Of a DNA stretch of 64,000 nucleotides, positions 1 to 64,000 are shown in pieces. Under the pieces are notes generated by a model. That model ran no database searches. It was not told the DNA's origin and was given only the letters and a program-made list of their open reading frames with translations. Positions within the stretch are counted from its first letter, which is position 1, and the number at the start of each line of letters is the position of its first letter. The stretch covers positions 242,944 to 306,943 of the forward strand of contig JAQULK010000001.1 in the NCBI GenBank assembly GCA_028718635.1. The letters are read 5' to 3'. Position numbers and translations under genes: made by a program. Source of the DNA: Minisyncoccota bacterium. Its GTDB lineage: Bacteria; Patescibacteriota; Minisyncoccia; Phycocordibacterales; UBA9973.

Positions 1-1
1 A

Positions 2-340
2 GGAAATACGACAGGGGATATTGGGTATGCGATAGAGAGTTTTATTAATTCGCAAAAATACCATAAGTATGGCATTGTGGAAGTTTTGGCTGGGCATGGT
101 GTCGGGCGAGCAGTTCACGAAGATCCTTATATCCCGAATTTTGGAAAAAGAGGCAAAGGGGAAAAATTAATTCCGGGGATGGTGGTGGCCTTAGAGCCGA
201 TGATAAATCTTGGTACCAAGAATGTAACGATAGATGGGGATGATTGGACTTTTCGCACTGCTGACAGAAAAAACAGCGCGCATTTTGAACATACGATTTT
301 GATTACTGAAGGGGAGGCAGAAATTTTGACTAAAATTTAA
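2..340 (+). CDS. map: methionine aminopeptidase type I, C-terminal part (gene starts upstream of window)
   Basis: Frame is open from nt 2. Translation GHGVGRAVHEDP...MVVALEPMIN...AHFEHTILITE matches the MAP C-terminal metal-binding region. Confidence 0.8.
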   Translation, partial: GNTTGDIGYAIESFINSQKYHKYGIVEVLAGHGVGRAVHEDPYIPNFGKRGKGEKLIPGMVVALEPMINLGTKNVTIDGDDWTFRTADRKNSAHFEHTILITEGEAEILTKI

Positions 341-370
341 AAACTCTTTCAGAAAAAATTTTAAAATAAA

Positions 371-451
371 ACTTTTTCCGGTACGGATTTTTTGAAGCTT
401 AAAAAATCCTGAAATTTTCGGCTCGACAGCCTCAAAACCCCTCCAAAAGTT
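371..451. repeat. 80-bp intergenic repeat, copy 1 (about 90% identical to 9560..9639)
   Basis: Direct comparison of ctttttccggtacggattttttgaagcttaaaaaatcctgaaattttcggctcgacagcctcaaaacccctccaaaagtt with the 9.5-kb copy. It contains the near-palindrome GGATTTTTTGAAGCTTAAAAAATCC. Confidence 0.75.
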
Positions 452-500
452 TATTCTAAAATTTTTTTTAGGATAGCTTGTGTTATAATTATACTAATGA

Positions 501-622
501 ATCCCGTTAGAAGTCCTATAGTTAATTAAAATCACAACTAGTGATATAATGAAGTCATGTCTTGTAGTCTTTATTATTTAATTTACTACGGAAATCTAAA
601 GATTTCCTACTTCTAACGGGAT
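501..622 (+). repeat. start-codon-embedding inverted-repeat element, copy 1 (ATCCCGTTAGAAG ... CTTCTAACGGGAT)
   Basis: Perfect 13-bp terminal inverted repeats at 501-513 and 610-622. The ATG of the downstream gene (621-623) shares its A and T with the right repeat. The interior is AT-rich and contains a GGAAATC-TAAA-GATTTCC sub-hairpin. It is flanked by direct ATGAAT(CCC). Confidence 0.8.
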
Positions 623-3389
623 GAATCCCTCATTCTTTAGAGAGATGCCGAAGTTTAAAAGTCCTGACGAGGAGCTGGATTATTTGCGTGCTCATGTGAA
701 AGCCAGAGAGGAAGAGCTTATAAACACAGGGCATATAGAACATGCTACAGAGAATGCTGCCCATGGCGTAATCAGTGAATATAAAAATATACCAGCCGAA
801 CAATTAATTCATAAAAATAATCTAATAAATGAAAAAGAGGCGGAAGGTATCGTGTTAAAACTAAAGCCGGAATCTCATGATAGCGTGATGGAAGAACTTT
901 TGGGAATTGTTATTACTAAAGGAGTTCGCAATGCCCTTTCTGTGGTGGAAATGATGAACAATCCACACGTGGATGATGATTTTCACAGAATTCTTATTCA
1001 GTATCTAAAAACTGGGGTGGCAAAATTAGATTTGCGAGAAGATTCTCCTATTTATAAGGCTCTCCATATGACCCTTTTCGAAATTACTCTTCCGCCACCA
1101 GAGGAAGAAGCAGACAAATCGAAAAGTTTTAAAGAATTTATCGGCGCCATGGAACAATTTTACGCTGGAATGCAATCCATCGGAGAAGGCAAATATAATG
1201 AAAAAGAAAACTATTTTACTTTGGAGATAGCCCTCGGCAATCAAAGCGATGAAGTCGTCGTCTATGCAGCTATTCCCAATAAATATCTTTCGCTTTTTGA
1301 AAAACAAATTTTGGCTTTTTATCACTATGCAAAAATCAAAGAAGTCGCGGATGATTACAATATTTTCAGCGAGAACGGCGGGTCAGTTGGCGCTTATGCG
1401 AGTTTTACCGAGCGCGCAGTGATGCCGATCAAAACTTATGACAATATTGAGCATGATCCTATGAATCCGATCTTGAATGTTTTTTCTAAATTGCAAACAT
1501 CAGGAGAAGGCGCGGCGATTCAGCTCGTGATAGCGCCAGCCGGAGATAAATTCATAAATGAATTTCACAAAATTTTAGATGATGTTAAAGACGGTACTTC
1601 GGTAAAACATGCAGATGATAATTTTTACAAATTCAATAAAGCTTTTTTAAAAGCAGGCAAAGGCTTAATGTTCGGTCATAAAGAAAAAAGCGAAGACGAG
1701 AAAAAAGAAAAATATATGAAAGGCAGGCGCGCGGTAGATGAGGGTGCTGCTGAAAAGATAGGAAACAAGATAAAAAGCACTATCATGAAAGCGAATATTC
1801 GAGTGATCGCTTCGGGAGGGACGCCGGAGCGCGCAGAGGCAATTTTACGGGAAATAGAATCTTCTTTTAATCAGTTTTCCGAAGCAGCCAGCAACTCTTT
1901 TGTTTTTGAACAAGCAAGAGGAGGCGAATTAAAAAAACTTTTCCATGATTTTTCTTATCGTACATTTTCTGCCGATAAAATATTGCCTTTGAATTTAAAA
2001 GAGCTTGCTTCAGTATTTCATTTCCCAGTCGGAATGGGGAGCCAGCCACAATTAAGAGAAGCCAAAGCAGGCATTGCTCCTGCTCCGATAGAAATGGGCC
2101 AAGAGGGAGTAATTCTTGGGGTAAACAGTTATAGAGGCAAAGATACCGAAATTCACCTTGCGCGCGAAGATCGCATGCGGCATTTTTATGTCATCGGCCA
2201 GACTGGTACTGGTAAGACGAACATTATGCTCAATATGATAACGCAGGACATTAAAAATGGAGATGGGTGTTGCTATATTGATCCGCATGGAACCGATATT
2301 CAAACGATCCTTTCTCGAATACCAAAAGAACGCATTGAAGATGTGGTTTATTTTGATCCAGCTTATACTGCGCGACCAATGGGCCTCAATATGCTCGAAT
2401 ATGATCCGAAATATCCGGAGCAGAAAACTTTTGTGGTGAATGAAATGATGGGAATCTTCAACAAGCTTTTCGATATGAAAGTCGGAGGCGGAGCGATGTT
2501 TGAGCAATATTTTAGGAATAGCGCCTTTTTAGTGATGGAAGATCCGGAGTCTGGTTCAACTTTGCTTGAGATTACCCGTGTCTTGGGTGATAAAAGTTTT
2601 CGTGATATGAAGCTCGCTAAATGCAAGAATCCTATCATCAAACAATTTTGGATTTCAGCAGAACAAACGACGGGGGATCAATCGCTCGCGAACTTTGTGC
2701 CTTACATTTCTTCTAAGTTCGACAACTTTATCAGCAATGACATCATGCGTCCAGTAGTGCTTCAACAAAATTCTGTTTTTAATTTCAGGAAAATTATGGA
2801 TGAGAAGAAAATTCTTCTAGTAAATCTTTCTAAGGGTAGACTGGGAGATATTAATGCGAACTTAATTGGTCTGGTGCTCGTCGGTAAGATTCAAATGGCA
2901 GCGCTTTCTCGCGTGGATATGTTTGGCAAACCTATGAATGATTTTTATTTATATATTGATGAGTTCCAAAATGTTACCACGGATTCCATTGCTTCTATCT
3001 TATCCGAAGCTCGAAAATATAGACTGTCTTTAAATATTGCGCACCAGTATATCACTCAGCTTGAAGAAAATATTAAAAATGCTGTTTTTGGCAACGTCGG
3101 ATCCATGGCAGTATTTCGAGTGGGCACCGAAGACGCCACTTTTTTAGAGCCGAAATTTAAGCCTCAATTTTCTGCTCGAGATATTACCAAGCTTGAGAAT
3201 CGAAATGCTTATATAAGTATGCTAGTAAATGGCCAACCAACAAAGCCATTTAATTTAAAAACTTTAGATGCAAAAAAAGGCAATCCAGATATTGTAGATA
3301 ATTTAAAAGAACTTTCCTATCTAAAATTTGGCCGAGACCGAGAAGAAGTAGAGGCGGAAATCATGGCAAGGTATTCGGGGATGGAGTAA
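621..3389 (+). CDS. large P-loop ATPase, VirD4/TraG/HerA-like (DUF87-type AAA-like domain) with an N-terminal domain of about 400 aa of unknown function
   Basis: 922-aa ORF. Walker A GQTGTGKT is followed by YIDPHG and a Walker B-like YLYIDEFQN, as in T4SS coupling-protein/HerA-like ATPases. Confidence 0.5.
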   Translation: MNPSFFREMPKFKSPDEELDYLRAHVKAREEELINTGHIEHATENAAHGVISEYKNIPAEQLIHKNNLINEKEAEGIVLKLKPESHDSVMEELLGIVITKGVRNALSVVEMMNNPHVDDDFHRILIQYLKTGVAKLDLREDSPIYKALHMTLFEITLPPPEEEADKSKSFKEFIGAMEQFYAGMQSIGEGKYNEKENYFTLEIALGNQSDEVVVYAAIPNKYLSLFEKQILAFYHYAKIKEVADDYNIFSENGGSVGAYASFTERAVMPIKTYDNIEHDPMNPILNVFSKLQTSGEGAAIQLVIAPAGDKFINEFHKILDDVKDGTSVKHADDNFYKFNKAFLKAGKGLMFGHKEKSEDEKKEKYMKGRRAVDEGAAEKIGNKIKSTIMKANIRVIASGGTPERAEAILREIESSFNQFSEAASNSFVFEQARGGELKKLFHDFSYRTFSADKILPLNLKELASVFHFPVGMGSQPQLREAKAGIAPAPIEMGQEGVILGVNSYRGKDTEIHLAREDRMRHFYVIGQTGTGKTNIMLNMITQDIKNGDGCCYIDPHGTDIQTILSRIPKERIEDVVYFDPAYTARPMGLNMLEYDPKYPEQKTFVVNEMMGIFNKLFDMKVGGGAMFEQYFRNSAFLVMEDPESGSTLLEITRVLGDKSFRDMKLAKCKNPIIKQFWISAEQTTGDQSLANFVPYISSKFDNFISNDIMRPVVLQQNSVFNFRKIMDEKKILLVNLSKGRLGDINANLIGLVLVGKIQMAALSRVDMFGKPMNDFYLYIDEFQNVTTDSIASILSEARKYRLSLNIAHQYITQLEENIKNAVFGNVGSMAVFRVGTEDATFLEPKFKPQFSARDITKLENRNAYISMLVNGQPTKPFNLKTLDAKKGNPDIVDNLKELSYLKFGRDREEVEAEIMARYSGME

Positions 3390-3396
3390 AAATGAA

Positions 3397-3436
3397 TCAC
3401 CACCCCTAGCCCCTCCTCGACAAGGAGGGGAGGAAT
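3397..3436. repeat. GC-rich hairpin repeat, copy A (CACCCCTAGCCCCTCCTC-GACA-AGGAGGGGAGG)
   Basis: GC-rich stem-loop immediately 3' of the ATPase gene in an AT-rich background. It is near-identical to 62778-62818 and related to 6909-6967 and 54547-54616. Confidence 0.7.
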
Positions 3437-3477
3437 ACTTTTGCAAAATTATTTTTTTCTGCTAAGATATTCTTATT

Positions 3478-4008
3478 ATGACAAACACACAAGAAAGAAC
3501 ATTGGTTATTTTTAAGCCTGATGCAGTGCAGAGAGGGCTAGTAGGGGAAATATTGTCTCGTTTTGAAAAAGCCGGATTTAAAATTGTCGGTATGAAAATG
3601 CTGAGACCGGATCAAAAACATTATTTTCATCACTATGAAACTATAGGCAAAATGATTTCTCGCCATAATCAAAAGATTTTTGATATAACAGTTGAAATGA
3701 TGAGTGAAGGTCCTGTCATAGCTACCGTGTTAGAGGGAGTAGAAGCAGTTTCTTTTATAAGAAAAATGGTTGGTCCTACAGAATCAAAGAGCGCTTTACC
3801 TGGTACTATCCGAGGGGATTATTCTCATATGAGTTTTGCTCATGCTGACAAAGAGGATGTTGGGTTGCCAAACTTACTACACGCTTCTGGTGATACAGAA
3901 GAAGCAAAGTTAGAAATTGCGCATTGGTTCTCCGATAATGAACTTTTTGATTACGAAACAGTACACGAAAAGTTTACTCAAACCCAAAAACATCATTCAA
4001 GAAAATAA
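3478..4008 (+). CDS. ndk: nucleoside diphosphate kinase
   Basis: TLVIFKPDAVQRGLVGEILSRFEKAGFKIVGMKM ... the NDK fold signature and a conserved His region (YSHMSFAHADKED). Confidence 0.9.
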   Translation: MTNTQERTLVIFKPDAVQRGLVGEILSRFEKAGFKIVGMKMLRPDQKHYFHHYETIGKMISRHNQKIFDITVEMMSEGPVIATVLEGVEAVSFIRKMVGPTESKSALPGTIRGDYSHMSFAHADKEDVGLPNLLHASGDTEEAKLEIAHWFSDNELFDYETVHEKFTQTQKHHSRK

Positions 4009-4013
4009 TTTAC

Positions 4014-4042
4014 AAAATCCTCGAAAGAGGATTTTGTTTTTT
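4014..4042 (+). terminator. rho-independent terminator after ndk
   Basis: AAATCCTC-GAAA-GAGGATTT hairpin followed by a T-run. Confidence 0.7.
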
Positions 4043-4111
4043 GTAACATTAATTTTTGATTAAAAAATTATTTGAAATAGTAAAAAAGTTGTGGTGTCTT
4101 GAAAAAATTTG

Positions 4112-4139
4112 TTGCCAAAAAATTTTAATAGCATATACT
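4112..4139 (+). promoter_or_regulatory. sigma70-like promoter (-35 TTGCCA, 16-nt spacer, -10 TATACT)
   Basis: Hexamers read at 4112-4117 and 4134-4139. It would drive a structured transcript of about 150-250 nt upstream of the 4401 gene. Confidence 0.4.
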
Positions 4140-4354
4140 CAAGGTAGGGTTATTTCCGATTATTACCTAGAACACTAATTTATGGGAGTTTCGATCGCTT
4201 TAGGCCTTGGCCCAACGCGTCTAACACCCACTTAGCTTTAAAGCTACGGTAATACATCAGAGATAGTCCTAAGAAGAACTCCGCTACTTAAATTTATCTT
4301 AATTTATTTTGGCGGATTTTTTCTTTTACATAAGTTTTTTTTGTGATATTATCA

Positions 4355-4394
4355 AAGAACGGTTCTTAGAGAAACTCTCTTAAGAACCGTTCTT
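4355..4394 (+). promoter_or_regulatory. near-perfect 18-bp inverted repeat (AAGAACGGTTCTTAGAGA / TCTCTTAAGAACCGTTCTT) ending 7 nt before the ATG of the 4401 gene
   Basis: Read directly from the sequence. There is no T-run after it on the + strand, so it looks like an operator or translation-control hairpin rather than a terminator. Confidence 0.45.
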
Positions 4395-4400
4395 AAAAAA

Positions 4401-5765
4401 ATGAAAAAAACAGCCAAAATAACATTTTGCGGGGGGGTAGGCACAGTAACGGGTGCTAATTTTCTTTTAGAGATTGACGGCAAGAAAATTCTAGTCGATT
4501 GCGGTCTTACTCAAGGAGACAAAATGGATGACGCCATCAATTGGGAGCCTTTTATATACGATCCGAAAGAAATAGATATTCTTTTTGTGACCCATGGGCA
4601 CATCGATCACTTGGGAAGGATTCCAAAATTAATCAATGACGGATTCCATGGAAAAATTTATTCCACCGAACCGACAAAAGGACTTGCCTTGCCTATGCTT
4701 GAAGATACTGCAGGCATCTTGAGCAACTACACTGCCCTCGGTTTAGATAAAATCTACACAGCGGAAAATATAAAATCAGCTTTATCGCTTTGGCAGGGCT
4801 TTACCTATCACGAGACGATAAAAATCACAGATAATTTAGAGGTTGTTATGTTAAATGCCGGGCATATTTTAGGTTCGGCGATGATTGAGTTTCTTTATAA
4901 TGGAAAGAAAATTCTTTTTACCGGAGATCTAGGCAACAGTCCTTCGCCGATCCTTCCTGATACAGAAAAAGTCACTGATGCGGATTATTTAATAATTGAA
5001 AGTGTTTATGGAGATAGGAATCACGAGTCGAGAGAAGATCGCAAAAGATTCTTGGAAGAAGCAATTGAAGATAATTATAAAAGAAAGGGTACATTAATTA
5101 TTCCTACTTTTTCTCTCGAGCGTTCTCAGGAGCTTTTGTTTGAATTGGATGATTTGGTCACTAATAATCGCATTCCAATGATGCCTATTTTTTTAGATTC
5201 TCCTTTGGCTATTCGTTTGACTGAAGTTTTCAAAAAATATAAAAGTTATTTTAATGAGAATGCGCAAAAAGTGATACATCCTGGTAGACATCTTTTTGAT
5301 TTTCCGGGGCTTCACGACACTTTGCAATCCAAAGAATCGCAAATGATTAGAAATGTGCCCAATCCTAAAATAGTTATCGCTGGGTCCGGAATGTCGACTG
5401 GCGGACGTATCGTGCATCATGAAAGACATTATTTGCCAGACCCAAACAATACTTTGCTTTTGACTGGGTATCAATCTGTCGGCACCCCGGGGCGTCTAAT
5501 AGAGGAAGGAATGAAGACAGTGCGAATAACTGGAGAAGATGTGGCCATAAGGTCGCATATTGTAAAGATTTCTGGGTACTCAGGACACAAAGATTCGGAT
5601 GGGCTTGTAAATTTTGTGGGAGATATGGAAGATACAGTCAAGAAAGTTTTTGTGGTTATGGGAGAGCCAAAATCATCGATGTTTTTAGTTCAGAAATTAA
5701 GAGATTGTTTAGGCCTTGAAGCTTTTGCTCCGGAGAGAGGGGAGAGCGTGGTTTTGGAATGTTAA
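4401..5765 (+). CDS. metallo-beta-lactamase fold, beta-CASP family ribonuclease (RNase J-like)
   Basis: ILVDCGL...HGHIDHLG MBL motif, with later HxH/D motifs and beta-CASP-like spacing. 454 aa. Confidence 0.6.
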   Translation: MKKTAKITFCGGVGTVTGANFLLEIDGKKILVDCGLTQGDKMDDAINWEPFIYDPKEIDILFVTHGHIDHLGRIPKLINDGFHGKIYSTEPTKGLALPMLEDTAGILSNYTALGLDKIYTAENIKSALSLWQGFTYHETIKITDNLEVVMLNAGHILGSAMIEFLYNGKKILFTGDLGNSPSPILPDTEKVTDADYLIIESVYGDRNHESREDRKRFLEEAIEDNYKRKGTLIIPTFSLERSQELLFELDDLVTNNRIPMMPIFLDSPLAIRLTEVFKKYKSYFNENAQKVIHPGRHLFDFPGLHDTLQSKESQMIRNVPNPKIVIAGSGMSTGGRIVHHERHYLPDPNNTLLLTGYQSVGTPGRLIEEGMKTVRITGEDVAIRSHIVKISGYSGHKDSDGLVNFVGDMEDTVKKVFVVMGEPKSSMFLVQKLRDCLGLEAFAPERGESVVLEC

Positions 5766-5886
5766 TCCCGTACGAAGTCCTTCAGTTAATTAAAGTCATA
5801 ATAAATGTTATACTAAGACAGTATTTTAAAGTCGTTATTAATAATTTAACTACGGAAATCTAAAGATTTCCTACTTCGTACGGGAT
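5765..5886 (+). repeat. start-codon-embedding inverted-repeat element, copy 2 (ATCCCGTACGAAG ... CTTCGTACGGGAT)
   Basis: 13-bp inverted repeats at 5765-5777 and 5874-5886. ATG is at 5885. The interior is about 70% similar to copy 1, including the GGAAATCTAAAGATTTCC sub-hairpin. Both arms carry compensatory TTAG>TACG and CTAA>CGTA changes. Confidence 0.8.
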
Positions 5887-6505
5887 GGATTCTAAAATTA
5901 ATTTTCCAGACAAACATGGACATAACCAAATAAAGATTTGTGTTTCAGGCGCGGCGGAGACAGGAAATTGCGGAGTAGACGCACTAGAAAAAGCCAAAGA
6001 ACTTGGACGCGAGATTGCGCGTCAGGGAGCCGTGCTTGTAACAGGCGCCACGACCGGATTTCCTTTTTGGGCAGCGATGGGAACGAAAGAAGCAGGCGGG
6101 ATTTCTGTGGGGATATCTCCTGCAGCTTCAGAAAAAGAACACGTCGAAGTGTACAAGCTTCCTCTAGATTATATGGATTTGATTATTTATACTGGTTTTG
6201 GTTATCCCGGGCGCGATCTTTTACTTACTCGCAGCTCTGACGCAGTTATTTGCGGTTGCGGGCGCATAGGTACTATTCACGAGTTCACAGTTGCTTTTGA
6301 AGATGGAAAACCTATTGGTATTTTCAAAGGTACATGGGAAATGGGAGCAGAACTTGAAGAGATTATTGCCAAGGGGCATCGCCCAAATTCTAAAATAGTC
6401 GTCGGGAATGATCCAAAGGAACTTTTAGAAGACGTTATTGCCCTTGTTAGAAAAGACAAGATACCGGAATACAAAATTACAAAAACTCCAATGCCCAGCA
6501 AGTAA
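5885..6505 (+). CDS. Rossmann-fold SLOG/TIGR00725-like nucleotide-binding protein
   Basis: KICVSGAAETG...VLVTGATTGFPFWAAMGTKEAGG...VICGCGRIGTIHEF resembles TIGR00725/LOG-like proteins. Confidence 0.45.
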   Translation: MDSKINFPDKHGHNQIKICVSGAAETGNCGVDALEKAKELGREIARQGAVLVTGATTGFPFWAAMGTKEAGGISVGISPAASEKEHVEVYKLPLDYMDLIIYTGFGYPGRDLLLTRSSDAVICGCGRIGTIHEFTVAFEDGKPIGIFKGTWEMGAELEEIIAKGHRPNSKIVVGNDPKELLEDVIALVRKDKIPEYKITKTPMPSK

Positions 6506-6551
6506 GAAACTATAAAAAACTCAAGATTTATCTTGAGTTTTTTATAGTTTC

Positions 6552-6896
6552 TTACTTTATCGCTGCTAAAACTTTAGCAAAAGTTTCTGGGTGATGTTCT
6601 GCGAAGTCAGAAAGGATTTTTCTATCCAGCATTATGTTTTTCTTATGAAGGGCACCGATCAATTTTGAATAAGACATACCGAGCTCTCTCGCGCCGGCGT
6701 TGATTTTTATATTCCAGAGTTTGCGATTGTGAGATTTTTTATCTTTTCTGTGGGCGAAAGAATAACTTCCAGCATGCAGAAGCGCATCTTTTGCTAGGCG
6801 TTCCTTGGTAGAACGTCCATGGCGCATTCCTTTGGTCTGTTTCAAAACACTTCTTCTTCTTTTTAACGCATGTACTCCTTTTTTTACTCTGGTCAT
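6552..6896 (-). CDS. rplT: 50S ribosomal protein L20
   Basis: MTRVKKGVHALKRRR...GRSTKERLAKDALLHAGSY... is the canonical L20 sequence. Confidence 0.9.
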   Translation of the reverse strand: MTRVKKGVHALKRRRSVLKQTKGMRHGRSTKERLAKDALLHAGSYSFAHRKDKKSHNRKLWNIKINAGARELGMSYSKLIGALHKKNIMLDRKILSDFAEHHPETFAKVLAAIK

Positions 6897-6908
6897 GAAT
6901 ATAATTTA

Positions 6909-6967
6909 CCTCACCCCTTCGCCCCTCTCCATAATTTTCAGATTATGGAGAGGGGTTGGGGAGGGGT
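6909..6967. repeat. GC-rich hairpin repeat, copy B, in the rpmI-rplT intergenic region
   Basis: CCTCACCCCTTCGCCCCTCTCCATAATTTTCAGATTATGGAGAGGGGTTGGGGAGGGGTC forms a long imperfect hairpin. It belongs to the same family as 3397 and 62778. Confidence 0.65.
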
Positions 6968-7165
6968 CTAACTAAATGGTAATAAGTGACTTTTTGGTTT
7001 GTTTTTAATAACAAAATTCTGCCCTTTTTTGCCGGCGAGCTGGGTTCCGCGCGATTGTTTTGCATTGAAATGATTAAAACCGGGCTTGCGGGAAATTATC
7101 TTTCCGTTTTTCGTAAGTTTTAATCTCTTGCTGTATGATTTATTTGTTTTCATTCCTTTTCCCAT
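6968..7165 (-). CDS. rpmI: 50S ribosomal protein L35
   Basis: MGKGMKTNKSYSKRLKLTKNGKIISRKPG... matches the L35 family. Confidence 0.85.
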   Translation of the reverse strand: MGKGMKTNKSYSKRLKLTKNGKIISRKPGFNHFNAKQSRGTQLAGKKGQNFVIKNKPKSHLLPFS

Positions 7166-7168
7166 AAA

Positions 7169-7699
7169 TTATTTTTTCTCTATTGTTGTTGTTAAACCTT
7201 TTGGACCCCTTTTGTAATTATCTGATATTTTATAATCTTCGGTAATTAAATGTAAAACTCTATCTAAACGTTCTCTCAAAAATTTTTCATCCATATATTT
7301 CGCGCGTCCTGCGAGGAAAAGCTCAACTTTGATTCTGTGGCCTTCCTTTATCCACTTTGAAGCAGTTTTTGCTTTCAGCTCTAAATCATGATCTCCTGTG
7401 CCTATTTTTATTTGGATGGACTTGGTTTCCGTCTTATTTGAGCTAGCCTTAGCCTTTTTTAATTTCTTGGCAGTTTCATATTGGTATTTGCCGAAGTCCA
7501 TCAGCTTGGCGACTGGGGGATTGCCATTCGGGGATATCTCAATTAAATCCAATCCTTTGCTTTGAGCTAGCTCTAAAGCATCTCTGATACTTAAAACACC
7601 GAGATTTTTATTTTCACTGTCTAAAACCCGCAGTTCTTTCGCTCGTATTTGGTTGTTTATTCTTTCTCGCAATTGATATAGTAGGCTTTGACTACACAA
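7169..7699 (-). CDS. infC: translation initiation factor IF-3 (true start may be a non-ATG codon further upstream)
   Basis: LDLIEISPNGNPPVAKLMDFGKYQYE and the C-terminal domain are conserved. Operon order is infC-rpmI-rplT. Confidence 0.85.
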   Translation of the reverse strand: MCSQSLLYQLRERINNQIRAKELRVLDSENKNLGVLSIRDALELAQSKGLDLIEISPNGNPPVAKLMDFGKYQYETAKKLKKAKASSNKTETKSIQIKIGTGDHDLELKAKTASKWIKEGHRIKVELFLAGRAKYMDEKFLRERLDRVLHLITEDYKISDNYKRGPKGLTTTIEKK

Positions 7700-7759
7700 G
7701 GAATATTAGCTTATTTGGACGTTAAAGTCAAACATTATGTGCAATTTCAACAAAATGGC

Positions 7760-7786
7760 TTGACTTAATTATTTGCATAGTATATC
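7760..7786 (+). promoter_or_regulatory. candidate promoter upstream of the toxin-antitoxin-like cassette (-35 TTGACT; -10 TATATC or TAGTAT)
   Basis: TTGACT at 7760-7765. The spacing to the -10 candidates is ambiguous. Confidence 0.3.
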
Positions 7787-7844
7787 ATTATTGATATCTT
7801 ACGATAAATAAGAAAATTGTAGGTCGAATATTAAAAATAACTAT

Positions 7845-8198
7845 ATGGAAATTATTATTCCTGAAAATAATAAAGATGGTCAGAAAGTTAGCGATTTTTT
7901 GAAATCTAATTTTACTGATATGGAGCGAGTTGAGGTTTTTGAAAGAATGGAGACTTATGAAAAATTTAGTATTCTAGAACTTATACAAAAACACAAAATT
8001 GAAAAGTTGAAGGGATCTCTATATGAGCTCAGGATCCCAATAGCTAAAACTAAATTAAGATTTTTTGGTGTAGTGTGTAAAGATAAACTTATACTAATAT
8101 ATGTTTTTAAGAAAAAAACCCAACAGATACCAAGAAGAGAATTAAAAATAGCAAAAACAAAAGCATCTTTATTGGATATTAATAATTACAAAAAATAA
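7845..8198 (+). CDS. RelE/HigB-like toxin of the phage Gp49 (PF05973-like) family
   Basis: The GSLYELRI...LRFFGVVCKDKLILIYVFKKKTQQIPRRELKIA motif is typical of Gp49/HigB-like toxins. It lies immediately upstream of an XRE HTH gene. Confidence 0.55.
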   Translation: MEIIIPENNKDGQKVSDFLKSNFTDMERVEVFERMETYEKFSILELIQKHKIEKLKGSLYELRIPIAKTKLRFFGVVCKDKLILIYVFKKKTQQIPRRELKIAKTKASLLDINNYKK

Positions 8199-8199
8199 C

Positions 8200-8610
8200 A
8201 TGAAAATAGGAGATATAAAAAAAGAAATATTAAAAAATAAACCCTATATTGATCTTGAGGTTAAGAAAGATCTAGCTTTTCAAGTTGCTAGACATTTTGA
8301 AGAGGCGAGATTGGTAAAAGGTCTTACTCAAAAAGAATTGGCAAAAAAAATTGGTACAAGTCAATCAAATATAGCAAGGACGGAAAATGGGAATTCTCTA
8401 CCAAGTTTATCTTTTTTAAAACGCGTAGCCGAAGCCTTCAATACCTATCTTTTGCCACCCAAATTCGCTTTTATGGAAAAACAGAGTAATCATATCGTTA
8501 ATACAAATGCTCCGAATTCTACTAATAATGTATATGATTTTCCAACTCTCACTCCATACTTTGTAGGGGACAGGTCAAATAATAGTCAGTTAATAATAAA
8601 CACAATATAA
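8200..8610 (+). CDS. XRE-family helix-turn-helix protein (HigA-like antitoxin)
   Basis: LTQKELAKKIGTSQSNIARTENG HTH. It starts 2 nt after the stop of the toxin gene. Confidence 0.6.
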   Translation: MKIGDIKKEILKNKPYIDLEVKKDLAFQVARHFEEARLVKGLTQKELAKKIGTSQSNIARTENGNSLPSLSFLKRVAEAFNTYLLPPKFAFMEKQSNHIVNTNAPNSTNNVYDFPTLTPYFVGDRSNNSQLIINTI

Positions 8611-8613
8611 AAA

Positions 8614-9087
8614 ATGAAAAATTCACTTAATCATGTTTGGTCTATAATTTGTTCTAATTCACTTCTTGATAAAGATACAAATAATTTAAGTTTTTTCAAT
8701 GCAATTGAAAAATTTACTTTTAAAATACAAGAATCTGAGTTAGAAAAAATAAAAAAAGACAACAAAGAAGATATTATTTTTCAAATTCCTTTTCAGGTTG
8801 TTAGTCGTTTTGCTCGCCAAGATACTGGAAAAGTTGAAACACTTGATTATAAAGTAATGCTTATTAGTCCTGAAGGTAAAATTATATCTACTTCCAATCA
8901 AAAATTAGCAATAGAAAAAAACATTAAAAATTTTAGAGTTAGAACTAATTTTCAATCATTACCAGTAAGTAAGTCTGGGGATTATCTAATTGCTATTGAG
9001 TTTAAAGATCTTATAGAAAATAGGTTTAATAGAGTTGCTGAGTTGCCCATAGAAGTGGTTTTGGAAATTATCCCAGATAAGAAATAG
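8614..9087 (+). CDS. hypothetical protein (third gene of the cassette)
   Basis: 157-aa ORF tightly spaced after the HTH gene, with no recognisable motif. Confidence 0.35.
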   Translation: MKNSLNHVWSIICSNSLLDKDTNNLSFFNAIEKFTFKIQESELEKIKKDNKEDIIFQIPFQVVSRFARQDTGKVETLDYKVMLISPEGKIISTSNQKLAIEKNIKNFRVRTNFQSLPVSKSGDYLIAIEFKDLIENRFNRVAELPIEVVLEIIPDKK

Positions 9088-9102
9088 ATAAATAATTAAA
9101 TC

Positions 9103-9129
9103 AAAAAACACCCTGCAGGGTGTTTTTTG
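9103..9129. terminator. bidirectional rho-independent terminator (AACACCCTG-CAGGGTGTT flanked by A-run and T-run)
   Basis: Hairpin plus T6 on the + strand after the 8614 gene. The A-run on the other side makes it usable by minus-strand ssrA. Confidence 0.7.
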
Positions 9130-9135
9130 ATTTTG

Positions 9136-9532
9136 TGGAGATGGGGGAAATTGAATCCCCGTGCAGAAGGTTATTGTAAAGAAGTCTACATATATAGCGC
9201 GCTTTTTTGTTTAGATTAAAAAATTCTTAAGCGAGCCAAATATTTTTTAATCGAGTTCTTTTGTTTCGAAAAAAAGTCAGAACAGTCTTTTCTCTATCCC
9301 GATAATATTATGCCTCATCTTATATATCGGAAGTCTATAAGAGAGACACCAGCCGAGCTTACGCGAAGGCTGGAGCGAAAGCGAAATCCTTCATACCGAA
9401 GTAAGGAGAAAGTGCAGCTTTTGCTTTAGCAGTCAATTTTGCAATTAACATTTGGACGAATTTTTACGAGATTACGTCCATGCTCGATATGCATCAATAA
9501 CAAATGGCCAACTGTCTATGCCTGGCATCCCC
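9136..9532 (-). ncRNA. ssrA: candidate tmRNA (ssrA), about 397 nt
   Basis: On the minus strand, 5' GGGGATG pairs with 3' CATCTCC to give a 7-bp acceptor stem (one G-U), followed by discriminator A. The T-arm is GGGGA-TTCAATT-TCCCC. An internal ORF GCT AAA GCA AAA GCT GCA ... GCT CCA GCC TTC GCG TAA encodes a tag ending AFAPAFA*. It lies adjacent to smpB. Confidence 0.55.
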
Positions 9533-9559
9533 ATGTTTATAAAAAATGTTGGAACATAT

Positions 9560-9639
9560 CTTTTTCCGGTACGGAATTTTTGAAGCTTAAAAATTCCTGA
9601 AGTTCTCGGCTCGACAGCCTCGAAACCCCTGCAAAAGTT
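9560..9639. repeat. 80-bp intergenic repeat, copy 2, bracketed by the 12-bp inverted repeats ATGTTGGAACAT (9546-9557) and ATGTTCCAACAT (9640-9651)
   Basis: About 90% identical to 371-451. It lies between the smpB stop and the predicted ssrA 5' end. Confidence 0.75.
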
Positions 9640-9652
9640 ATGTTCCAACATT

Positions 9653-10096
9653 TTAGTTTTTCAAGGTTCTACGAATCTCGCGATCAGTATCGCGTTTCTT
9701 TATAGTTTCTCGTTTATCAAATTTTTTCTTACCTTTTACTAAAGCAATTTCAACTTTGATTTTTCTGTTTTTATTATACACTGAAATTGGTACTATTGTC
9801 AAACTCTTATTTTTCTCACTTCCTGCCAGTTCCGCTATTTCTTTTTTAGTGAGCAAAAGCTTTCTATTGCGAAGCGGGTCATAGTCTTTGGGTGAGTTTT
9901 TTACTTGGTATGGTGGAATATTTGCATTGATTAAAAATGCTTCCCCTCCACGAATAATAACAAAAGCTCCTTCGAGCGACATTTGCCTTCCACGCACAGA
10001 TTTTACTTCTGTACCCAAAAGCTCAATACCAGTCTCGTATTTTTCCAAGAATTCATAATTGAATCGCGCTTTTCGGTTTTCCGCATAGCTTGCCAT
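9653..10096 (-). CDS. smpB: SsrA-binding protein SmpB
   Basis: RKARFNYEFLEKYETGIELLGTEVKSVR...LLLTKKEIAEL is the canonical SmpB sequence. Confidence 0.9.
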   Translation of the reverse strand: MASYAENRKARFNYEFLEKYETGIELLGTEVKSVRGRQMSLEGAFVIIRGGEAFLINANIPPYQVKNSPKDYDPLRNRKLLLTKKEIAELAGSEKNKSLTIVPISVYNKNRKIKVEIALVKGKKKFDKRETIKKRDTDREIRRTLKN

Positions 10097-10152
10097 AAGT
10101 TTATCTTAGCACAAATTCTTTTTATTTTTTTTTAATTTTCTTTTCATGTATT

Positions 10153-12105
10153 TTGTGCTATTATCATCCTATGGATTTGAATTTTTTCAACAAAAAGGAA
10201 CCAAATAATAAAGGAAAAAAAATTCCACCCAAGAGCAATTTCGGCGGGAATATTGCCGGCGCGATAGTTTTTTTTATGCTCATTACAGCGCTTTATTTAG
10301 TGGTGTCTGGAGACGGGAAAACAACTCCCCAAGTTTCGATTTCTGAATTAGCCAATAGTGTCGTGGCAGGGAATGTCAAAACCATCTTAGTGGAAGGGGA
10401 TAAGCTCACTATCACTTATCAAAATGGCGATGTTAAAGAATCTAAAAAAGAAGTCGGCGCGCCGCTTTCGCAAACACTTTTTGATTATGGGGTAACATCT
10501 GCCGCGATTGCAAAAACAGACATTCAAATAAAAAACGAGAGTGGTTTTATGTTTTGGCTGGTAAATTTGCTGCCGTTTATTTTGCCGATAATTTTTATTT
10601 TAATTTTCTTTTGGTATTTGTCTCGGCAAGTCAAGGGCGCAGGAATGCAGGCTTTTACTTTTGGACAATCCAAAGCTCGTCTCACGAATCCGGATGATAA
10701 AAACAATCGGGTCACCTTTAAAGATGTGGCTGGTTGCAAAGAGGCTAAAGAAGAATTAAAAGAAATAGTAGATTTCTTAAAAAGTCCCAAAAAGTTTTTA
10801 GATATTGGAGCCAGAATTCCCAAAGGAGTCATTTTAACCGGCGCCCCAGGGACTGGCAAGACTTTGCTCGCGCGAGCAGTGGCAGGAGAAGCGAACGTGC
10901 CATTTTTTCATCTTTCTGGAAGTGAGTTTGTGGAAATGTTTGTCGGAGTCGGAGCTTCTAGAGTGCGAGATCTTTTTAAAATGGCCAAAAAAGCGGCGCC
11001 TGCTATTATTTTCGTAGATGAAATAGACGCCATAGGCCGTACTCGCGGAGGAGGATTCGGAGGAGGGAATGACGAACGCGAACAGACCTTAAATCAAATT
11101 TTAGTAGAGATGGATGGTTTTGAGCCGAACGACAAAGTAATAGTGATGGCAGCGACTAATAGGCCAGACGTGCTAGATCCGGCACTCATTCGTCCAGGGC
11201 GTTTTGATCGAAAAGTTATGCTTGATTTGCCTGATCGTACCGATCGCGAAGAGATATTGAAAATTCATGCATTAAAAAAACCGTTAGCTGAAGATATAAA
11301 TTTGAAATTGATTGCTGAACGCACTCCCGGTTTTTCCGGCGCGGATTTGTATTCACTTATGAACGAAGGCGCCATCTTGGCGGCTCGAGAAAATCGCAAG
11401 AAAGTTTTTCAATTTGATTTGATTCGCGCGATTGAAAAAGTGATGCTTGGTCCAGAGCGAAAAAGTCATTTACTTTCCAAAAAAGAAAAAGAAATTACTG
11501 CTTACCATGAAGCCGGGCATGCGATCGTGGCATCGGTGCTTCCGCATGCAGATCCGGTGCACAAAGTTTCTATTATCGCTCGCGGAAATGCCGGGGGATA
11601 TACTTTAAAGTTACCGCTTGAAGAACGACGTTTGCAATCCAAAAAAGAATTTATTGATGACATCGCTATGTCCCTCGGCGGATATGTGGCTGAGCAAATG
11701 ATTTTCGGAGACATCACCACCGGACCGTCGAGTGATTTGCAAGTAGCGACAAATCTAGCGCGAGCGATGGTGACGAGATGGGGGATGTCCGATGTTATCG
11801 GACCGATAGCTTTAGTGGATTCTCCCGGTAGGTCTCAATATGGTGAAATGTCTGCTGAAAAAGAATTTTCTGAAGCCGTTTTCACTAAAGTCGATAGAGA
11901 AGTTTCGAGAATCATAAATGATGGGTTAAAGACTGCGCAAAAAGTGTTGGAAGAAAACAAAAAAGCATTTACCGCCATTGCTTTAAAACTTATAGAAGTG
12001 GAAACTTTAGAACAGGAAGACTACGAGAAAATTTTGGTTGCTCATGGTATTATGTTAAAAAAGAAAGATGTTATAGAAACATCCGTCCTTAGCTCAGTTG
12101 GTTAG
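10153..12105 (+). CDS. ftsH: ATP-dependent zinc metalloprotease FtsH (start possibly at the MDL codon at 10171; the 3' end runs about 23 nt into the tRNA)
   Basis: N-terminal TM segments, AAA module GAPGTGKT...[11 protein letters not shown], and the zinc motif HEAGHA. Confidence 0.9.
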
Positions 12106-12156
12106 AGCACAGAGCTTATACCTCTGGGGTCCTTGGTTCGAATCCAAGAGGACGGA
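12083..12156 (+). tRNA. tRNA-Ile, apparent anticodon TAT (UAU)
   Basis: Manual fold: acceptor CCGTCCT/AGGACGG, D-arm GCTC-AGTTGGTTA-GAGC, anticodon arm CAGAG-CTTATAC-CTCTG, T-arm CTTGG-TTCGAAT-CCAAG, discriminator A. Confidence 0.7.
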
Positions 12157-12220
12157 CACGAAGAGTCTTTTTTAAAAAATCTCTAAAAAGCCAAATGTCA
12201 AGAAGTTTTACATAACATGC

Positions 12221-12248
12221 TTGACTTCTTTACATTTATCTATATACT
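12221..12248 (+). promoter_or_regulatory. sigma70-like promoter (-35 TTGACT, 16-nt spacer, -10 TATACT) ending 6 nt before the ATG, suggesting a leaderless transcript
   Basis: Hexamers read at 12221-12226 and 12243-12248. ATG is at 12255. Confidence 0.45.
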
Positions 12249-12254
12249 AATTAC

Positions 12255-12929
12255 ATGAGTAATAAATATGCACAATTTATAAAAACTACTAGAAAAGAGC
12301 GTGGACTTTCTCAGTCTTTCTTGGCTAATAAATTAGGTATTTCTAGACCTTCCTATATAAGCATAGAACAAGGCAAAAGAGAATTAACCTTGGGAGAGTT
12401 TGAAAAGCTTTCCGGAGTTTTGGGTGTTTCTTTTGAAGAATTAGAGGGAGGAGAATCTCCGAATTATGAAAAGTACAAGCAAATGATCTTGGCTTTCTTA
12501 CGATTAGACAAAAAAATTCCAAAAACTAAACTTGCAAAACTTGTGTATCTTGCAGATGCTGGTTGGTTTTATTATCGTTTGCGCAGTATGAGCGGTATGC
12601 AATATAGAAAAATCCAATATGGTCCAGTAGCAGAATCATATTTTAGTATAATAGATGAGCTATATCAAAATGGTCAAATTGAGATAGAACAAACAAAAGA
12701 AGGCGCCATGCTCGTATCTCAAACTCGCGCTGGCGGAAAAAGTTCTTTATCTGAAATAAAGAAAGAAGAATTAAAACTAATAACAGATGTTAATCACAAA
12801 TGGAAAAATAAAAAAACTAAAGAAATCGTTGAGTTTACTCACAATCAACTTCCATATTTATGCGCTAAAAAAAATGAAATTATCACTCTTGGCTTAATAA
12901 CACAGGAAGATCCGCATGAATATTACTAA
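12255..12929 (+). CDS. XRE-HTH fused to a DUF4065 (Panacea)-like domain, an antitoxin-like protein
   Basis: N-terminal HTH LSQSFLANKLGISRPSYISIEQG. The C-terminal KLAKLVYLADAGWFY resembles the DUF4065/SocA-like antitoxin domain. Confidence 0.5.
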   Translation: MSNKYAQFIKTTRKERGLSQSFLANKLGISRPSYISIEQGKRELTLGEFEKLSGVLGVSFEELEGGESPNYEKYKQMILAFLRLDKKIPKTKLAKLVYLADAGWFYYRLRSMSGMQYRKIQYGPVAESYFSIIDELYQNGQIEIEQTKEGAMLVSQTRAGGKSSLSEIKKEELKLITDVNHKWKNKKTKEIVEFTHNQLPYLCAKKNEIITLGLITQEDPHEYY

Positions 12930-13317
12930 TGAATACGAAGTGGTGTTTGAGCCTTTTTCCGAAAGACATTTCATAAAAACTTTTTCGAAAAAATATAAAA
13001 ATGCATGGGATAGCACTTTCTTTTTTATAAAAGAAGAGTTTAAGTTTTTTGATGTTTTATTTAGTAAAAGTATTGCGGAATATATTACTGATAAAAATGC
13101 AGACATTGCTATTTGTAAAACAGAATTTAAGATTTCTGGTACGAAAGAATCTCGTCATGGTTCTGGCAATAGATGTATTGTCGCTATTCATAAAAATATA
13201 AACAAAGTTTGTGTTTTGCTTGTGTATCATAAAAATGACATGGGAGGGGGTAGTGAAACGGGTAATTGGGTTAAATTAGTTAAAGAAAATTATCCCCAAT
13301 ATTCTAAAATCTTGTAA
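12916..13317 (+). CDS. hypothetical protein, candidate cognate toxin
   Basis: 133-aa ORF that overlaps the upstream gene by 14 nt (translational coupling). No known motif. Confidence 0.35.
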   Translation: MNITNEYEVVFEPFSERHFIKTFSKKYKNAWDSTFFFIKEEFKFFDVLFSKSIAEYITDKNADIAICKTEFKISGTKESRHGSGNRCIVAIHKNINKVCVLLVYHKNDMGGGSETGNWVKLVKENYPQYSKIL

Positions 13318-13403
13318 AAGGTACCTCCCAAAGACTCAAAAATATTTATAATAAATGGGCTATATTTAGATAGGTGATTTTTGGATATTTATAATTTTTT
13401 ATT

Positions 13404-14033
13404 TTGTGTTTTAATGCTAAAAATCATGGTTATACACCTTACCTAAGAGGACTAGTTTCGTGTATAATGATTTTTATGAGTGTAGTTAAAGAAAATTATT
13501 CTAAATTCTCCCCGAAGTTTTTCTTTGCTCTCCTTTTGTGTTTAGTCGTTCGGTTGATTCCGTTCCGTGCGCCGAACGTTGAGCCTATCCTCGCGACGAT
13601 GATGCCTTTTTCAAAAGCTTATGGAGCATTTATTGGTTTTTCTTTTGCTGTTTTGAGTATTTTTATTTACGATTTATTAACTGGCACTATGGGAATACAG
13701 ACGCTCTTTACTGTCGGGGCATATGGAGTGCTTGGTTTGTGGTCAGCGAGTTATTTTAAAAAATATCAAGGCAGCAGATGGGATTATGTCCGTTTTGCCA
13801 TTTTTGGGACGCTTTTTTTTGATGCGTTTACCGGGTTCACAGTCGGTCCTATTTTCTTTCATCAATCATTCACCCAGTCTTTCTTCGGCCAAATTCCATT
13901 TACCGCGCTTCACCTGACAGGTAATGTAATTTTTGCCCTAATTTTATCTCCTGCGATTTACAAAAATTTAATTAAGAAAAAAGAAAAAAATTTGTTATCA
14001 CCCTCTAACATCTTTAATCCTAAAATAATTTAA
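13404..14033 (+). CDS. polytopic membrane protein, possibly an ECF-type S component (true start likely downstream of 13404)
   Basis: 5-6 predicted hydrophobic helices over about 190 aa. It lies directly upstream of the B12-dependent reductase. Confidence 0.3.
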   Translation: MCFNAKNHGYTPYLRGLVSCIMIFMSVVKENYSKFSPKFFFALLLCLVVRLIPFRAPNVEPILATMMPFSKAYGAFIGFSFAVLSIFIYDLLTGTMGIQTLFTVGAYGVLGLWSASYFKKYQGSRWDYVRFAIFGTLFFDAFTGFTVGPIFFHQSFTQSFFGQIPFTALHLTGNVIFALILSPAIYKNLIKKKEKNLLSPSNIFNPKII

Positions 14034-14037
14034 AAAA

Positions 14038-16332
14038 ATGAAAAAAACAGAAAAAATTTTAAAAAGTGAATTAGCAAAAATAAAATCAATCCGAAGAAGA
14101 ACTGGTGAGGTTGTTTCTTTTGATTTAGGGAGAGTGGCTCGAGCAATTTTGAAAGCTTTTGAGGTGACAGGAGAAGGAGGAGAGGCAGAATCACAAGAAG
14201 TCGCTAAGCGCGTTTTTAGAAATCTTTTAAAGATTCAAGCCGGCTTGGTAAGTGCGCATAAAGGAGCAAAATTTTTACCTACCGTTGAGATGGTTCAAGA
14301 TCTAGTGGAAAAAGAATTAATGAAAAACAATTTTACCGATACCGCTAAAAAATATATTCTTTACCGCAATAAACGTTCAGAGCTTCGCGCTGCTTTCGGT
14401 CCTGTGCCTGAATCTGTCCGGCTGGCTGTAGAAGAATCCAGTAAGTATTTTAGCAGTCCTTATTCTGAATATATTTTTTACCAATTTTATTCCAGGTGGG
14501 TTCCAGAGCTGGGACGCAGAGAGACCTGGATCGAGGCTATTGATCGCTTTATGTCTTTTATGAAAGAGAATATGGGAGATAAACTTACCGCTAAAGAATA
14601 TGTGGATGTTCGCCAGGCCATTTTAAATCAAGATATTTGCCCTTCTATGCGTCTTTTGTGGTCTGCTGGAAAAGCTTGCCGTGAGTCTAATGTTTGGGCG
14701 TATAATTGTTCATATATTGCTCCAACTTGTCCTCAAGATTTAGGTGAAATAATGTATATTTCCATGTGTGGGGCTGGTCTCGGCTTTGCCGTTGAATGGG
14801 AAAATGTTCAACAATTTCCCCAAATAAAAAAACAAACAAAAGAAAAGCCAACAATTCATATAGTTCATGACAGCAAAGAAGGCTGGGCGAATGCTTTTGT
14901 TTTAGGACTCAAAGCTTGGTTTGATGGCAAGGATGTGAAATTTGATTATTCTGCGATCAGACCAGCTGGAGCACGGCTCGAAACAGCAGGCGGGAGGGCC
15001 TCCGGACCACAACCCTTGATGGATTTAATGGAATTCGCTAGACGTAAAATTTTATCAAAACAAGGCCGTCGTCTTTCAAATCTAGACATGCATGATATTA
15101 TTTGTCAGATTGGAATGATCGTGGTGGCAGGAGGAGTCAGGCGTAGCGCTTTGATTTCTCTTTCTGAATTAGAAGACAAAGAGATGCGAGATGCCAAAAA
15201 AGGACAGTTTTATTTAACCGAGGGTCAACGTTCTATGGCAAACAATTCCGCAGTCTATAATTCTAAACCATCAGCTGAAGAGTTTCTAAATGAATGGACT
15301 GCTTTAGTGAAATCTAAATCCGGGGAGCGTGGGATTTTCAATCGAGGCGGATTAGAAAAACAATTACCAGCTCGCAGGTGGGCAGCTATAAAAGATGAAC
15401 GACAAATAGGAATGAATCCTTGTGGAGAAATTTATTTGCGTTCCAAACAATTTTGTAATTTGACCAGTATCGTGATTCGGCCAAAGGACACCATTGAAAC
15501 TCTCAAAAGAAAAATGGAATTAGCGACTTTGCTCGGGACTTATCAATCTACTTTGACGAATTTTGGTTATCTTTCAAAAAAATGGAAAGAAAATTGTGAA
15601 GAAGAAAGATTGCTCGGCGTATCCCTCACAGGTTATTACGACAATCCTCTTATTAGAAATGATAAAGTATTGGACATTCTTCGTCTTGATTCTATTGAGA
15701 CAAATAAAAAATATGCGAAACGCTTCGGAATCAATCCTTCTACCGCGATAACTTGCGTGAAGCCCCATGGCAATTCCGGTCAGCTCTTGGGAGTCGGTTC
15801 TGGTATGCATCCTTGGTATGCTCCGTATTTTATTCGCCGAGTACGAATTTCTCACACCGACACATTACTTCAAATGGCTCGAGACCAAGGGGTACCTTGT
15901 TTACCGGAAGTCGGTCAGTCTTCCGAATCCGCAACCACTTACGTTTTAGAATTTCCAGTCAAAGCGCCAGCAGGAGCAATCTTCAAAGACGAAGTTTCAG
16001 CCCTTGATTTGATTAAAGAATGGAAAAGACTCAAGGAGCATTTCGTGGAACACAATCCATCCGCGACGATCTATGTCGGTCCGGATGAATGGCTCGCTGT
16101 TGGAAATTTCGTTTACGAAAACTGGGATGTGATCGGCGGGCTTTCTTTCCTTCCTCGATCGGAGCATGTTTATCAATTAGCTCCGTATGAAGCAATTACC
16201 AAAGAAGAATACGAGAGGCGCGCTCGAAATATTGGCAAGATTGATTTCTCAAAACTTTCTCAATATGAAGCGACAGACAACACCACTGGAGCGAAAGAGT
16301 TTGCTTGTGTTTCTGGTGTTTGCGAATTGTAA
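14038..16332 (+). CDS. nrdJ: adenosylcobalamin-dependent ribonucleoside-triphosphate reductase (class II, monomeric NrdJ type)
   Basis: 764 aa with the NPCGEI active-site motif and the general class II architecture. Confidence 0.75.
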   Translation: MKKTEKILKSELAKIKSIRRRTGEVVSFDLGRVARAILKAFEVTGEGGEAESQEVAKRVFRNLLKIQAGLVSAHKGAKFLPTVEMVQDLVEKELMKNNFTDTAKKYILYRNKRSELRAAFGPVPESVRLAVEESSKYFSSPYSEYIFYQFYSRWVPELGRRETWIEAIDRFMSFMKENMGDKLTAKEYVDVRQAILNQDICPSMRLLWSAGKACRESNVWAYNCSYIAPTCPQDLGEIMYISMCGAGLGFAVEWENVQQFPQIKKQTKEKPTIHIVHDSKEGWANAFVLGLKAWFDGKDVKFDYSAIRPAGARLETAGGRASGPQPLMDLMEFARRKILSKQGRRLSNLDMHDIICQIGMIVVAGGVRRSALISLSELEDKEMRDAKKGQFYLTEGQRSMANNSAVYNSKPSAEEFLNEWTALVKSKSGERGIFNRGGLEKQLPARRWAAIKDERQIGMNPCGEIYLRSKQFCNLTSIVIRPKDTIETLKRKMELATLLGTYQSTLTNFGYLSKKWKENCEEERLLGVSLTGYYDNPLIRNDKVLDILRLDSIETNKKYAKRFGINPSTAITCVKPHGNSGQLLGVGSGMHPWYAPYFIRRVRISHTDTLLQMARDQGVPCLPEVGQSSESATTYVLEFPVKAPAGAIFKDEVSALDLIKEWKRLKEHFVEHNPSATIYVGPDEWLAVGNFVYENWDVIGGLSFLPRSEHVYQLAPYEAITKEEYERRARNIGKIDFSKLSQYEATDNTTGAKEFACVSGVCEL

Positions 16333-16360
16333 CTACAAAACTCGTTGCAGGTGTAGTTTT
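16331..16360 (+). terminator. possible terminator after nrdJ (AACTACA ... TGTAGTT followed by TTTT)
   Basis: 7-bp stem with a 14-nt loop and a short T-run. Confidence 0.35.
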
Positions 16361-16469
16361 ATGGAAACATTGCGCAGGCGGGTAGCCGAGCATAGCAAAA
16401 AATCAGCAGATTTTTATGCGTGTTGACAGAAAACTATACCAAGAAAGAGTTTTGTAGTAATATAAATTT

Positions 16470-17027
16470 ATGCTCTACACTAGAAAAGGAGACAACGGCA
16501 CAACGAAAACTTTTGCTTGCGATCAGCGTATTTCTAAAAGTTCCATAGTGGCTGAAGCCTTAGGCGCGCTCGATGAAGCGAACTCTTTTTTAGGTTTAGC
16601 CCGCGCTAGAACCAAAGATAAAGTTTTTGAAATTAAAGGTGAGCGAATAAAATTTCCTGACCTTATCTTAGAGATTCAGCAGAATTTATTTATTGTGCAA
16701 GCAGAAGTCGCCGGGGCGACTCTTTCCATAGAAGGAGAGAAAGTAAAAAAAATAGAAAAAATAGTGGATGAAATTGAAAAAATCTTACCGCCTATTAAAA
16801 CTTTTTTTATCAGTGGCGCCACAAAAGATGGAGCAGTGCTGGATATTTCTAGAACCTTGGTGCGACGCGCGGAGAGGAGGGTGATAGATGCAAAAGAGGA
16901 AGGAAAAACAAAAATCAGCGTTGAGACGCTGACATATCTTAATAGACTCTCTAGTTTACTATACGCCTTAGCTCGCATCGCGAGCCACTTAGAAGGCGAA
17001 GAAGAAATCAAACCGGAGTATAAATAG
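16470..17027 (+). CDS. ATP:cob(I)alamin adenosyltransferase, PduO type
   Basis: N-terminal MLYTRKGDNGTT...EALGALDEANSFLGLARA matches the PduO/MMAB family. Confidence 0.75.
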   Translation: MLYTRKGDNGTTKTFACDQRISKSSIVAEALGALDEANSFLGLARARTKDKVFEIKGERIKFPDLILEIQQNLFIVQAEVAGATLSIEGEKVKKIEKIVDEIEKILPPIKTFFISGATKDGAVLDISRTLVRRAERRVIDAKEEGKTKISVETLTYLNRLSSLLYALARIASHLEGEEEIKPEYK

Positions 17028-17063
17028 TTGACATTCTGTAGCACATTGTGCTACACTTGAAAT

Positions 17064-17279
17064 ATGAGAACAACATTAAACATTTCAATGCCACCACTTC
17101 AAAAAAAGAATGTGGATCGCATGATAAAAGATTATAATTATTCTTCTACTAGTGAGTTTTTTCGTGATGCTGTTAGAGCTCTTGAGGAAGACAAGCTTAT
17201 TAAGGATATTATGGAAAGTGAGCGAGAGTTTGCTGCTGGTAAGGGTAAAAAACTTCGTTCATTAAAAGATTTGATGTAA
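17064..17279 (+). CDS. ParD-like ribbon-helix-helix antitoxin
   Basis: 71 aa (MRTTLNISMPPLQKKNVDRM...SEFFRDAVRALEEDK). It precedes the ParE/RelE ORF with a 4-nt gap. Confidence 0.5.
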   Translation: MRTTLNISMPPLQKKNVDRMIKDYNYSSTSEFFRDAVRALEEDKLIKDIMESEREFAAGKGKKLRSLKDLM

Positions 17280-17283
17280 ATTT

Positions 17284-17541
17284 ATGGAAATCGAGTATTC
17301 TCCAAAATTTATAAAGCAATTTAAAAAGCTACCTAAAGAGATAAAAGAATCTGCTCTAAAATGTGAGAAATTATTTCGAGAAAATCCATTTAATCCTAAA
17401 TTAAAAACACATAAATTGCATGGAACTATGCAGGAGTACTGGGCATTTTCTATTTCTTATAACTATCGTATAGGTTTTACTTTTTTTGATACTAATTCTG
17501 TACATTTTCATGCAATTGGTAGTCATGATATTTATAAATAA
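17284..17541 (+). CDS. ParE/RelE-family toxin
   Basis: KLHGTMQEYWAFSISYNYRIGFTFFDTNSVHFHAIGSHDIY is typical of the RelE/ParE C-terminal part. Confidence 0.6.
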   Translation: MEIEYSPKFIKQFKKLPKEIKESALKCEKLFRENPFNPKLKTHKLHGTMQEYWAFSISYNYRIGFTFFDTNSVHFHAIGSHDIYK

Positions 17542-19728
17542 TCACTCGAAATGAAATTCGCTGGTTTTTTGGTGCACTTTTTGTTTTAGGAGGGGGTATT
17601 TCAAGAGTTCTGGATCTTTTTCTATTAGAGCTATGGCTTCTGTGCGGGCGGCTTCTACCATTTTTATATTCTTTATGGCTTCCATGCCGAGATCGGTGAT
17701 ACCCCATTGTTTCGTACCTCCGAGTTCTCCTGCACCGCGGATAGTTAGGTCTAATTCAGCCAATTCAAAACCATTTTTGGCGGTTTTTAAAGCTTTTAAG
17801 CGAGCAATTGTTTTTTCGCTTTTCGCTTCAGCGAAAATATAACAATAAGCTTGATGGGAACTTCGGATGACGCGTCCGCGAAGTTGGTGAAGTTGGGCTA
17901 GGCCGAAACGTTCAGCCCCTTCGATTATTATTACTGTCGCGTTTGGAACATTAACCCCCACTTCTACCACAGAGGTAGCACACAATATATTTATTTTCCC
18001 TTCGGTAAATTCTTGCATCACTTTTTCTTTTTTTTCTTTGCTCATTTTACTGTGCAAAACTCCTATTTCATATTCTTGAAAAACCCCTTTTTTTAATCTT
18101 TTAGCCTCGGCTTCTGCTGATTTTACATTGAGAGCTAATTCTTTTTCTGGATCTGGTTCGTTGATTCTCGGGCAAATAACATACAGCTGTCTGCCAGCTT
18201 TTAATTCTTGGCGAATTTTTTCATAAGTTTCATTGCGTTTATTCGGGGTGATTATTTCAGTAATTATTTGTTTTCTGCCCAGAGGCATTTCCTCAAGAAG
18301 AGATAAATCCAAGTCACCATATATTGTGAGCGCAAGTGTGCGGGGTATGGGGGTGGCAGTCATTGAGAGCAGGTGTGGTGCAATGTTATCTTTGTGGACA
18401 AGTTTCCTTCGTTGGGCTGTGCCGAAACGGTGTTGTTCATCAATTACCACAAAAGCCAAATTTTTAAATTTTACAGTTTTTTGAATAAGCGCATGGGTGC
18501 CGATTAAAATTGGGATTTCTCCATTTGCTACCCATTTTAATAGTTGGGCGCGAGAGATAGTGGTCCAACCGCTAGGATTTAATTTAGAAGGAAATTTACG
18601 ACAACCTGATCCAGTGATGAGTCCGATGTTTATTGGTAGATGTTTAAAATATTCTATAAAAGATTCGAAATGCTGGGTGGCCAATATTTCTGTCGGTGCC
18701 ATATAGGCTGTTTGTAGATTACCAAAAGTTTGAGATTTGCCAGAAGTGTTATCGAAGGGTCTTTGATTTTGAACTACATAAGCCGCGGTGGCAGCGACGG
18801 CAGTTTTGCCGCTCCCTACGTCGCCTTCAAGCAAGCGAGACATTGGAAAAGTTTTTCCCATGTCATTCAGTATTGTTTCTATAGCTTTTTTTTGTGAGAC
18901 AGTTAGTTCAAAAGGGAAACGAGATAAAAATTTATCTACGTTTAAAGCAAGAGGTCCCACTTTTATTTGGAAAGATTTATTTTTTCTATATTCAAATTTA
19001 TCGTGTTGGCGTTCCAGCTGGATACAGAAAACTTCCTCAAAAGCGAATCTTTTGCGCGCAGACTCCGCATCCTTTTTATTTTTTGGTTTATGTATCCAAA
19101 CAAGCGCAGTTTTTAAAGTCGGTAAGTGATATTTTTTAAGAATATTGTCTGGGATATAATCTTGGATGTTATCTAATGTTTTATCTTTAAATATTTTTTC
19201 TATTGCGTGATAAAACCATTTAGAAGTAATGCCTCGAGTTTCAGCGTAAATAGGGTAAGAAAAACCAGAATTGGAGGTTTTGTTTTTTGTGAATAGAGTA
19301 TCGTGCATATCTATCGGCATATTGGGTAATTTTTCAAATTCTGGATTCGCCAAATAAATACTATTTTTCCCTTGGCTAACTTTCCCTGTAAGTTTCACAT
19401 TTTCTCCTTCTTTCATCATTTTGGCTAAATAAGCTTGGTTGAACCAAGTTATTTTTATTTTTCCAGACAGGTCTTCTATTTCACCCTCAGCCATAGGAAT
19501 ATGAGATCGAAAAGCTTTTTTTGTTTTCAGTTTTGATACTTTGCCGTAGACCGTAGCCATATCGCCAGCAACAAGATCTGCAATATTTTTTACTTCACTC
19601 ATATCGCTATATCTGACAGGGAAGTATCCAAGCAAATCTGCCACTGAAAAAATATTTAATTTACGCAAAGCTCTTTTTTGATTTACATCTAGGCGGAATT
19701 TTTCTTCCAGTTTGTTATGAAGCTCCAT
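17542..19728 (-). CDS. recG: ATP-dependent DNA helicase RecG
   Basis: Wedge domain, GDVGSGKT, VIDEQHRFG, and the helicase C-terminal motifs. Confidence 0.85.
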   Translation of the reverse strand: MELHNKLEEKFRLDVNQKRALRKLNIFSVADLLGYFPVRYSDMSEVKNIADLVAGDMATVYGKVSKLKTKKAFRSHIPMAEGEIEDLSGKIKITWFNQAYLAKMMKEGENVKLTGKVSQGKNSIYLANPEFEKLPNMPIDMHDTLFTKNKTSNSGFSYPIYAETRGITSKWFYHAIEKIFKDKTLDNIQDYIPDNILKKYHLPTLKTALVWIHKPKNKKDAESARKRFAFEEVFCIQLERQHDKFEYRKNKSFQIKVGPLALNVDKFLSRFPFELTVSQKKAIETILNDMGKTFPMSRLLEGDVGSGKTAVAATAAYVVQNQRPFDNTSGKSQTFGNLQTAYMAPTEILATQHFESFIEYFKHLPINIGLITGSGCRKFPSKLNPSGWTTISRAQLLKWVANGEIPILIGTHALIQKTVKFKNLAFVVIDEQHRFGTAQRRKLVHKDNIAPHLLSMTATPIPRTLALTIYGDLDLSLLEEMPLGRKQIITEIITPNKRNETYEKIRQELKAGRQLYVICPRINEPDPEKELALNVKSAEAEAKRLKKGVFQEYEIGVLHSKMSKEKKEKVMQEFTEGKINILCATSVVEVGVNVPNATVIIIEGAERFGLAQLHQLRGRVIRSSHQAYCYIFAEAKSEKTIARLKALKTAKNGFELAELDLTIRGAGELGGTKQWGITDLGMEAIKNIKMVEAARTEAIALIEKDPELLKYPLLKQKVHQKTSEFHFE

Positions 19729-20007
19729 ATAGTTTATAATATACCCATGGACACACTTCTACAATCTCAAGTTTTCTTTTTTATATCTTCTATGGGCTTT
19801 GTTGTTTTGTGGATTTTAACAGCGATATTTTTGTTTTACCTTATTCGCATCACTCGCGCCTTTTCAAGGATTATGGATAAAATAGAAGATAATATAAATG
19901 AAATTGGTGATACTACGAAAGAAATGTTGGGAGATTTACGAGATAGTGCATTATTTAGTTTCTTTTTAAGAAAAAAAAGAAAAAGTCGCAAGGGTCGTGA
20001 AGATTAA
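19717..20007 (+). CDS. small membrane protein (hypothetical)
   Basis: 96 aa with one long hydrophobic helix. Confidence 0.3.
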   Translation: MKLHIVYNIPMDTLLQSQVFFFISSMGFVVLWILTAIFLFYLIRITRAFSRIMDKIEDNINEIGDTTKEMLGDLRDSALFSFFLRKKRKSRKGRED

Positions 20008-20113
20008 TCCCGTTAGAAATTTACAAAACGGGAAAATATTATTAAATTAACAATAATCAACTGTCTTTATATATAAAAATAAATGTACAGATAGTATGAT
20101 TTCTAAACGGGAT
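20007..20113 (+). repeat. start-codon-embedding inverted-repeat element, copy 3 (ATCCCGTTAGAAAT ... ATTTCTAAACGGGAT, one bulged A)
   Basis: Inverted repeats at 20007-20020 and 20099-20113. ATG is at 20112. A proximal AAACGGGA at 20027-20034 can alternatively pair with the left repeat. Confidence 0.75.
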
Positions 20114-20486
20114 GAAAAAAAATAACAAAAAAATGTCAGTTGGGAAAAAGGTAGCAGTGGGAGCAGCAGGGGCAGCAGCTATTAGCGCAGTTGGAGCTGG
20201 AGTATATTATTTATTCGGTCCCAAAGCTAAAGTGCACCAAAAGAAAACAAAAGCTTTGATCTCCAAGATGAAAAAAGAGATAGACAGAGAAGTAAAAAAA
20301 GCCAGGAAGGTTACCGCCCCTATTTATGACGACGTCGTAAATGCCATTTCTTCAAATTACGCTAAACAATATAAAATTCACGAAGGAGATATAAAAGCTC
20401 TTGCCAAGAAAATGAAAGATGAATGGAAAGGAGTGAATAAAGTTGCTAAAAAAACTGTAAGAAATATTAAAAAGAAAAGTCTATAA
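20112..20486 (+). CDS. lysine-rich membrane-anchored protein (hypothetical)
   Basis: N-terminal hydrophobic segment VGKKVAVGAAGAAAISAVGAGVYYLF followed by a charged tail. Confidence 0.35.
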   Translation: MKKNNKKMSVGKKVAVGAAGAAAISAVGAGVYYLFGPKAKVHQKKTKALISKMKKEIDREVKKARKVTAPIYDDVVNAISSNYAKQYKIHEGDIKALAKKMKDEWKGVNKVAKKTVRNIKKKSL

Positions 20487-20491
20487 GAATT

Positions 20492-21427
20492 ATGAAAAAA
20501 GAAATAGGCTATATTGGGCTTGGGAGAATGGGGAAAAATATGGTTTTTCGATTGTTAGGTGCAGGTTGGAACATCGTCGCTTATAATCGAAGTCCGGAAA
20601 GCGTCAAAGAAGTAGGGGCAAAAGGCGCTGTCGGAACATCCAGTATAAAAGAATTAGTCTCCAAACTTCCTACTCCTCGTGTTGTATGGATAATGGTTTC
20701 TCATCAAGCGGTTGATGAAGTGATAAATGAAGTGGCGCCAATGCTTGAAAAAGGTGATTTGATAGTGGATGGTGGAAATTCTCCGTACCGAGAATCAATG
20801 CGCCGAGCTAAAGAATTAAATGCCAAAGGAATTGAATTTTTGGATATCGGCGTTTCTGGCGGACCTGGGGGATCACTCAATGGCGCTTGTATGATGGTGG
20901 GTGGAAAAAAAGAATTGTATGATAAATTTGATGGTGTAGGATTTTTTAAAGATACTTGCAAGCCGGAAGGTTGGGGGCATTTTGGTCCGTCCGGAGCGGG
21001 ACATTTCGTGAAAATGGTTCACAACGGCATAGAATATGGAATGATGCAGGCTATCGCAGAAGGGTTTGACCTCATGCGTCACTCAAAAGAATTTAATAAT
21101 TTAGATTTGGAAAAAATAACAGAAGTGTATTCTCATGGAAGCGTGGTTACCTCGAGTTTGGTTTCATGGATGAATGATGGATATAAAAAATATGGGAAAG
21201 ATTTAAATGAAATTTCCGGCAAAGCTTCTGCTTCCGGAGAAGGCCATTGGACAGTGGAAGCAGGGAAGAGAGAAAATATTCCTATGCCTGTTATTCAAGC
21301 GTCCCTCGATGCGAGAGAGGCCTCACAGAAAAAACCATCCTATCAAGGAAAAGTAGTTTCTACTATGCGTGGAGAGTTTGGCCAACATCCCGTCAAAAGA
21401 TCTCCCGACGAACCGGAGGTGTTGTAA
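20492..21427 (+). CDS. gnd: 6-phosphogluconate dehydrogenase (decarboxylating), short NAD-binding form
   Basis: GLGRMGKNM Rossmann motif, GGNS, and GHFVKMVHNGIEYGMMQAIAEGF. Confidence 0.75.
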   Translation: MKKEIGYIGLGRMGKNMVFRLLGAGWNIVAYNRSPESVKEVGAKGAVGTSSIKELVSKLPTPRVVWIMVSHQAVDEVINEVAPMLEKGDLIVDGGNSPYRESMRRAKELNAKGIEFLDIGVSGGPGGSLNGACMMVGGKKELYDKFDGVGFFKDTCKPEGWGHFGPSGAGHFVKMVHNGIEYGMMQAIAEGFDLMRHSKEFNNLDLEKITEVYSHGSVVTSSLVSWMNDGYKKYGKDLNEISGKASASGEGHWTVEAGKRENIPMPVIQASLDAREASQKKPSYQGKVVSTMRGEFGQHPVKRSPDEPEVL

Positions 21428-21600
21428 GAAAAGTCTCAAGTTGGAGATCTCGTGTTCGGACTTTTCAATAACAAGCCCTGTGACGTTATTTATTATAATT
21501 TTGTCTTTTACCACAAGGATACGTTTCGTGCGAGCTAAAAAATGACAAAAATGACACAGGATAAATTTTAAATGTTACAGCTATCTGTAACATTCCTTTT

Positions 21601-22125
21601 TTAAATCTTAGTGCTGTCATAGGCCCAATGCAAAAGTGCCTGCCTTTGTCCTGGACGGCAAGCAAGGTCTTTTACTCTACAGTTCTTAACGATCTGGGCG
21701 ACGTGCCGCCTTATTGCTTTCCATCGCTTGATCTGGCGCTCGTCCTCATCTGGCAATCTTCTACCCATATAATACCGGCCATACCACTGGAACCATCCGC
21801 GCGGATCATGTTCTTCATTGATCCATCCTTTCTCTTCCCACACCTTAAGTGGTTGGCTGGCATGTTTGTGAAAATAGTTAAGCGTATCGTCGTGGTGCTT
21901 TGGTGACAGCTTGGCATGGATAAACCAGCTTTTAGGGAATTCTCTTCTACAGTCGGTCATATATTTGCCTCCAAAGACACCAAGCTTAAGCATTTTCTTC
22001 GGTGTAAGTTCTGGCTTGAAGTCAGAGTGAAAATTTCTGCCAACTGGTTCAGAAATTTCATATCTATAGCCCTTCTGGAATTTGTCGTTTACTATAACTA
22101 CTTTTATCCTGTGCTTAGGTTTCAT
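21601..22125 (-). CDS. conserved hypothetical protein
   Basis: 174-aa ORF with no assignable motif. Confidence 0.35.
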   Translation of the reverse strand: MKPKHRIKVVIVNDKFQKGYRYEISEPVGRNFHSDFKPELTPKKMLKLGVFGGKYMTDCRREFPKSWFIHAKLSPKHHDDTLNYFHKHASQPLKVWEEKGWINEEHDPRGWFQWYGRYYMGRRLPDEDERQIKRWKAIRRHVAQIVKNCRVKDLACRPGQRQALLHWAYDSTKI

Positions 22126-22128
22126 AAT

Positions 22129-22584
22129 TTAATTACCTACTATATACACCACAAGTAAAATAAGTCCGCCCCACCAACCGATGTCTGAGACAATGAGACT
22201 TATTATGATTTTCTTCTGCCACGATGCAGGCAGTAGCTCTCCCGATCGTCCTTCTTTTTCACGCTGCAGTAAAAATGGACTGACTTTGAAAGAAAGAAAA
22301 TAGCCATTAGTAATGAGGAGAAGCGCGGTAATGAAATGAATGAGTGGAATACCCGAAAAAGATTGATGGCGGTAGAAAATCAAACCACCAATTGTGGCAA
22401 GAATAATTCCAACCCAAATCATAGGTTTTGTAACCTTGTGCGTTCGTGTTGTCGCTTCAGTCCAATAGGAGGATTTTCTTCCGAGAAAGCCGTGAATATC
22501 GATGACTGTCACAGCTCCGAGTCCAATAATAAAACCGGAAATAAAAATAAAGAGTCCTAAAAAATTCAATGTTGTATTTGCCAT
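22129..22584 (-). CDS. membrane protein (about 4 TM), hypothetical
   Basis: Hydrophobic helices throughout. Confidence 0.4.
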   Translation of the reverse strand: MANTTLNFLGLFIFISGFIIGLGAVTVIDIHGFLGRKSSYWTEATTRTHKVTKPMIWVGIILATIGGLIFYRHQSFSGIPLIHFITALLLITNGYFLSFKVSPFLLQREKEGRSGELLPASWQKKIIISLIVSDIGWWGGLILLVVYIVGN

Positions 22585-22693
22585 AGTTTATTAACATAAT
22601 TATACCATTTTTGTGTCGAACTATGCTATGATTGAAGTATAAAAGTGTTATGGTCGAAACACACAAGTAAGTTAAAAAAATTAAATTAAAATT

Positions 22694-22900
22694 ATGAATA
22701 AACTTAATGTTCTCGACTGGCTTGCGCTCGTTTTGGTGATAGTAGGAGGTCTTAACTGGGGTCTCGTAGGTGCTATGAATTTTGACCTTGTTGCCACAAT
22801 ATTTGGCGACATGTCTGTTCTTTCTCGTATAATATATGTATTAGTGGGCATTTCTGCAGTATATCTTGTTTTTGTATGTTCCAAGTTTTCTAGAAAATAA
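22694..22900 (+). CDS. DUF378-family small membrane protein
   Basis: LDWLALVLVIVGGLNWGLVG...RIIYVLVGISAVYLV matches the DUF378 pattern. Confidence 0.6.
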   Translation: MNKLNVLDWLALVLVIVGGLNWGLVGAMNFDLVATIFGDMSVLSRIIYVLVGISAVYLVFVCSKFSRK

Positions 22901-22912
22901 TTTTTGCTCCAA

Positions 22913-22944
22913 AAAACCACTCCGTAAATCGGAGTGGTTTTTTG
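22913..22944 (+). terminator. rho-independent terminator
   Basis: CCACTCCG-TAAAT-CGGAGTGG followed by T6. Confidence 0.75.
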
Positions 22945-23158
22945 TTTGCGGGCAGTTTGGTACGTCGCTCAAGCCTTGAGGATCTTCAGATTTGAATGAG
23001 TTTTTTGGAGTCGTGCGAGGATATGCCAGATATATTAAGAAACAGGAGTGATATTGAGAAGAGAGAGCTATTGGGATGTTTGAAGAGTAAAATATTGCTG
23101 GCAATTACGCACAAAAAACAAGCTTAAAATCTAAGCATCTCGTGCTATCTGTTGCTTG

Positions 23159-23247
23159 CGGAGCCGGGCGGATTCGAACCGCCGAGGGGTTTTAAAGCCC
23201 CTGCCTCTTTAGCAAAGAGGTACGTTAGACCACTCTGACACGGCTCC
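23159..23247 (-). tRNA. tRNA-Ser (GCT)
   Basis: Minus-strand fold: acceptor GGAGCCG/CGGCTCC, anticodon arm CCTCT-TTGCTAA-AGAGG, long variable arm, T-arm GGCGG-TTCGAAT-CCGCC, discriminator G. Confidence 0.8.
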
Positions 23248-23317
23248 TGTTGAACTTATTTACTCTAGCATATTACTGCTCTTTTTTCATTTTTTTGTTA
23301 TACTCTTCCTAAGTTTA

Positions 23318-23404
23318 GGAGAGATGGGTGAGTGGTTGAAACCAACAGTTTACTAAACTGTCGTCCCTTTAAAAGGACCGAGGGTTCGAATCCCTCTCTC
23401 TCCG
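23318..23404 (+). tRNA. class II (Ser-type architecture) tRNA with an unusual anticodon loop TTACTAA, apparent anticodon ACT
   Basis: Acceptor GGAGAGA/TCTCTCC, 3-bp D-stem GGT/ACC with loop GAGTGGTTGAA (parallel to E. coli tRNA-Ser), anticodon arm ACAGT-TTACTAA-ACTGT, long variable arm GTCC..GGAC, T-arm GAGGG-TTCGAAT-CCCTC, G73. Confidence 0.6.
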
Positions 23405-23492
23405 CAGTCAGTATTTAGTATCGGAAGACTCTGATGCTCGACACTTTCTTTAGTGTGATAACTATTGGTTTTTAATATATACTTTACTCAGT

Positions 23493-26400
23493 ATGAAGAA
23501 AGTATCACTAACCGAAAAGCTGCAAAAAAGAATTTGGAGGGACGCTAAAGATGCAGCTGGTCCTCGCTATACCAGCGATATAAATGTTGAATTGGAAATA
23601 AAAGATGTATTCGATGGTATTGGTAGGACTGAGAAGATTTTTGAGGAAATTGAAGAATTTAGAAAAAAAATAAGAAGTGCATATAAATCAATCAGTCACC
23701 TAAAAACTTCAGAATATAAAGACGACGTTATAAAAAAGAATCTCAAAAAAATTCAAGCTCTTGGAAAATTTTTCCTAGTAACCACCGAAAAATTTGGCAA
23801 GGACCAGTCTAGAATGATTGATTTAAAATCAATCATTCTAGCAACAAAAAAAATTTCTCCCTATTTTTCTCCTATTGAAAGGAGTATATGGGATTTTGAG
23901 AGAAAGGAGGATGATGAACAAAGGGAAAAAGCAAAGACTGAGAACCGACAGTACTTTGGACATAGCCAGTCGGACGAATTAAGAAAACTTAAAAGCCTTG
24001 AGCATAATCTCAGAGAATTTAGTAGAGGTATTCGAGAAATAGATTATTTTGCAAAAAGTCACAAGGCACAACTTTTAAATAATCCTTTTTTGCTCATCCT
24101 TGGTCAGGCAGGAATGGGGAAAACACATTTGGTATGTGATATAACTAAAAACCGCCTTGAAAATGAACTTCCGCCAACTGTGATTGTTTTAGGTGAAAAA
24201 CTTCTAGACATTCAAGATTCTCTTGGTGCCATATTCAGCGCCGTCTCAATAAAAGGATCTAAGAAAAAGATTTTAAATGAACTTAATGAAAGAGGTAAAA
24301 AAGCAAATCGAAGGGCTTTAATAATTGTTGACGCAATAAATGAAGCTGACAGACGAGGTTGGAAATCGGGAGTGTATAAACTTATTCACGAGGTAAAGAA
24401 TTATCATTGGGTTGGGTTAGTGATGACATGCAGAGTACCCTTCCAGTTTCTATACCTTCCAAAAAAGTTAAAAATAATAACGGAATATCATCAAGGTTTT
24501 CAAGACAACGAGTTAGAGGCCATGACTGCATTCTTTAATTTTTACGGTTTATCTTTACCTCAAGTGCCACTTCTTATATCCGAGTTTAGTAGCCCACTAT
24601 TCCTTAGTTGTTTTTGTAGAACGGCGAGAGATATTAAAGGTGGGAAAGCAAAGGTAGTAAAAGGGATTAATGACCTTGCTTTGGGTCAAGTGGGAATGAC
24701 TAAAATCTTGGAAGATTTCTATATCTCGAAAGAAGAATGGATAGTAAAGAAACACACATCAAAATTCAAAATTCTTATAAAGCAATCTTGGATTTGGCAT
24801 AAATCTGGAGATTGTCTTATAAAGAATATCGCCAAGGTAATGGCAATTAACGGACAACAGTATCTCAAAGAAAACGAAGTGCTTCAGGTTATTAAAGACC
24901 TATCTAATAATAAGTATTCATTCATAACATGCTCAAAAGTTTTAAAAATTTTAATAGAAGAAGGAGTACTAATTCGAGATGCAGCTTGGGATGATCAAAC
25001 AAAAAAATATTTTGACGTATTCAAATTCTCTTTTCATAAATTTAGTGACCATATAATTGCAAGATATCTCTTGGGGGGATTTTTTGACAGCAAAAAGATA
25101 ACAGCTAGTCTCCATGCTTCAAATTCTCTTGGTAACCTTTTTTCTTCAGAAGAAAGTATATTAAGAAACATAGGATTGATTGAAGCTCTGATGGTTGAAT
25201 TTCCAGAAAGAATAAAGAAAAATCCAAAATTAACAGAAAGTGACTTAATTGATTACATACCAGAAACACTCAAGGCTGATTCTCAAATCATGTCAGCTTT
25301 TATCGAAAGCTTATATTGGAGGAAGCCTGAGAATTTCCTAAACACTAAAGGACTAATCAAAAAGTCTATAGTTGATTATATAAATAAAACGCTTCTACGT
25401 TACGAAAACTCTTCTCGGGAATTTTTAAACCTATTTGTTGCAACAGCCACAAAACCATTCCATCCCTTTAACTCAAAAATGCTCAACAAATATTTATTGA
25501 AATTCTCGCTTACTGATAGAGATTTAATCTGGTCTGAATATGTAAGAAAACAATATGGTTCAGGCAGTATATATAAACTAATTTCTTGGATTGAAAATCA
25601 AACTCTTGAAAAAATTACGGCTGACCAAGCTGCTTCTGTAATTACAGTATTATCATGGGCGTTGGGAACAAACGTTAAATTACTGAGAAATAGAGCTACA
25701 CGGTGTTTGTATATTGTTGGCAAGATTCATCCGGAGGAATTTTTTAAATCTCTTCAAGAAATTATACACATAAACGACCCTTATATCCGAGAACGAATTC
25801 TATCCGTAGGGTATGGAATTGCAATGGCGATTGAGGACCTAGATAAAAAGCTAATTTCAAAAGTCTTATTTCCTAATGCTAAAACTATTTATGCTCTTTT
25901 TTTTAAAAAAGGAGCTAAGTTGGGTTCAACAAATGTTCTCATCAGAGACTATGTTCGAGGTATTATTGAGGTAGCGTTATATCATAATGAGAAATTACTT
26001 TCACCTGCTCAAATAAGACGTGTTAGACCACCCTATACTGACGGTGGCACCCGCAAATGGGGTCGCAACCTAGACAAGGATGAAGGCAAATATCGAGATG
26101 GTAATTCACCTTTAGGGTGGGAGTTTGAAAAAGACACTTTAAGACACCTTGTTGGTAGTCAAGCTTATGATGATAAGGACAAGAATTACATTCGTCTAAA
26201 AGAAAACATGATGTGGCGACTTTATCAGCTTGGCTATTCTCTTGAAAAATTTGGCGAAATTGATAAAGAAATTGTTCGTAATACAAGATACGATGGACCT
26301 CAAAACTATGCTGGAAAAATAGAAAGATATGGAGAAAAATATTCTCTTATCGCATATCATGAAATGCTAGGTATTAAGCTAGATAAAAAGAAGTTGGACC

Positions 26401-27392
26401 GTTGGTGGTACACAGAAGATGGGAGAAACAGTGAGTTTGAAGTAGATGCTAGTTTTCCACAAACACCGAAACGAAATAAATTATTTTCAAAAGATCTGAC
26501 CTCTGGTCCAACAGATATTAAGAAATGGATGGTTCAGAAAAATCCTCCTGATATTTCCAATTATTTAGAAATTGATAAGATTGATGGCCTTCCAGGCCCT
26601 TGGATTTTAGTTGATGGAATTATTGGGGAGAAAAATACAAATAAAAGTCGAAAAGTCACAACTTTTATTTATGGTATTCTTGTAAATGAGGTAAATGAGA
26701 AAAAAATCGAGGAATTCATGGCAAAGACTCCATTTCCAGGAAATGATAATATCCCTTCTCTACCTGAAACCAGAGAAGTTTTTGCAGGAGAGCTTGGATG
26801 GAGAGAGAAAAATACACCAGATCCAAATTTATATATCAAAATTAAACGAGGAGAAATACAAAAAAAACTTACGGAAAAAGAAAAAAGGTTCCATTCTATC
26901 CGATTCGCTTTCTTTGGAGAAAAGGAAGTTGTCCAAAAGAAACAATCACTACCAGAATTTAAAACAGAAACTATATATGAAGAGATACCAATACAGCGTC
27001 TTGCAAGATGGTTTGTATCAAAGGATTACACCTACATTAAAGATAACGATACAACCGGACTACATTTATTGAGTAAGAAAATAGTAAAAAAATATAAACT
27101 GCATTGTGCTCCAGCATCATTCAATATCTTGAACGCCAAGAGAGAAGTTGTTGCTATTCCTGTTTCTGTAGGAAATCAATATGGCACACATGAGAACCTA
27201 CTCTATGCAAGAAAAGATTTAGTTGATCTTATATTAAAAGAGAGCGGTAAAAAGATGCTTATTGTCACTTGGGGCGAAAGACAATATTGGCCAGAAAATT
27301 TAGATGACATACACCGAACTGACCATAGAAGCATAATTGAAAAACGTGAGAATATATACAAACAAAACTACAGCTATCCTTTTAAAAAGTAA
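23493..27392 (+). CDS. giant (1299 aa) P-loop NTPase, STAND/AAA-like (Avs/NACHT-like architecture), a candidate defense protein
   Basis: Walker A LILGQAGMGKTHL and Walker B RALIIVDAINEAD at about aa 195-290, with an N-terminal domain of about 190 aa and a C-terminal helical region of about 900 aa. Confidence 0.5.
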   Translation: MKKVSLTEKLQKRIWRDAKDAAGPRYTSDINVELEIKDVFDGIGRTEKIFEEIEEFRKKIRSAYKSISHLKTSEYKDDVIKKNLKKIQALGKFFLVTTEKFGKDQSRMIDLKSIILATKKISPYFSPIERSIWDFERKEDDEQREKAKTENRQYFGHSQSDELRKLKSLEHNLREFSRGIREIDYFAKSHKAQLLNNPFLLILGQAGMGKTHLVCDITKNRLENELPPTVIVLGEKLLDIQDSLGAIFSAVSIKGSKKKILNELNERGKKANRRALIIVDAINEADRRGWKSGVYKLIHEVKNYHWVGLVMTCRVPFQFLYLPKKLKIITEYHQGFQDNELEAMTAFFNFYGLSLPQVPLLISEFSSPLFLSCFCRTARDIKGGKAKVVKGINDLALGQVGMTKILEDFYISKEEWIVKKHTSKFKILIKQSWIWHKSGDCLIKNIAKVMAINGQQYLKENEVLQVIKDLSNNKYSFITCSKVLKILIEEGVLIRDAAWDDQTKKYFDVFKFSFHKFSDHIIARYLLGGFFDSKKITASLHASNSLGNLFSSEESILRNIGLIEALMVEFPERIKKNPKLTESDLIDYIPETLKADSQIMSAFIESLYWRKPENFLNTKGLIKKSIVDYINKTLLRYENSSREFLNLFVATATKPFHPFNSKMLNKYLLKFSLTDRDLIWSEYVRKQYGSGSIYKLISWIENQTLEKITADQAASVITVLSWALGTNVKLLRNRATRCLYIVGKIHPEEFFKSLQEIIHINDPYIRERILSVGYGIAMAIEDLDKKLISKVLFPNAKTIYALFFKKGAKLGSTNVLIRDYVRGIIEVALYHNEKLLSPAQIRRVRPPYTDGGTRKWGRNLDKDEGKYRDGNSPLGWEFEKDTLRHLVGSQAYDDKDKNYIRLKENMMWRLYQLGYSLEKFGEIDKEIVRNTRYDGPQNYAGKIERYGEKYSLIAYHEMLGIKLDKKKLDRWWYTEDGRNSEFEVDASFPQTPKRNKLFSKDLTSGPTDIKKWMVQKNPPDISNYLEIDKIDGLPGPWILVDGIIGEKNTNKSRKVTTFIYGILVNEVNEKKIEEFMAKTPFPGNDNIPSLPETREVFAGELGWREKNTPDPNLYIKIKRGEIQKKLTEKEKRFHSIRFAFFGEKEVVQKKQSLPEFKTETIYEEIPIQRLARWFVSKDYTYIKDNDTTGLHLLSKKIVKKYKLHCAPASFNILNAKREVVAIPVSVGNQYGTHENLLYARKDLVDLILKESGKKMLIVTWGERQYWPENLDDIHRTDHRSIIEKRENIYKQNYSYPFKK

Positions 27393-27397
27393 AAAAA

Positions 27398-28717
27398 TTA
27401 ATCAATCAAAGTAAGAACTTTTACAGTAATTTTTATTTTAGACTTAAAACATCCCATCAGCTCTCGCTTTTCTTGATTGGTGCCTTCTTTAAAAATATAC
27501 TTGGCATAAGTTCTTAAATCTATGTCTTCGTGCTTAGTCTTTGAATTTTGGACTCCCAATACTCCTTTTTGAAATCTATTATGCCGCTTCAATTCATCCT
27601 CAAATTTATGTTGTATCCCAATTTTATTCAGATCCACCTTATCTAGACTAATAAGGAGTTGATCAATTAATTCTTCTTCCCTCATATATGGGTTCTTGCA
27701 ATGTCGATCCCTTGATCTTCCGCATCCATAGTAAATATACTTAGCTACCGTTCCATCTTTTAGTTGTTTGTATTTCTCTTCAGCTGATATTCCAGAGCCA
27801 CATAGTCCGCAGGTCATTAATTTTGTAAAGGCAAACTCATGACTTTGTCGTATAATATTGTCTCTTTTTAATTGTGCCTGCACTTGTTCAAATAATTCTT
27901 TAGTGACTATTGGTTCATGTTTGCCTGCGTACCAATTACCTGATTTTTTTGGATACTCAAATGTTCCATAATAGAATGGGTTCATCAAAGTTCGGTAAAT
28001 ATTTCCAAGTGCTAGGTTTTTATTTCCTATTGTCTTGAAATTTAATTCAAACTTAAGCCACTGATGTACCTTTCTGCCGGACCATTTATCGTATGCAACT
28101 TTTTCGTACATTTTCTTTATGATATGCCCACGATCAGGATCAATAATTACCTGACACTTTTTATCCATAAGTTTTTGATTAAGATATCCAGTTGGTGCCA
28201 CTCCAGGCCATAACCCCATCTCTACTCTTGTTCTCAACCCTCGCTTCACATTAATTCCTCGATTATCATTTTCAAGTTTTGCTTGTCCACATAAAATCAT
28301 CAACATGAATTTGTCGTTTGGCGAGTTCATGAACCGTTGACCAAATGTTCGGATGTCTTGCAATAAATTCGCATCCATTAAGTCTACAATTTTCCCAAGA
28401 TCGCCCGCGTTACGACTGATGCGGTCAGGAGCCCACGTCAAAATTCCATTGAATTTTCCTTGCTTTAGTTCTTCAATAATTTCGTTAAAGACTGGTCGTT
28501 GTCCGGTTTCTTTTGCACTATGTGATTCTCTTTTCATTGTAATAACCTCTAATCCCTCACGATCTGCGAGTTGTAACATCTCCTTAATTTGGCTGTCTAT
28601 GCTCAAAACCTGCCGTTCTTCAGACTCAGTGCTTTTTCTTGCATAAAGGCAGTATTTTACCTTTATGGGAGTTGCTTGTTTGACCGTCACTCCAGTCGGC
28701 ATTTGCATCGTATTCAT
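27398..28717 (-). CDS. large serine recombinase (resolvase/invertase-type catalytic domain plus recombinase and zinc-ribbon domains)
   Basis: YARKSTESEERQVLSIDSQ (catalytic Ser region), a resolvase fold, and a C-terminal CGLCGS...YYGC zinc ribbon. Confidence 0.8.
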   Translation of the reverse strand: MNTMQMPTGVTVKQATPIKVKYCLYARKSTESEERQVLSIDSQIKEMLQLADREGLEVITMKRESHSAKETGQRPVFNEIIEELKQGKFNGILTWAPDRISRNAGDLGKIVDLMDANLLQDIRTFGQRFMNSPNDKFMLMILCGQAKLENDNRGINVKRGLRTRVEMGLWPGVAPTGYLNQKLMDKKCQVIIDPDRGHIIKKMYEKVAYDKWSGRKVHQWLKFELNFKTIGNKNLALGNIYRTLMNPFYYGTFEYPKKSGNWYAGKHEPIVTKELFEQVQAQLKRDNIIRQSHEFAFTKLMTCGLCGSGISAEEKYKQLKDGTVAKYIYYGCGRSRDRHCKNPYMREEELIDQLLISLDKVDLNKIGIQHKFEDELKRHNRFQKGVLGVQNSKTKHEDIDLRTYAKYIFKEGTNQEKRELMGCFKSKIKITVKVLTLID

Positions 28718-28834
28718 ATATACCTAATGAATGACGCAAAGCCCTGTAGGAGTCCAGAGCGTCTCGGTTGGTACTGTTGGTAACTTTAAAGCTTTAGAAT
28801 CATTAAAAATAATGTTAAAATGAATTAACTATTT

Positions 28835-30142
28835 ATGGAGAACTTTAACGATAAATTTTTACTTTCTTTTGAAAAAGAATTTAATATCAATTATCCAAAA
28901 ATTAACTCTGCAACATATAAGAGTCTTGTTAATTATGCTTCTGATTTAGATTTACCAATACAAAGCTGGTATCGCTACAAGGAAGGATACTCGATTAAGC
29001 TAGTTGATCAAGTTCTTACTAAGTACAATGTAAAACAAGGCGACCTAATAGTCGACCCTTTTTGTGGTAGTGGAAGTACTCTTTTACAAGCCAAAATAAA
29101 TAGATGTAACAGCATTGGTTTTGAGATAAATCCTTTTTCTGCATTTTTAGCAAAAGTAAAGACTCAAGATTATAAAAAACAAGATATTTTAATATTTAAT
29201 GAAAATGTAATTGAACTTAAAAAAGTGACAAGTAAACAGAACGTTGATATTCCAAAACTTTCAACAATTGAACAACTTTTTGAAAAAAAAGCACTATTTT
29301 ATCTTTTAACTTTAAAAGATAAAATTAATAAAATAAAAAATAAAAAAGTTTCTAATTTACTGATGCTCGCTTGGTTGGGTATTCTTGAAGAAGCATCAAA
29401 TTATAAAAAAGCTGGTAATGGTTTAAAGTTCCGTAAAACTATTAAAAAAACACTTCGAGATCAGGAGTATGTAAGAAAAATATTCTTTAAGGCAATCGAT
29501 AATATAAAAAATGATTTAGATTTTGCGGTTAAGATATCTAACAAGGTAGATACAGAGGTCATTGAAGACTCTTGTTTTAATTTAAATAAATACACAAAAA
29601 AAAATTCTATAAAAGGTGTTATTTTTTCACCCCCTTATGCTAATTGTTTTGACTATACAGAAATATATAAAGTAGAACTTTGGATGGGTTCTTTTGTAAA
29701 AGAATACTCTGATTTAAAAGTTTTACGAAAGAAAGGTATTAGATCTCATTTAAATGGATATGAAATAGAATCTAAGCTTGCAGTAAAAAGCGTTCCAGAG
29801 TTAGGAGCATTAGTGAAGGAACTTTCTTTAAAAAAACTTTGGGATAAAAGAATTCCAAAGATGATAGAAGCATACTTTAATGATATGTTTCGTTCAATGG
29901 CTGAAATATATAAAGGATTAAAAAAGAATGGGTTTTGTGTAATTATTGTTAGTAATTCTGCATATGGAGGAATAGTTATCCCAACTGATCTATTATTAGC
30001 AAAATTCGCTAAGCATTTAGGTTTTAAGGTTTCTTCAATTGATGTTGCTCGTAACATTATTACTAGTTCACAACAATACAAAGAAACCGAAAAATACCGT
30101 GGTTACTTAAGAGAAAGTATCATTTACTTGGAAAAAAAATAG
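28835..30142 (+). CDS. DNA methyltransferase (alpha-class N6-A/N4-C), motif I DPFCGSGST, motif IV SPPY
   Basis: LIVDPFCGSGSTLLQA at about aa 70 and VIFSPPYANCFDY at about aa 265. Confidence 0.7.
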   Translation: MENFNDKFLLSFEKEFNINYPKINSATYKSLVNYASDLDLPIQSWYRYKEGYSIKLVDQVLTKYNVKQGDLIVDPFCGSGSTLLQAKINRCNSIGFEINPFSAFLAKVKTQDYKKQDILIFNENVIELKKVTSKQNVDIPKLSTIEQLFEKKALFYLLTLKDKINKIKNKKVSNLLMLAWLGILEEASNYKKAGNGLKFRKTIKKTLRDQEYVRKIFFKAIDNIKNDLDFAVKISNKVDTEVIEDSCFNLNKYTKKNSIKGVIFSPPYANCFDYTEIYKVELWMGSFVKEYSDLKVLRKKGIRSHLNGYEIESKLAVKSVPELGALVKELSLKKLWDKRIPKMIEAYFNDMFRSMAEIYKGLKKNGFCVIIVSNSAYGGIVIPTDLLLAKFAKHLGFKVSSIDVARNIITSSQQYKETEKYRGYLRESIIYLEKK

Positions 30143-30144
30143 AA

Positions 30145-31440
30145 ATGGAAAAAGATGAAAAAGAGAAAATTATAGAAGTAACTAATATCCCAGCAAAACC
30201 AAAAGACGGGGATGTTTTTTTAATAAAAGCATTTGGTATTTCAAGTTTTACTCATGGCATTTTTAAGTACCCATGTAAATTCATACCACATATCCCACGT
30301 TGGTTTATAGAAAATTATGCTTCAACTGATACAAAAAAATATGGTGTAATAGATCCATTTATGGGTTCAGGAACAACTCTCGTAGAAGCTTCTTTGTTAG
30401 GTTATCCTAGTTATGGTATTGATATTGATCCATTAAGTAAATTATTGAGTAATGTTAAAACCACACCATTTTATGATAGAGAATTTTCTATTATTGATCA
30501 ATTTATCTCTGATTATAAAATAACAATAAAAAAGCCTGATCAATTAAAAAATAAGATTGAGGAGTTTGTTCCTGATAGGGATTTAATTAATTACTGGTTT
30601 TCTGAGTCTACAATTAAAGATCTCGCACTTATTCGTTTTCTAATTCAAAAAAACTTTACTCAATTTAAGAATAAAAAGGTAAAAAACTTTCTTGAAATTG
30701 TATTGGCTTCTATAATACGAAAAGTTTCTAAGGCGGATAATCAATCACCTAAACCGTATATTTCAACTAAAATAAAAAAAGATCACGTTATTGTGTTTGA
30801 TGAATTTTATAAAAACCTAATTAAGTATATAGATTCAATTAAGCAGTTTTCAGATGAATCAAAAGCAGAGGTAAAAATAATTGGATTTGACGCAAGAAGT
30901 GTTGATAAAAAATCTCTCTATTTTAATAAGGTTAGTTTAGCAATGACATCACCACCTTATATAAATGCCTTCGATTATGTTCGTTCCTTAAAGCTAGAAA
31001 ACTTTTGGCTTGATGGTTTTAGTAAACAAAAGTTAGATGAACTTTATGATCATCAGATTGGCTCAGAAAAAGTAAAAACTTTAAAAGAAGTTCCTGCATA
31101 TGGAATTAAAGAACTTGATTCTGTATTGGCTCAAATATATTTATTAGACAAAAAAAGAGCATGGATTACTTTTAAGTATTTTCAGGCAATGACAGAAAAT
31201 CTAAAATCTATACATGATTCTCTTCAAAAAGGAGGATATTATTGCATAGTTGTAGGAAACAGTAAAATAAGAGGATTTGATGTTGATACAGCTAGTATTT
31301 TGTTAAAAATAGCAAAAGATGTAGGATATAAAAAGAAGCTTGTCTTTTCTTATATAATAAGAAATAGATACCTTCGTATCCCAAGATCTGGTCGAGGTGG
31401 ATTTATCCCTAAAGACTATGTATTAGTTTTTGAAAAATAA
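30145..31440 (+). CDS. second DNA methyltransferase (alpha-class), motif I DPFMGSGTT, motif IV SPPY
   Basis: IDPFMGSGTTLVEA and AMTSPPYINAFDY. It starts 3 nt after the first methyltransferase gene. Confidence 0.7.
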   Translation: MEKDEKEKIIEVTNIPAKPKDGDVFLIKAFGISSFTHGIFKYPCKFIPHIPRWFIENYASTDTKKYGVIDPFMGSGTTLVEASLLGYPSYGIDIDPLSKLLSNVKTTPFYDREFSIIDQFISDYKITIKKPDQLKNKIEEFVPDRDLINYWFSESTIKDLALIRFLIQKNFTQFKNKKVKNFLEIVLASIIRKVSKADNQSPKPYISTKIKKDHVIVFDEFYKNLIKYIDSIKQFSDESKAEVKIIGFDARSVDKKSLYFNKVSLAMTSPPYINAFDYVRSLKLENFWLDGFSKQKLDELYDHQIGSEKVKTLKEVPAYGIKELDSVLAQIYLLDKKRAWITFKYFQAMTENLKSIHDSLQKGGYYCIVVGNSKIRGFDVDTASILLKIAKDVGYKKKLVFSYIIRNRYLRIPRSGRGGFIPKDYVLVFEK

Positions 31441-33145
31441 TTTTATGACACGAACAAGGAGTTTAGAAATTTGGCATATACCAAAGAGACAAAATATCCA
31501 TCAAATTATTGGTTCTGTAGAAATCTTATCTCAAGATAGTTTTAATGGAAAATCTTGGACTTCAATGAAACAAGAAGCTTTTAATACTCTTCTTGGGAAA
31601 CATGGCTTAACTAAAAGAGGTAGACCTTTATCTCCATCAGCAAGAAGAACATTAGAGGCCCTAATTAAATATTTAGGTTTTATTGTTATCGATAATTCCA
31701 CAACACCTTCAACAATACATGTAACAAATGCAGGTTTTGAGCTAATAAAAAAACACGGTTCCGTTTTGGGTTTAGGAAAAAATTTAACTATTGTTTCTGG
31801 TAATGGAAAAGAAATTTTGGAATCTAAGGTTGTGGAACACCAAATGAATAAGTTGCAAATTACGAATCCTGTAATAAAGGAGGATTGTGTAAATATTCTT
31901 CTTTTCCCATTTCGTGTTACCTTAAAACTTTTATTAGAACTCGAATCCCTTTCGAAGGAAGAATTAGGATACATTGTTTTCTCAATGAAAAAGGAAGATG
32001 AGTATAAATTAATTATTGAAAAAATTAAAACTTTTAGACAACTACCAGAGAAACGAAGAAAAGCAGAAATTGATGCTTTTAAAAATACTGAGGTTGGTAA
32101 TCTTACTTTAGTACAAGCACCTACCGCAGGTTACTATATTGGTCTTTGTGTTGCTACAGGTTTATGTGAAAGAAAATCTAGTGATTTATGTATAAAAGTA
32201 GATAAAAAAGAAGAAATACTTTTAATCCTTGAAAAATACAAAAATATTAGACCATTTGATTTTGGAGATAATTTAAGACTTTGGATTGAATATTTTGGTG
32301 ATTTCAAAAGAATACGGCCACCATTACTTGTTAATGTTCACATTAACTTACCTGAAAAATGCTATGTTCGTGTTTATAACCACGAAAATAAAGAAACTTC
32401 TTCTGGTGTTGTTTCGGGTTCTTTATCCTTTGGCGCCGCTCTTTTTGAAAATGAAGAGTATAAATTTGATTTTTTTAGTTTTAGTGATGCAACACTTTTT
32501 TACTCTGAAAAGAAAAAAATTAAATCAGATACTATTAAATTTTTACTCCCCACGGTGAAAAAAGCTATACAAGGAGATGATACACAAGAAATATTAGAGA
32601 AGAAAATTTTAGAGCTTATAGCTAGTAAAGATTATGATTCTTTATATGGTCATCATATATCTATAGTTAGTTCAATTACCGGTAAGAATAATTTTAATAC
32701 TGCCCAACTTAGGGGTGGCCGACTAGAATATTTATTTTTTAAATTACTTCAAAAGTATAAAGACTTAGGTAAAATCGATGATGTTATATGGAATGGTCGG
32801 GTTGATGAATTTGGAATTATGTATCCAGCATTGGGTGGTAAAGAAGGATATCCGGATGTATATTTTTTTATAAAACAAAATGTTTATGTTCTAGAACTTA
32901 CAACAATAAGGGCTAATGCAATGCAGTGGTCTGCGGAAGGAGGTTCCGTGCACGATCACATAATGAACCTTCAAAAGAAAATCGGTACTCAGTATTTTAC
33001 TCATGGTATTTTTTCTGCACCAACTATTGCACCAAGAATTGAGGGAATGTATAAACACATCGCTACAAAAGAAGATACTCCTCATCACACAATACCAATT
33101 GAAGCATTGATAAAGGAACTTAAAAAGTTGCCGAATATTTTTTAA
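31430..33145 (+). CDS. hypothetical 571-aa protein, a candidate restriction endonuclease partner of the two methyltransferases
   Basis: It overlaps the second methyltransferase gene by 11 nt (operon). The C-terminal GYPDVYFF...VLELTTIR is weakly PD-ExK-like. No firm motif. Confidence 0.3.
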   Translation: MKNNFMTRTRSLEIWHIPKRQNIHQIIGSVEILSQDSFNGKSWTSMKQEAFNTLLGKHGLTKRGRPLSPSARRTLEALIKYLGFIVIDNSTTPSTIHVTNAGFELIKKHGSVLGLGKNLTIVSGNGKEILESKVVEHQMNKLQITNPVIKEDCVNILLFPFRVTLKLLLELESLSKEELGYIVFSMKKEDEYKLIIEKIKTFRQLPEKRRKAEIDAFKNTEVGNLTLVQAPTAGYYIGLCVATGLCERKSSDLCIKVDKKEEILLILEKYKNIRPFDFGDNLRLWIEYFGDFKRIRPPLLVNVHINLPEKCYVRVYNHENKETSSGVVSGSLSFGAALFENEEYKFDFFSFSDATLFYSEKKKIKSDTIKFLLPTVKKAIQGDDTQEILEKKILELIASKDYDSLYGHHISIVSSITGKNNFNTAQLRGGRLEYLFFKLLQKYKDLGKIDDVIWNGRVDEFGIMYPALGGKEGYPDVYFFIKQNVYVLELTTIRANAMQWSAEGGSVHDHIMNLQKKIGTQYFTHGIFSAPTIAPRIEGMYKHIATKEDTPHHTIPIEALIKELKKLPNIF

Positions 33146-33403
33146 GTCTTAAAAACAAAATGCCAAAAACAAAAAAACTTAAAAAACCGACTCCCTCAGA
33201 AATACAAAAAAGAAAAACAATTGAGTTAGGTGCTGAACGACTCGCTGAGATTTTTATATCACAAATTGACGAACAACACCTATCAAAAAATAAGGACTCG
33301 TCAGATTCAGCTGTTGGTAACTAAACTACACAAATCCTATGATCTAAGCTAGGATGGCAAGACCTCTAAAAAAGAGGTATAATCTCATTACAAATTAATA
33401 AAG

Positions 33404-33585
33404 TTGACCTAACCCCTAAAATCTTTAGGATATGGTCTTATGAAAACTCGCTACAAGATAAAGAACCCTTCGTCAGGGTACTTGTAGCGAGTCATAATCG
33501 GAAACGGTTATGGGTGGTCGAAAGACCATCGCCCGGCGGAGGGCTTTTTGTCTCTCTAGGCAACTAATAAAACTCGCTACAAAAA
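33404..33585 (+). promoter_or_regulatory. promoter-like site (-35 TTGACC, -10 TAGGAT) plus a structured leader with three copies of AACTCGCTACAAG (two direct, one inverted) and a terminator-like GCCCGGCGGAGGGC-T5
   Basis: Repeats at 33442-33455, 33481-33494 (inverted) and 33572-33585 (abutting the ATG at 33586). A GGTGGTC-GAAA-GACCATC tetraloop hairpin sits at 33513-33530. Confidence 0.4.
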
Positions 33586-34242
33586 ATGAAAACACAACAG
33601 AGTGTAATTCAAGATTTATTTCTTGAATATGGGCTACTCAATTCGGATCTCACAATCAACGAATTAAAAATTAAACCAATCTTGGCAAAATTAAAGAAGG
33701 GTCTAAAACAGTATTTAAGTATTCAGCGAAGCGTTAATATTACGGATACAAGCAAAGATATCTTGTTCCAAGAAATGTTTAGTAATTTTTATGGTTTTGA
33801 TCGAAATAGAGATAGCGCTTGGAAAAAAGAATATTTTAATTTGTTTGAAACATTAAAAATAAAAGACAGAGATTTCAAGAAAACACTTGAAGGAGTGTAT
33901 ACAAAAACAAATAAAATAGAGCCGTCATTTTCCAGTAAGCTTTTAGCAACTCTTAATCCTGATTTACCTGTAATAGATAAGTGGATACTAAAAAATCTTT
34001 CTCTTGAAAAGGAATCTCAAAAAATAAGCAGACTGAAAGATGTATCAGAGCGACTTAATGAAACTGAAAATTTGTACAAAAAATTGTCAGAAATGTTTGA
34101 AGAATTTATAACCACAAAAGGTGCAGATAATTTATTTGATCGCTTTGTTTCTGAATATCCTTTCACTAATACAACACAAAATTCCAGCCTAACGAAAGCT
34201 AAGATGCTTGATCTCATACTTTGGCAATTACGAAGGAAATAA
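33586..34242 (+). CDS. hypothetical protein
   Basis: 218-aa ORF with no motif. Confidence 0.3.
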   Translation: MKTQQSVIQDLFLEYGLLNSDLTINELKIKPILAKLKKGLKQYLSIQRSVNITDTSKDILFQEMFSNFYGFDRNRDSAWKKEYFNLFETLKIKDRDFKKTLEGVYTKTNKIEPSFSSKLLATLNPDLPVIDKWILKNLSLEKESQKISRLKDVSERLNETENLYKKLSEMFEEFITTKGADNLFDRFVSEYPFTNTTQNSSLTKAKMLDLILWQLRRK

Positions 34243-34246
34243 TACC

Positions 34247-34768
34247 TTATTCCCAACTTTCTCTGGGTCTTTTGTTTCTTTCCCTTGCATTTTTTAAAAT
34301 ACTTTTCATAAGTGCATCTTTTTCTTTTTTTGCTTTTGGATTTGACAATCTTGTGACCTCTGCCTTTATTCTTTGTTTCATTTCTTGTTCTTTATTTTCT
34401 TTTTCGACAGCTACACGAATGCAAAGTTCACAGACTTCTGATTCATCATTGTGTTGATGTACGAAAAGTGGAGGAGGATCAATATTCCGCTTTGGAGCAT
34501 ATTTTGGATTATTGTTAATTAGATGAAATTTGATTGCTGGAAAGTATCCTTCCTTTAGTTTCTTTGCCAACCCCATTTCTGCAATTTCATCTATTTGAGA
34601 CACTCCTGCTTTCATGGCAACATTCACTTCTCGTCTGAATTCAGGACTATCCTTCATCCATCGGTAAATTGTAGCCCTCGAAATACCCGTCTTTTTGGAG
34701 GCGAACGAGATCCATGGAGATTCACGAAGAATCTCCAAAAACTTTGATTTTTCATAATTATGTTTCAT
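34247..34768 (-). CDS. HTH-containing small protein (phage terminase-small-subunit/Psq-like HTH)
   Basis: ISFASKKTGISRATIYRWMKD HTH. It lies directly downstream of the ParB-methyltransferase gene. Confidence 0.4.
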   Translation of the reverse strand: MKHNYEKSKFLEILRESPWISFASKKTGISRATIYRWMKDSPEFRREVNVAMKAGVSQIDEIAEMGLAKKLKEGYFPAIKFHLINNNPKYAPKRNIDPPPLFVHQHNDESEVCELCIRVAVEKENKEQEMKQRIKAEVTRLSNPKAKKEKDALMKSILKNARERNKRPRESWE

Positions 34769-36094
34769 TTAAGATAATTTAATCCTTCTTTTACCAGTGA
34801 ACTTCTCCCAGCGATTAATAATAACTTCTGTGTAGACTGGAGACTTCTCCATGACAAAACATCTACGTTTTAGCTTTATTGATGCAATTAACGTCGAACC
34901 TGATCCGCCAAATGGCTCAAGCACTAATTGATCCCTAGTCGTTAGAACTTTGATATATGGAATTAAGATTTCTAACGGTTTGGTTCCAAAGATAATGCCT
35001 TGTCCTGATGATTTTTCGTCAGCGGCAAGATGTTCAATATGATCTGTGGGACAATATTTTTTACCTTTACCATAGCTTTCCCATTGAGGACTGCCTGAGA
35101 TAGCAAACAGAGCCGTATTATATTCATTCTCCAGTAATTCTTCCTCGATTTCAGTCTGCAAGCCCTCATGCTGTTCGCTAGTTGCCACCATCGCAATATC
35201 GTACTTCGAGAAAAATTTATGCTTACCCGCATATCCTTGGTTTCTGTTAGCAAGATGCCACACGAGCATATTTTTAACTTTCCAATACTTTTCCATTTCA
35301 TTCCAAATGGTCCTGATATTTTTCCAGTTCTCATAACAAATAATGGAAAAATCTTCTGCTTGTACTTTATGCACATTCGCCATCCATAATTCAGTAAAAT
35401 TATCAGGCAAGACATCAGTTTCAAGATATCGTCTATTTTTCTTTGCGCCAAATCCTTCAGTCGCTTTCCCTTGGCGGCTTTTTCCATGGAGATAATCTAA
35501 AATATATGGCGGATCAGTCATAACCATATCTATTTTATCTTCACCACAGAGCTTTAACATATCTGCTTCTACCGTACTATCGCCACACATAACTTTTGAA
35601 CCATCTAAGTCATACACATCTCCTTTTTCAACAGTTATCTTTTCGATATTTAATTTTTCTAGCTCTTTGTTTAGGTCGAATTGTTCTTCCACTTTGTCTT
35701 CTTCAAAGATGCTGTCTATGTCCTCAGAAGTAAAACCGACATCTGCGAGGAATGCTTCGTCGAACTTAGCTAAAAGATTAAAGTCAAACTCTCCAGTATT
35801 TTTGTTAAGCCTGATATTTAGTTCTTTTTCTTTTTCGATATCAGGAATATTAATGTAGACAACTGGCACTTCTTCAATACCAAGTTCCTTGATCACAGAC
35901 AATCTAAAGTGACCTCCGATAACAACATTTTTTCTTTCTTCGGCAGAATTCACAAGTAGTGGATCTACTATACCGAATTTTTTAATACTTTCTTTTAACT
36001 GACTCTCTGCTTCTTTATCCCATTTTCTAGGATTATATTCTGCAATCTTGAGTTCGCTTACAACCACATGCACTATTTTTATTTTTTCTGGCAT
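34769..36094 (-). CDS. ParB-like nuclease domain fused to an N6-adenine/N4-cytosine DNA methyltransferase (DPPY)
   Basis: The N-terminal ParB/Srx-like region VHVVVSELKIAEYNPRKWD...GIVDPLLVN and MVMTDPPYILDY are common in phage/plasmid methyltransferases. Confidence 0.7.
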   Translation of the reverse strand: MPEKIKIVHVVVSELKIAEYNPRKWDKEAESQLKESIKKFGIVDPLLVNSAEERKNVVIGGHFRLSVIKELGIEEVPVVYINIPDIEKEKELNIRLNKNTGEFDFNLLAKFDEAFLADVGFTSEDIDSIFEEDKVEEQFDLNKELEKLNIEKITVEKGDVYDLDGSKVMCGDSTVEADMLKLCGEDKIDMVMTDPPYILDYLHGKSRQGKATEGFGAKKNRRYLETDVLPDNFTELWMANVHKVQAEDFSIICYENWKNIRTIWNEMEKYWKVKNMLVWHLANRNQGYAGKHKFFSKYDIAMVATSEQHEGLQTEIEEELLENEYNTALFAISGSPQWESYGKGKKYCPTDHIEHLAADEKSSGQGIIFGTKPLEILIPYIKVLTTRDQLVLEPFGGSGSTLIASIKLKRRCFVMEKSPVYTEVIINRWEKFTGKRRIKLS

Positions 36095-36128
36095 ATTTTT
36101 TTTAAGTTAAATTTAATAATGAGACAAC

Positions 36129-36160
36129 AAAAAAACAGCTTGGTAGCTGCCTTTTCTTTT
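36129..36160. terminator. bidirectional terminator-like hairpin (A-run, CAGCT-TGGT-AGCTG, T-run)
   Basis: Read from the sequence in a 440-bp divergent intergenic region. Confidence 0.35.
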
Positions 36161-36535
36161 CAATAAAATATTAAATTTATTGATGAAGAATTGGCAACTT
36201 TTTGAAACACTAAACAGATTGTTTAGTCACAAGATTGCCAACTCCACACCAATTCCCTAATTTACGACTTCGGCCATTCGTTTACCTGAATGATAAGGTT
36301 ATGCATTTAAATCGACCATTAAAACATAAGATACTTTTTGCCTCTTTAGCTTTGTAAAAAAGAGAATAAATATTTGTTGGGACAATGCACAACTCTTACT
36401 CTTTAAAGATAAAGAAAAGATTATTGCACATTGGTCTGCGTTATAAACTCAAAGAACTATTTTTAGTATATCAAGCGTAAATAGCTAGGCAAGGAAAAAA
36501 GTGGAAAACTTTTATAAATTTTCTATAATAAATAC

Positions 36536-37795
36536 ATGGAAAAGCATCTTAAAGACAAGCAATATTATATTGACCTTTACGACCGCCACACCGTTAAACG
36601 CTGTCGAGACCTCGTACGCACTCATTCAGAACCAATAAAAAATCCTCCACTGATTGAGGGCAAAAAACCAACACAGAAAATGGTTGATGCCATTTCAAAA
36701 ATGGCTCTTGAGTGGAGTATGATGTTTCAAACAGGCGAAAGATATTTGAACAAAGAAGAGACAATCCGAAAATGGATGGATGCTGATAAAAGAAAAGACG
36801 AATTGTATGAAACAGCACAAGCACCAGAAAATATACGCTGTCTAACCTGTCGAAATCTTCTAAAACCAACATTTAAAAATCTATGGTCTGAAAATGGTAA
36901 AGAAGACAGAATGTTTTTTATGTATGATTGTCCAAATCAATGTTTACCAAGAAGAGCATTTTTCTCAGACGGCGAAGAATGGAGACCTAAGCCAAACCCT
37001 TGCCCAAACTGCAAAGCAAAACTCGATTGTAAAGATGCAAGTACTAAAGAAAAATTTATTACTGAATACACCTGCATAAATTCAGAATGCGGATATGTTA
37101 AAAAAAGTGAAATAGAAAGAAACGCAATAAAAGAAGAAGAGTTTGATGAGAAATTTACCGAAGATAGAGATCGTTTTTGTTTAACTGAGGAAGCAGGTAA
37201 AAAATGGCAAGAAGAAAAATGGCGACTAGAACAGCTTGGTAAATTTATGGATGAATGGAAAGAGGAAGAAAAACAAAGAGCAGAAAAATTAAAGGCAAAT
37301 CCGAAAGGATTTCATCTTGAAGGTGCTGGTTATCGCTGTGCTATATGCGGTGATGGCACTCCCGAAGGTGATAATTGGTATGACGAATATGGCATAAAAT
37401 GTTTGATCTGTCAGAAAGCAATCGATGAAGGAGAAATACCTGCATCTGTTGCAAAAGACAAAGATAGTTGGTATTCAAAATACGATATTGAAAGCAGGTT
37501 CGGTGTCAAAGGTCCAACGTTTTATAAGTGGGTAAGGAAAGGGATTATTAAACCAAGAATTATTACTCGTTACGGTAAGGGCGAACATTGTCATATTTTT
37601 ATGGTTAAAGACAATAAAGATATCTTGCCACCCAAGAAGCTGACTGAATCACAAATGGGTAGAGAGACAAAAGATGGAAAAGAATTAAATTCAATGCATC
37701 CTTGGTATCATTTTACTCATTTAGTTGAAGAGGTGAAAAAGTATAAGATTATGGATTATATTAAACTTGTTCCTATGGAAGAAAATAAAAAATAG
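36536..37795 (+). CDS. hypothetical protein with multiple CxxC zinc-ribbon pairs
   Basis: CLTCRN, CPNQC, CPNCKAKLDC, CINSECGY, CAICGD, CLICQK. Confidence 0.35.
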   Translation: MEKHLKDKQYYIDLYDRHTVKRCRDLVRTHSEPIKNPPLIEGKKPTQKMVDAISKMALEWSMMFQTGERYLNKEETIRKWMDADKRKDELYETAQAPENIRCLTCRNLLKPTFKNLWSENGKEDRMFFMYDCPNQCLPRRAFFSDGEEWRPKPNPCPNCKAKLDCKDASTKEKFITEYTCINSECGYVKKSEIERNAIKEEEFDEKFTEDRDRFCLTEEAGKKWQEEKWRLEQLGKFMDEWKEEEKQRAEKLKANPKGFHLEGAGYRCAICGDGTPEGDNWYDEYGIKCLICQKAIDEGEIPASVAKDKDSWYSKYDIESRFGVKGPTFYKWVRKGIIKPRIITRYGKGEHCHIFMVKDNKDILPPKKLTESQMGRETKDGKELNSMHPWYHFTHLVEEVKKYKIMDYIKLVPMEENKK

Positions 37796-37802
37796 ATGTA
37801 CG

Positions 37803-38195
37803 TTATTTTTCCCATTCCTTAACATCAGGATGAAAATCTACTTGATATTCTGGGATACCTAAGGAAATACCATACTCCTTTGCCTTATTATATTCTTCAA
37901 TACTATTTCTATTTATATAAAATACTTTATCTCTGAAAATAATATAGTGATGCGTTTTGTTTCTAAAATCAGCATACCAATTATGCTCTTTATCTAAAGA
38001 TACACTAATCTCTTTAGCTATGGCTTCAGCTTCATTTTCTGGAATTAAAACAGTGTGCAACGTCCATTGTTTAACCCAAGGAGTTTTATGTTTTTCTGCA
38101 ACAACACTGACTTTGGTTTCCAAAATCTGAACTTTCTTAAGCACTTCTTTGTTTTCTAAACTTTCTTCAATTATTACTCCACGATAATTATCCAT
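37803..38195 (-). CDS. hypothetical protein
   Basis: 130-aa ORF. Confidence 0.3.
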   Translation of the reverse strand: MDNYRGVIIEESLENKEVLKKVQILETKVSVVAEKHKTPWVKQWTLHTVLIPENEAEAIAKEISVSLDKEHNWYADFRNKTHHYIIFRDKVFYINRNSIEEYNKAKEYGISLGIPEYQVDFHPDVKEWEK

Positions 38196-38199
38196 AATT

Positions 38200-38673
38200 T
38201 TATTTATGCTTTTCTTTATACTCTTTATAAATTTCTATTATTTTTGGAACAGCAAAGGAACAATTTTCTGGAAGTTTTTCGGGGTCATACCAACCTGAAT
38301 CAATTATTTCAAAATTATCAATTTTTACAAAAGAAGAATCTGTATGTAAATAAAAACATTTTACGATATTTTTCTTAAAATAACGTTCTGACGAATATTC
38401 TCCCATTTCAATTATATCTTGAGCTTTTATTCCTACTTCTTCTTCTAACTCTCTTAATCCTGCTTCTTTAAAAGATTCATATTTATCTACTCCACCCCCT
38501 GAGAATGTCCACCCCTTATGGGCATAACCAATTCTGACCATAAGAATTTTATTATTATTTTCAACTACTACTTTTACTCCGAGAGACTTTGGTCTAAAGA
38601 TGAAACAATAAAATTTATAAACTGGATTTCTAAAAAAATAATAAAGTTTTTTAATTTTTTGTTTAAAATTCAT
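38200..38673 (-). CDS. NUDIX hydrolase
   Basis: Nudix box GGGVDKYESFKEAGLRELEEEVGI. Confidence 0.7.
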   Translation of the reverse strand: MNFKQKIKKLYYFFRNPVYKFYCFIFRPKSLGVKVVVENNNKILMVRIGYAHKGWTFSGGGVDKYESFKEAGLRELEEEVGIKAQDIIEMGEYSSERYFKKNIVKCFYLHTDSSFVKIDNFEIIDSGWYDPEKLPENCSFAVPKIIEIYKEYKEKHK

Positions 38674-38857
38674 ATTATCTTATTTTGATATCATCTTTAC
38701 CTCTCCAATTTATCTCAAAAGAGATTGAATGCTTGTTTGGAATTTTCCATTTAGAAAATCTAAAACAAAAAAATTGAAATTTATTTTCAGCAATCTTTCC
38801 AAATCCAAACCTATTCAAAGTAAGTTCTATATCTATAACCATTTTTTTACATTAAAT

Positions 38858-39643
38858 TTATAATTTACCTAACTGGACAGCTTCAACAATTTCATTATGC
38901 AAAATACCATTTGAAACAATACATCCAAGTCCGTCTTGATCGTATCTTCTTTCTTCTCCATTTAGATCCGTAACCTTTCCTCCAGCTTCTTCTGTAATAA
39001 TTTTTAATGAGGCAACATCATGAGCATCTTTTTTATAAAATACAGCTCCGGTATACTTTCCATTAGCAACTTGAACACCACCATAAATAAAAGAAGGGAG
39101 CTTCATGTATTTGCAACCCTTTTCAATTATTAATTTAATGAAGGGCAATGTTGAAAAACCAACCGTTTTTCCTTCAGCACCGATATTTAAATATGTATTT
39201 TTTAAAGTAGTCTCTTTTGAGACAAATATTTTTTGACCATTTCTATATGCTCCGCCCTCTTTATATGCCCAATATGTTATTTTCATTATTGGATCATATA
39301 TTAAACCTAAAATAGGCTGACCATTTGATTGATCAACTAAAGCAATAGAAAAAACGAATATGGGTAAACCAACCGAAAAAGCCATGGTTCCATCTATTGG
39401 GTCACAGACCCAAATGTATTTAGAACCTCCTTTTCTGTCACTTTTTTCTTCACCATAAATACTATGTTCTGGGTAAGTTTCATTAATTCTTTTTATAACT
39501 AAATCGTTTATTTCTGTATCCGCTAAAGTTAATGGAGTGTTGTCTCCCTTCCAAGTGTTTTCTACTTCAAAACTAAAATATTTCAAAGCTATTTCTTCAG
39601 CTTCTTTGGCTAGTTTCTTTGCAAATTCTAAATATTGTTCCAT
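38858..39643 (-). CDS. inositol monophosphatase family protein
   Basis: WVCDPIDGT motif and the overall IMPase fold. Confidence 0.7.
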   Translation of the reverse strand: MEQYLEFAKKLAKEAEEIALKYFSFEVENTWKGDNTPLTLADTEINDLVIKRINETYPEHSIYGEEKSDRKGGSKYIWVCDPIDGTMAFSVGLPIFVFSIALVDQSNGQPILGLIYDPIMKITYWAYKEGGAYRNGQKIFVSKETTLKNTYLNIGAEGKTVGFSTLPFIKLIIEKGCKYMKLPSFIYGGVQVANGKYTGAVFYKKDAHDVASLKIITEEAGGKVTDLNGEERRYDQDGLGCIVSNGILHNEIVEAVQLGKL

Positions 39644-39648
39644 GGATA

Positions 39649-40137
39649 TTAATTTATTATTTTTTTTAATTCTTTTAAATCTAGTTCGGTTCTAGTATCA
39701 ATAGAATTTCCATCTATTTGACCTGTTCCATTAATCCATATTTTTTCTGGAACAAATTTATAAACTCTCCTAGGATATGAAGTCAAAAACATAGCCACAT
39801 CTTTCATTTTGTGCTTACTTCTCATATAGACACATTTTATACCAACTAAAATCTCAATAGGATTAGTTAATTCATAAGATTTACCTTGAAAGTATACTCC
39901 AATACCAGTACTGGCTGGTACGGTTGAATCATAGATTGTAGTAAAAGTATTTGGGTTATTTCTTATATTTATTGAATGTTGATTTTCTTTCCAAGATAAC
40001 CAGTAGAAATTAAGTTCTTTATCATAGGCACAATACACTGGGCTATTCCAAGGCAAACCCTCTGGGGTAATGGTAGCTGAATTGAGATATTCAATCTTTT
40101 CTATTATTTCTTTTGATTTTTTTAAAAGATTTTCCAT
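39649..40137 (-). CDS. hypothetical protein
   Basis: 162-aa ORF. Confidence 0.3.
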   Translation of the reverse strand: MENLLKKSKEIIEKIEYLNSATITPEGLPWNSPVYCAYDKELNFYWLSWKENQHSINIRNNPNTFTTIYDSTVPASTGIGVYFQGKSYELTNPIEILVGIKCVYMRSKHKMKDVAMFLTSYPRRVYKFVPEKIWINGTGQIDGNSIDTRTELDLKELKKIIN

Positions 40138-40379
40138 TATTTATTTATTAATTCTAATTTCTTATTTTTTCTTAATTTTTTAATTCTAGCTTCTTCTTTT
40201 GAGGCGGTAGATCTGTTTTTGAATTTCTTTGAATAAACAATTTTTACCGGTCTTCTAGAAACAGTATACCTTGCTCCCAGCTTTGTATTATTGTGTTCAA
40301 CAGTTCTTCTTTCTAAATTTGTGGTAATTCCAGTATATAGAGTTTTGTCAGCACATTCAAGAATATAAAGATAATACAT
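40137..40379 (-). CDS. GIY-YIG domain nuclease (UPF0213-like)
   Basis: YYLYILECADKTLYTGITTNLERRTVEHN. Confidence 0.7.
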   Translation of the reverse strand: MYYLYILECADKTLYTGITTNLERRTVEHNNTKLGARYTVSRRPVKIVYSKKFKNRSTASKEEARIKKLRKNKKLELINK

Positions 40380-40392
40380 ATATTCTTTGAAG

Positions 40393-40956
40393 TTATAGAA
40401 TCTTTCTAATTTTTTCTAATAAATCAGGGAAAGTTAAATATCCAGCTCTTGCATTAAAATGTCCAGCGTTTGGAATAAAGGAAAGCTCAACGCCTAACTC
40501 TTTAGCTAATTGTTCTCCATTACCTAAAGACACATAAGGATCATTGTCTGAATGATAAACGGTGAAATGTTTTGAGTTATTTTTTATGGTATTCCAATCA
40601 AAATCAAAACCACTAAAACTACTATCTCGATCATAATTTAGAATCGGTTTTACTCCTATTGGGGTTCCAGTTAGAAAAACTGCCCTAATTGGATACTTGA
40701 GTTTTTCTAAAACTCTCAAAGCAAAAACACCACCTAAACTATGTCCAATAATAATGGTATTTTCGTCAATATCCTGTTCATAGTTTTTTAGCACTTCAAA
40801 CCATTCAAAGATTTTGGCTGGCACTACAGCTGGTGTTGGAAATTGAGGCACAATAACCTTGCAACCTTTTTCTTCCAGTTTTTCTTTTAACCAAGGAAAC
40901 CAATTTTCCTGCGGATGCCCCTCTGTTCCATGAAAGATGAATACGTTATTAATCAT
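40393..40956 (-). CDS. alpha/beta hydrolase (serine esterase-like)
   Basis: GHSLGG nucleophile elbow. Confidence 0.55.
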   Translation of the reverse strand: MINNVFIFHGTEGHPQENWFPWLKEKLEEKGCKVIVPQFPTPAVVPAKIFEWFEVLKNYEQDIDENTIIIGHSLGGVFALRVLEKLKYPIRAVFLTGTPIGVKPILNYDRDSSFSGFDFDWNTIKNNSKHFTVYHSDNDPYVSLGNGEQLAKELGVELSFIPNAGHFNARAGYLTFPDLLEKIRKIL

Positions 40957-41371
40957 GCCCTGATTGTATCAAAAATTCAAAAAAAGAGACATCTAACGGA
41001 TATCGCATAAAAGTGTCTCATTTGTCTCATTTTGACGTAAAATAAGGTTATATTGTCGTTTAAAAGACACACTCCTGTTTTTCTTTTAGCGACTCGAGTG
41101 CCTCAGCAACACCCGGAAAAAAGTGCTAGAATACCTTTACATGGTCTCATTAGCACAGTACTTAACTCTTAGACACCGCAGTCAGTATTTATTATCGGTA
41201 GACGTTGAGGCCTTATTTTCCCGCACTTTTTTGCGCTGATTTTTCTAAAAAACCATGACCCATCCGGGATTCGAAATAGGAAGTAAATTAACTATATTTT
41301 AAATATACAATGTAAAAATGTATTCAGAACTAAAAAAATAAAAAAATTATTTATGTTATACTGCAATAGTA

Positions 41372-41938
41372 ATGAAAAAAACCGACGAACAATTAATTTC
41401 AGATTACCTAGAAGGAGATGAAAAATCTCTAGAAGTGCTTGTCGATCGATATCTTATAAATATCTATAATTTTGTATATAAACTAGTAAACGATCGTCAA
41501 GCAGCGAATGACATCAGTCAGGAATCTTTCATAAAAGCTTGGAAAAATATTCGTAAATATCGACAAGGAAGTAATTTTCAAAATTGGCTTTTAACTTTAA
41601 CTAGAAATACAGCTATTGATTGGTTGCGAAAAAGAAAAGACCTTTCTTTTTCTATTTTTGAAAACGAGAAGGGTGTAAATATATTTTCAGAAACCTTAGT
41701 TGACGATAAACCTTCTCCTTTCGAACTTCTTACTCAAGCTGAAGACACAATATTTGTGGAAGCACTTTTGAATGAACTTAATCCCCAATATCGTGACGTA
41801 CTAACGCTTCGATATTCAAGTGATTTTACATTCGAAGAAATTGGAAAACTCTTAAAGAGACCTCTTCATACCGTTAAAAGTCAACATCGTAGAGCTCTTG
41901 TTGCCCTTCGTAGATTACTGGAAGCACAGTCAGCCTAA
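41372..41938 (+). CDS. RNA polymerase sigma factor, ECF (sigma-70 region 2/4) family
   Basis: Region 2 FIKAWKNIRKY...WLLTLTRNTAIDWLRKR and region 4 LTLRYSSDFTFEEIGKLLKRPLHTVKSQHRRAL. Confidence 0.75.
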   Translation: MKKTDEQLISDYLEGDEKSLEVLVDRYLINIYNFVYKLVNDRQAANDISQESFIKAWKNIRKYRQGSNFQNWLLTLTRNTAIDWLRKRKDLSFSIFENEKGVNIFSETLVDDKPSPFELLTQAEDTIFVEALLNELNPQYRDVLTLRYSSDFTFEEIGKLLKRPLHTVKSQHRRALVALRRLLEAQSA

Positions 41939-41963
41939 ACTCAAATAAATATTTTTTATTGTA

Positions 41964-42371
41964 ATGCACCAAAATGCATGGCAATTTCGTTTATATAGTA
42001 TGAACAAGTTGAAACCAACAAAAGAGCTTAGAAACAACATCCTCTTTAGGATTAGGCAAGAAGAGCGTCGTAGGGCTAAAGTTTACCTTTTTAGTTATGC
42101 AAGTATTATCCCTTTTTCTTTAATTGGAGTTGTTCTCTCGATTCGATATGTATCGGAAGGATTTTATCAATCAGGTTTTTATGAGTATCTTTCACTTCTC
42201 TTTTCAGGTGATAGTGCCGTATACACTTATTGGAAAGAATTATCACTTTCTTTAATTGATTCAATGCCAATTATTGGGATAATTGCTTTTCTTATGGCGC
42301 TCGGAGCTCTTATCTGGTCAGGTGCTAATACATTTACTAATACTCGTCGTTTTATTTTACAAGCCAATTAA
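41964..42371 (+). CDS. membrane protein, possible anti-sigma factor
   Basis: Position downstream of the ECF sigma gene, with two TM helices. Confidence 0.3.
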   Translation: MHQNAWQFRLYSMNKLKPTKELRNNILFRIRQEERRRAKVYLFSYASIIPFSLIGVVLSIRYVSEGFYQSGFYEYLSLLFSGDSAVYTYWKELSLSLIDSMPIIGIIAFLMALGALIWSGANTFTNTRRFILQAN

Positions 42372-42383
42372 TATTTAAAAAAT

Positions 42384-42872
42384 ATGGATTTAAAAGATAT
42401 ACACAAATCAAAGACCGTTCGCGGAATTATCATAGGGCTAGGAGTTGCCGTCCTTGTTCTTGGGATTTTTAAACTTGGACAGGTTTCCGGTTACCACAAA
42501 GCAAGATTCTCTCAAAAATTCGGAGATAATTTCAATAGAAATTTTGTTGATCCTCGTGGAGAAGGGTTCTTTAAAGATTTCTCTGGTGGGCTGGATCCCA
42601 TAGGAGGTCACGGAGCAGTCGGGAAAATTGTAAGCATTGCATTACCTCTTATTGTTGTGGCTGGTCCAGATAATATTGAAAAAACAATTATGATAAGTGA
42701 AAGTACTGAGATACGCAAGTATCGTGATGATATAACCACTACTGATTTGAAGGTCGGAGATTTCATTGTTGTTTTAGGAACTCCCAACGATGATGGACAG
42801 GTTGAAGCAAAGCTTATTCGTACATTACCACCTCCACCAGAAAAATTGCCAACTAATCAACCTATCCAATAA
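42384..42872 (+). CDS. hypothetical membrane-anchored protein
   Basis: N-terminal TM followed by a soluble domain. Confidence 0.3.
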   Translation: MDLKDIHKSKTVRGIIIGLGVAVLVLGIFKLGQVSGYHKARFSQKFGDNFNRNFVDPRGEGFFKDFSGGLDPIGGHGAVGKIVSIALPLIVVAGPDNIEKTIMISESTEIRKYRDDITTTDLKVGDFIVVLGTPNDDGQVEAKLIRTLPPPPEKLPTNQPIQ

Positions 42873-42874
42873 TT

Positions 42875-44527
42875 ATGAAATCATTTTTACTAAAACTAAA
42901 AAGCTGGGTTTTTGCTCACAAGAAAACAGCTATCCTTCTAGTTATTATTCTAAGTGCAAGTGTCTATGGAATTTTCAAGATTTTTAACAACTCTGCACAG
43001 GAAACTCGGTATGTTTTTGCGAGTGTTGAGAGAGGCACGATAGTCTCTTCTGTTTCAGGAACAGGCCAAGTATCTGCCTCAAATCAAATTGAGATAAAAC
43101 CAAAGATATCTGGTGATGTTATTTATATTGGCGTTCAGAGTGGGCAAGAAGTAAAAGCTGGAGCCTTAATTGCTCAGATTGACGCAAAGGATGCGCAGAA
43201 ATCTATTCGTGATGCAGAAATTAATTTGGAAAGTGCCAAATTATCTTTAGAAAAATTAAAACTTCAAAACTCAAATGAAAATATGAATGCAAATTTAACG
43301 AAAGCATATGATGATGGTTTTAATGCTGTCTCTGATACTTTTTTAGACTTACCGTCAACCGTAACTGGACTTGAAAATCTTTTAAATCAAAACAATCTTT
43401 CAGAAAATGCTGCACGGGTGAGTGGAAAAACTGCGCAAGATTATAGAAGTACTGCTGAAACTGCATATTATGATGCAAAAAATGCCTTTGATAAAAATAG
43501 AATATATTACAGAACCCTCAACCATAATTCTCCCGCTAAAGATATTGATAAAATTATTAATCAAACCTATGAGACGACTAAGCTTATCGCTGATGCCATA
43601 AAGAAACTCCGAAATTTCGTAGATTTTTTATCAGAAGATACAGGAAGGACTTCAGAATTTACCTCCTATCAAAACACACTTTCTACCTATACTAGTACAA
43701 ACAATGGACACCTTGATAACCTTCTCACAATAAAAACTAACATTAGAAATTACAATGACGCTTTTCCTAATGCAAACTTGGATTTACAATCTTCAGAACT
43801 TTCTGTAAAACAAAAAGAAAATACTTTACAGGATACAAAAGACAAACTGGCAGATTATTATATTCGAGCGCCTTTTGAAGGAGCCATAGCGATTTTAAAT
43901 ATTAAAAAGTCGGATTCTGTAAGTTCCAGTACAGTAATTGGAACTCTTGTCACAAAGCAGAAGATTGCAGAAATTTCACTGAACGAAGTAGATGCGACAA
44001 AAATAAAAGTTGGACAGAAAGCTACACTCTCCTTTGACGCAATCGAAGATCTTACTATCACAGGAGAAGTAATAGAGGTTGATCTTATAGGTACAGTCAG
44101 CCAGGGAGTAGTAAGCTACATCGTAAAAATTGGTTTTGATACGGGTGACGATAAGGTGAGGCCAGGTATGACCGTGAGCGCAAATATTATTACCAACATG
44201 AAGCAAAATGTCCTAATTGTTCCATCAAGTGCTGTGAAAACCCAAGGCAATACAAGTTATGTGGAAATTGTTAATGAAGACCTACCACTAACACAGACAA
44301 GTCAAACTGCGGGTGTTCTTCTGCCTACTCTTCCAATTCAGGTGCCTGTGACGTTAGGTCTTTCAAGTGACGAATCAGTGGAAATTGTTTCAGGACTCAC
44401 AGAGGGTGATAAGTATGTGGTTCGTAAAATTACAACTGTAACAACATCACAACCGATCTCTACTTCTGCTCCGAGTCTTCTAGGAGGAGGTGGTGTCAGA
44501 ACAGGAGGAGGAAATTTCCCAAGATAA
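42875..44527 (+). CDS. efflux transporter periplasmic adaptor (HlyD/MacA-like membrane fusion protein)
   Basis: N-terminal TM, biotinyl/lipoyl-like IKPKISGDVIYIGVQSGQEVKAGALIAQID, long coiled-coil, beta-barrel. Confidence 0.65.
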   Translation: MKSFLLKLKSWVFAHKKTAILLVIILSASVYGIFKIFNNSAQETRYVFASVERGTIVSSVSGTGQVSASNQIEIKPKISGDVIYIGVQSGQEVKAGALIAQIDAKDAQKSIRDAEINLESAKLSLEKLKLQNSNENMNANLTKAYDDGFNAVSDTFLDLPSTVTGLENLLNQNNLSENAARVSGKTAQDYRSTAETAYYDAKNAFDKNRIYYRTLNHNSPAKDIDKIINQTYETTKLIADAIKKLRNFVDFLSEDTGRTSEFTSYQNTLSTYTSTNNGHLDNLLTIKTNIRNYNDAFPNANLDLQSSELSVKQKENTLQDTKDKLADYYIRAPFEGAIAILNIKKSDSVSSSTVIGTLVTKQKIAEISLNEVDATKIKVGQKATLSFDAIEDLTITGEVIEVDLIGTVSQGVVSYIVKIGFDTGDDKVRPGMTVSANIITNMKQNVLIVPSSAVKTQGNTSYVEIVNEDLPLTQTSQTAGVLLPTLPIQVPVTLGLSSDESVEIVSGLTEGDKYVVRKITTVTTSQPISTSAPSLLGGGGVRTGGGNFPR

Positions 44528-44528
44528 C

Positions 44529-45242
44529 ATGATTACAGTCAACGATATTACAAAAACATATGGCTCGGGTGATACGGCATTCCAGGCTCTCAAAGGTGTT
44601 TCTTTTACGATTAAGGACGGAGAATTTATCGCTATTATGGGTCCTTCTGGTTCGGGAAAATCGACATTGATGCATATATTAGGTTGCCTAGATATTCCCA
44701 CTACAGGCAAATACCTCCTGAATAAAAAAGATGTATCCATGTTCACTGACGACGAGCTTGCCGATATCCGTAGATTACATATCGGCTTTGTTTTTCAGAC
44801 CTTTAATTTACTCCCGCGCACAACTGTCATGCGGAATGTGATGTTGCCACTTATATATGCAGGGGTTAATGAAGAAGATAGAGAGACAAGATCAAAGAAG
44901 GCACTCGTTGCAGCAAGCATGACAGAGTCCCATTTTTTTCACAAAAGCAATCAACTCTCGGGTGGACAGATTCAGCGTGTAGCAATTGCGAGAGCGCTTG
45001 TGAATGATCCTTCTCTCATTCTTGCCGATGAACCCACCGGGAACCTCGACACAAAAACAGGAGAAATTGTTTTGGGGACATTTCAGAAGTTAAACAAGGA
45101 ACATGGTCGTACTATTATTTTAATTACGCACGAGCATGATGTTGCAGAATATGCGGAACGTATTATTACTCTCCGTGATGGCATCATTGTTTCGGATTCT
45201 AAATCTCATGCGCGTAAGCATGCAAAACATTATGAAACTTAA
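44529..45242 (+). CDS. ABC transporter ATP-binding protein (MacB/LolD type)
   Basis: GPSGSGKSTL, LSGGQIQRVAIARAL, ILADEPTGNLD. The start was chosen at MITVNDITKTYG, right after the upstream stop. Confidence 0.85.
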   Translation: MITVNDITKTYGSGDTAFQALKGVSFTIKDGEFIAIMGPSGSGKSTLMHILGCLDIPTTGKYLLNKKDVSMFTDDELADIRRLHIGFVFQTFNLLPRTTVMRNVMLPLIYAGVNEEDRETRSKKALVAASMTESHFFHKSNQLSGGQIQRVAIARALVNDPSLILADEPTGNLDTKTGEIVLGTFQKLNKEHGRTIILITHEHDVAEYAERIITLRDGIIVSDSKSHARKHAKHYET

Positions 45243-46458
45243 CGATATTATTCACGAGACATACGCAGCACTATCGGCGAACAAGGTTCGATCTGGACTT
45301 ACAATGCTCGGCATTGTGATTGGCATATCATCGGTCATCGCGATGGTTTCGATCGGCACAGGCGCATCAAATACCATTTCATCCTCCATAGAATCGCTCG
45401 GATCAAATCTCATTCAGATTATGCCTGGGGCACAGCAAAGGCAAGGATTCGGTGTTTCGAGCGGTCGCGGAGGTGCAAAGACTCTCACAAATGAAGATGC
45501 AGCTGCAATTGCAGAACAGATTATGGATGTTGAAGCAGTAGATTCTCAAGTGTCCGGACGATATCAAATTACCGCTAAGGGTACTAATACCAACACCAGT
45601 GTAACAGGTGTTACTTCAAAATACTCTCAAATTCGTAATATAGAAATAGCAGAAGGATCATTTATTTCCGACACCCAGAATAATTCTGCATCAAGAGTTG
45701 CCGTGTTGGGACCAACCACTCGCGATGATCTTTTTGGAGAAGGTGCAACAAATGTAGTTGGACAATCGATTCGTGTTAATAGTTTAGAATTCAAGGTGAT
45801 AGGTATTACCGTAGCGAAAGGAGGAAGTGGTTTCCAAAATCAAGACGACATGATTTACATCCCGGTCAAAAGCGCGCAACGTTATCTTTCAGGCGATCAG
45901 TATTTAACAACAATTGCTGTGCAAGCATCTTCGCCAGACACAATGACACAGGTGCAATCGGATATTACAGCACTTCTATTAGATAGGCATAAAATCAGAG
46001 ATGCGACTTTAGTCGATTTTAGTGTTCTCAATCAGAGCGATATCCTATCGTCAGCATCGAGCATCACCTCAACCTTGACGTATTTATTGGCGGCAATAGG
46101 ATGTATTTCACTTCTAGTCGGTGGCATTGGTATTATGAATATGATGCTCACCACAGTAACTGAACGTACGAAAGAAATTGGTCTTAGAAAAGCAATTGGG
46201 GCACGTAAAAATGATATTTCAACGCAGTTTTTGGCTGAAGCAGTCGCATTAACCCTTGTTGGTGGTATCATCGGTATTGCGCTTGGATGGCTAATCTCGT
46301 TTGTTGTAAATTTGACTGGTCTTGTGGCGACAAGTGTTTCGCTTGTTTCAGTTCTTATTGCTTTTGGTGTTTCAGCGTTAATTGGAATTATCTTCGGATA
46401 TTATCCTGCTCGTCGAGCAGCAGGACTCAATCCGATTGATGCTTTGAGGTACGAGTAA
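45229..46458 (+). CDS. ABC transporter permease (MacB periplasmic domain plus FtsX-like 4-TM)
   Basis: MKLNDIIHETYAAL... with a C-terminal FtsX-like region. It overlaps the ATPase gene by 14 nt. Confidence 0.8.
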   Translation: MMKLNDIIHETYAALSANKVRSGLTMLGIVIGISSVIAMVSIGTGASNTISSSIESLGSNLIQIMPGAQQRQGFGVSSGRGGAKTLTNEDAAAIAEQIMDVEAVDSQVSGRYQITAKGTNTNTSVTGVTSKYSQIRNIEIAEGSFISDTQNNSASRVAVLGPTTRDDLFGEGATNVVGQSIRVNSLEFKVIGITVAKGGSGFQNQDDMIYIPVKSAQRYLSGDQYLTTIAVQASSPDTMTQVQSDITALLLDRHKIRDATLVDFSVLNQSDILSSASSITSTLTYLLAAIGCISLLVGGIGIMNMMLTTVTERTKEIGLRKAIGARKNDISTQFLAEAVALTLVGGIIGIALGWLISFVVNLTGLVATSVSLVSVLIAFGVSALIGIIFGYYPARRAAGLNPIDALRYE

Positions 46459-46486
46459 TTAATAGTTAATAATTTATATAAAAATT

Positions 46487-46906
46487 ATGAAGAAAAAAAT
46501 AATTGTATCGGTTATCGTAGGGGTAATTATCGTTGGAGGAGGATCATTTTATGCAGGAACAAAATATGCTAGCTCTAGTAGAGCTCCCGAGGCAAATTTT
46601 ACTAGTCAGATGCGTGGTAGTCAGAGTGGTTTTGGTATGGGAATGCGAGGCGGGCAAGGACTTGGTGGGGTAACTATGGGAGAAATAATTTCTAAAGATG
46701 GTACAAGTATTACGGTTAAACTTCCTAATGGAGGATCTAGAATAGTTTTCTTTACTGGTAAAACGGCAATTACAAAAAATATAACTGGTTCTATTGCAGA
46801 CCTTGTAGTAAATGAAAATGTAGTAGTTAATGGTTCAGCTAACACAGATGGAAGTATTAATGCACAAACGATTCAATTAGGCTCTATCTCCAATTTAAAT
46901 AAGTGA
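46487..46906 (+). CDS. secreted or membrane-anchored hypothetical protein
   Basis: N-terminal hydrophobic segment followed by a Gly-rich region. Confidence 0.3.
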   Translation: MKKKIIVSVIVGVIIVGGGSFYAGTKYASSSRAPEANFTSQMRGSQSGFGMGMRGGQGLGGVTMGEIISKDGTSITVKLPNGGSRIVFFTGKTAITKNITGSIADLVVNENVVVNGSANTDGSINAQTIQLGSISNLNK

Positions 46907-47282
46907 TCGTTAACTGCAAGACAGTCGCAAAAGTAACCCAAAGTAGATAGGGGATTTGAATGTATGATAAATAGGGAGCGTGCGGATATATGGCAATTAT
47001 TGCCCAGATTAAAGTTCCTAAAACAAAAAGAATATCAAAAGCAGCAAGTAAATTATTTTGTAATCCGAATTGCAGTGGAGTAAATGCAAGATTGAAAATT
47101 ATATTTAAAATAAATGGCAAAGCTACGGTAAATGGAATCTGTTTCTGCCAAGTCATCAGAAATACTTTGCCGAAAGAAAAAATAATTAAGACATAAAGAA
47201 AACTCCAAACTGGCCCGAAGAGCCATGCAGGCGGGGACCATGAGGGCTTGATAAGTTGCGAATACCAATTATATGTATTCAT
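46884..47282 (-). CDS. tryptophan-rich sensory protein TspO/MBR family
   Basis: LIKPSWSPPAWLFGPVWSFLY matches the TspO signature. Confidence 0.65.
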   Translation of the reverse strand: MNTYNWYSQLIKPSWSPPAWLFGPVWSFLYVLIIFSFGKVFLMTWQKQIPFTVALPFILNIIFNLAFTPLQFGLQNNLLAAFDILFVLGTLIWAIIAIYPHAPYLSYIQIPYLLWVTFATVLQLTITYLNWR

Positions 47283-47334
47283 TATTAAATTTTAACATAG
47301 ATAGAATTTTTTTTCTTCTATTTTTTAAACATTT

Positions 47335-47838
47335 TTATTTCCACCTAGCCAGCTGGGCTTTTTTGATATTAGTTCTTTGGGCTATTTTCTGCTTCAGAGT
47401 AGGTTTTGAACTTTCAGGGACATTCGCTCGGGGATAAGCTTTAAAAATATCGCCTTTAACTCGAAGGATTGGTCCTCTTAAGTTTTTGAGAACCGATTTT
47501 GCCTTAGCTTCTTTAATTATCAGTTCTCGATCTCTTATCTTCGCATCTTCTTTGGAGACTAACCATGCGACGGTATCCCATGAACCACTTGAACGTCTCC
47601 CCGCCAATCTTTCAAGTCCGCCTTTTCTGCCTACATCTTGAATGCGAAAAGTTTTAAATTCGCTTTTAGGACGCACTTCAATTCTGAAGAATTTTCCTTT
47701 GCCGGTAGTCCCGGGCTTTTGTCTGGCCATACCTTCCGGCTGAGCCAGAGCATGTTGCCTGTGAGTCATACTTTTCCATTTTGCTTGCGCCTTTTTTATA
47801 TTCTTTTTTGCCGCTACTTGCTGTTTTTTTGTAGCCAT
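47335..47838 (-). CDS. basic hypothetical protein
   Basis: 167-aa Lys/Arg-rich ORF. Confidence 0.35.
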   Translation of the reverse strand: MATKKQQVAAKKNIKKAQAKWKSMTHRQHALAQPEGMARQKPGTTGKGKFFRIEVRPKSEFKTFRIQDVGRKGGLERLAGRRSSGSWDTVAWLVSKEDAKIRDRELIIKEAKAKSVLKNLRGPILRVKGDIFKAYPRANVPESSKPTLKQKIAQRTNIKKAQLARWK

Positions 47839-47996
47839 AATTTTATATTTTATATTTATTAAGTTTTTTAATAGGATTCATTTTTGCGTTTTTCACCACG
47901 CCTTCGAGCCGAGGAGGCCGAGTGAGGTGGTTTGATTCGCGCAGAAATTTCTTTTTATCTATTAGTTTATGTTTTTTCATTAATTATTATTTATGG

Positions 47997-48374
47997 TTAA
48001 TGTGTTGTTGAAACACTTGCGCTGGTTTCACCTATCATGGTGTGAATTACTGGAGCAAGGAGTATCAAAGCATAAGCCAACCAATATTCCCACCTACCGA
48101 ACAAATCAGCCATAAATCGCATACTAATTAACAAGTCAAGCACCACTCCTACGATAACCCAAGAAACACCATAACCAAAAGCGGTAGAAGGTTTCAGCGA
48201 TTTTGCATCCGGTGTAAACAAATAGGACAGAACTCCGGCAGCAAGCACAATAATTATTTTAGAAATTACAGAGTCAAACAAAGAAAGACTTATTAAGAGC
48301 CAAACAAAAGCAAACATTATTACCCAGATCAAAGCTCCGTAACCTGCTACCTTAAACCAATTAAATTTTTCCAT
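47997..48374 (-). CDS. membrane protein (hypothetical)
   Basis: About 4 TM helices. Confidence 0.35.
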   Translation of the reverse strand: MEKFNWFKVAGYGALIWVIMFAFVWLLISLSLFDSVISKIIIVLAAGVLSYLFTPDAKSLKPSTAFGYGVSWVIVGVVLDLLISMRFMADLFGRWEYWLAYALILLAPVIHTMIGETSASVSTTH

Positions 48375-48546
48375 AAAATTATTTTTATTAAATTTATAAT
48401 ATTTCCTTATTTATAAGGTTCGACCATTATTGCAGTATATTTTCAACTTCATTTCTTAATTTATCATTAACAAAGATGGTCCCTCGGGTGTTGCAATCTG
48501 GGACATACATTGTATAGTATGATAGTTAAGCGTTAATGTTAAAATT

Positions 48547-49032
48547 ATGACCTTTTTTGATAAAATAAAACAAAAAATTTGGGACTTTTTTTATGGTTTT
48601 TTTCTGCCAATTCGTAAATTTCTTTTAAAAACTGGAATTATTTGGCATAAAAAAGGCAGGCAGAGATATCATATCGGATGGCTGGCTTCTGGGAAAACTT
48701 TAGAGGATTTAAAAAAACATCTTCATGACGAGTGGGGTTTTGGTAATCATTTCATTGCTTGGATAGATGAAGATCAAGTTTTGAGTTGGCGAAAATTAAC
48801 CGATTTTCAAGATCAATATCATCTGCGTGTTTACAGAGATGGAGAGATATGCGGGCATTTTGAATTTACTCCTGAAGCGCATCCGCTTGAGCATATGGAA
48901 GAAAAAGGGGAGGTAGATAAAAAAGAAGATTTTTTAAAATTTCTCGGAGATTTTGTGACACAAGAAAAATATATCTCATGTCTTAAAATGGATCCGAATG
49001 CTTTTGATCCAAAGTCAGAAATTACATTTTAG
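48547..49032 (+). CDS. hypothetical protein
   Basis: 161-aa ORF. Confidence 0.3.
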   Translation: MTFFDKIKQKIWDFFYGFFLPIRKFLLKTGIIWHKKGRQRYHIGWLASGKTLEDLKKHLHDEWGFGNHFIAWIDEDQVLSWRKLTDFQDQYHLRVYRDGEICGHFEFTPEAHPLEHMEEKGEVDKKEDFLKFLGDFVTQEKYISCLKMDPNAFDPKSEITF

Positions 49033-50251
49033 ACTCTGGCAATATTAAATCCCAAAGTTTGCCGGCGACGTTGTTTGGTTTTCCAAAAAGAGGATAATGA
49101 TGCAGGTCGATAAATGGCAAGCTGTTGCATTCGATGATTCCACAGTGTTGTTCCCTGCCTGTCCGGTAGGCAGGTTCTTTCCATGATTTTGTAATGTCTT
49201 CAATTATAAAATCAATACCGACAAGCGGGTCATTAAGAAATTTAGCCGCGTGTTCAAGCATTTCTACGTTTTCTGGGTGAGTGATATCTGTGACTTCGGT
49301 CGTAGTGCCTCCGCATCCCCGGCTTGTTTTTTGGGAAAACGTTACCACTTTATTTTTCTCTATCACATCCTCGAGTTTCACCTTTTGTCTTTTGAGTTCT
49401 TCCTCCGCCTCTTTATCAATAATTATTTTATGGAAAATCGGGCCATTACGTTCTGGTCTTCTGTTTTCTTCCTCCAACAATTCTTTTACGGTATTTATCC
49501 CATTGCCGATTACTTCAGGCTGGTCGCGTTTGATCACTCCGGCTAATTTTCCTCCGATTAAAGTTCCTCGGAAAAGATATCCCCGCAATTCTTCTTCTAC
49601 CACGACAAGCGGGGAGAGTTTCTTGGCTTTTCTAAAACCGATCATTAAATCTTCCGGCGTGTTTATGTGGATCATAGTGTGCCGACTGCGGGAACCGAGG
49701 TTAGGCTTGGTAATCACAGGTCTTTTTTTGGGCTTGGTTATATCATTAAAAATCTTAAGCGCAGTTTTTTTCGTAAAAGCAACTCCTCCACGCGCTACTG
49801 GCAAACCTTCTTTTAAGAATTTTGTTTTCATAATACCTTTATTGTCCATCCATTTTAAAGCAGGGGATTCTTTGAAACCTGGTCTTGGCAAGCCGTCGAA
49901 AATTATTATTTTTTTCTGATTGTCTTTTTGATACTCTGCCACAAAGCCGTCTTGAACTGGACCTAAATGAAATTCTCGCATTTTTATCCCGCGTTTTTCC
50001 GCTTCTTCCCAAAAACATTTCGTCCGCCAGGTGTCTTTGTCGTCAGGTTCATTAGAAAAGTGTCCAAGTTTTAAAAAAACCATTAAATTGAAAAAAGGAA
50101 GGGTAATTTTATCAGAAATTGTTTCCGCTGTATTCTTAAAAAGATATTCCATCAAATTAAAAAACGGCTCATCTATCCAGCCTAAAATCACTGAGGTATA
50201 CGCTACGAAATGATTTTCTTGCGCTGGTTCGCAGTCTTTACAGTGTTTCAT
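49022..50251 (-). CDS. ATP-grasp domain protein (cyanophycin-synthetase/RimK-like)
   Basis: Central ATP-grasp-like region VVVEEELRGYLFRGTLIGGKLAGVIKR ... GIIECNSLP. Confidence 0.4.
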   Translation of the reverse strand: MKHCKDCEPAQENHFVAYTSVILGWIDEPFFNLMEYLFKNTAETISDKITLPFFNLMVFLKLGHFSNEPDDKDTWRTKCFWEEAEKRGIKMREFHLGPVQDGFVAEYQKDNQKKIIIFDGLPRPGFKESPALKWMDNKGIMKTKFLKEGLPVARGGVAFTKKTALKIFNDITKPKKRPVITKPNLGSRSRHTMIHINTPEDLMIGFRKAKKLSPLVVVEEELRGYLFRGTLIGGKLAGVIKRDQPEVIGNGINTVKELLEEENRRPERNGPIFHKIIIDKEAEEELKRQKVKLEDVIEKNKVVTFSQKTSRGCGGTTTEVTDITHPENVEMLEHAAKFLNDPLVGIDFIIEDITKSWKEPAYRTGREQHCGIIECNSLPFIDLHHYPLFGKPNNVAGKLWDLILPESKM

Positions 50252-50915
50252 CTTCTTTTTTTAGAAATAATTTCCAATCTTTTTTGAACAAAAACTTGCA
50301 TATATGGAAAATAGAGAAAGTAATGAAATATGCCGACAATACGTCTATAGAATAATGCAGATGTCCGAGCAGAACGACAATGGCGAACATAACAGAGAAA
50401 GCCAAGAAAATAAAACGTAACATCTCATCTTCCCAGAATATTAAAGCTAGAAGAAATGGAATCCCCGTATGTCCAGAAAAGAAAAGGTCGTTGCCGGTAA
50501 AGATGCCATTAAAAACTTCTCTATTAAAAAAAGGCGAGTCTATCACCACTCGCGTAGGGAACGGGCTGATGTGCGTGAGGCTGATAAAAACTGATCTGAT
50601 AAAAGTAAAAACAGCGATGCTCTTCATCAGAAAAGGCGCGCGATTAGGTTTGTTCAACGCTATGAAAGCGCCTATCGCCACTAATAAGATAGCTCCCCAG
50701 ACGAAAATAACCGACACGTCATACACTCGAGTATTGCTGAGGATAATATCCGTGACAGAAGAGCTCGCAGAACGGTTGACGTAAATACTTATGTAAAATT
50801 GCGTTACGAGACTGGCTGCCAGTAGCACCATACCGCTCAGGAAAGAGATTATGAATTTTTTGTCAGAAAAATAAGTTTTATACGTCTGCCACATGCATTT
50901 AGTATACCCCAACAC
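50238..50915 (-). CDS. PAP2-superfamily membrane phosphatase-like protein
   Basis: FFSGHTGIPF and HLHYSIDV resemble PAP2 motifs 2 and 3. Multiple TM segments. Confidence 0.45.
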   Translation of the reverse strand: MLGYTKCMWQTYKTYFSDKKFIISFLSGMVLLAASLVTQFYISIYVNRSASSSVTDIILSNTRVYDVSVIFVWGAILLVAIGAFIALNKPNRAPFLMKSIAVFTFIRSVFISLTHISPFPTRVVIDSPFFNREVFNGIFTGNDLFFSGHTGIPFLLALIFWEDEMLRFIFLAFSVMFAIVVLLGHLHYSIDVLSAYFITFSIFHICKFLFKKDWKLFLKKEDETL

Positions 50916-50968
50916 TTATTTTAATTCAAAATTTAAAATAAGTGTACGGGTATAGCAAAAAGTACTTT

Positions 50969-51787
50969 TTAAGAAAATACCCCTTTGTTTTTTTCTATAA
51001 AAGACTCTATAGTTTCAGATGTCTTTTTAACGTCTTTAATCATAAAAAAATGGTCAGTATCTGGCAGAAGTATAATTTCTGAATCTTTTATTTTTCTGGA
51101 CAAAATAATTGAGTTATCCGATACCGCTAAAGTGTCTCTTTTTCCGTGCATAAAAAGGATCGGTATCTTTATTTGCTCCAGGGCGTATTCCTGTTTAGGA
51201 AGCATGCATTGTTTTAAACAATGTAAATAAACTCGTAAGGTTGTGTTTGGAATATCTGCCAAAATTCTTTTAATATCCCAATCGGTAGTATTTTGATGTT
51301 TAGTGTAGTCTATATGGCTACCTTTTCTATGATTAAATGGGAATAAATTTAAAATAGAAGTGAGTTTTAAAAATTGTCGTAAAATTTTCTTCGCGTATTT
51401 TTTGTTTGGATTAAAAATTGGCGATAATAAAACACCTGCCAATACCTTTTCTCCATAAAGCCTAGTGTATTCAAGAGCTATAAGCGTGCCAAACGAATGA
51501 CTAACTAAGATTAATTTTGAAATATTTAAATGCATGATTAAATTATGTAAATCTTCCGCAAATCTTTTTATTTCATAATCGGAAAAACTAGGATATTTTT
51601 TTGACTTCCCATGTCCGCGGATATCGTAAGTTAAAATATTGTATTTACTTTCAAATATTTTCTCATATGGAATCCAGACAGAGGATGAACCTGAAAGCCC
51701 ATGAATAAATACTAAAGTTGGTCGATTTTGTTCAAAAGTGTTTATTCTATAATATAAACCTTTTTCTTTTAAATATGATTCTTTCAT
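50969..51787 (-). CDS. alpha/beta hydrolase
   Basis: VFIHGLSGSSSVW and VSHSFGT nucleophile elbow. Confidence 0.6.
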   Translation of the reverse strand: MKESYLKEKGLYYRINTFEQNRPTLVFIHGLSGSSSVWIPYEKIFESKYNILTYDIRGHGKSKKYPSFSDYEIKRFAEDLHNLIMHLNISKLILVSHSFGTLIALEYTRLYGEKVLAGVLLSPIFNPNKKYAKKILRQFLKLTSILNLFPFNHRKGSHIDYTKHQNTTDWDIKRILADIPNTTLRVYLHCLKQCMLPKQEYALEQIKIPILFMHGKRDTLAVSDNSIILSRKIKDSEIILLPDTDHFFMIKDVKKTSETIESFIEKNKGVFS

Positions 51788-51792
51788 TGTTA

Positions 51793-52530
51793 TTACCTTA
51801 TGTCTTTATACGACTTTGTAACAGACTTTTTTGTAAACACTTGAGAAAAGAAATTTAGAATATAAATAAAAGTTGTCTTTGCCATACCCTGACCGTGCAT
51901 CCTTCTTGCAGAGGAATATACAACAAAACCTAACTTAAATTTTACCTTTCCATGTTTACTAGCGCGACGGGCTATATTAGTGTCGTCTCCGTAGAATATG
52001 GTTGTATCAAATCCGCCTATTTTTTTAAGTGTTTCTTTTTTAATTACTAAATTCCCATTCATAGCCATATATCCTACGAAAAGATAAACAGGATAGGCAA
52101 AGTACCAAAACAATAAGGACAAAAATTGTTTAGATTTTGAAAAATCATAGTATATATACGGTCCGCTCAAGCACACAAGTTCTGAATTATTTTCGAATTC
52201 TTTTATTAAGATATTAATCCAATTTTTTGGTATATGATTATCAGCATCTATGAACGCTAAAATATCTCCACTGGAAACTTCAAAACCCTTTTGTCTGGCA
52301 AAATTCGCTCCTTTTTGTATTTCCTGTACGACTTTTACTCCCGGAATTTTCTCTGCTATCTCCTTGGTTCGATCAGTGCTGTTATTGTCGACAACTATTA
52401 TTTCATGTAATTTTCTAGAAGAATTTTCCATAGCCTTTTCCAGACATGTTTTAATATAATTTTCTTCATTATATGCACAGATGATAAGACTAATTTTCAT
52501 ATTTTTAAAATTTAACGAATTTCTTCCCAA
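51793..52530 (-). CDS. family 2 glycosyltransferase
   Basis: ISLIICAYNEENYI ... DADN. Confidence 0.7.
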   Translation of the reverse strand: MGRNSLNFKNMKISLIICAYNEENYIKTCLEKAMENSSRKLHEIIVVDNNSTDRTKEIAEKIPGVKVVQEIQKGANFARQKGFEVSSGDILAFIDADNHIPKNWINILIKEFENNSELVCLSGPYIYYDFSKSKQFLSLLFWYFAYPVYLFVGYMAMNGNLVIKKETLKKIGGFDTTIFYGDDTNIARRASKHGKVKFKLGFVVYSSARRMHGQGMAKTTFIYILNFFSQVFTKKSVTKSYKDIR

Positions 52531-53234
52531 ACTTCATGATAAGAATGTTTTTTTGTCATGACTGTTAGTCCATTTATAGTCCAATTAAAAAGTAATTTAG
52601 GCCAGCCTATTTTATGCGCCCTTCTACCTGGATGCATAATTTTGAGTGACATTTCTATCCTTGTTTTACCCTTTTTTGCCAAACGTTGAAACATATCAAT
52701 ATCTTCTGCCACGGCTATTTTTTCATTATATCCCCTGAGTTCTTTAAAAGCCGAAGCTCTGATCATTTGAAATTCACCGCTTGCTCCACCAAAACCAACA
52801 ACATTATTTAAAAAGAAATTAATATAATCAAATGCCCCTAAAATTATTTTATCAGCCAATGTTTCTACATCCTTATGAATTTTAATACGAGTTGTTAGTC
52901 CGGTTAATTCTTTTTGTTCTTCGAAAAGTTTAACGGTTTTTTTAAAAAAATTATTTATATTAGGAATTTCAACATCTGCGTCTAGAAAAACCAGAAGCTC
53001 CTTTGATGCAATAGACGCTCCTAAATTTCTGCCGTGGCTAATAGTCTGTCTGGTCATACCCTCATAAACTATTACCTTTGCTCCGTGTTTTTTAGCAATT
53101 TCAATTGTTTTGTCTTTGCTTCTTCCATCAGAAATTATTATTTCATAATCAAAATCTCTAAGTTCTTTTAAAGTTAGAAGAGTTTTTTCAATAATTTTTT
53201 CTTCATTTAGAGTTGGAATAATGATTGAAATCAT
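52512..53234 (-). CDS. family 2 glycosyltransferase
   Basis: ISIIIPTLNEEKII ... DADV. Confidence 0.7.
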   Translation of the reverse strand: MISIIIPTLNEEKIIEKTLLTLKELRDFDYEIIISDGRSKDKTIEIAKKHGAKVIVYEGMTRQTISHGRNLGASIASKELLVFLDADVEIPNINNFFKKTVKLFEEQKELTGLTTRIKIHKDVETLADKIILGAFDYINFFLNNVVGFGGASGEFQMIRASAFKELRGYNEKIAVAEDIDMFQRLAKKGKTRIEMSLKIMHPGRRAHKIGWPKLLFNWTINGLTVMTKKHSYHEVWEEIR

Positions 53235-53827
53235 AAAGATTCGTCTATAGGCATTTTATTACGAACATATCTAGTAATACTTACTAATACCACAAATATT
53301 ATAACTATCAAAGACAAAATTCCTAATTTACCCAAAAAGCTATCCACTTTTAAGTAAAAATTTCCCAAATAAAATCCAATTGACATCAAAACGGCAACCC
53401 ATACTAATTCTCCCAGAGCATTCCAAAAAATAAATTTTTTTATGGGAATTTTTACCAATCCCGCAGTGATTAATGTGACTAGCGAAAAACCAAAACCCAT
53501 GGTTATTTTTGAGATAAAAAGAATTTTTGCGCTGTGTTTATGGAATATTTTTTTTACTTTTAATATATTTTGTTCTGCGACGTTGAAAAATTTCCCGAAT
53601 TTATTTACAAAACGCATTCCAAATACATTTCCTAATTCATACCATAAAATATCTCCAAATAAATCTCCCATAACAAGTACTAAATAGGTGTATAAAAAAT
53701 TTAAATATCCAAGTTTAACTAAAAATCCAGATACCATCATTACTAGGGGACCTTCAAGTACTACTATCGGAAAAAGTATAAGATATTTCAGAGAGAGTAT
53801 TAGACTGATAATACTTGTGCTTGGCAT
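53231..53827 (-). CDS. DedA/SNARE-associated family membrane protein
   Basis: FPIVVLEGPLVMMVSGFL...GDLFGDILWYELG. Confidence 0.55.
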   Translation of the reverse strand: MPSTSIISLILSLKYLILFPIVVLEGPLVMMVSGFLVKLGYLNFLYTYLVLVMGDLFGDILWYELGNVFGMRFVNKFGKFFNVAEQNILKVKKIFHKHSAKILFISKITMGFGFSLVTLITAGLVKIPIKKFIFWNALGELVWVAVLMSIGFYLGNFYLKVDSFLGKLGILSLIVIIFVVLVSITRYVRNKMPIDESL

Positions 53828-53830
53828 AAT

Positions 53831-54250
53831 TTATTGATTTGAGAGCAGGATTCTTCTACGTAAATCACTGCTCGAAAAATTGTGATCACGGCTATTGTAA
53901 ATAACTTTCATGTTTGGTAACAAATCTCTGGAATAATTAGGTTTATATTTCCAATCTGCTCCCATGAAACGAATATCCGGATTTATTTTTTTTAAAAGAT
54001 TGTAAAGGCCAATTTCTGTATTATATACTACGATTTCATCAACATATTTACATCCTTGTAAACGAATCATTCTTTCCTCCAGTATTTCTATGGGCTTTTT
54101 TTTGTAAGGGCGATCAATTGATGGGTCAATTTCTAGTCCAACTATCAAATAGTCGCATTGTTCTTTACATTCTTTTAACATAAGCACATGTCCCGCATGT
54201 AATAAATCCATAGCGCCACAAGTAAATCCTATAATCTTAGACATATGCAC
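53831..54250 (-). CDS. cytidylyltransferase-like nucleotidyltransferase (TagD/RfaE domain II-like)
   Basis: GFTCGAMDLLHAGH HxGH motif. Confidence 0.6.
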   Translation of the reverse strand: MHMSKIIGFTCGAMDLLHAGHVLMLKECKEQCDYLIVGLEIDPSIDRPYKKKPIEILEERMIRLQGCKYVDEIVVYNTEIGLYNLLKKINPDIRFMGADWKYKPNYSRDLLPNMKVIYNSRDHNFSSSDLRRRILLSNQ

Positions 54251-54276
54251 AAATTATATACTTTTTTAGAAAATTT

Positions 54277-55014
54277 CTAATGCGCCACGGTGAAAGCGAT
54301 GATTTTTCTGGCGCCGGCTTGCTTTAGAACCTTTCGTGCTTCACTTAAGGTGGCGCCGGTGGTGGTGATGTCGTCTATTAAAATTATATTTCTATTTTTT
54401 ATTAAGCTTGTATTTTTTTCCGCACTTTTAATTGCAAACGAACCAATCAAATTTTTTAATCTAATCCGTCGATCTTTGATGCGCGCTTGGTGTTCAGTTT
54501 CTTTTATTTTTATTAAAATATTATTTTCTAATTGCAAATTTATATTTCCCTCACCCCCAGCCCCTCTCCAACTTTGTTGGAGAGGGGAGGAATGCGAAGC
54601 AGGAGGGGTGAGGTGTCTTGTTTTTGATATGCGAACTATTTCCCTGCAAATTAATTCCGCTTGATTGTATCCTCGTTCCCAGTATCTCTTAGGTGAGAGG
54701 GGAACAGGAATTAAAATAATATTGCTAAAATTTTCCATCACAGATAATTCTGAAAGTTCCTCTAAAATTTTTTCGTAAATAATTTCTGCAAAAATACTGG
54801 CTAGTCTTTTTTTACCTTTATATTTTAAAAGCCACAGCGATTTTTTAATAGGCAGGTGGCGATAGTCATAAAGAGGGAAGATCCACTTGGCGCTTTCGCG
54901 TTCAGCCGAGGGCGCATCTCTCAAACAGGTTAGACATAGGTCTGCCCCATCTTCTTCGCACAAGATGCATTTCGTGGGGAAAACTACATTTAAGATGGTG
55001 TCTAAAAAACTCAT
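54277..55014 (-). CDS. comF: ComF-family phosphoribosyltransferase (zinc finger plus PRTase) carrying an in-frame GC-rich hairpin insertion
   Basis: N-terminal CILCEEDGADLCLTC and C-terminal ILIDDITTTGATLSEA PRTase motif. The repeat segment 54547-54616 encodes TRHLTPPASHSSPLQQSWRGAGGEGN. Confidence 0.6.
   Translation of the reverse strand: MSFLDTILNVVFPTKCILCEEDGADLCLTCLRDAPSAERESAKWIFPLYDYRHLPIKKSLWLLKYKGKKRLASIFAEIIYEKILEELSELSVMENFSNIILIPVPLSPKRYWERGYNQAELICREIVRISKTRHLTPPASHSSPLQQSWRGAGGEGNINLQLENNILIKIKETEHQARIKDRRIRLKNLIGSFAIKSAEKNTSLIKNRNIILIDDITTTGATLSEARKVLKQAGARKIIAFTVAH
54547..54616. repeat. GC-rich hairpin repeat, copy C, inside the comF coding sequence (in frame)
   Basis: TCCCTCACCCCCAGCCCCTCTCCAACTTTGTTGGAGAGGGGAGG... 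belongs to the same family as 3397, 6909 and 62778. Confidence 0.65.
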
Positions 55015-55055
55015 ATGTTATACTTAAGGGATATTTTAACATATATTAAAAATGG

Positions 55056-55177
55056 ATCCCGTTAGAAGCCGCGATCGCAATTTAAAATATAAACAAAATA
55101 TGAAATCAAGGAAAATAGAAATTAATAACTTAAAATATCAGATATGCGAATTGATCGCGATCTGCTTCTAACGGGAT
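55056..55177 (+). repeat. start-codon-embedding inverted-repeat element, copy 4 (extended GC stem GAAGCCGCGATCGC), preceding pilM
   Basis: Inverted repeats at 55056-55068 and 55165-55177. ATG is at 55176. It is flanked by direct ATGGAT. Confidence 0.8.
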
Positions 55178-56309
55178 GGATAATCCATTAAAACCATTAA
55201 AAAACTTTTTTTCTGGCTTAGGCAAGCTTGGAAGCGGCGGAGAAAATTCTGCTGTAGGAATTGATATTGGTTCTTCCGCGATTAAAGTAGTTGAAATTAA
55301 GTTGAAAGAAGGCAAAGCCGTGCTGGAGACTTACGGATCGATAGCCCTTGGCCCTTATGCTGACATTGATGCCGGCGGAGTTACCAATCTCCCAGTAGAA
55401 AAAATTGTTTTAGCTTTGAAAGAAGTTTTGAAGCAATCCGACATCACAAGCACTTCTGCCGCTCTCTCTCTTCCTATCCAATCGAATTTGATTTTCACCA
55501 TTGAGCTTCCAGCCAAAATAGACGAGAAAGAAATAGCTGCCATTGTTCCCATAGAAGCCCGTAAATATATTCCAGTTCCCATCACCGAAGTTTCAGTCGA
55601 TTATTTTATCATTCCTAAAAAAGAAGCTTCTTTTGAAGAAATGAACGCCGAGGATGCGGAAAAAAAGAAAGAAAAAACAAATGTCTTGGTTGTCACGACT
55701 CAAAACGACGCCGTGGCCAAATACCGTTCAATCGTTTCCGCATGCAACCTCTCAGCTTCTTTTTTTGAAATTGAGATTTTTTCTTCCATTCGAGCAAATT
55801 TTGAACATGAGCTTTCGCCGGTTTTACTGGTTGATTTTGGCGCGTCCCGCACCAAGCTTTCCATTGTCGAATTCGGCATGGTTACAAACTATCACACCAT
55901 AGACAGGGGAGGGGCGGACATAACCAATTCCATCTCCAAATCCCTTTCCATTTCTTTTTCTGAAGCGGAAAAAATGAAAAAAGAATTCGGTTTTTTTGGA
56001 AATCCCGCAGAAAAAACCTTAGTCGATATTATCAAGGTGCACATTGATTATATTTTTTCTGAAACCAATAATGTGCTGCTTGGATATGAAAAGAAAAATA
56101 ATAGAACTATCAGCAAGGTAATATTTACAGGCGGAGGCGCCTTGATGAAAGGGCTGTCTGAAGTCGCCGTAAATAATTTTCGCGCAGAAATAGAAATCGG
56201 GCGTCCTTTTTCGAAAGTGGGCGCGCCTGCATTTTTAGAAAAAGTTTTTTCGACTATTGGTCCAGAATTTGCAGTTGCTTTGGGCTTAGCCTTGCGAAAA
56301 TTAAAATAA
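55176..56309 (+). CDS. pilM: type IV pilus assembly protein PilM (actin-like ATPase fold)
   Basis: VGIDIGSSAIKVVEIK... Confidence 0.8.
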   Translation: MDNPLKPLKNFFSGLGKLGSGGENSAVGIDIGSSAIKVVEIKLKEGKAVLETYGSIALGPYADIDAGGVTNLPVEKIVLALKEVLKQSDITSTSAALSLPIQSNLIFTIELPAKIDEKEIAAIVPIEARKYIPVPITEVSVDYFIIPKKEASFEEMNAEDAEKKKEKTNVLVVTTQNDAVAKYRSIVSACNLSASFFEIEIFSSIRANFEHELSPVLLVDFGASRTKLSIVEFGMVTNYHTIDRGGADITNSISKSLSISFSEAEKMKKEFGFFGNPAEKTLVDIIKVHIDYIFSETNNVLLGYEKKNNRTISKVIFTGGGALMKGLSEVAVNNFRAEIEIGRPFSKVGAPAFLEKVFSTIGPEFAVALGLALRKLK

Positions 56310-56375
56310 ACCCGCACACTTGTGCACAAGTGTGCGGGTAAAGTTATACACAATTTACTTCTTTGAAATCCTCTT

Positions 56376-57008
56376 TTGCTGTATAATAAAGAAGGTAAGT
56401 GTAAAAATATGGAACAAAATTTTCAAACCTCATTTATCCCCAAAAAACCGATAATAAAAGAAAATACTGCTTATGGTGGACGTTCTATTGGTGTTTTTTT
56501 TATTATCTCTCTATTTATTTTTTTTGCCGTTCTTATCGTAACAGGAGGACTTTATTTTTATAAAGGAATTTTAGTAAAGAAAATTGCCAATATGGAAAAT
56601 ACTCTGAACTTAGCCAAAAATCGTTTTGAGCCTGCAAAAATAACCGAGCTTCAAACTTTTGATAAACGTTTGATTTATTCCAGCGAAATTCTAGCCAAAC
56701 ACATCACCGTCGTTCCTATTTTTAATGCCCTAGAACAGCTCACCATGAAAAGTGTCCGCTATACCAACTTTAGTTATAACATGGAAAGCGGTGACAAAAA
56801 TACCATAAATGTAAAAATGTCCGGAGTTGCTATCGGTTATCGTTCAATCGCCCTTCAATATGATTTGTTTGCAAAAAATAAAAATTTGATTGATCCTATT
56901 TTTTCAAATTTAACGCTTGATAATAGCGGTAATGTTCTTTTTGATCTACAATTTTCAGTCGATCCAAGTTTTGTTAATTATAAACAAACCCTTATGGTTA
57001 AAAGTTAA
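56376..57008 (+). CDS. PilN-like pilus assembly protein (single TM)
   Basis: Position after pilM. Single TM plus a periplasmic domain. Confidence 0.45.
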   Translation: MLYNKEGKCKNMEQNFQTSFIPKKPIIKENTAYGGRSIGVFFIISLFIFFAVLIVTGGLYFYKGILVKKIANMENTLNLAKNRFEPAKITELQTFDKRLIYSSEILAKHITVVPIFNALEQLTMKSVRYTNFSYNMESGDKNTINVKMSGVAIGYRSIALQYDLFAKNKNLIDPIFSNLTLDNSGNVLFDLQFSVDPSFVNYKQTLMVKS

Positions 57009-57014
57009 ATTTTT

Positions 57015-57617
57015 ATGATGAGATTTACAATACCAATTATTTTAATAGGAATTACCGGAGCATTCTTTTTTATATTTACCAATCCTATTTATAATAATAT
57101 TTCCGCACTAAATTCAGACGTTGCATCATACAATGGGGCGCTGGATAATTCTAAAATGTTTGAAAATGAACGTGATAAATTGACATCCAAGTATAATCAA
57201 ATTGACCCCGACAATTTAATGAAAATAAAAAAGCTTTTGCCTGATAATGTTGACAATATTCGTTTGATCTTGGAAATAGGGCAAATAGCATTACCGTATG
57301 GGATGGTTTTGAAAGATGTAAAATACAGCATGATAAACACAGATAATACCGCAGCAGCGGGAGCAGTTATCAAAGGAGGGTCAGCCTCTAAGCCTTCTCC
57401 AAATTATGGGGTTTTTGATTTAGAATTTTCCATATCGGGGACTTATGATAATTTTATTTCTTTTACCAAAGACTTGGAAAGCAATCTTAGAATTGTGGAT
57501 ATATCCTCCATTACTTTTTCATCCAATACTTCGAGTGTCGGCAGTAATCCAAAAATAAATTCTTCCGATATTTATAAATATGACTTTAAAATTAAAACTT
57601 ATTATTTAAAAAATTAA
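57015..57617 (+). CDS. PilO-like pilus assembly protein
   Basis: N-terminal TM with a coiled region, in pilM/N/O gene order. Confidence 0.4.
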   Translation: MMRFTIPIILIGITGAFFFIFTNPIYNNISALNSDVASYNGALDNSKMFENERDKLTSKYNQIDPDNLMKIKKLLPDNVDNIRLILEIGQIALPYGMVLKDVKYSMINTDNTAAAGAVIKGGSASKPSPNYGVFDLEFSISGTYDNFISFTKDLESNLRIVDISSITFSSNTSSVGSNPKINSSDIYKYDFKIKTYYLKN

Positions 57618-57644
57618 TTTTTAAGATAATTAAACAAGAAAAAA

Positions 57645-58076
57645 ATGCCAAAAATTAAAAACATTATAATATTCGTAGCAATAGCATTAATATTCTTTTT
57701 AATTTATCTTTTTTTTGCAAAACCAGAAGGAGAACAAGCCAGTCTAGTGTCTTCCGGGGCAAACGCCACTTTGCCAAACATGGATGGCTCTATCCCAAAT
57801 CCAAGTACTTCAAATACCAACTCTGAAGTCGCAAAAGATTTTCTTGTAATATTTTCTAATATCAAAAATATAAAGTTAAATGATGCTATTTTTTCTGATC
57901 CAGCCTTCAATAGCTTGCATGATTCTAGTATTATACTTATCCCAGATGGTACCGAAGGTAGGCCAAATCCATTTGCTCCATTTGGTAATGATGCCGCACC
58001 TGCACCAGCATCTACAACTGTAAATAATTCAACTTCCGCTCCAACTGCTCCAGCATCGTCTAATTCTAAAATATAA
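57645..58076 (+). CDS. TM-anchored Ser/Thr/Pro-rich protein (PilP-like position)
   Basis: N-terminal TM. The C-terminus is rich in P, A, S and T. Confidence 0.3.
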   Translation: MPKIKNIIIFVAIALIFFLIYLFFAKPEGEQASLVSSGANATLPNMDGSIPNPSTSNTNSEVAKDFLVIFSNIKNIKLNDAIFSDPAFNSLHDSSIILIPDGTEGRPNPFAPFGNDAAPAPASTTVNNSTSAPTAPASSNSKI

Positions 58077-58195
58077 TCCCGTTAGAAGCCGCGGTCGCAG
58101 TAATATAAAAAAATATGTTTATAAAAAATATAAAATTTAATAAAATAATAAAGCATAGTCACGGCATACTGACCGCGACCTGCTTCTAACGGGAT
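58076..58195 (+). repeat. start-codon-embedding inverted-repeat element, copy 5 (extended GC stem GAAGCCGCGGTCGC), preceding pilB
   Basis: Inverted repeats at 58076-58088 and 58183-58195. ATG is at 58194. The left repeat starts at the last A of the upstream TAA. Confidence 0.8.
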
Positions 58196-59936
58196 GAGTT
58201 TTTTAGAAGAATTAGCAAAAAAAGGTTTAATAAATGAAAGCCAAATTGGTGAAATCAATATTCGTGCAAGAAAAGATCATAATGGAGATATTGAGGAAAC
58301 CCTCGTTGAATTAGGCATAGGAGAGGATAAAATTCTTGAAGCAAAAGGAGAATATTTGGGAATTCCAGTAAGAAACGTAAACTCTAAAGAAATATCTTTT
58401 GATGTATTGAAATATATTTCAGAAGATTCAGCCGCTCATTATCATTTTGTGCCTTTGGCATTAAAAGATGGAGTACTAGAAGTGGGGGTGCTTGATCCGG
58501 AAAACATCCAAGCGATAGATGCCTTACAATTTATTTCAACGAAATTAGGTATTCCTTTTAAGATATTTTTGATTTCTAAAAGCAACTATGAAAGTGTAAT
58601 GCAATCCTTCAAAGGATTGGGAAGCCAAGTTGAAGAAGCTCTAAAAGAGTTAGGCAATGAAGAAACAATAAATATCAAAAGTGTCAGTGAGGAAAATTTA
58701 AGCAAAGAAATAAAAAACATAAAAGAAGGAGAAGAGGTAAAGATGGTAGAAGATGCGCCAGTAATAAAAATTGTTGCAGTTATTTTACGTAATGCCATAG
58801 AAAGAAATGCGTCTGATATTCATATTGAACATACCGGCGAAAAAGTTAAAGTGCGTTTTCGAGTGGATGGTATCCTGCATACCTCGATAGTATTACCGCC
58901 CACTGTTTATGGCGGGATCGTAGCGCGTATAAAAATTCTTTCTAAATTAAGACTGGACGAGAAGCGCAAGCCTCAAGACGGATCTTTTAGTGCGAATATC
59001 GATGAACGCAAAATTGATTTTCGTGTTTCTACTATGCCCGCATATAATGGGGAGAAAGTAGTTATGCGTATCTTGGATTCCGAGAAAGGAGTCAAACCTC
59101 TTGATCAACTTGGACTGTCAGAAGTAAACTTGAATATAATTAGGGAAGCAATCAAGAAGCCTTATGGACTCATCTTGATCACTGGTCCTACCGGATCTGG
59201 TAAATCTACCACCCTATATTCAATGATGAATGAACTTAATAAAGAGGAGAGCAATATTGTATCCTTGGAAGACCCCGTGGAATATCATATGCTAGATATA
59301 AATCAGTCCCAAGTGATGCCAGAAATTGGTTATACATTTGCCTCAGGGCTTCGTTCCATTCTTCGCCAAGATCCCGATATAATAATGGTTGGAGAAATAC
59401 GAGACAAAGAAACAGCCCAGCTTGCGATTCAGGCGGCTTTAACCGGACACCTTGTGCTTTCTACTCTGCACACTAATAATGCAATCGGCGCGATCCCTCG
59501 TCTTGTTGATATGGGTATCGATCCATACCTTATTGCGCCGACCTTGATTGTTTCTATTGCTCAACGTCTGGCTAGGATGACCTATCCGGCTTCACGCAAA
59601 GAAATACCATTAGAAGAAAGTGTAAAAAAACAAATAGAAGAACAGTTTAAAGATTTGCCTGACGAATTTAAGCCGAAAATAGGGGATAAAATGTATGAAG
59701 TCGTGCCGTCCACCGATTGTCCTTCTGGAACACGAGGACGAATTGCTATTTTCGAAATGTTCAAAATTGATAAGGAGATGCAGGCGGTAATCTTGAAAAA
59801 TCCGACGGATGTGGCAATTTATAAATTAGCTCGAAGTAAAGGAATGTTGATGATGAAAGAAGATGCGATATTAAAATCTTTGCAAGGATTAATTCCATTT
59901 GCAGAAGTGTATAATTTTAGCAACGAGAGCGAATAG
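58194..59936 (+). CDS. pilB: type IV pilus assembly ATPase PilB/GspE
   Basis: GPTGSGKSTTLYS, the GspE signature, a tetracysteine-like region, and the N-terminal GSPII_E_N domain. Confidence 0.85.
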   Translation: MSFLEELAKKGLINESQIGEINIRARKDHNGDIEETLVELGIGEDKILEAKGEYLGIPVRNVNSKEISFDVLKYISEDSAAHYHFVPLALKDGVLEVGVLDPENIQAIDALQFISTKLGIPFKIFLISKSNYESVMQSFKGLGSQVEEALKELGNEETINIKSVSEENLSKEIKNIKEGEEVKMVEDAPVIKIVAVILRNAIERNASDIHIEHTGEKVKVRFRVDGILHTSIVLPPTVYGGIVARIKILSKLRLDEKRKPQDGSFSANIDERKIDFRVSTMPAYNGEKVVMRILDSEKGVKPLDQLGLSEVNLNIIREAIKKPYGLILITGPTGSGKSTTLYSMMNELNKEESNIVSLEDPVEYHMLDINQSQVMPEIGYTFASGLRSILRQDPDIIMVGEIRDKETAQLAIQAALTGHLVLSTLHTNNAIGAIPRLVDMGIDPYLIAPTLIVSIAQRLARMTYPASRKEIPLEESVKKQIEEQFKDLPDEFKPKIGDKMYEVVPSTDCPSGTRGRIAIFEMFKIDKEMQAVILKNPTDVAIYKLARSKGMLMMKEDAILKSLQGLIPFAEVYNFSNESE

Positions 59937-59973
59937 TGTTGCAAAGTATTTTATAGTATAATGAATCATTCCT

Positions 59974-60375
59974 ATGGAAAGTGAAAAAAAGAAAATTTTA
60001 ATAGTCGATGACGATAGTTTCCTTTTAGATATGTATGCGCTTAAATTCAGCCAAAATAATTTTGAAGTTTACACTGCAAGCAATGGTGTTCATGCATTAG
60101 AAAAACTCAAAGGGGGACTATCTCCCGATATTCTTTTGATTGATATAATTATGCCGGAAATGGACGGTTTTGAAACCTTAACTCAAATAAATGCGGAGAA
60201 GTTGTGTCCAAATTCTGTAAAAATAATTTTATCCAATAAAAGTGAACAAAAAGATATAGATGAAGGCAACAAATTGGGGGTAGTGGGTTATATTGTGAAA
60301 GCAAATTTCACTCCAGGAGAAGTTATTGAACAAGTTGAAAAAATTTTAGAACAAAAAAATCATGGATCCCGTTAG
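59974..60375 (+). CDS. response regulator receiver domain protein (PilH/CheY-like)
   Basis: ILIVDDD...DILLIDIIMPEMDGFE. The TAG stop lies inside the left repeat of element copy 6. Confidence 0.75.
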   Translation: MESEKKKILIVDDDSFLLDMYALKFSQNNFEVYTASNGVHALEKLKGGLSPDILLIDIIMPEMDGFETLTQINAEKLCPNSVKIILSNKSEQKDIDEGNKLGVVGYIVKANFTPGEVIEQVEKILEQKNHGSR

Positions 60376-60446
60376 AAATAAAAAAATATTGAAAACGGGT
60401 TATAATAAGTTAAGTATTATTAATTAATATAAATTTCTAACGGGAT
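60366..60446 (+). repeat. start-codon-embedding inverted-repeat element, copy 6 (ATCCCGTTAGAAAT ... ATTTCTAACGGGAT), preceding pilT
   Basis: Inverted repeats at 60366-60379 and 60433-60446. ATG is at 60445. It is flanked by direct ATGGAT. A proximal AACGGG at 60402-60407 allows alternative pairing. Confidence 0.8.
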
Positions 60447-61503
60447 GGATTATAAAAAAGAACTTGAAGATCTTATTTTGAATGTTATTCACGAAGGTGG
60501 TTCAGACTTGCATTTGGGTGTTGGACGTGTGCCGGCGATTCGTGTGTCCGGAGAACTTATTTTTCTAACGAAACATTCAATTTTAACAAAAGAAGACGTT
60601 TTGGGAATTTTGGGAGAAATTCTAGAAAAACCGCAAATTGATAATTTCAAAGAAAATTTTGAAGCTGATTTTTCTTATGATTTTCGCGGAGAAGCCAGAT
60701 TGCGCGGGAATGCTTTTTTTCAAAAAGGTTTAATCAATATAGTTTTTCGATTGGTGCCTAAAGTCCAAACCATAGAGCAATTGCGTTTGCCTCCGATTTT
60801 AGCTGACTTGGCTCGTAAAAAACAAGGATTCTTTTTAGTCGTCGGTCCAGTTGGGCAAGGTAAATCAACTACATTATCTGCGATGATAAATGTGATAAAT
60901 AATGAGCAAGCGCGCCATATAGTAACCATCGAAGATCCGATTGAACACATATATGTGCCCAATAAATCCATAATCAATCAGCGGGAAGTTGGTATTGATA
61001 CCAAAGATTTTCATGTCGCGCTAAAAGAAGTTTTTCGCGAAGATGTAAATGTGATCATGGTTGGCGAAATGCGCACCCCAGAGACAATTTCCACTGCTGT
61101 AACGGCAGCTGAAACCGGGCACCTTGTGCTTTCTACTCTTCATACCAACAATGCTTCTCAAACTATAGATAGAATTATTGATTCTTTTCCAGGAAGCCAA
61201 CAAGATCAAATTCGCGCTCAGCTTTCTTCCTCCTTGCTCGGTATTTTTTCTCAGAGACTTATTCCCAGAATTGCGGGCGGGCTTGTTCCGGCTTATGAAC
61301 TTCTTTTAAACAACAACGCGGTTTCTAATTTAATTCGTGAAAAACGCACGCACGAAATAGATGTGGTTATAGAAACGGGGATGGAATCCGGAATGGTGGA
61401 CTTGAACCACTCCCTGCTTGAGCTTTTACGCGCTGGGGAAATTTCTATAGAGAACGCTTATCAGAACTCTTTTAATCCAAAAGGTCTAGAACGATTAATT
61501 TAA
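60445..61503 (+). CDS. pilT: twitching motility ATPase PilT
   Basis: GPVGQGKSTT and the PilT family length and motifs. Confidence 0.85.
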   Translation: MDYKKELEDLILNVIHEGGSDLHLGVGRVPAIRVSGELIFLTKHSILTKEDVLGILGEILEKPQIDNFKENFEADFSYDFRGEARLRGNAFFQKGLINIVFRLVPKVQTIEQLRLPPILADLARKKQGFFLVVGPVGQGKSTTLSAMINVINNEQARHIVTIEDPIEHIYVPNKSIINQREVGIDTKDFHVALKEVFREDVNVIMVGEMRTPETISTAVTAAETGHLVLSTLHTNNASQTIDRIIDSFPGSQQDQIRAQLSSSLLGIFSQRLIPRIAGGLVPAYELLLNNNAVSNLIREKRTHEIDVVIETGMESGMVDLNHSLLELLRAGEISIENAYQNSFNPKGLERLI

Positions 61504-61505
61504 GA

Positions 61506-61550
61506 TTCCGGACGTTGGACGTCCGAAAAACGGACGTCCAACGTCCGGAA
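61506..61550. other. perfect 20-bp inverted repeat TTCCGGACGTTGGACGTCCG-AAAAA-CGGACGTCCAACGTCCGGAA between pilT and pilC
   Basis: Read directly from the sequence. It is GC-rich in an AT-rich region, contains nested palindromes (GGACGTCC), and is not followed by a T-run. Confidence 0.85.
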
Positions 61551-61566
61551 TAAGGTAAACAAAACT

Positions 61567-62775
61567 ATGCTATTTAAATATAAAGCTATTAATGAAAAAG
61601 GTCAGAATAAAGAGGGAGAAATTGACGCGCCCAATCGTGATATGGCGATTAGTGGGCTTCAACATAGAGGTCTCGTTGTTATTTCTATCAATGAAGAAAC
61701 TGAAAAAAAATCTTTTTTTCAGTTTTCTTTTTTTGAAAAAATAAGGATGAAAGATGTTGTTATTCTTTCTCGCCAAATAGCCACGTTGTTTGAAGCGCAA
61801 GTTTCTGCCTTAAAAGCTTTCACTATGCTTGCGAACAATACTGAAAATAAACTTTTAGGACACAAACTTACTCAAATTGTCGATGATCTTCAAGCAGGAG
61901 TTTCTATTTCTGGCGCTCTATCTCATCATCCAGATGTATTTTCTGATTTTTATATAAATATGGTAAAAGTAGGTGAAGAAACTGGAAAACTCAATCAAAC
62001 CTTTTTACATTTGGCAGATTATTTAGATCGTCAATATTCTCTTACTTCTAAAACTAAAAATGCACTTATTTATCCAATTTTTGTTGTCATCACTTTCTTT
62101 GTTGTGATGACCTTAATGTTTACAGTTGTTATTCCTAAATTAGCAGTTATTATTCAAGATTCTGGTCAAACGGCTCCCTTTTTTACTCAAATAGTGATTG
62201 TCGTTTCAAATTTGTTTGTTCATTATGGTTTTCTTATTTTGATATTTTTGATATTAATAGGGGTTTGGATTTGGTATTTATCAACTACGGTAAAAGGCAA
62301 AATTTATCTTGATGATCTCAAGCTTTCTTTGCCCGGCATCGGTGATTTATATAAAAAACTTTATCTTTCGAGGATAACCGACAATTTGAGTACTATGATT
62401 GAGTCTGGTGTTCCTATAATACGATCGGTAGATATTACAGCGCAAGTCGTAGGGTCTTTGGCGTATAAAAATATATTAGGGGATGTGGCAGATAGTCTAA
62501 AATCAGGATTGGTGCTCTCAGAAGCATTTGGGAAATTTCCAGAGCAAATTCCCAAAATTTTCGTACAAATGGTTCAGGTTGGAGAAGAGACCGGTTCTAT
62601 GGGATCTATTTTAAAGAATCTAACTAACTTTTATGAGCGTGAAGTAGGCGCTGCGATAGATACATTGGTTGGTTTAATAGAGCCTGCGATGATTGTGGTT
62701 TTAGGTTTTGGGGTAGGGATACTTTTGGTTTCTGTCTTGATGCCTATTTACAATATGGCGGGGAGTATTAGTTAA
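61567..62775 (+). CDS. pilC: type IV pilus inner-membrane platform protein PilC/GspF
   Basis: Two GspF-like repeats and the typical 3-TM topology. Confidence 0.85.
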   Translation: MLFKYKAINEKGQNKEGEIDAPNRDMAISGLQHRGLVVISINEETEKKSFFQFSFFEKIRMKDVVILSRQIATLFEAQVSALKAFTMLANNTENKLLGHKLTQIVDDLQAGVSISGALSHHPDVFSDFYINMVKVGEETGKLNQTFLHLADYLDRQYSLTSKTKNALIYPIFVVITFFVVMTLMFTVVIPKLAVIIQDSGQTAPFFTQIVIVVSNLFVHYGFLILIFLILIGVWIWYLSTTVKGKIYLDDLKLSLPGIGDLYKKLYLSRITDNLSTMIESGVPIIRSVDITAQVVGSLAYKNILGDVADSLKSGLVLSEAFGKFPEQIPKIFVQMVQVGEETGSMGSILKNLTNFYEREVGAAIDTLVGLIEPAMIVVLGFGVGILLVSVLMPIYNMAGSIS

Positions 62776-62777
62776 AG

Positions 62778-62843
62778 TCACCACCCCTTACCCCTCCTCA
62801 ACAAGGAGGGGAGAATTCCTTCTCCTCCTTATGAAGGAGGAGT
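62778..62843. repeat. GC-rich hairpin repeat, copy D (near-identical to 3397-3436) plus a second hairpin TTCTCCTCCTTATGAAGGAGGAG
   Basis: CACCACCCCTTACCCCTCCTCAACAAGGAGGGGAG lies directly after the pilC stop. Confidence 0.7.
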
Positions 62844-62994
62844 GCCCAAAGGGCGAGGTGGTTCCCTGTGGATAACTCTCTTGCCTAAAAATTTTTGTCT
62901 CTATGATATAATAAATGTATTAGAAACAAGTCGAAATATTTTCGCCGGAGGCGAATAAAATTATAAGTTATTATTAATAATTAGAATTTAATTT

Positions 62995-63468
62995 ATGAAG
63001 AAATTTAAAAAAGGTTTTACGTTGATTGAACTTTTAGTTGTCGTTGCTATCATTGGTATCTTGGCATCGGTTGTGTTAGCTTCCCTTAACACTGCTAGGA
63101 CAAAAGGTACAGATGCTGCTATCAAGGCAAACTTGACCAATACTCGTGCTCAAGCAGCAATATTTTATGATTCAAATACCGCAGCAACTAATACATATAC
63201 TAATGTTTGTGCTTTAGGTCCAATAGTGGGTGGAGTAAATACAATCAATGCTGGGGTGCAAGCAGCCTCAACTGCAGCGGGTACTGGCACCGTTGTTGTT
63301 AATGGCGCAATCGGAAATGCAAATTGTAATGATTCCTCTTCTGCATGGGCAGCCGAGGTTAAATTAAAAGCTCCTACTACTACAACATATTTTTGTGTAG
63401 ATTCGTCTGGTGCTGCAAAGGAAACGACAACAGCACTTACCGATTCTGCAGATACTACATGTAATTAG
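62995..63468 (+). CDS. type IV pilin (prepilin with N-terminal methylation motif)
   Basis: KKGFTLIELLVVVAIIGILASVVL. Confidence 0.7.
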   Translation: MKKFKKGFTLIELLVVVAIIGILASVVLASLNTARTKGTDAAIKANLTNTRAQAAIFYDSNTAATNTYTNVCALGPIVGGVNTINAGVQAASTAAGTGTVVVNGAIGNANCNDSSSAWAAEVKLKAPTTTTYFCVDSSGAAKETTTALTDSADTTCN

Positions 63469-63520
63469 GGTAGGTAAGGTATAACAAAAAAACAGTTCTT
63501 ATGAAAATCAGAAAAAGTCA

Positions 63521-63560
63521 TTGAAAAATGGCTTTTTCTTTTTATATATATGGTATAATA
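63521..63560 (+). promoter_or_regulatory. candidate promoter with extended -10 (TGGTATAAT) for the second pilin
   Basis: TGgTATAAT at 63551-63559. The -35 is unclear. Confidence 0.35.
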
Positions 63561-63595
63561 TTGATAGGTTTTTTATAAATTTTATTAATCTTTTA

Positions 63596-64000
63596 TGAAA
63601 ACAAATTTGAAGAAAGGTTTTACATTACTTGAACTTTTAGTTGTCGTTGCTATTATTGGTCTTTTAACTATGGTTGTTGTGGCAGCGTTGAAAAGTTCAA
63701 GGGATAAGGGTGGGGATGCAGGAGTAAAAGCAAATTTACGAAATGCTATTGCGCAGGGGGAAATTTTTTATGGCACAAATACTGCTTCTCCAAATAGTTA
63801 TACTAGTGTTTGCACAAATGGTTTAGTGGGTGGTGCTTTGGGTGTCGGTGCACAAATTTTAGCTGCGGCAAAAGCTAATGGATATAGTTATGGTGTTTCT
63901 AATATAAATCCAGCTACTGTTGATATTTCAAAAGTAGCATGTAATTTTAATGCGAACGGTTGGGCAGCGCAAGTTCCGCTTAAAGAGACATCTGGGTATG
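63596..64000 (+). CDS. second type IV pilin (3' end truncated by the window)
   Basis: KKGFTLLELLVVVAIIGLL prepilin N-terminus. Confidence 0.65.

Follow-up and report, generated by a model that had tools for sequence, protein, structure and literature searches.

Very probably, the segment 23406-41175 of the window, the stretch of 64,000 nucleotides that was analysed here, is a genomic island that integrated into the chromosome of a member of the Patescibacteria (Pacebacteria) and that owes its mobility to the large serine recombinase (LSR) encoded at 27398-28717. The island brings defence cargo, predicted as an Avs2-like NTPase and a type IIS restriction-modification (R-M) system, together with metabolic genes (Table 1). 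A preliminary description had proposed an accessory island beside a tRNA gene with a signature of integration; this is now strengthened by the junctions found in 49 of 53 loci, the attP-like far end, the island-free relatives and the GC content.

Table 1. Features of the island and of its borders in the window (window coordinates).
Feature	Position	Strand	Details
Trace of a decayed second element at the neighbouring tRNA-Ser(GCU)	22996..23157		
LSR C-terminal pseudogene	22996-23124	+	inverted repeat I1; tblastn
P' motif of a different class	23131-23154	-	common to L011, L095, L098
tRNA-Ser, anticodon ACU	23318..23405	+	ARAGORN 23318-23405; Rfam 23318-23404, 59 bits
Predicted attL	23402..23437	+	left repeat copy; core CCGC (23402-23405) and element-side half-site P' (AGTCAGTATTTAGTATCGGAAGAC...)
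Predicted Avs2-like antiviral STAND NTPase, 1299 aa	23493..27392	+	cargo between attL and LSR, convergent with LSR
LSR, 439 aa	27398..28717	-	Resolvase, Recombinase, Zn_ribbon_recom domains (Pfam)
Predicted type IIS R-M cargo	28835..33145	+	Pfam, PADLOC; GC 0.291
Two N6/N4 methyltransferases	28835-30142, 30145-31440	+	PADLOC MTase_II ~1e-93 to 1e-94
AlwI-family endonuclease	31430-33145	+	PF09491 RE_AlwI 2.8e-9; PADLOC REase_II 1e-104
LOOT RNA (Rfam RF03000)	33406..33530	+	80.1 bits, threshold 46.4; model 1-121 of 121
218-aa ORF	33586..34242	+	just downstream of LOOT
AlpA/Xis-type HTH protein, 173 aa	34247-34768	-	Pfam, PHROGs
ParB-N and DNA methyltransferase fusion	34769-36094	-	Pfam, PHROGs
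Multi-zinc-ribbon protein with small Xis/BldC-like HTH, 419 aa	36536-37795	+	
130-aa ORF	37803-38195	-	backbone-associated
Metabolic-type cargo: NUDIX, inositol monophosphatase, PNPOx-like, GIY-YIG, serine hydrolase	38200..40956	-	Pfam
Far-end module	41013..41211	+	about 20 such units among related loci
Tandem box GTGTCTCATTTGTCTCATT	41013-41031		far-end module
GCGACTCGAGTGCC box	41089-41102		far-end module
Extended -10-like TGCTAGAAT	41124-41132		far-end module
P arm, mimic of tRNA T arm and acceptor strand	41133-41175		far-end module
Core CCGC	41176-41179		far-end module
Second P' half-site	41180-41211		far-end module
Scar region between att unit and host sigma promoter	41212..41350		holds T-arm-like scrap
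T-arm-like scrap GGGATTCGAAAT	41266-41277		in scar region

All the domains of an LSR were present in the recombinase, with Pfam matches to PF00239 (1e-18), PF07508 (1e-13) and PF13408 (5e-8), and a YARKST motif at residues 25-30 contained the putative nucleophile Ser29. The protein matched the PHROG integrase family phrog_95 (E 3e-64), and its best named NCBIfam relatives were CcrB and XisF, both under the cut-off. Homologues 75-90% identical were found as at least 120 cluster representatives from many Patescibacteria classes. The loci compared comprised 80 from one genome scan and additional ones from look-ups. Past the 3' end of the LSR, 53 loci had a tRNA-Ser gene of any anticodon on the opposite strand, the two 3' ends facing at a distance of 111 bp to 8.7 kb; another tRNA came first in only 3 loci. 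A TATCG-type motif occurred at most 30 nt from the tRNA-Ser end in 49 of the 53 LSR-proximal loci. As a control, the motif was absent at 8 of 12 tRNA-Ser genes located away from any LSR, including the unoccupied tRNA-Ser(GCU) of L064, a locus whose LSR is 91% identical, the tRNA-Ser(ACU) of L081 and six others. These comparisons point to a site-specific target shared by the LSR family, the 3' end of tRNA-Ser genes.

The 28-mer repeat given in the preliminary description was recovered on the + strand at 23402-23429 and 41176-41203 with 26 of 28 positions alike; its degenerate form matched the + strand of the window exactly twice and 100 shuffles not at all, and the ungapped similarity reached 36 nt at 86%. 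The overlap reported for the left copy and the tRNA end also stood, amounting to 3 nt with the Rfam boundary or 4 nt with that of ARAGORN, CCG(C). With its T arm and its acceptor strand ending in CCGC, the 3' end of this tRNA-Ser(ACU) would provide the integration site with its bacterial half-site, B. The first 24 nt of attL were identical to the sequence following tRNA-Ser(TGA) in L003 and L004, and the conserved motif, which begins at the tRNA end, reads CCGC, then ..TTTAGTATCGG..GAC, with CCGAGTGCC after it in most cases. From this conservation, the repeat appears to consist of the core CCGC and the element-side half-site P' of the LSR attachment site; it is neither a target duplication nor a promoter. 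The P' copies of L044, like those of L046, fall in two different sequence classes, so the act of integration did not itself produce the repeat. The earlier concern about a long repeat beside a serine recombinase thus has another answer: the repeat is not a product of integration and represents two copies of the element-side half-site, one of the resident element and the other most likely of an earlier occupant of the tRNA.

The right repeat copy corresponded to the CCGC core and the first 24 nt of the second P' half-site, and was embedded in a conserved, attP-like module of ~200 nt with the order P arm-CCGC-P'. In the hybrid-junction check, attL agreed with expectation, being the tRNA end, CCGC and the conserved P'; the right junction had the conserved P arm and CCGC, but then the second P' in the place of unrelated host sequence. 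The same far-end unit was found in L014, L015, L034, L037, L038, L040, L066 and L068, and also in L044, L046, L051 (three copies), L086, L088 and L090 (two copies). The units of related loci are oriented as attL and placed 5' of the LSR; that of L081 is on the other strand, beyond the tRNA pair. About half of them read P-CCGC-P' and half P-CCGC followed by unrelated sequence. The unit was recognised through a 36-nt ungapped scan of the related loci, in which only the window, L046 and L044 had direct copies above background; a 12-mer scan of L003-L005 detected no exact second junction copies. No further att units turned up within the island or on its right side, and the sigma side could therefore not be supported as an older element. 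A metagenome scan with the P-arm pattern returned 6 loci only, 3 of which share the promoter-like part alone.

We propose that the circular form of the element would carry attP, composed of the mimic arm P, CCGC and P', and that the LSR would pair it with attB, the tRNA-Ser 3' end in CCGC. Strand exchange at a dinucleotide within or beside CCGC would leave the tRNA intact and would yield attL (tRNA-CCGC-P') and a right junction made of P-CCGC and the former tRNA-adjacent sequence, the probable position of the crossover being placed solely by where conservation switches. In the genome of the window, a P' half-site from an earlier element would already have stood after the tRNA, in which case the right junction becomes P-CCGC-P' and a direct repeat of 28-36 nt results. 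Most likely, this tRNA had been occupied before, and the island would have gone in next to the scar of that former element. Canonical LSRs, the phage integrases phiC31, Bxb1, TP901-1 and A118 among them, are not known to recombine attP with attL, so that serial insertion by way of an old P' needs a relaxed site choice or another history.

Beside the neighbouring tRNA-Ser(GCU), an LSR pseudogene was detected by tblastn, run over all loci with the conserved C-terminal motif EKRELMGCFKS, its best match being the second LSR of L011. This decayed LSR gene end indicates that the locus has been used repeatedly. An inversion by the LSR, with its gene end and the remnant (I1) as endpoints, seems less likely, since a decayed second element explains the remnant better.

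GC content had been suggested earlier as a check on the island, and composition did shift at the repeat copies, with 0.324 between them compared with 0.375 in the left flank and 0.373 in the right flank. Across the right copy, GC stepped from 0.299 inside, the value of the metabolic block, to 0.382 outside, that of the sigma operon. The genes to the right of the repeat, described before as core, are indeed kept by relatives as host core: the sigma-MacAB operon was present without the island in L093, L094 and L095, and colinearity with L093 and L095 started at 41351-41352. For this particular island, neither an empty tRNA-Ser(ACU)-sigma junction nor an excised circle nor a polymorphism between strains was seen; the closest "empty" relatives have a different tRNA beside sigma. 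In L093 and L094, a tRNA-Gln lies 25 nt upstream of the sigma operon, and in L095 a tRNA-Ser and scars are found upstream. Look-ups of identical sigma and DUF378 proteins gave no empty site: the contigs retrieved were all short, came from the same organism and had the same junctions. One LSR was found on 24 contigs, with an identical context in 24 of 24 and no sign of recent movement. No circular contig or terminal direct repeats occurred among the retrieved contigs, and no recombination directionality factor was identified for the element. The viral collection gave a single relevant contig, L105 (IMG/VR), with an LSR 50% identical and a different layout, and no match to the attL pattern.

A recurrent backbone made of the LSR, LOOT RNA, the HTH protein, the ParB-methyltransferase and the zinc-ribbon protein was found with order and orientation kept. 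LOOT RNA was present in at least 19 LSR loci, always on the strand opposite to the LSR; in five loci (L002, L006, L015, L039, L040), some 150-200 nt separate it from the start of the LSR. It is thus a core part of the element, transcribed divergently from the recombinase, which gives a context to this orphan RNA; our literature search returned no reported function for LOOT RNA. The position downstream of LOOT is variable, with different ORFs among loci, and the 218-aa ORF located there in the window had no match in family libraries and no homologue in the other loci. The HTH protein and the ParB-methyltransferase occurred in 18 and 17 other LSR loci, respectively, in the same relative orientation, and their best matches in other loci were 36-44% and 65-76% identical. 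The 419-aa zinc-ribbon protein was found in 4 LSR loci of the genome scan and in L091; it had 342 homologues, those with a named source being from Patescibacteria, and no Pfam domain. Its AF2 model (pLDDT 82.8) gave no whole-protein fold match in the PDB (best E 0.29), small BldC/Xis-like HTH and zinc-ribbon pieces alone being matched, and a sequence search against the PDB found nothing. LOOT, the Xis/AlpA-like HTH protein, the ParB-methyltransferase and the zinc-ribbon/HTH protein presumably control recombination directionality, establishment or transfer.

Concerning the cargo, the gene content was as previously listed, except that the "571-aa unknown" proved to be an AlwI-family type II restriction endonuclease and that the PNPOx-like gene (39649-40137), the 218-aa and 130-aa ORFs and LOOT RNA had been omitted. 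The earlier assignment of the 1299-aa protein as a STAND-like NTPase holds and can be narrowed to Avs2-like. It matched PADLOC Avs2 with an E value of 1e-184 over residues 4-849 only, and NCBIfam NF041813 with 584 bits, under the cut-off of 1000, over profile positions 3-778 of 1317; on these profiles, it is a putative Avs2-like protein with a divergent C-terminal region of 450 aa. R-M systems of the AlwI-family type IIS have two methyltransferases, one for each strand of the asymmetric site. The AlwI-type endonuclease with two methyltransferases directly upstream is accordingly a predicted type IIS R-M system. None of the five genes of the metabolic block recurred inside another LSR element compared, and GIY-YIG matches in other loci were located only past the tRNA, on the host side.

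These five non-recurring genes between the backbone and the far-end unit suggest that the island may be composite. In the explicit form of this idea, the LSR element would extend from the tRNA to ~38.2 kb, from the Avs2-like gene to the 130-aa ORF, and the NUDIX-to-hydrolase block with the far-end unit would be what is left of an older element without LSR, the junction between the two having been deleted. Tandem units are known in L051, L090 and L098, the far-end unit stands 0.8-1.7 kb past the zinc-ribbon or ParB-methyltransferase genes in L091, L051 and L044 compared with 3.3 kb here, and the block, absent from all other LSR loci compared, has its GC of 0.299 against 0.34-0.37 for the backbone. 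Two elements nevertheless seem unlikely: within 23.44-41.0 kb there was no other P arm and no other P' motif, degenerate ones included, and the R-M cargo is equally low in GC, so that composition fails to split them. We regard as quite improbable that the repeat is an identity core of attP and the native attB, with the right copy as original host sequence and no earlier element, as in islands moved by tyrosine integrases and in the direct repeats around SCCmec. Such a core would fit the agreement of the two copies at 26 of 28 positions and the direct repeats that flank the CcrAB-moved SCC elements, CcrB being the best named profile match of the LSR. However, the unoccupied tRNA-Ser genes (GCU of L064, ACU of L081 and the six others) have no such sequence after CCGC, unrelated sequence follows about half of the far-end units, and the P' copies of L044 and L046 belong to different classes.

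Hardly credible is the fallback of the preliminary description, a shared promoter motif, taken here as a promoter or regulatory element of the Avs2-like gene and sigma that is unrelated to recombination. Both copies do lie upstream of + strand genes and the extended -10 box TGCTAGAAT is found 44 nt upstream of the right copy, but the left copy has no promoter-like box and sigma has its own conserved TGTTATACT box (41354-41362) within the block colinear with motif-free relatives; the motif follows LSR-proximal tRNA-Ser 3' ends in 49 loci whatever the next gene. An identity as prophage or as phage satellite, with packaging by a helper phage via a small-terminase-like protein, would account for the phage-typical ParB-methyltransferase gene, the filing of the distant relative L105 in IMG/VR and the weak match of the 173-aa HTH protein to PHROG small terminase subunits (E 4e-6 to 2e-4). 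We hold it to be very improbable, as the terminase matches span the HTH only and genes for capsid, portal, tail, large terminase and replication are all absent from 23.4-41.2 kb.

An island mobilised by its LSR, the preferred reading, can be set beside known systems. In Staphylococcus, SCC elements, moved by the LSRs CcrAB or CcrC, are flanked by direct repeats and form tandem or composite arrays, with recombinase-less cassettes, at the same site. The window island resembles SCCmec/SCC in the insertion of cargo by an LSR at the 3' end of one conserved housekeeping gene that is not inactivated, and in flanking direct repeats that include the sequence of the integration site. It differs in its LSR, which scored 114 bits for CcrB (cut-off 900), 53 for CcrA (700) and 45 for CcrC (900), in its one recombinase gene where SCC has a CcrA/CcrB pair, and in its junction at tRNA-Ser(ACU) (23318-23405) instead of the 3' end of rlmH (orfX). 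It also differs in its Patescibacteria host, its backbone with LOOT RNA, ParB-methyltransferase and zinc-ribbon protein, and its attP that mimics the tRNA T arm. With the large serine integrases of phages (phiC31, Bxb1, TP901-1, A118), it shares the Resolvase, Recombinase and zinc-ribbon architecture, proposed attP and attB that are distinct but for a short common core and, at attL, a hybrid junction; in contrast, the island has no phage genes, the target is a tRNA gene end, and many right junctions are attP-like (P-core-P'), implying insertion beside an old attL. Islands targeted to tRNA genes and moved by tyrosine integrases have been catalogued in Islander (PMC4383910). Like them, the window island lies beside a tRNA that is reused, has a direct repeat at its borders and carries accessory or defence cargo; unlike them, it contains no tyrosine integrase, and its repeat holds 4 nt of the tRNA where theirs holds a displaced tRNA 3' fragment.

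Little has been described so far of the mobile elements of the candidate phyla radiation, and in such tiny genomes an island of 18 kb represents ~2.6% of the chromosome. Our literature search returned no description of this element family and no report linking serine recombinases with Patescibacteria. A recombinase and site pair is now defined for at least 120 protein clusters (75-90% identity) of many classes, and its predictable target, the tRNA-Ser 3' end, should make islands and their defence cargo delimitable in thousands of metagenome-assembled genomes. Serine integrases already serve as genome-engineering tools; an attP that mimics a tRNA arm, with a universal tRNA end as attB, gives candidate tools that could be useful.

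An integron consists of the tyrosine integrase IntI, attI and an array of attC cassettes. We raise, as a tentative idea that we do not favour, that in Patescibacteria the LSR family captures modules much as an integron does: entry would be at the 3' ends of tRNA-Ser genes, each module would end in an attP-like unit with an outward promoter, and repeated capture would build arrays of one- or few-gene cassettes beside the backbone. On this reading, the window would be a two-module state, the resident island and the scar of its predecessor, and a second class of recombinase would be building integron-like arrays. The likeness lies in the arrays of one-gene modules of L051 and L098, parted by site-like units near a recombinase platform. 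The differences are the serine recombinase, the double-strand attP-like sites with their own promoter-like box and, in the window, a single att unit downstream of the backbone and no tyrosine recombinase in the island. In L051, three units lie at intervals of ~1 kb; a single ORF comes after each of the first two, and the contig stops at the third. In L098, the zinc-ribbon gene is followed immediately by at least 8 repeated units spread over 7.5 kb, and L090 has two units. Separately, L037 and L038, which could be free forms or internal array members, showed a P'-core-P unit at the place expected for the tRNA.

The degenerate 28-mer of the direct repeat matched the plus strand of the window at two places, 23402-23429 (left copy) and 41176-41203 (right copy), exactly where the preliminary description had put it, and gave no match in 100 shuffles of the sequence. 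The copies differ by two single bases and show ungapped similarity over 36 nt at 86% (family D4). The end of the tRNA-Ser (ACU), at 23404 or 23405, places the start of the left copy in the final 3-4 nt of this tRNA, CCG(C), in agreement with the 3-nt overlap claimed. The anticodon of this tRNA lies in the loop uuACUaa. We found also tRNA-Ser(ACU) in nine other Patescibacteria loci (L011, L012, L013, L027, L039, L045, L051, L064 and L081), with covarying anticodon stems and often a divergently adjoining tRNA-Ser(GCU). A34 is unusual in bacterial tRNAs other than tRNA-Arg; that of tRNA-Ser(ACU), if deaminated to inosine, would read AGA as well.

Table. Features of the tRNA-Ser pair, the island and its far end (window positions).
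Feature	Position	Strand	Remarks
tRNA-Ser (GCU)	23158-23247		divergent from tRNA-Ser(ACU)
tRNA-Ser (ACU)	23318-23405		ARAGORN; 23318-23404 in Rfam
Avs2-like STAND NTPase	23493-27392		PADLOC E 1e-184; NCBIfam Avs2 584 bits, under cut-off
Large serine recombinase (LSR)	27398-28717	-	complete
Type IIS R-M system	28835-33145		two methyltransferases and AlwI-family endonuclease
LOOT RNA	33406-33530		full length; Rfam RF03000
AlpA/Xis-type HTH gene and ParB-methyltransferase fusion	34247-36094	-	
Zinc-ribbon protein	36536-37795		
NUDIX, IMPase, PNPOx-like, GIY-YIG and serine hydrolase genes	38200-40956	-	
Tandem box GTGTCTCATTTGTCTCATT	41013-41031		part of conserved far-end module
GCGACTCGAGTGCC box	41089-41102		far-end module
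Extended -10-like TGCTAGAAT	41124-41132		far-end module
ACCTTTACATGGTCTCA			far-end module, after -10-like box
Hairpin-equivalent stretch	41133-41179		short hairpin in other loci, loop (G)GTACTTAAC ~13 nt before CCGC

A search with the 439-aa LSR gave at least 120 representatives of protein clusters with identities of 75-90%; among the matches listed with a named source, most were from Nomurabacteria, Pacebacteria, Parcubacteria or the Patescibacteria group, and one was labelled Bacteroidetes. The LSR locus set consisted of 80 loci from one genome scan, together with several look-ups (L numbers designate loci compared with the window); L044, L046, L051 and L098 were covered with flanks of 10 kb. 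Contigs L001 and L092, from the Logan run SRR22315506, are exact matches to the window. The genes around the LSR vary by locus and include RHS toxin, type I R-M, helicases, peptidase/HTH pairs and copper resistance. The first tRNA past the LSR 3′ end was an opposite-strand tRNA-Ser in 53 loci, with anticodon GGA, GCU, UGA, CGA or ACU and at a distance of 111 bp to 8.7 kb, and a different tRNA in 3 loci. Read in the tRNA orientation, a conserved sequence begins at the tRNA end: CCGC(CA), a few bases, (G)ACAATTTAGTATCGG, then GAC..CCGAGTGCC. The first 24 nt in the window (AGTCAGTATTTAGTATCGGAAGAC) are identical to the sequence after tRNA-Ser(UGA) in L003/L004. This TATCG-type motif was present at 49 of the 53 LSR-proximal tRNA-Ser junctions and absent at 8 of 12 control tRNA-Ser genes, which belong to the same loci but lie away from the LSR. 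The motif-free controls include the tRNA-Ser(ACU) of L081 and the unoccupied tRNA-Ser(GCU) of L064, a locus with the same tRNA pair and an LSR 91% identical to that of the window. Since the motif is absent at most of these tRNA-Ser genes without an adjacent LSR, it is element DNA and not a property of the tRNA-Ser flank. Judged by its sequence, the left copy is the putative attL, with a host half-site (tRNA T arm and acceptor strand), the core CCGC and the element half-site P′.

The motif of the right copy is the last piece of a conserved far-end module (Table), in which an element-side P arm precedes CCGC. In its layout this arm corresponds to the T arm and acceptor strand of a tRNA, with GGTTCGAATCC-N-CTCCGC against GGTACTTAAC-N-(C)CCGC. 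A search profile built from five such units retrieved about 20 far-end units in related loci, nearly all attL-oriented and 5′ of the LSR. In about half of them CCGC is followed by P′ (window, L044, L051 (twice), L090a, L086, L038, L037 and L066), and in about half by unrelated, mostly A/T-rich sequence (L046a, L088, L014, L034, L081, L040, L015, L090b and L068). P-CCGC-P′ is the form expected of the attP of the element, and P-CCGC followed by other sequence the form expected of attR. Conservation on the tRNA side and in the mimic arm meets only in CCGC, which suggests that strand exchange would take place in or next to it. Inside the island (23406-41175) and to its right, the search of the window found neither another P arm nor another P′ motif. 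Very probably, the repeat represents two copies of the core-plus-P′ half-site of the LSR, at the att sites of an island; the LSR element family to which this island belongs targets tRNA-Ser and is widespread in Patescibacteria.

The conserved tandem box of the far-end module (41013-41031), GTGTCTCAT-TTGTCTCAT with the variants GTCGCATTTGTCGCAT and GTGCCAAATTGTGCCAA, precedes the promoter-like box by about 95 nt; it takes the same position in L051, L081, L086 and L087-L091, and looks like a candidate binding site for a dimeric regulator. The LSR motif was also seen after a tRNA-Trp ending in CCCGC (L035, 13659-13768) and, in L014, L030 and L032, after degenerate tRNA-like 3′ ends at which no tRNA could be called; what the LSR targets would seem to be a T arm with a ...CCGC end, and not the serine identity of the tRNA in itself. 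In L105 (IMGVR_UViG_3300014208_000734, 10662-12154), a contig filed as viral, the LSR is 50% identical and a P-arm unit stands 125 nt past its 3′ end on the same strand, a layout opposite to that of the window's family.

The composition and the host context agree with these boundaries. The GC content is 0.324 inside the island compared to 0.375 (1-23157) and 0.373 (41204-48544) outside, with a step at the right copy from 0.299 (NUDIX to hydrolase) to 0.382 (sigma to permease). The sigma protein of the window is identical to a Pacebacteria one, and relatives with an 87-90% identical sigma keep the operon sigma-135 aa-162 aa-HlyD-ABC-permease and have no island. Sigma is preceded in L093 and L094 by a tRNA-Gln, at a distance of 25 nt, and then by ordinary host genes; in L095 its immediate upstream neighbours are a tRNA-Ser(GCU), fragments of tRNA-Ser 3′ ends and a P′ motif of class C. 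Relatives and window are colinear from 41351-41352 onwards, where sigma has a TGTTATACT box of its own, so that the right boundary falls within 41176-41350; 41212-41350 is a scar region with a T-arm-like scrap. The preliminary description had proposed a tRNA-adjacent accessory island, to be checked by composition and by an empty site in relatives. The island interpretation and the GC shift were borne out, given the motif at LSR-proximal tRNA-Ser genes and the sigma operon without island in L093-L095, but no uninterrupted tRNA-Ser(ACU)-sigma junction was found among the genomes examined, and the exact empty site is therefore predicted rather than observed.

The presence of P′ at both ends has to be accounted for, as serine recombinases, to our knowledge, make no target duplication. 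Together with the motif-free ends of unoccupied tRNA-Ser genes, this makes the simplest history one in which the P′ of an earlier element was already present. This earlier P′ would have stood at tRNA-Ser(ACU) when the present island inserted, giving the order tRNA-CCGC-P′(new) ... P-CCGC-P′(old), with a predicted circle junction (attP) of CAGTACTTAACTCTTAGACACCGCAGTCAGTATTTAGTATCGGAAGACTCTGATGCTCGACAC and a predicted island-free junction of GGTTCGAATCCCTCTCTCTCCGCAGTCAGTATTTATTATCGGTAGACGTTGAGGCCTTATTTTCC. A duplication made by integration itself is impossible in L044 and L046, where the P′ of attL and that of the far end are of different sequence classes (24-28 of 36 positions identical). In L090, a P-core-P′ unit is followed 0.5 kb on by a P-core-other unit, L051 has a series of three units (below), and displaced tRNA-Ser 3′ fragments occur after several junctions (L046, L088 and L095); these findings, too, speak for an earlier occupant.

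The tRNA-Ser locus of the window has itself been used more than once. The remnant of a decayed second LSR gene, within 22996-23157, matches in its last ~25 codons the family C-terminal motif EKRELMGCFKS, with the second LSR of L011 as best match; this remnant and the intact LSR gene, at its 3′ end, form the two arms of an inverted repeat of 39 nt, and a P′ of a different class (CAACAGATAGCACGAGATGCTTAG) lies at 23131-23154, by the 3′ end of tRNA-Ser(GCU). The weak point of serial insertion is its mechanism, since recombination between attP and attL is not known for canonical phage LSRs. The sequence after CCGC shows little conservation at unoccupied sites and true attR junctions, which suggests that the LSR may read mainly the tRNA half, and an occupied tRNA would then be a usable target. 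On balance we lean slightly towards serial insertion as the origin of the right copy.

In L064 (14901-19110), the homologues of the genes at window 48547-51787 are found 22 nt after the tRNA-Ser(GCU) 3′ end; in the window (48545-51787) these genes are on the opposite side of the tRNA pair, at a distance of 25 kb. One breakpoint of this rearrangement is exactly at the tRNA-Ser(GCU) end, the site of the LSR remnant.

The nearest profiles of the LSR were CcrB, XisF, CcrA and CcrC, and membership of these families was rejected because all scores were far below the cut-offs. SCC elements are the closest in behaviour, having in common with the island an LSR, insertion at a conserved gene 3′ end, flanking direct repeats and tandem composites. 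The tRNA islands of tyrosine integrases differ in enzyme class, and the repeat here has only 4 nt of tRNA. The island contains no phage structural genes; the small-terminase matches of the 173-aa HTH protein were weak and confined to the HTH. The literature searched, an incomplete sample whose silence is absence of evidence only, did not link serine recombinases to Patescibacteria, reported no function for LOOT RNA and held no description of the element family.

The gene content proposed earlier was mostly correct, including the STAND NTPase, now identified as Avs2-like; the "571-aa unknown", however, is the AlwI-family endonuclease of the type IIS R-M system, and the PNPOx-like gene and the LOOT RNA had not been listed. 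Besides the LSR, the ParB-methyltransferase recurs in 17 and the HTH gene in 18 other LSR loci, with the relative orientation kept (best matches 65-76% and 36-44% identical, respectively). The 419-aa zinc-ribbon protein recurs at five loci; of its 342 homologues, those with a named source are from Patescibacteria. It has no Pfam domain, and the matches of its AF2 model (pLDDT 82.8) were limited to zinc-ribbon pieces and a BldC/Xis-like HTH, no fold being matched over the whole protein. At least 19 LSR loci contain LOOT RNA, which always lies 5′ of the LSR and on the strand opposite to it, about 150-200 nt from the LSR start in L002, L006, L015, L039 and L040, with the same layout in L098; the R-M system separates the two in the window, and the ORF downstream of LOOT varies among loci. 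The LOOT loci are L002, L005, L006, L010, L014, L015, L024, L025, L031, L034, L037, L039, L040, L043, L051, L054, L061, L064, L085, L098-L100 and L105. Variable cargo comprises the Avs2-like gene, the five metabolic genes and the R-M system, none of which recurred in the other LSR elements compared. The gene just past the LSR 3′ end is convergent and abuts the LSR in the four loci examined in detail (window, L002, L003/L004 and L005), and its reading direction is that of the tRNA and of the far-end promoter-like box. This shared direction implies that, in a circular form, the box would read across attP and its transcript would enter the cargo antisense to the LSR. The P0082 loci (L106-L113) have in common an LSR variant that was identical across 24 contigs, from many samples, with copper-resistance genes between the LSR and the expected tRNA (multicopper oxidase, Cu-ATPase, CsoR-like repressor and ZIP transporter); several of these contigs terminate within this region.

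Repeated units were found in two further loci. L051 (1-2100, locus coordinates) has three far-end units ~1 kb apart, the third cut by the contig end; an ORF follows each of the first two (polyprenyl synthetase-like and nucleotidyltransferase-like), and each ORF stop overlaps the next unit. In L098 (11321-18900), at least eight att-like units of related kinds separate single small genes over 7.5 kb directly after the zinc-ribbon gene, whose end is the exact start of the first unit; in one unit a T-arm mimic (GGTTCCAATTCCAG) is fused to a class-C P′. In L091, 0.8 kb lie between the zinc-ribbon gene and the far-end unit. The window holds only the resident island and one scar. On a tentative reading of these arrays, a serine recombinase would have captured small cassettes one after another; we consider this possible rather than probable.

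Elsewhere in the window, a tRNA-Ile with the anticodon UAU was found at 12083-12157; such a tRNA is rare in bacteria, where AUA is usually read by a lysidine-modified CAU tRNA. A full-length tmRNA gene is present on the minus strand at 9133-9532 (Rfam, 124 bits).

Follow-up and report, generated by a model that had tools for sequence, protein, structure and literature searches.

What does a serine tRNA with the anticodon ACU do in a bacterium, and why has it been kept? The near-total absence from prokaryotes of anticodons that begin with A, other than the ACG of tRNA-Arg, is a long-standing puzzle and the subject of current work (PMC11066159; bioRxiv 10.64898/2026.05.15.725136), and a class II tRNA gene in the DNA analyzed here appears to break the rule. 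The gene lies in a 64,000-nucleotide stretch, referred to below as the window, which is a CPR chromosome segment of 36% GC and Paceibacteria-like character. An earlier reading of the letters, the original prediction, had offered three ways to understand it: a pseudo-tRNA kept as an integration target, a suppressor or recoding tRNA, or unusual decoding. Here we follow the gene through its structure, its orthologues, its flanks and the codons it could read (Table 1).

Table 1. Positions of the features discussed, in window coordinates unless a locus or a tRNA position is named
Feature	Position	Strand	Basis or detail
tRNA-Ser(ACU), class II	23318..23405	+	ARAGORN; Rfam RF00005, 59 bits; orthologues with invariant loop and four compensatory pairs
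Extended -10 element TGTTATACT (TGnTATACT)	23297..23305	+	Sequence reading, cross-lineage alignment
Shared divergent promoter/spacer between the two Ser tRNA genes	23248..23317	.	Core conserved across five lineages
tRNA-Ser(GCU), loop UUGCUAA	23158..23247	-	ARAGORN; Rfam, 44.3 bits; orthologues aligned
Left direct-repeat copy, native tRNA 3' trailer, attachment site	23402..23437	+	Repeat search and alignment
Right direct-repeat copy, far island end	41176..41211	+	Repeat search and alignment
Large serine recombinase of the island	27398..28717	-	Pfam Resolvase, Recombinase and Zn_ribbon_recom
Orthologue locus L021			JGI Ga0172379_10089015
Orthologue locus L024/L025			JGI and ENA
Orthologue locus L034			JGI Ga0376277
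Orthologue locus L035			ENA
Orthologue locus L022/L023			ENA and Logan
L022 compensatory change, acceptor stem	tRNA 4-69		G4-C69 to C-G
L022 compensatory change, D stem	tRNA 10-25		G10-C25 to U-A
L022 compensatory change, anticodon stem	tRNA 27-43		A27-U43 to G-C
L022 compensatory change, T stem	tRNA 50-64		A50-U64 to U-A
tRNA-Arg(GCG), not ACG, in a relative	L027 607-679		
tRNA-Arg(GCG), not ACG, in a relative	L028 8100-8172		
tRNA-Arg(GCG), not ACG, in a relative (L030/L031)	L030 7935-8009		
tRNA-Arg(GCG), not ACG, in a relative (L032/L033)	L032 8079-8151		

A serine tRNA with anticodon ACU

ARAGORN calls the gene as tRNA-Ser(act) with its anticodon at position 35, and the Rfam tRNA covariance model matches it over its full length (23318-23404; gathering score 29, E 3.3e-10). 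The Rfam model sets a 7-nt anticodon loop of UUACUAA and, with it, the anticodon ACU, which occupies 23352-23354; the discriminator G73 is at 23404. Neither the tRNA finder nor the covariance model gives an alternative placement, so the apparent anticodon of the original prediction holds, and a sequencing error in the loop is excluded by the agreement of six independent assemblies.

The sequence itself reads as an acceptor stem of 7 bp (GGAGAGA/TCTCTCC), a D stem of 3 bp (GGT/ACC) closing an 11-nt D loop, an anticodon stem of 5 bp (ACAGT/ACTGT) and a T arm of GAGGG-TTCGAAT-CCCTC with a 5-bp stem. The variable region, 18 nt long with its own 4-bp stem (GTCC/GGAC), is invariant across the six sequences compared, and the window copy encodes no CCA. 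At minimum free energy the single sequence folds into the cloverleaf (-31.7 kcal/mol, z -2.7); two further pairs, U32-A38 and U33-A37, form in silico, as they would for the neighboring GCU tRNA loop UUGCUAA. The Ser-like body that had been proposed, with G73, a short D stem and an 11-nt D loop, is thereby borne out by ARAGORN, Rfam and direct reading alike. The gene has what a bacterial class II tRNA-Ser has, namely a cloverleaf, a long variable arm, G73, 7/5 acceptor and T stems and an anticodon for a serine codon (ACU:AGU); Leu and Tyr tRNAs carry A73. Allo-tRNAs, the Ser-identity tRNAs with an 8/4 or 9/3 structure, were considered as a match and rejected on the canonical 7/5 stems, which also set the gene apart from tRNA-Sec.

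The ACU loop equals that of the GCU isoacceptor with G34 changed to A. This identity fits an origin in which a second AGY-reading Ser tRNA gene would have undergone an old G34A change. The body is only 52-55/88 identical to the local GCU tRNA and to the UGA Ser tRNAs of relatives, and no recent donor can be named from that comparison.

The gene is conserved with its promoter and partner

A tRNA-Ser(GCU) gene, transcribed divergently, lies 70 nt upstream of the ACU gene and co-occurs with it in every case; its own orthologues show compensatory T-stem changes (GGCGG/CCGCC versus GACGG/CCGTC). The conserved core of the spacer between the two genes reads ACTTAnTTACTCTAGCATATTACT...TTTTTCATTTTT, and on its reverse strand the motif TGCTAGAGT, also present in L026, a relative discussed below, precedes the GCU tRNA. 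On the ACU side, 12 nt separate the 3' end of the extended -10 element from the tRNA 5' end, or 13 nt in L035. Its TG and TATACT are kept, with a variable n (T/G/A/C), in the window, L021, L024, L034 and L035, of which L035 reads TAAACT. A consensus promoter scanner did not call this element because there is no -35 match.

Orthologues came from a metagenome scan for the tRNA and from look-ups of close homologues of the adjoining 6-phosphogluconate dehydrogenase (6PGD); the clade sampled is a narrow one, with 6PGD identity of at least 83%. The same tRNA-Ser(ACU) occurs at the same locus in five further independent metagenome assemblies, six with the window, and in every ACU-bearing locus it adjoins the 6PGD gene and is paired with tRNA-Ser(GCU). 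The loop TTACTAA is invariant in all six lineages. Identity to the window tRNA is 84-86/87 in L021, L024, L034 and L035 and 75/87 in L022, while four-fold degenerate sites in the orthologous flanking genes are only 50-52% identical to the window in the first four and 40% in L022; synonymous sites of the neighboring genes are thus nearly saturated. At 12 of 87 positions L022 differs from the window, and eight of these 12 form four compensatory double changes, all of them in this one lineage. Across the alignment of six sequences 99.3% of cells are paired and four pairs have changed on both sides, a level of covariation that none of 500 shuffles reaches and that is 0 in slid controls.

Judged from this comparison, tRNA-Ser(ACU) is a genuine chromosomal gene under clear purifying selection in a small clade of the ultra-small Patescibacteria (CPR). 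Sequencing error, pseudogene decay and neutral drift are excluded as accounts of it, because sequence conservation, base-pair compensation and promoter have been maintained while four-fold sites approached saturation. The gene can nevertheless be lost or moved: in L026 (GCA_043809405.1, 84% 6PGD identity) the locus has the GCU gene alone, so the ACU gene is dispensable or relocated in that lineage.

Single loci show peculiarities of their own. The L035 copy (2280-2367) has a G1.G72 mismatch (TCTCTCG versus TCTCTCC), which is either an assembly error or a real mismatch. In L034 a degenerate 37-nt duplicate of the leader and the 5' part of the tRNA (GGAAAGATGGATGAGTACTTGAATCAAG..., 1755-1791) sits between the promoter and the intact gene. 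L022 (10945-12180), the most diverged relative, has the Ser tRNA pair in inverted orientation with respect to 6PGD, with a 348-aa LAGLIDADG-type ORF between the two genes. The 3' end of this ORF runs into the start of the GCU tRNA, whose body differs strongly: it matches the window ACU tRNA at 55/86 positions and has the T loop TTCGACT.

A D-arm pattern scan of genome contigs gave 17 loci from unrelated phyla, which were GGA, CGA and UGA tRNA-Ser genes and two tRNA-Cys genes, with no orthologue among them. The metagenome scan, which used GGTTGAAACC and the anticodon stem, recovered L021 as its one orthologue, because the other lineages have GGCTTAAACC in place of GGTTGAAACC; its remaining hits, L019 and L020, are unrelated tRNA clusters. 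Two scans of viral contigs found no phage-borne copy. An exact look-up of the window 6PGD protein matched only a 4.2-kb Logan contig that ends inside the GCU tRNA. At more distant 6PGD homologues (P0010, P0012, P0013, P0014, P0018 and P0022) the synteny is G6PD-6PGD-cyclase and the tRNA pair is absent, which makes these loci uninformative about ACU; they are the source of the tRNA-Arg(GCG) genes listed in Table 1. One tRNA in L019 (207-292, Ga0116180_1000181) is class-II-shaped, with a long variable arm, the anticodon GCA and apparently U73, and shares its D arm and anticodon stem with the window tRNA. It has a normal tRNA-Cys(GCA) as its neighbor in a densely packed, phage-like cluster of tRNAs and resembles a Ser-like body with a Cys anticodon and discriminator.

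Genomic setting and the island at the 3' flank

The flanking genes are chromosomal and include those for ribonucleotide reductase, RecG, 6PGD, FtsH, IF3 and type IV pilus ATPases. The closest named 6PGD homologues belong to the Patescibacteria group, Candidatus Paceibacterota and Candidatus Nomurabacteria. Elsewhere in the window a tRNA-Ile(UAU) gene (12083-12157, +), conserved in L026 (2386-2459), overlaps the 3' end of the ftsH ORF (10153-12105) with its first 23 nt. This tRNA is rare in bacteria, in which AUA is normally read by CAU with lysidine; AUA is common in the window (449 in 16.5k codons). A tmRNA gene (9133-9532, -; Rfam 124 bits) has a long insertion relative to the model in its tag-coding region. 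For two large ORFs, 621-3389 (+; 922 aa) and 49022-50251 (-; 409 aa), Pfam gave nothing at E<=1e-5; orthologues of the latter in L022 and L024 are 81-82% identical to it.

The original prediction had also set the tRNA directly against the direct repeat of an island, and repeat search and alignment agree with it. The two copies of a 36-nt direct repeat, 86% identical and the left one beginning at the last tRNA bases, bound an island of 17.8 kb (23405-41175). In addition to its large serine recombinase, the island holds a 1299-aa ORF (23493-27392) with no Pfam match and a P-loop-like GQAGMGKT, three ORFs with N6/N4 DNA methyltransferase domains (in one case as a fusion with a ParB N-terminal domain), an AlwI-like endonuclease and NUDIX, inositol-monophosphatase and hydrolase genes at the right end. 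A full-length LOOT RNA (Rfam RF03000, 80 bits) also lies in the island, at 33406-33530 (+), shortly ahead of the ORF 33586-34242, for which Pfam gives no match.

The left repeat copy belongs to the tRNA as its native 3' trailer: part of it, the motif ATTTAGTATCGGA, also follows the tRNA in L024/L025, where the downstream genes are different. Directly after the tRNA, L034 has the orthologue of window ORF 48547-49032, an arrangement that makes all of 23405-48540 variable DNA in the window lineage. The locus resembles the tRNA-gene integration sites of other genomic islands, with a recombinase-bearing island and a direct repeat that starts at the tRNA 3' end; unlike typical sites, it has a repeat essentially confined to the 3' trailer and a recombinase of the large serine type. 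Serine recombinases do not usually integrate with such a long direct repeat. The 3' flank of the tRNA is an insertion hot spot in every lineage, and the island only uses this flank, leaving the anticodon unexplained.

AGN codons keep their standard meaning

Codon-versus-codon tallies over 49 orthologue pairs, window against related loci, give the meaning of the AGN box. At 208 aligned window AGA sites the partner codon is AGA in 93 cases, AGG in 27, CGN in 32, AAA or AAG in 41 and a serine codon in one, which amounts to arginine at 152 sites and arginine or lysine at 193. The 46 aligned AGG sites face arginine 31 times, lysine ten times and serine once. AGT and AGC exchange mainly with each other, and in an alignment of 120 6PGD members AGA sites hold R/K and AGY sites hold S. 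Long ORFs contain no in-frame stops under table 11, and the ACU anticodon is complementary to no stop codon. As far as orthologous codons tell, AGA and AGG are arginine and AGU and AGC are serine, which is the standard code, without reassignment or suppression.

AGA is the commonest arginine codon in the window (258 in 16.5k codons), and AGU makes up about 61% of AGY codons. A codon-usage comparison of ACU-bearing loci with relatives that have no visible ACU gene revealed no enrichment of AGU. We therefore infer a selective benefit of the ACU gene from conservation alone, without a codon-usage signature of adaptation.

Position 34 and a proposed decoding role

It had been expected that A34 would normally be deaminated, giving ICU, an expectation that probably does not hold in this lineage. 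Four related Paceibacteria lineages carry tRNA-Arg(GCG) instead of the usual bacterial tRNA-Arg(ACG), a choice that suggests the absence of an I34 system. Shulgina and Eddy state that tRNA-Arg(ACG) appears to be lacking in CPR, with GCG used instead, and some deep-branching bacteria do not use inosine (PMC8629427). No deaminase domain turned up in the 39 window ORFs scanned, out of about 52 of at least 150 aa. The loop, U32 U33 A34 C35 U36 A37 A38, shares U33-A34-C35 and A37-A38 with the TadA substrate tRNA-Arg(ACG) and differs from it only at positions 32 and 36, which are C and G in the substrate. In E. coli, an orthogonal tRNA with the anticodon ACU kept an unmodified A34 and read AGU at 9.4% reassignment; its reading of AGC and AGA was below detection, and that of AGG was 0.36% (PMC11066159). 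Overexpression of Ser-tRNA(ACU) in E. coli was harmless and even improved growth parameters (bioRxiv 10.64898/2026.05.15.725136). In some contexts unmodified A34 can read other bases, as in Mycoplasma tRNA-Thr(AGU) and E. coli tRNA-Gly(ACC) (PMC11066159).

Our best explanation, to which we assign a probability of roughly 60%, is a selectively maintained Ser-tRNA(ACU) whose A34 would stay unmodified and which would read AGU beside tRNA-Ser(GCU), with the code unchanged. SerRS does not read the anticodon, and because of this, together with the long variable arm, G73 and the pairs G1-C72, G2-C71 and A3-U70, it would be expected to charge the tRNA with serine. In a CPR lineage without the tRNA-Arg(ACG)/TadA inosine system, as the relatives and a published study suggest (PMC8629427), A34 would remain adenosine and form a Watson-Crick pair with U3 of AGU, the commoner AGY codon; U36-A37 would suit t6A37. 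The GCU tRNA would cover AGC and, by wobble, AGU, and the ACU tRNA would supplement it as an elongator. With no A34-to-inosine conversion, the abundant arginine codon AGA would not be misread, and the absence of A-to-I editing would remove the usual penalty on an ANN anticodon in a split box. That A34 stays unmodified and reads AGU only is probable, and it fits the biology of the clade because ICU pairing with A would be harmful given the abundance of AGA, and because the GCU tRNA, needed for AGC, is always kept.

Comparison with other A34 and I34 tRNAs

Sporadic predicted split-box tRNA(ANN) genes in bacteria have been listed in a GtRNAdb survey (Raval et al. 2026, bioRxiv 10.64898/2026.05.15.725136). 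They share with the gene described here an A34 in a two-fold box, a GNN isoacceptor that is always present and an AT-rich genome, but they are scattered over single species with no evidence of retention, whereas here the gene is orthologous and syntenic in six or more diverged lineages, shows covariation, keeps its promoter element and belongs to a phylum reported to be without the inosine system. Few CPR genomes are in GtRNAdb. Engineered ACU tRNAs in E. coli have the same anticodon, and they remained A34, were AGU-specific and were tolerated or beneficial on overexpression (Schmitt et al. 2024, PMC11066159; Raval et al. 2026); they are, however, artificial, built on an M. jannaschii Tyr body or on mutated E. 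coli genes in a host that contains TadA, whereas the present tRNA is natural and conserved.

Natural unmodified A34 is known from Mycoplasma capricolum tRNA-Thr(AGU) and yeast mitochondrial tRNA-Arg(ACG), both in reduced genomes without I34 formation (PMC11066159). Those tRNAs serve four-fold family boxes, in which reading several bases is harmless or useful; ACU, unlike them, belongs to the split AGN box, in which a tRNA that also read AGA or AGG would insert serine for arginine. Beyond Arg, I34 is known from Lactobacillales, in tRNA-Leu(AAG). The likeness of tRNA-Arg(ACG) with TadA and of Leu(AAG) to our case is the encoded A34, and for Arg also the shared loop residues given above; in contrast to tRNA-Ser(ACU), they are deaminated to inosine and replace the GNN isoacceptor, which is kept here, and position 36 in the present tRNA is U rather than G.

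Alternative explanations

Deamination by a TadA-like enzyme would yield a Ser-tRNA(ICU) that reads AGU and AGC and, weakly, AGA. The loop resemblance to tRNA-Arg(ACG) would allow it, and a split-box ANN tRNA sequenced in E. coli did become I34 (Raval et al. 2026, bioRxiv 10.64898/2026.05.15.725136), yet the relatives use tRNA-Arg(GCG) and CPR are reported to be without tRNA-Arg(ACG) (PMC8629427), ICU would mistranslate an AGA that is clearly arginine, the GCU tRNA would be needless if ICU read AGC well, and the ACU anticodon escaped deamination in E. coli (PMC11066159); we consider this alternative unlikely. Far less credible is that AGA, AGG or both are read as serine, as in some mitochondria, or that the tRNA is a suppressor. 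An A34 or I34 form of the anticodon could in principle reach AGA or AGG, and changes of arginine codons are known in low-GC bacteria, including CPR Absconditabacteria (PMC8629427), but the window tallies, with a single serine among the AGA sites and arginine or lysine opposite 41 of 46 AGG codons, the 6PGD alignment, with only R/K at AGA sites, and the long ORFs without in-frame stops leave next to no room for it, and the suppressor or recoding role offered at the outset has no support.

Two alternatives remain. The tRNA could be serylated and serve mainly a non-ribosomal or regulatory role, as a cell-envelope aminoacyl donor or a sensor, with the odd anticodon barring normal decoding: charging by a SerRS that ignores the anticodon is compatible with any anticodon, decoding would be redundant with GCU, L026 does without the gene at this locus and codon usage has not shifted. 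Yet an anticodon loop that stays invariant while neutral sites saturate speaks for a function that depends on the anticodon, ordinary elongator Ser tRNAs (for example GGA/GCU, other phyla) have this T stem GAGGG/CCCTC and T loop as well, and no locus has a linked dedicated transferase gene, all of which makes such a role improbable. A decaying or neutral pseudo-tRNA, a spare copy with a G34A mutation kept solely as a place where mobile elements attach, would suit the hot spot, the downstream DNA that is different in every lineage, the serine-recombinase island bounded by the 3'-trailer repeat and the missing gene in L026. It would not account for 84-86/87 identity where four-fold sites are at about 50%, for four compensatory pairs, a conserved promoter and a perfect cloverleaf, or for a repeat that spans only the last 3-4 nt of the tRNA; integration leaves the conservation of body and loop unexplained. 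The gene is full length, its stems are intact and it has not drifted neutrally, so the notion of an attachment remnant is largely refuted and we judge it very improbable. Of the options first raised, unusual decoding is the one that survives, unlike the pseudo-tRNA, the suppressor or recoding tRNA and the sequencing error.

Implications for A34 in split codon boxes

A literature search retrieved no description of a conserved bacterial tRNA-Ser(ACU) and nothing specific on the status of TadA in CPR; an A34 tRNA that serves a split codon box and is conserved across a clade appears to be undescribed. Tentatively, and with somewhat more doubt than confidence, we suggest that this may be the first clade-conserved natural tRNA with unmodified A34 in a split box (AGN: Ser/Arg), tolerated and selected on account of a loss of the TadA/inosine system in Patescibacteria.

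If that is true, A-to-I editing, and not A34 as such, would be what excludes ANN anticodons from two-codon boxes in other bacteria, and tRNA-Ser(ACU) would be a natural AGU-only decoder with which to test this exclusion. The locus offers a natural case of a long-kept split-box ANN tRNA in a phylum reported to be without inosine formation, and it makes testable the hypothesis that ANN anticodons are barred from split boxes because inosine formation leads to the misreading of NNA codons. For annotation pipelines, it means that a tRNA-Ser(ACU) in a CPR genome should be neither dropped as a pseudogene nor taken for an alternative code.

What the first reader, a model, noticed from the sequence alone, without database searches (positions are those of the whole stretch)
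23493..27392. Giant 1299-aa P-loop NTPase with Avs/STAND-like tripartite architecture immediately after the tRNA
Walker A GQAGMGKTHL and Walker B ALIIVDAINEAD sit at about aa 195-290. They are preceded by an unassigned N-terminal domain of about 190 aa and followed by about 900 aa of helical, repeat-like sequence. This layout (effector-like N-terminus, NTPase, sensor) matches antiphage STAND NTPases. The gene lies next to a recombinase and a restriction-modification-like module. The specific effector domain is unrecognised and could represent a new variant.
Basis: partly seen in the sequence, partly recalled or inferred. Interest (0 to 1): 0.66.

Follow-up and report, generated by a model that had tools for sequence, protein, structure and literature searches.

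The report
Effector-less Avs2 antiphage sensor
The giant ATPase next to the tRNA belongs to the known Avs2 family of bacterial antiviral sensors, but it and a large, widespread group of relatives lack the toxic "effector" domain these proteins normally carry, so how they stop phages is an open question.

Summary
The 1299-aa ORF (23493..27392, +) and its Walker A/B motifs are real. It is a homolog of Avs2, a STAND NTPase that senses phage terminase (PADLOC Avs2 E=1e-184; PDB 9o4e EcAvs2 E=6e-80; profile-profile probability 100% over query 1-1299 vs EcAvs2 160-1484).

This is not a truncation. In a query-biased sample, 176 of 241 near-full-length relatives share the short layout, across CPR bacteria, many other bacterial phyla and archaea. 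All domains are under purifying selection. No partner gene is conserved (no neighbour family in more than 6 of 49 loci).

In the window the gene heads a ~13-kb island that follows a tRNA pair. It forms a co-inherited two-gene unit with a convergent serine recombinase, and a type II R-M system lies next to it.

Verdict: known family, uncharacterised effector-less variant. The output mechanism is inferred only; direct trapping of terminase is the most likely.

The parts
23493..27392 (+). Complete gene for a 1299-aa short-form (effector-less) Avs2-family STAND NTPase
   Evidence: ORF. PADLOC Avs2 PDLC02164 E=1e-184. NCBIfam NF041813 584 bits, below the 1000-bit cutoff. PDB 9o4e EcAvs2 E=5.6e-80. 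hhalign probability 100%, query 1-1299 vs Ec 160-1484.
23493..24080 (+). aa 1-196: all-alpha helical extension/insertion specific to Avs2, part of the sensor-ATPase core and not an effector
   Evidence: Aligns to EcAvs2 160-340. AF2 predicts helices 8-25, 35-44, 47-68, 78-100, 111-124, 126-149, 161-188 and 190-196 with pLDDT mostly 85-97. Pfam gives only a sub-threshold HEPN_Apea hit. The GPRYT..NV motif at aa 23-32 is near-invariant family-wide.
24081..25172 (+). aa 197-560: STAND NTPase module (NBD-HD1-WHD). Walker A K210 at nt 24102-24125, Walker B D280/E284 at nt 24318-24344, sensor-1 R314, WHD H520.
   Evidence: AF2 pLDDT 87. Foldseek hits to NLRC4, NOD2, NLRP3, Avs4, MalT and Cdc6/ORC. 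Catalytic residues identical to EcAvs2 K348/D417/E421/R452/H642 and invariant in the clade.
25173..26417 (+). aa 561-975: helical TPR-like part of the sensor
   Evidence: Aligned to the EcAvs2 TPR region. Helical in the AF2 model of aa 850-1299. About 100 aa shorter than EcAvs2 around Ec 990-1095.
26520..27389 (+). aa ~1010-1299: beta-rich C-terminal sensor domain of the Avs2/Avs3 type (binds the terminase ATPase domain in solved homologs)
23318..23405 (+). tRNA-Ser with the unusual anticodon ACT, 88 nt upstream of the gene; marks the island edge
   Evidence: ARAGORN. Rfam tRNA 59 bits. Cloverleaf fold.
23158..23247 (-). tRNA-Ser (GCT), divergent from the other tRNA
   Evidence: ARAGORN. Alignment of the two tRNAs.
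27398..28717 (-). Large serine recombinase, convergent with the Avs2 gene and co-inherited with it as a two-gene unit
   Evidence: Pfam Resolvase+Recombinase+Zn_ribbon_recom. phrog_95 integrase E=3e-64. One 5.07-kb DNA homology block (window 23509-28529) with L011. 57% aa identity to the recombinases at the same position in L011 and L013.
28835..33145 (+). Neighbouring type II restriction-modification system (two methyltransferases plus an endonuclease); low G+C of 27-30%
   Evidence: PADLOC MTase_II 5.6e-94 and 2.8e-93, REase_II 1.2e-104. Composition.

Best explanation
The gene encodes a short-form member of the Avs2 family of antiviral STAND NTPases. It contains the Avs2-specific helical extension, an intact ATP-binding and oligomerising NBD-HD1-WHD module, a TPR-like helical sensor and the beta-rich C-terminal sensor that Avs2 and Avs3 use to grip the ATPase domain of the phage large terminase. 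It lacks the N-terminal effector domain that canonical Avs proteins use to kill the cell. By homology it should bind a conserved phage protein, most likely the large terminase, and then assemble into an ATP-bound oligomer. Because there is no fused effector and no conserved partner gene, my best inference is that binding itself is the output: the oligomer traps and inactivates the terminase and so blocks genome packaging without host suicide. The gene travels as cargo of tRNA-adjacent integrative islands, here coupled to a serine recombinase.

What is shown: homology, domain anatomy, absence of an effector, conservation, and mobility context. What is inferred: antiphage role (about 0.8), terminase as the ligand (about 0.55), and sequestration as the output (about 0.3-0.35).
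For: Family: PADLOC Avs2 E=1e-184; NCBIfam Avs2 6.7e-175; PDB 9o4e EcAvs2 5.6e-80, and 3e-141 with a clade profile; hhalign probability 100% over query 1-1299 vs Ec 160-1484.

Intact ATPase: K210, D280, E284, R314 and H520 are identical to the EcAvs2 catalytic residues and invariant in 30-39 homologs. The AF2 model shows an NBD-HD1-WHD fold.

No effector: the ORF cannot extend upstream. The N-terminus is the helical extension. There is no enzyme fold in the C-terminus.

Not a truncation accident: 96 of 129 near-full-length top representatives and 176 of 241 sampled family members are short; whole clades are short, with at least 12 short/long switches. pN/pS is 0.13-0.33 in every domain with saturated synonymous sites.

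No partner: no neighbour family in more than 6 of 49 short loci, and 28 of 49 have no operonic neighbour.

Defence/mobile context: R-M next door and a recombinase unit; tRNA-adjacent in homolog loci; R-M genes beside other short forms.

Published mechanism of homologs: PMC13601566 and bioRxiv 10.64898/2026.08.25.746987.
Against: No experiment exists on any short form. In the canonical Avs proteins tested, deleting or mutating the effector abolished cell death (PMC13581612), so binding alone is not known to be sufficient for defence. Most bridging-ATP residues of EcAvs2 (T1128, R1130, R1132, E1364) are not clearly conserved. The sensor half is divergent: it matches only positions 1-778 of the NCBIfam profile, so the ligand could be another phage protein. 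Strict conservation of the ATPase motifs is not required for simple sequestration. An unlinked effector elsewhere in the genome cannot be excluded from a 64-kb window.
Confidence: 0.6

Rival explanations
1. Sensor-only STAND that signals to an effector encoded elsewhere. After ligand binding, the tetramer brings four N-terminal helices together and recruits or activates an unlinked host or island protein, or it nucleates hetero-oligomers with another STAND, as NAIP does with NLRC4 or plant sensor NLRs do with helper NLRs.
For: The ATPase/oligomerisation motifs are strictly conserved. In solved Avs2 tetramers the N-termini of the ATPase domains converge (PMC13601566). Some Avs2 systems use a separate second protein, for example MBL in Avs2-trypsin-MBL (bioRxiv 10.64898/2026.08.25.746987) and Avap1/2 in KpAvs2 (PMC11564622). 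One MAG carries two short paralogs.
Against: No conserved neighbour in 49 short-form loci, and 28 of 49 are stand-alone. The linked genes that do occur are heterogeneous. All 32 CPR-clade members are short, so no effector-bearing helper of this family is evident in that clade. Defence partners are normally co-localised.
Confidence: 0.25
2. One reading: a canonical tripartite Avs whose N-terminal ~190 aa is a new, unrecognised effector domain.
For: The region has no Pfam assignment above threshold. There is a weak HEPN_Apea hit (E=0.0026, 18.6 bits against a 24.4-bit cutoff) at aa 13-79.
Against: The region aligns with EcAvs2 160-340, which lies downstream of that protein's effector and is resolved as a helical extension contacting the terminase (PMC13601566). 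The same segment is present in Mrr-bearing and EcAvs2-type homologs after their effectors. AF2 predicts eight helices with no catalytic fold. No HEPN Rx4-6H motif is present in the matched stretch.
Confidence: 0.04
3. A non-defence or decaying relic: an Avs2 derivative that lost its effector and now has no immune role, has a regulatory role, or acts as a dominant-negative decoy protecting a mobile element's terminase from host Avs2.
For: Effector loss would disable the canonical killing mechanism (PMC13581612). The gene rides with a recombinase on a mobile island.
Against: The ORFs are intact and under purifying selection in all domains. The short clades are deep and broad. There is no DNA-binding domain. 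No relatives were found on viral contigs. No long-form Avs2 was seen in the CPR clade that a decoy could poison.
Confidence: 0.08

Closest known systems
EcAvs2 (PDB 9o4e; Evans et al. 2026, PMC13601566)
   Same: Homologous over query 1-1299 vs Ec 160-1484 (probability 100%). Both have the helical extension, a STAND ATPase with identical catalytic residues, a TPR-like sensor, and a beta-rich C-terminal sensor with the shared motifs (ER/DRxGKKYxWIAYxE, DxDP, GE[KR]).
   Different: The query lacks the ~160-aa N-terminal effector. It is about 100 aa shorter around Ec 990-1095 and has a ~27-aa insertion in the C-terminal domain. Identity is only 24-28%. The bridging-ATP residues T1128/R1130/R1132/E1364 are not clearly conserved. 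It scores 584 bits against the 1000-bit equivalog cutoff, where EcAvs2 scores 1691.
VcAvs2-trypsin-MBL and KpAvs2 (Mrr nuclease) systems (bioRxiv 10.64898/2026.08.25.746987; PMC11564622)
   Same: The same Avs2 core, including the helical insertion that is essential in VcAvs2. The ligand in those systems is the terminase ATPase domain.
   Different: Those proteins carry an N-terminal trypsin or Mrr effector, and some have accessory genes (MBL; Avap1/Avap2). The query has neither an effector nor accessory genes.
SeAvs3 (PDB 8dgc)
   Different: SeAvs3 has a different TPR architecture and a Cap4 nuclease effector, is 2028 aa long, and shows no detectable sequence-level match in the PDB searches.
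Mrr-bearing long forms of the same subclade (e.g. Poribacteria, L064)
   Same: The same divergent sensor subtype as the query, with motifs RIRPPYTDGGIR, DRYGKKYSWIAY and DIDPSFP. They score similarly low on NCBIfam (352 bits).
   Different: They carry an N-terminal 'SFEELCYQIAK' Mrr-type domain of about 170 aa and are often embedded between hsdM and hsdS.

Membership tests
Avs2 (AVAST type 2) sensor/NTPase family | Significant full-length sequence homology to Avs2 models or structures | tested here: met
   PADLOC Avs2 1e-184. 9o4e hit at 5.6e-80, and 3e-141 with a clade profile. hhalign probability 100% over query 1-1299 vs Ec 160-1484.
Avs2 (AVAST type 2) sensor/NTPase family | Passes the curated NCBIfam equivalog threshold (NF041813, 1000 bits) | tested here: not met
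   584 bits, matching only profile positions 3-778. EcAvs2 scores 1691 bits. Other short forms and an Mrr-bearing member of the same subclade score 352-494 bits. The query is a divergent subclade, not an equivalog.
Avs2 (AVAST type 2) sensor/NTPase family | Avs2-specific alpha-helical extension/insertion preceding Walker A | tested here: met
   Aa 22-196 align to Ec 181-340. AF2 predicts an all-helical region with high pLDDT.
Avs2 (AVAST type 2) sensor/NTPase family | TPR-like helical sensor plus beta-rich C-terminal sensor shared with Avs3 | tested here: met
Avs2 (AVAST type 2) sensor/NTPase family | Residues coordinating the bridging ATP and the terminase (Ec D981, T1128, R1130, R1132, E1364, E1444, E1462) | tested here: inconclusive
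   D981 maps to E877, E1444 to invariant E1262, and E1462 to D1277. The T1128/R1130/R1132 loop aligns ambiguously (the clade conserves R932 and D934). E1364 maps to K1177.
Avs2 (AVAST type 2) sensor/NTPase family | Recognition of the phage large terminase; antiphage activity | not testable with these tools
   Needs co-expression, binding or plaque assays, or complex prediction with cognate phage terminases.
Canonical tripartite Avs architecture (effector-NTPase-sensor) | N-terminal (or other fused) effector domain that executes cell death | tested here: not met
   The protein starts about 20 aa before the conserved core. An upstream extension is impossible. No effector fold is present in the N- or C-terminal models. 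Canonical homologs have 160-200 extra N-terminal residues.
STAND NTPase superfamily | P-loop NBD with Walker A/B and sensor-1 Arg, followed by a helical domain and a winged-helix domain with a conserved His | tested here: met
   K210, D280/E284, R314 and H520 are invariant. AF2 shows NBD-HD1-WHD. Fold hits to NLRC4, NOD2, NLRP3, Avs4 and MalT (and to the related Cdc6/ORC). Pfam NACHT/nSTAND6/AAA_16 hits are only sub-threshold.

The most novel reading that the evidence does not exclude
Short-form Avs2 proteins are self-sufficient, non-suicidal immune proteins. The STAND sensor is itself the effector: it uses ATP-driven oligomerisation to trap, and partly unfold, the phage large terminase, and so blocks DNA packaging without killing the host. 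This mode would suit slow-growing, tiny-genome CPR bacteria, and it spreads as a minimal 'sensor plus serine recombinase' mobile unit.
Probability: 0.3. Interest if true: 0.7.

Novelty: new variant of a known kind. Interest (0 to 1): 0.5.

Why it matters
Avs/NLR-like immunity is currently understood as a sensor that switches on a fused killing domain, and in every tested Avs the effector was required for cell death. Here a large group of Avs2-like proteins has no effector and no conserved partner. The group is phylogenetically deep, spans CPR bacteria, many other bacterial phyla and archaea, and is under purifying selection. This raises a directly testable question: can a STAND pattern-recognition receptor defend by target capture alone, or does it use unlinked helpers as plant and animal sensor NLRs do? 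It also flags an annotation gap. These proteins fall below the NCBIfam Avs2 cutoff and are labelled hypothetical, while HMM-based defence finders would label them 'Avs2' and imply a mechanism they cannot have. For CPR biology it adds a phage-sensing system that rides on tRNA-adjacent islands in genomes of about 0.7 Mb.

Tried and rejected
2. HEPN_Apea-like N-terminus. Rejected: the hit is sub-threshold, there is no Rx4-6H motif, and the segment is the conserved start of the Avs2 core.
3. Mis-called start or a truncation caused by the tRNA or the island. Rejected: there is an in-frame stop upstream, and dozens of homologs start at the same place.
4. Conserved partner gene. Neighbour clustering over 49 loci and an operonic-neighbour test found none.
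5. att-site repeats for the island. Only short, chance-level repeats were found. The best is an 11-nt exact core at 23099 and 34222, and it was not pursued.
6. Phage-borne homologs. None were found in the viral contig collection.
7. Literature on effector-less Avs. Phrase searches found nothing. Gao et al. 2022 (Science) is not in the held library, so prior mention there cannot be excluded.
8. Promoter and terminator scans gave counts no higher than shuffled controls.
9. Housekeeping-ATPase rival. The Cdc6/ORC fold hits are generic, and no synteny is conserved.
Full report
**Observation.** The ORF 23493..27392 (+) is real and encodes 1299 aa. Its ATG is the first start codon after an in-frame stop, so it cannot be longer at the 5' end. 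A tRNA-Ser gene ends 88 nt upstream, and a second tRNA-Ser lies divergently before it. A large serine recombinase converges on the gene's stop codon with a 5-nt gap. Two type II methyltransferases and a type II endonuclease follow. An exact sequence match identifies the protein as 'hypothetical protein PHT16_01465' of a Candidatus Pacebacteria (CPR/Patescibacteria) MAG, on a 672-kb contig.

**Family.** Pfam gives only sub-threshold P-loop hits. The defence-specific libraries are unambiguous: PADLOC Avs2 E=1e-184 and NCBIfam Avs2 E=6.7e-175. The only solved structure matched by sequence is EcAvs2, PDB 9o4e (E=5.6e-80, or 3e-141 with a clade profile). A profile-profile comparison of the query's clade with canonical Avs2 aligns query 1-1299 to EcAvs2 160-1484 with probability 100%. 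The protein is therefore homologous to Avs2 over its entire length, but only to the part of Avs2 that lies after the effector.

**Anatomy.**
- Aa 1-196 are predicted as eight helices at high confidence (pLDDT mostly 85-97) and align to EcAvs2 160-340. [quoted passage not shown] The VcAvs2-trypsin paper describes it as an Avs2-specific helical insertion of the STAND domain that is required for defence (bioRxiv 10.64898/2026.08.25.746987).
- Aa 197-560 form an NBD-HD1-WHD module. It has fold matches to NLRC4, NOD2, NLRP3, Avs4 and MalT, and to the related Cdc6/ORC. K210, D280, E284, R314 and H520 are identical to EcAvs2 K348, D417, E421, R452 and H642, and they are invariant among homologs.
- Aa 561-975 are helical (TPR-like).
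- Of the published ligand-contact residues, E1444 maps to the invariant E1262 and D981 to E877. The remaining bridging-ATP residues are not clearly conserved.

**No effector.** Canonical Avs2 proteins carry 160-200 extra N-terminal residues: an Mrr-type nuclease, a trypsin domain, or the EcAvs2-type unknown domain. In those proteins the conserved GxRYTP..NV motif sits at aa ~184-188. In the query it is at aa 23-32. Neither terminal model contains an enzyme-like fold.

**Not an accident.**
- About 35 full-length homologs at 26-73% identity share the 1290-1325-aa layout.
- An exhaustive search of 1.84 billion cluster representatives returned 3,059 relatives. Among the 129 near-full-length proteins in the top 150, 96 start in register with the query (median 1291 aa) and 25 carry an N-terminal extension of more than 110 aa (median 1508 aa).
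- A scan of species-representative genomes confirmed 282 loci. Of the best 80, 48 are clear short forms. They occur in CPR lineages, Alpha-, Beta- and Gammaproteobacteria (including cultured Chromobacterium, Dyella, Duganella, Kordiimonas and Pseudomonas paralcaligenes), Acidobacteria, Methylacidiphilum, Terrabacter, Elusimicrobia and haloarchaea. Thirteen are Mrr-bearing long forms, mostly from Poribacteria.
- On a neighbour-joining tree of 241 members, 176 are short. Whole clades are short (CPR 32 of 32; another clade 99 of 102). At least 12 short/long switches are needed. This tree is rough and the sampling is biased toward the query.
- Comparison with four CPR orthologs shows saturated synonymous sites and pN/pS of 0.13-0.33 in every domain. 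The helical extension and the C-terminal sensor evolve fastest.
- The whole subclade, including its Mrr-bearing members, scores 352-584 bits on the NCBIfam Avs2 model (cutoff 1000; EcAvs2 scores 1691) and matches only the first ~778 profile positions. It is therefore a divergent-sensor subclade that automated annotation leaves as 'hypothetical'.

**No partner.** Five homolog loci inspected by eye share no neighbour. Clustering all flanking ORFs (within 6 kb) of 49 short-form loci found no family in more than 6 loci. Twenty-eight of the 49, including the window, have no same-strand ORF within 120 nt. The tightly linked genes that do occur are heterogeneous: HsdR, YgjP, an R-M methylase, an SF1 helicase-DUF2726 protein and an acyl-CoA dehydrogenase. 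Several of these are defence genes, which supports a defence-island context but not a dedicated effector.

**Genomic context.** Housekeeping genes flank a ~13-kb accessory segment at ~23.1-36.1 kb. On the left are a class II ribonucleotide reductase, a cobalamin adenosyltransferase, RecG and 6PGD. On the right are an inositol monophosphatase, a hydrolase and a sigma factor. The segment contains the tRNA pair, the Avs2-like gene, the serine recombinase, the low-G+C R-M system, an unknown ORF, a small-terminase-like HTH protein and a ParB-methyltransferase fusion.

The Avs2 gene and the recombinase form one 5.07-kb DNA homology block with locus L011 (68% identity). The block begins just inside the Avs2 ORF and ends inside the recombinase gene. 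The recombinases at the same position in L011 and L013 are 57% identical to the window's. In L009, L011 and L013 the Avs2-like gene lies just downstream of tRNA-Gln, and here of tRNA-Ser. Other homologs lie near tRNA-Lys, -Leu, -Asn and -Glu, with tyrosine or serine recombinases or none. The gene is thus mobile cargo of tRNA-adjacent hotspots. No relatives were found on viral contigs.

**Mechanism.** The homology, an intact ATPase, the Avs2/Avs3-type sensor, the absence of an effector or conserved partner, and purifying selection are all shown. [quoted passage not shown] The output step is unknown.
- My leading hypothesis (about 0.3-0.35) is direct capture and inactivation of the terminase. 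The EcAvs2 structure makes this plausible: the sensor buries 2,800 Å², reaches into the terminase ATPase active site and binds a partly unfolded nuclease domain (PMC13601566).
- Against it, effector mutants of tested Avs proteins lose activity (PMC13581612), and strict ATPase conservation is not needed for simple sequestration.
- The main rival (about 0.25) is a sensor-only protein that signals to an unlinked helper.

**Novelty and caveats.** The family is known and well studied, so most of the original claim reduces to 'an Avs2 homolog in a defence island'. What is not ordinary is the effector-less architecture and how widespread it is. I found no description of it in the searchable literature. 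However, Gao et al. 2022 could not be read, so prior mention cannot be excluded. ORF starts in the 80 loci were called mechanically, the tree is approximate, and the 64-kb window cannot exclude an unlinked partner gene.

Noticed in passing
window 23318-23405 (+): The tRNA directly upstream of the gene is a class II tRNA-Ser with anticodon ACT (A34), which is unusual for bacteria. It scores 59 bits on Rfam tRNA and folds as a cloverleaf. A normal tRNA-Ser(GCT) lies divergently 70 nt away and is a distinct sequence.
   Followed up: partly
window 12083-12157 (+): tRNA-Ile with anticodon TAT (UAU), rather than the usual lysidine-modified CAU type.
   Followed up: no
window 23509-28529; L011 7011-12040; L013 ~6971-12237: The Avs2-like gene and a convergent large serine recombinase are co-inherited as a compact two-gene unit in three CPR genomes, next to different tRNAs (Ser here, Gln in L011 and L013). 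This may be a minimal mobile defence element.
   Followed up: partly
window 23099-23126 and 34222-34249: An imperfect direct repeat with an 11-nt exact core (TGGCAATTACG) brackets the tRNAs, the Avs2 gene, the recombinase, the R-M system and ORF 33586-34242. It could be an att-like boundary or a chance match.
   Followed up: no
window 28835-33145 (+): A type II R-M system with two methyltransferases and one endonuclease has markedly lower G+C (27-30%) than its surroundings (~36%), which suggests a separate recent acquisition.
   Followed up: no
window 34247-36094 (-): A small-terminase-like HTH protein (34247-34768) and a ParB-N/DNA-methyltransferase fusion (34769-36094) look like phage- or plasmid-derived remnants at the far end of the island.
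   Followed up: no
L064, L065, L077, L079, L088 (Poribacteria loci): Mrr-bearing long forms of the same Avs2 subclade sit directly between a type I R-M hsdM gene (upstream) and an hsdS gene (downstream). This arrangement was seen in 7 of 13 long-form loci and 3 short-form loci.
   Followed up: partly
L002 and L004 (MAG GCA_040384045.1): One CPR MAG carries two diverged short-form paralogs (P0012 and P0026) in different recombinase-associated, tRNA-adjacent islands.
   Followed up: no
window 23353-23404 (-): A sub-threshold Rfam hit to 'Plastid-psbl-rps4' (58.1 bits against a gathering score of 68) lies on the antisense strand of the tRNA and is most likely an artefact of tRNA-like sequence.
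   Followed up: no
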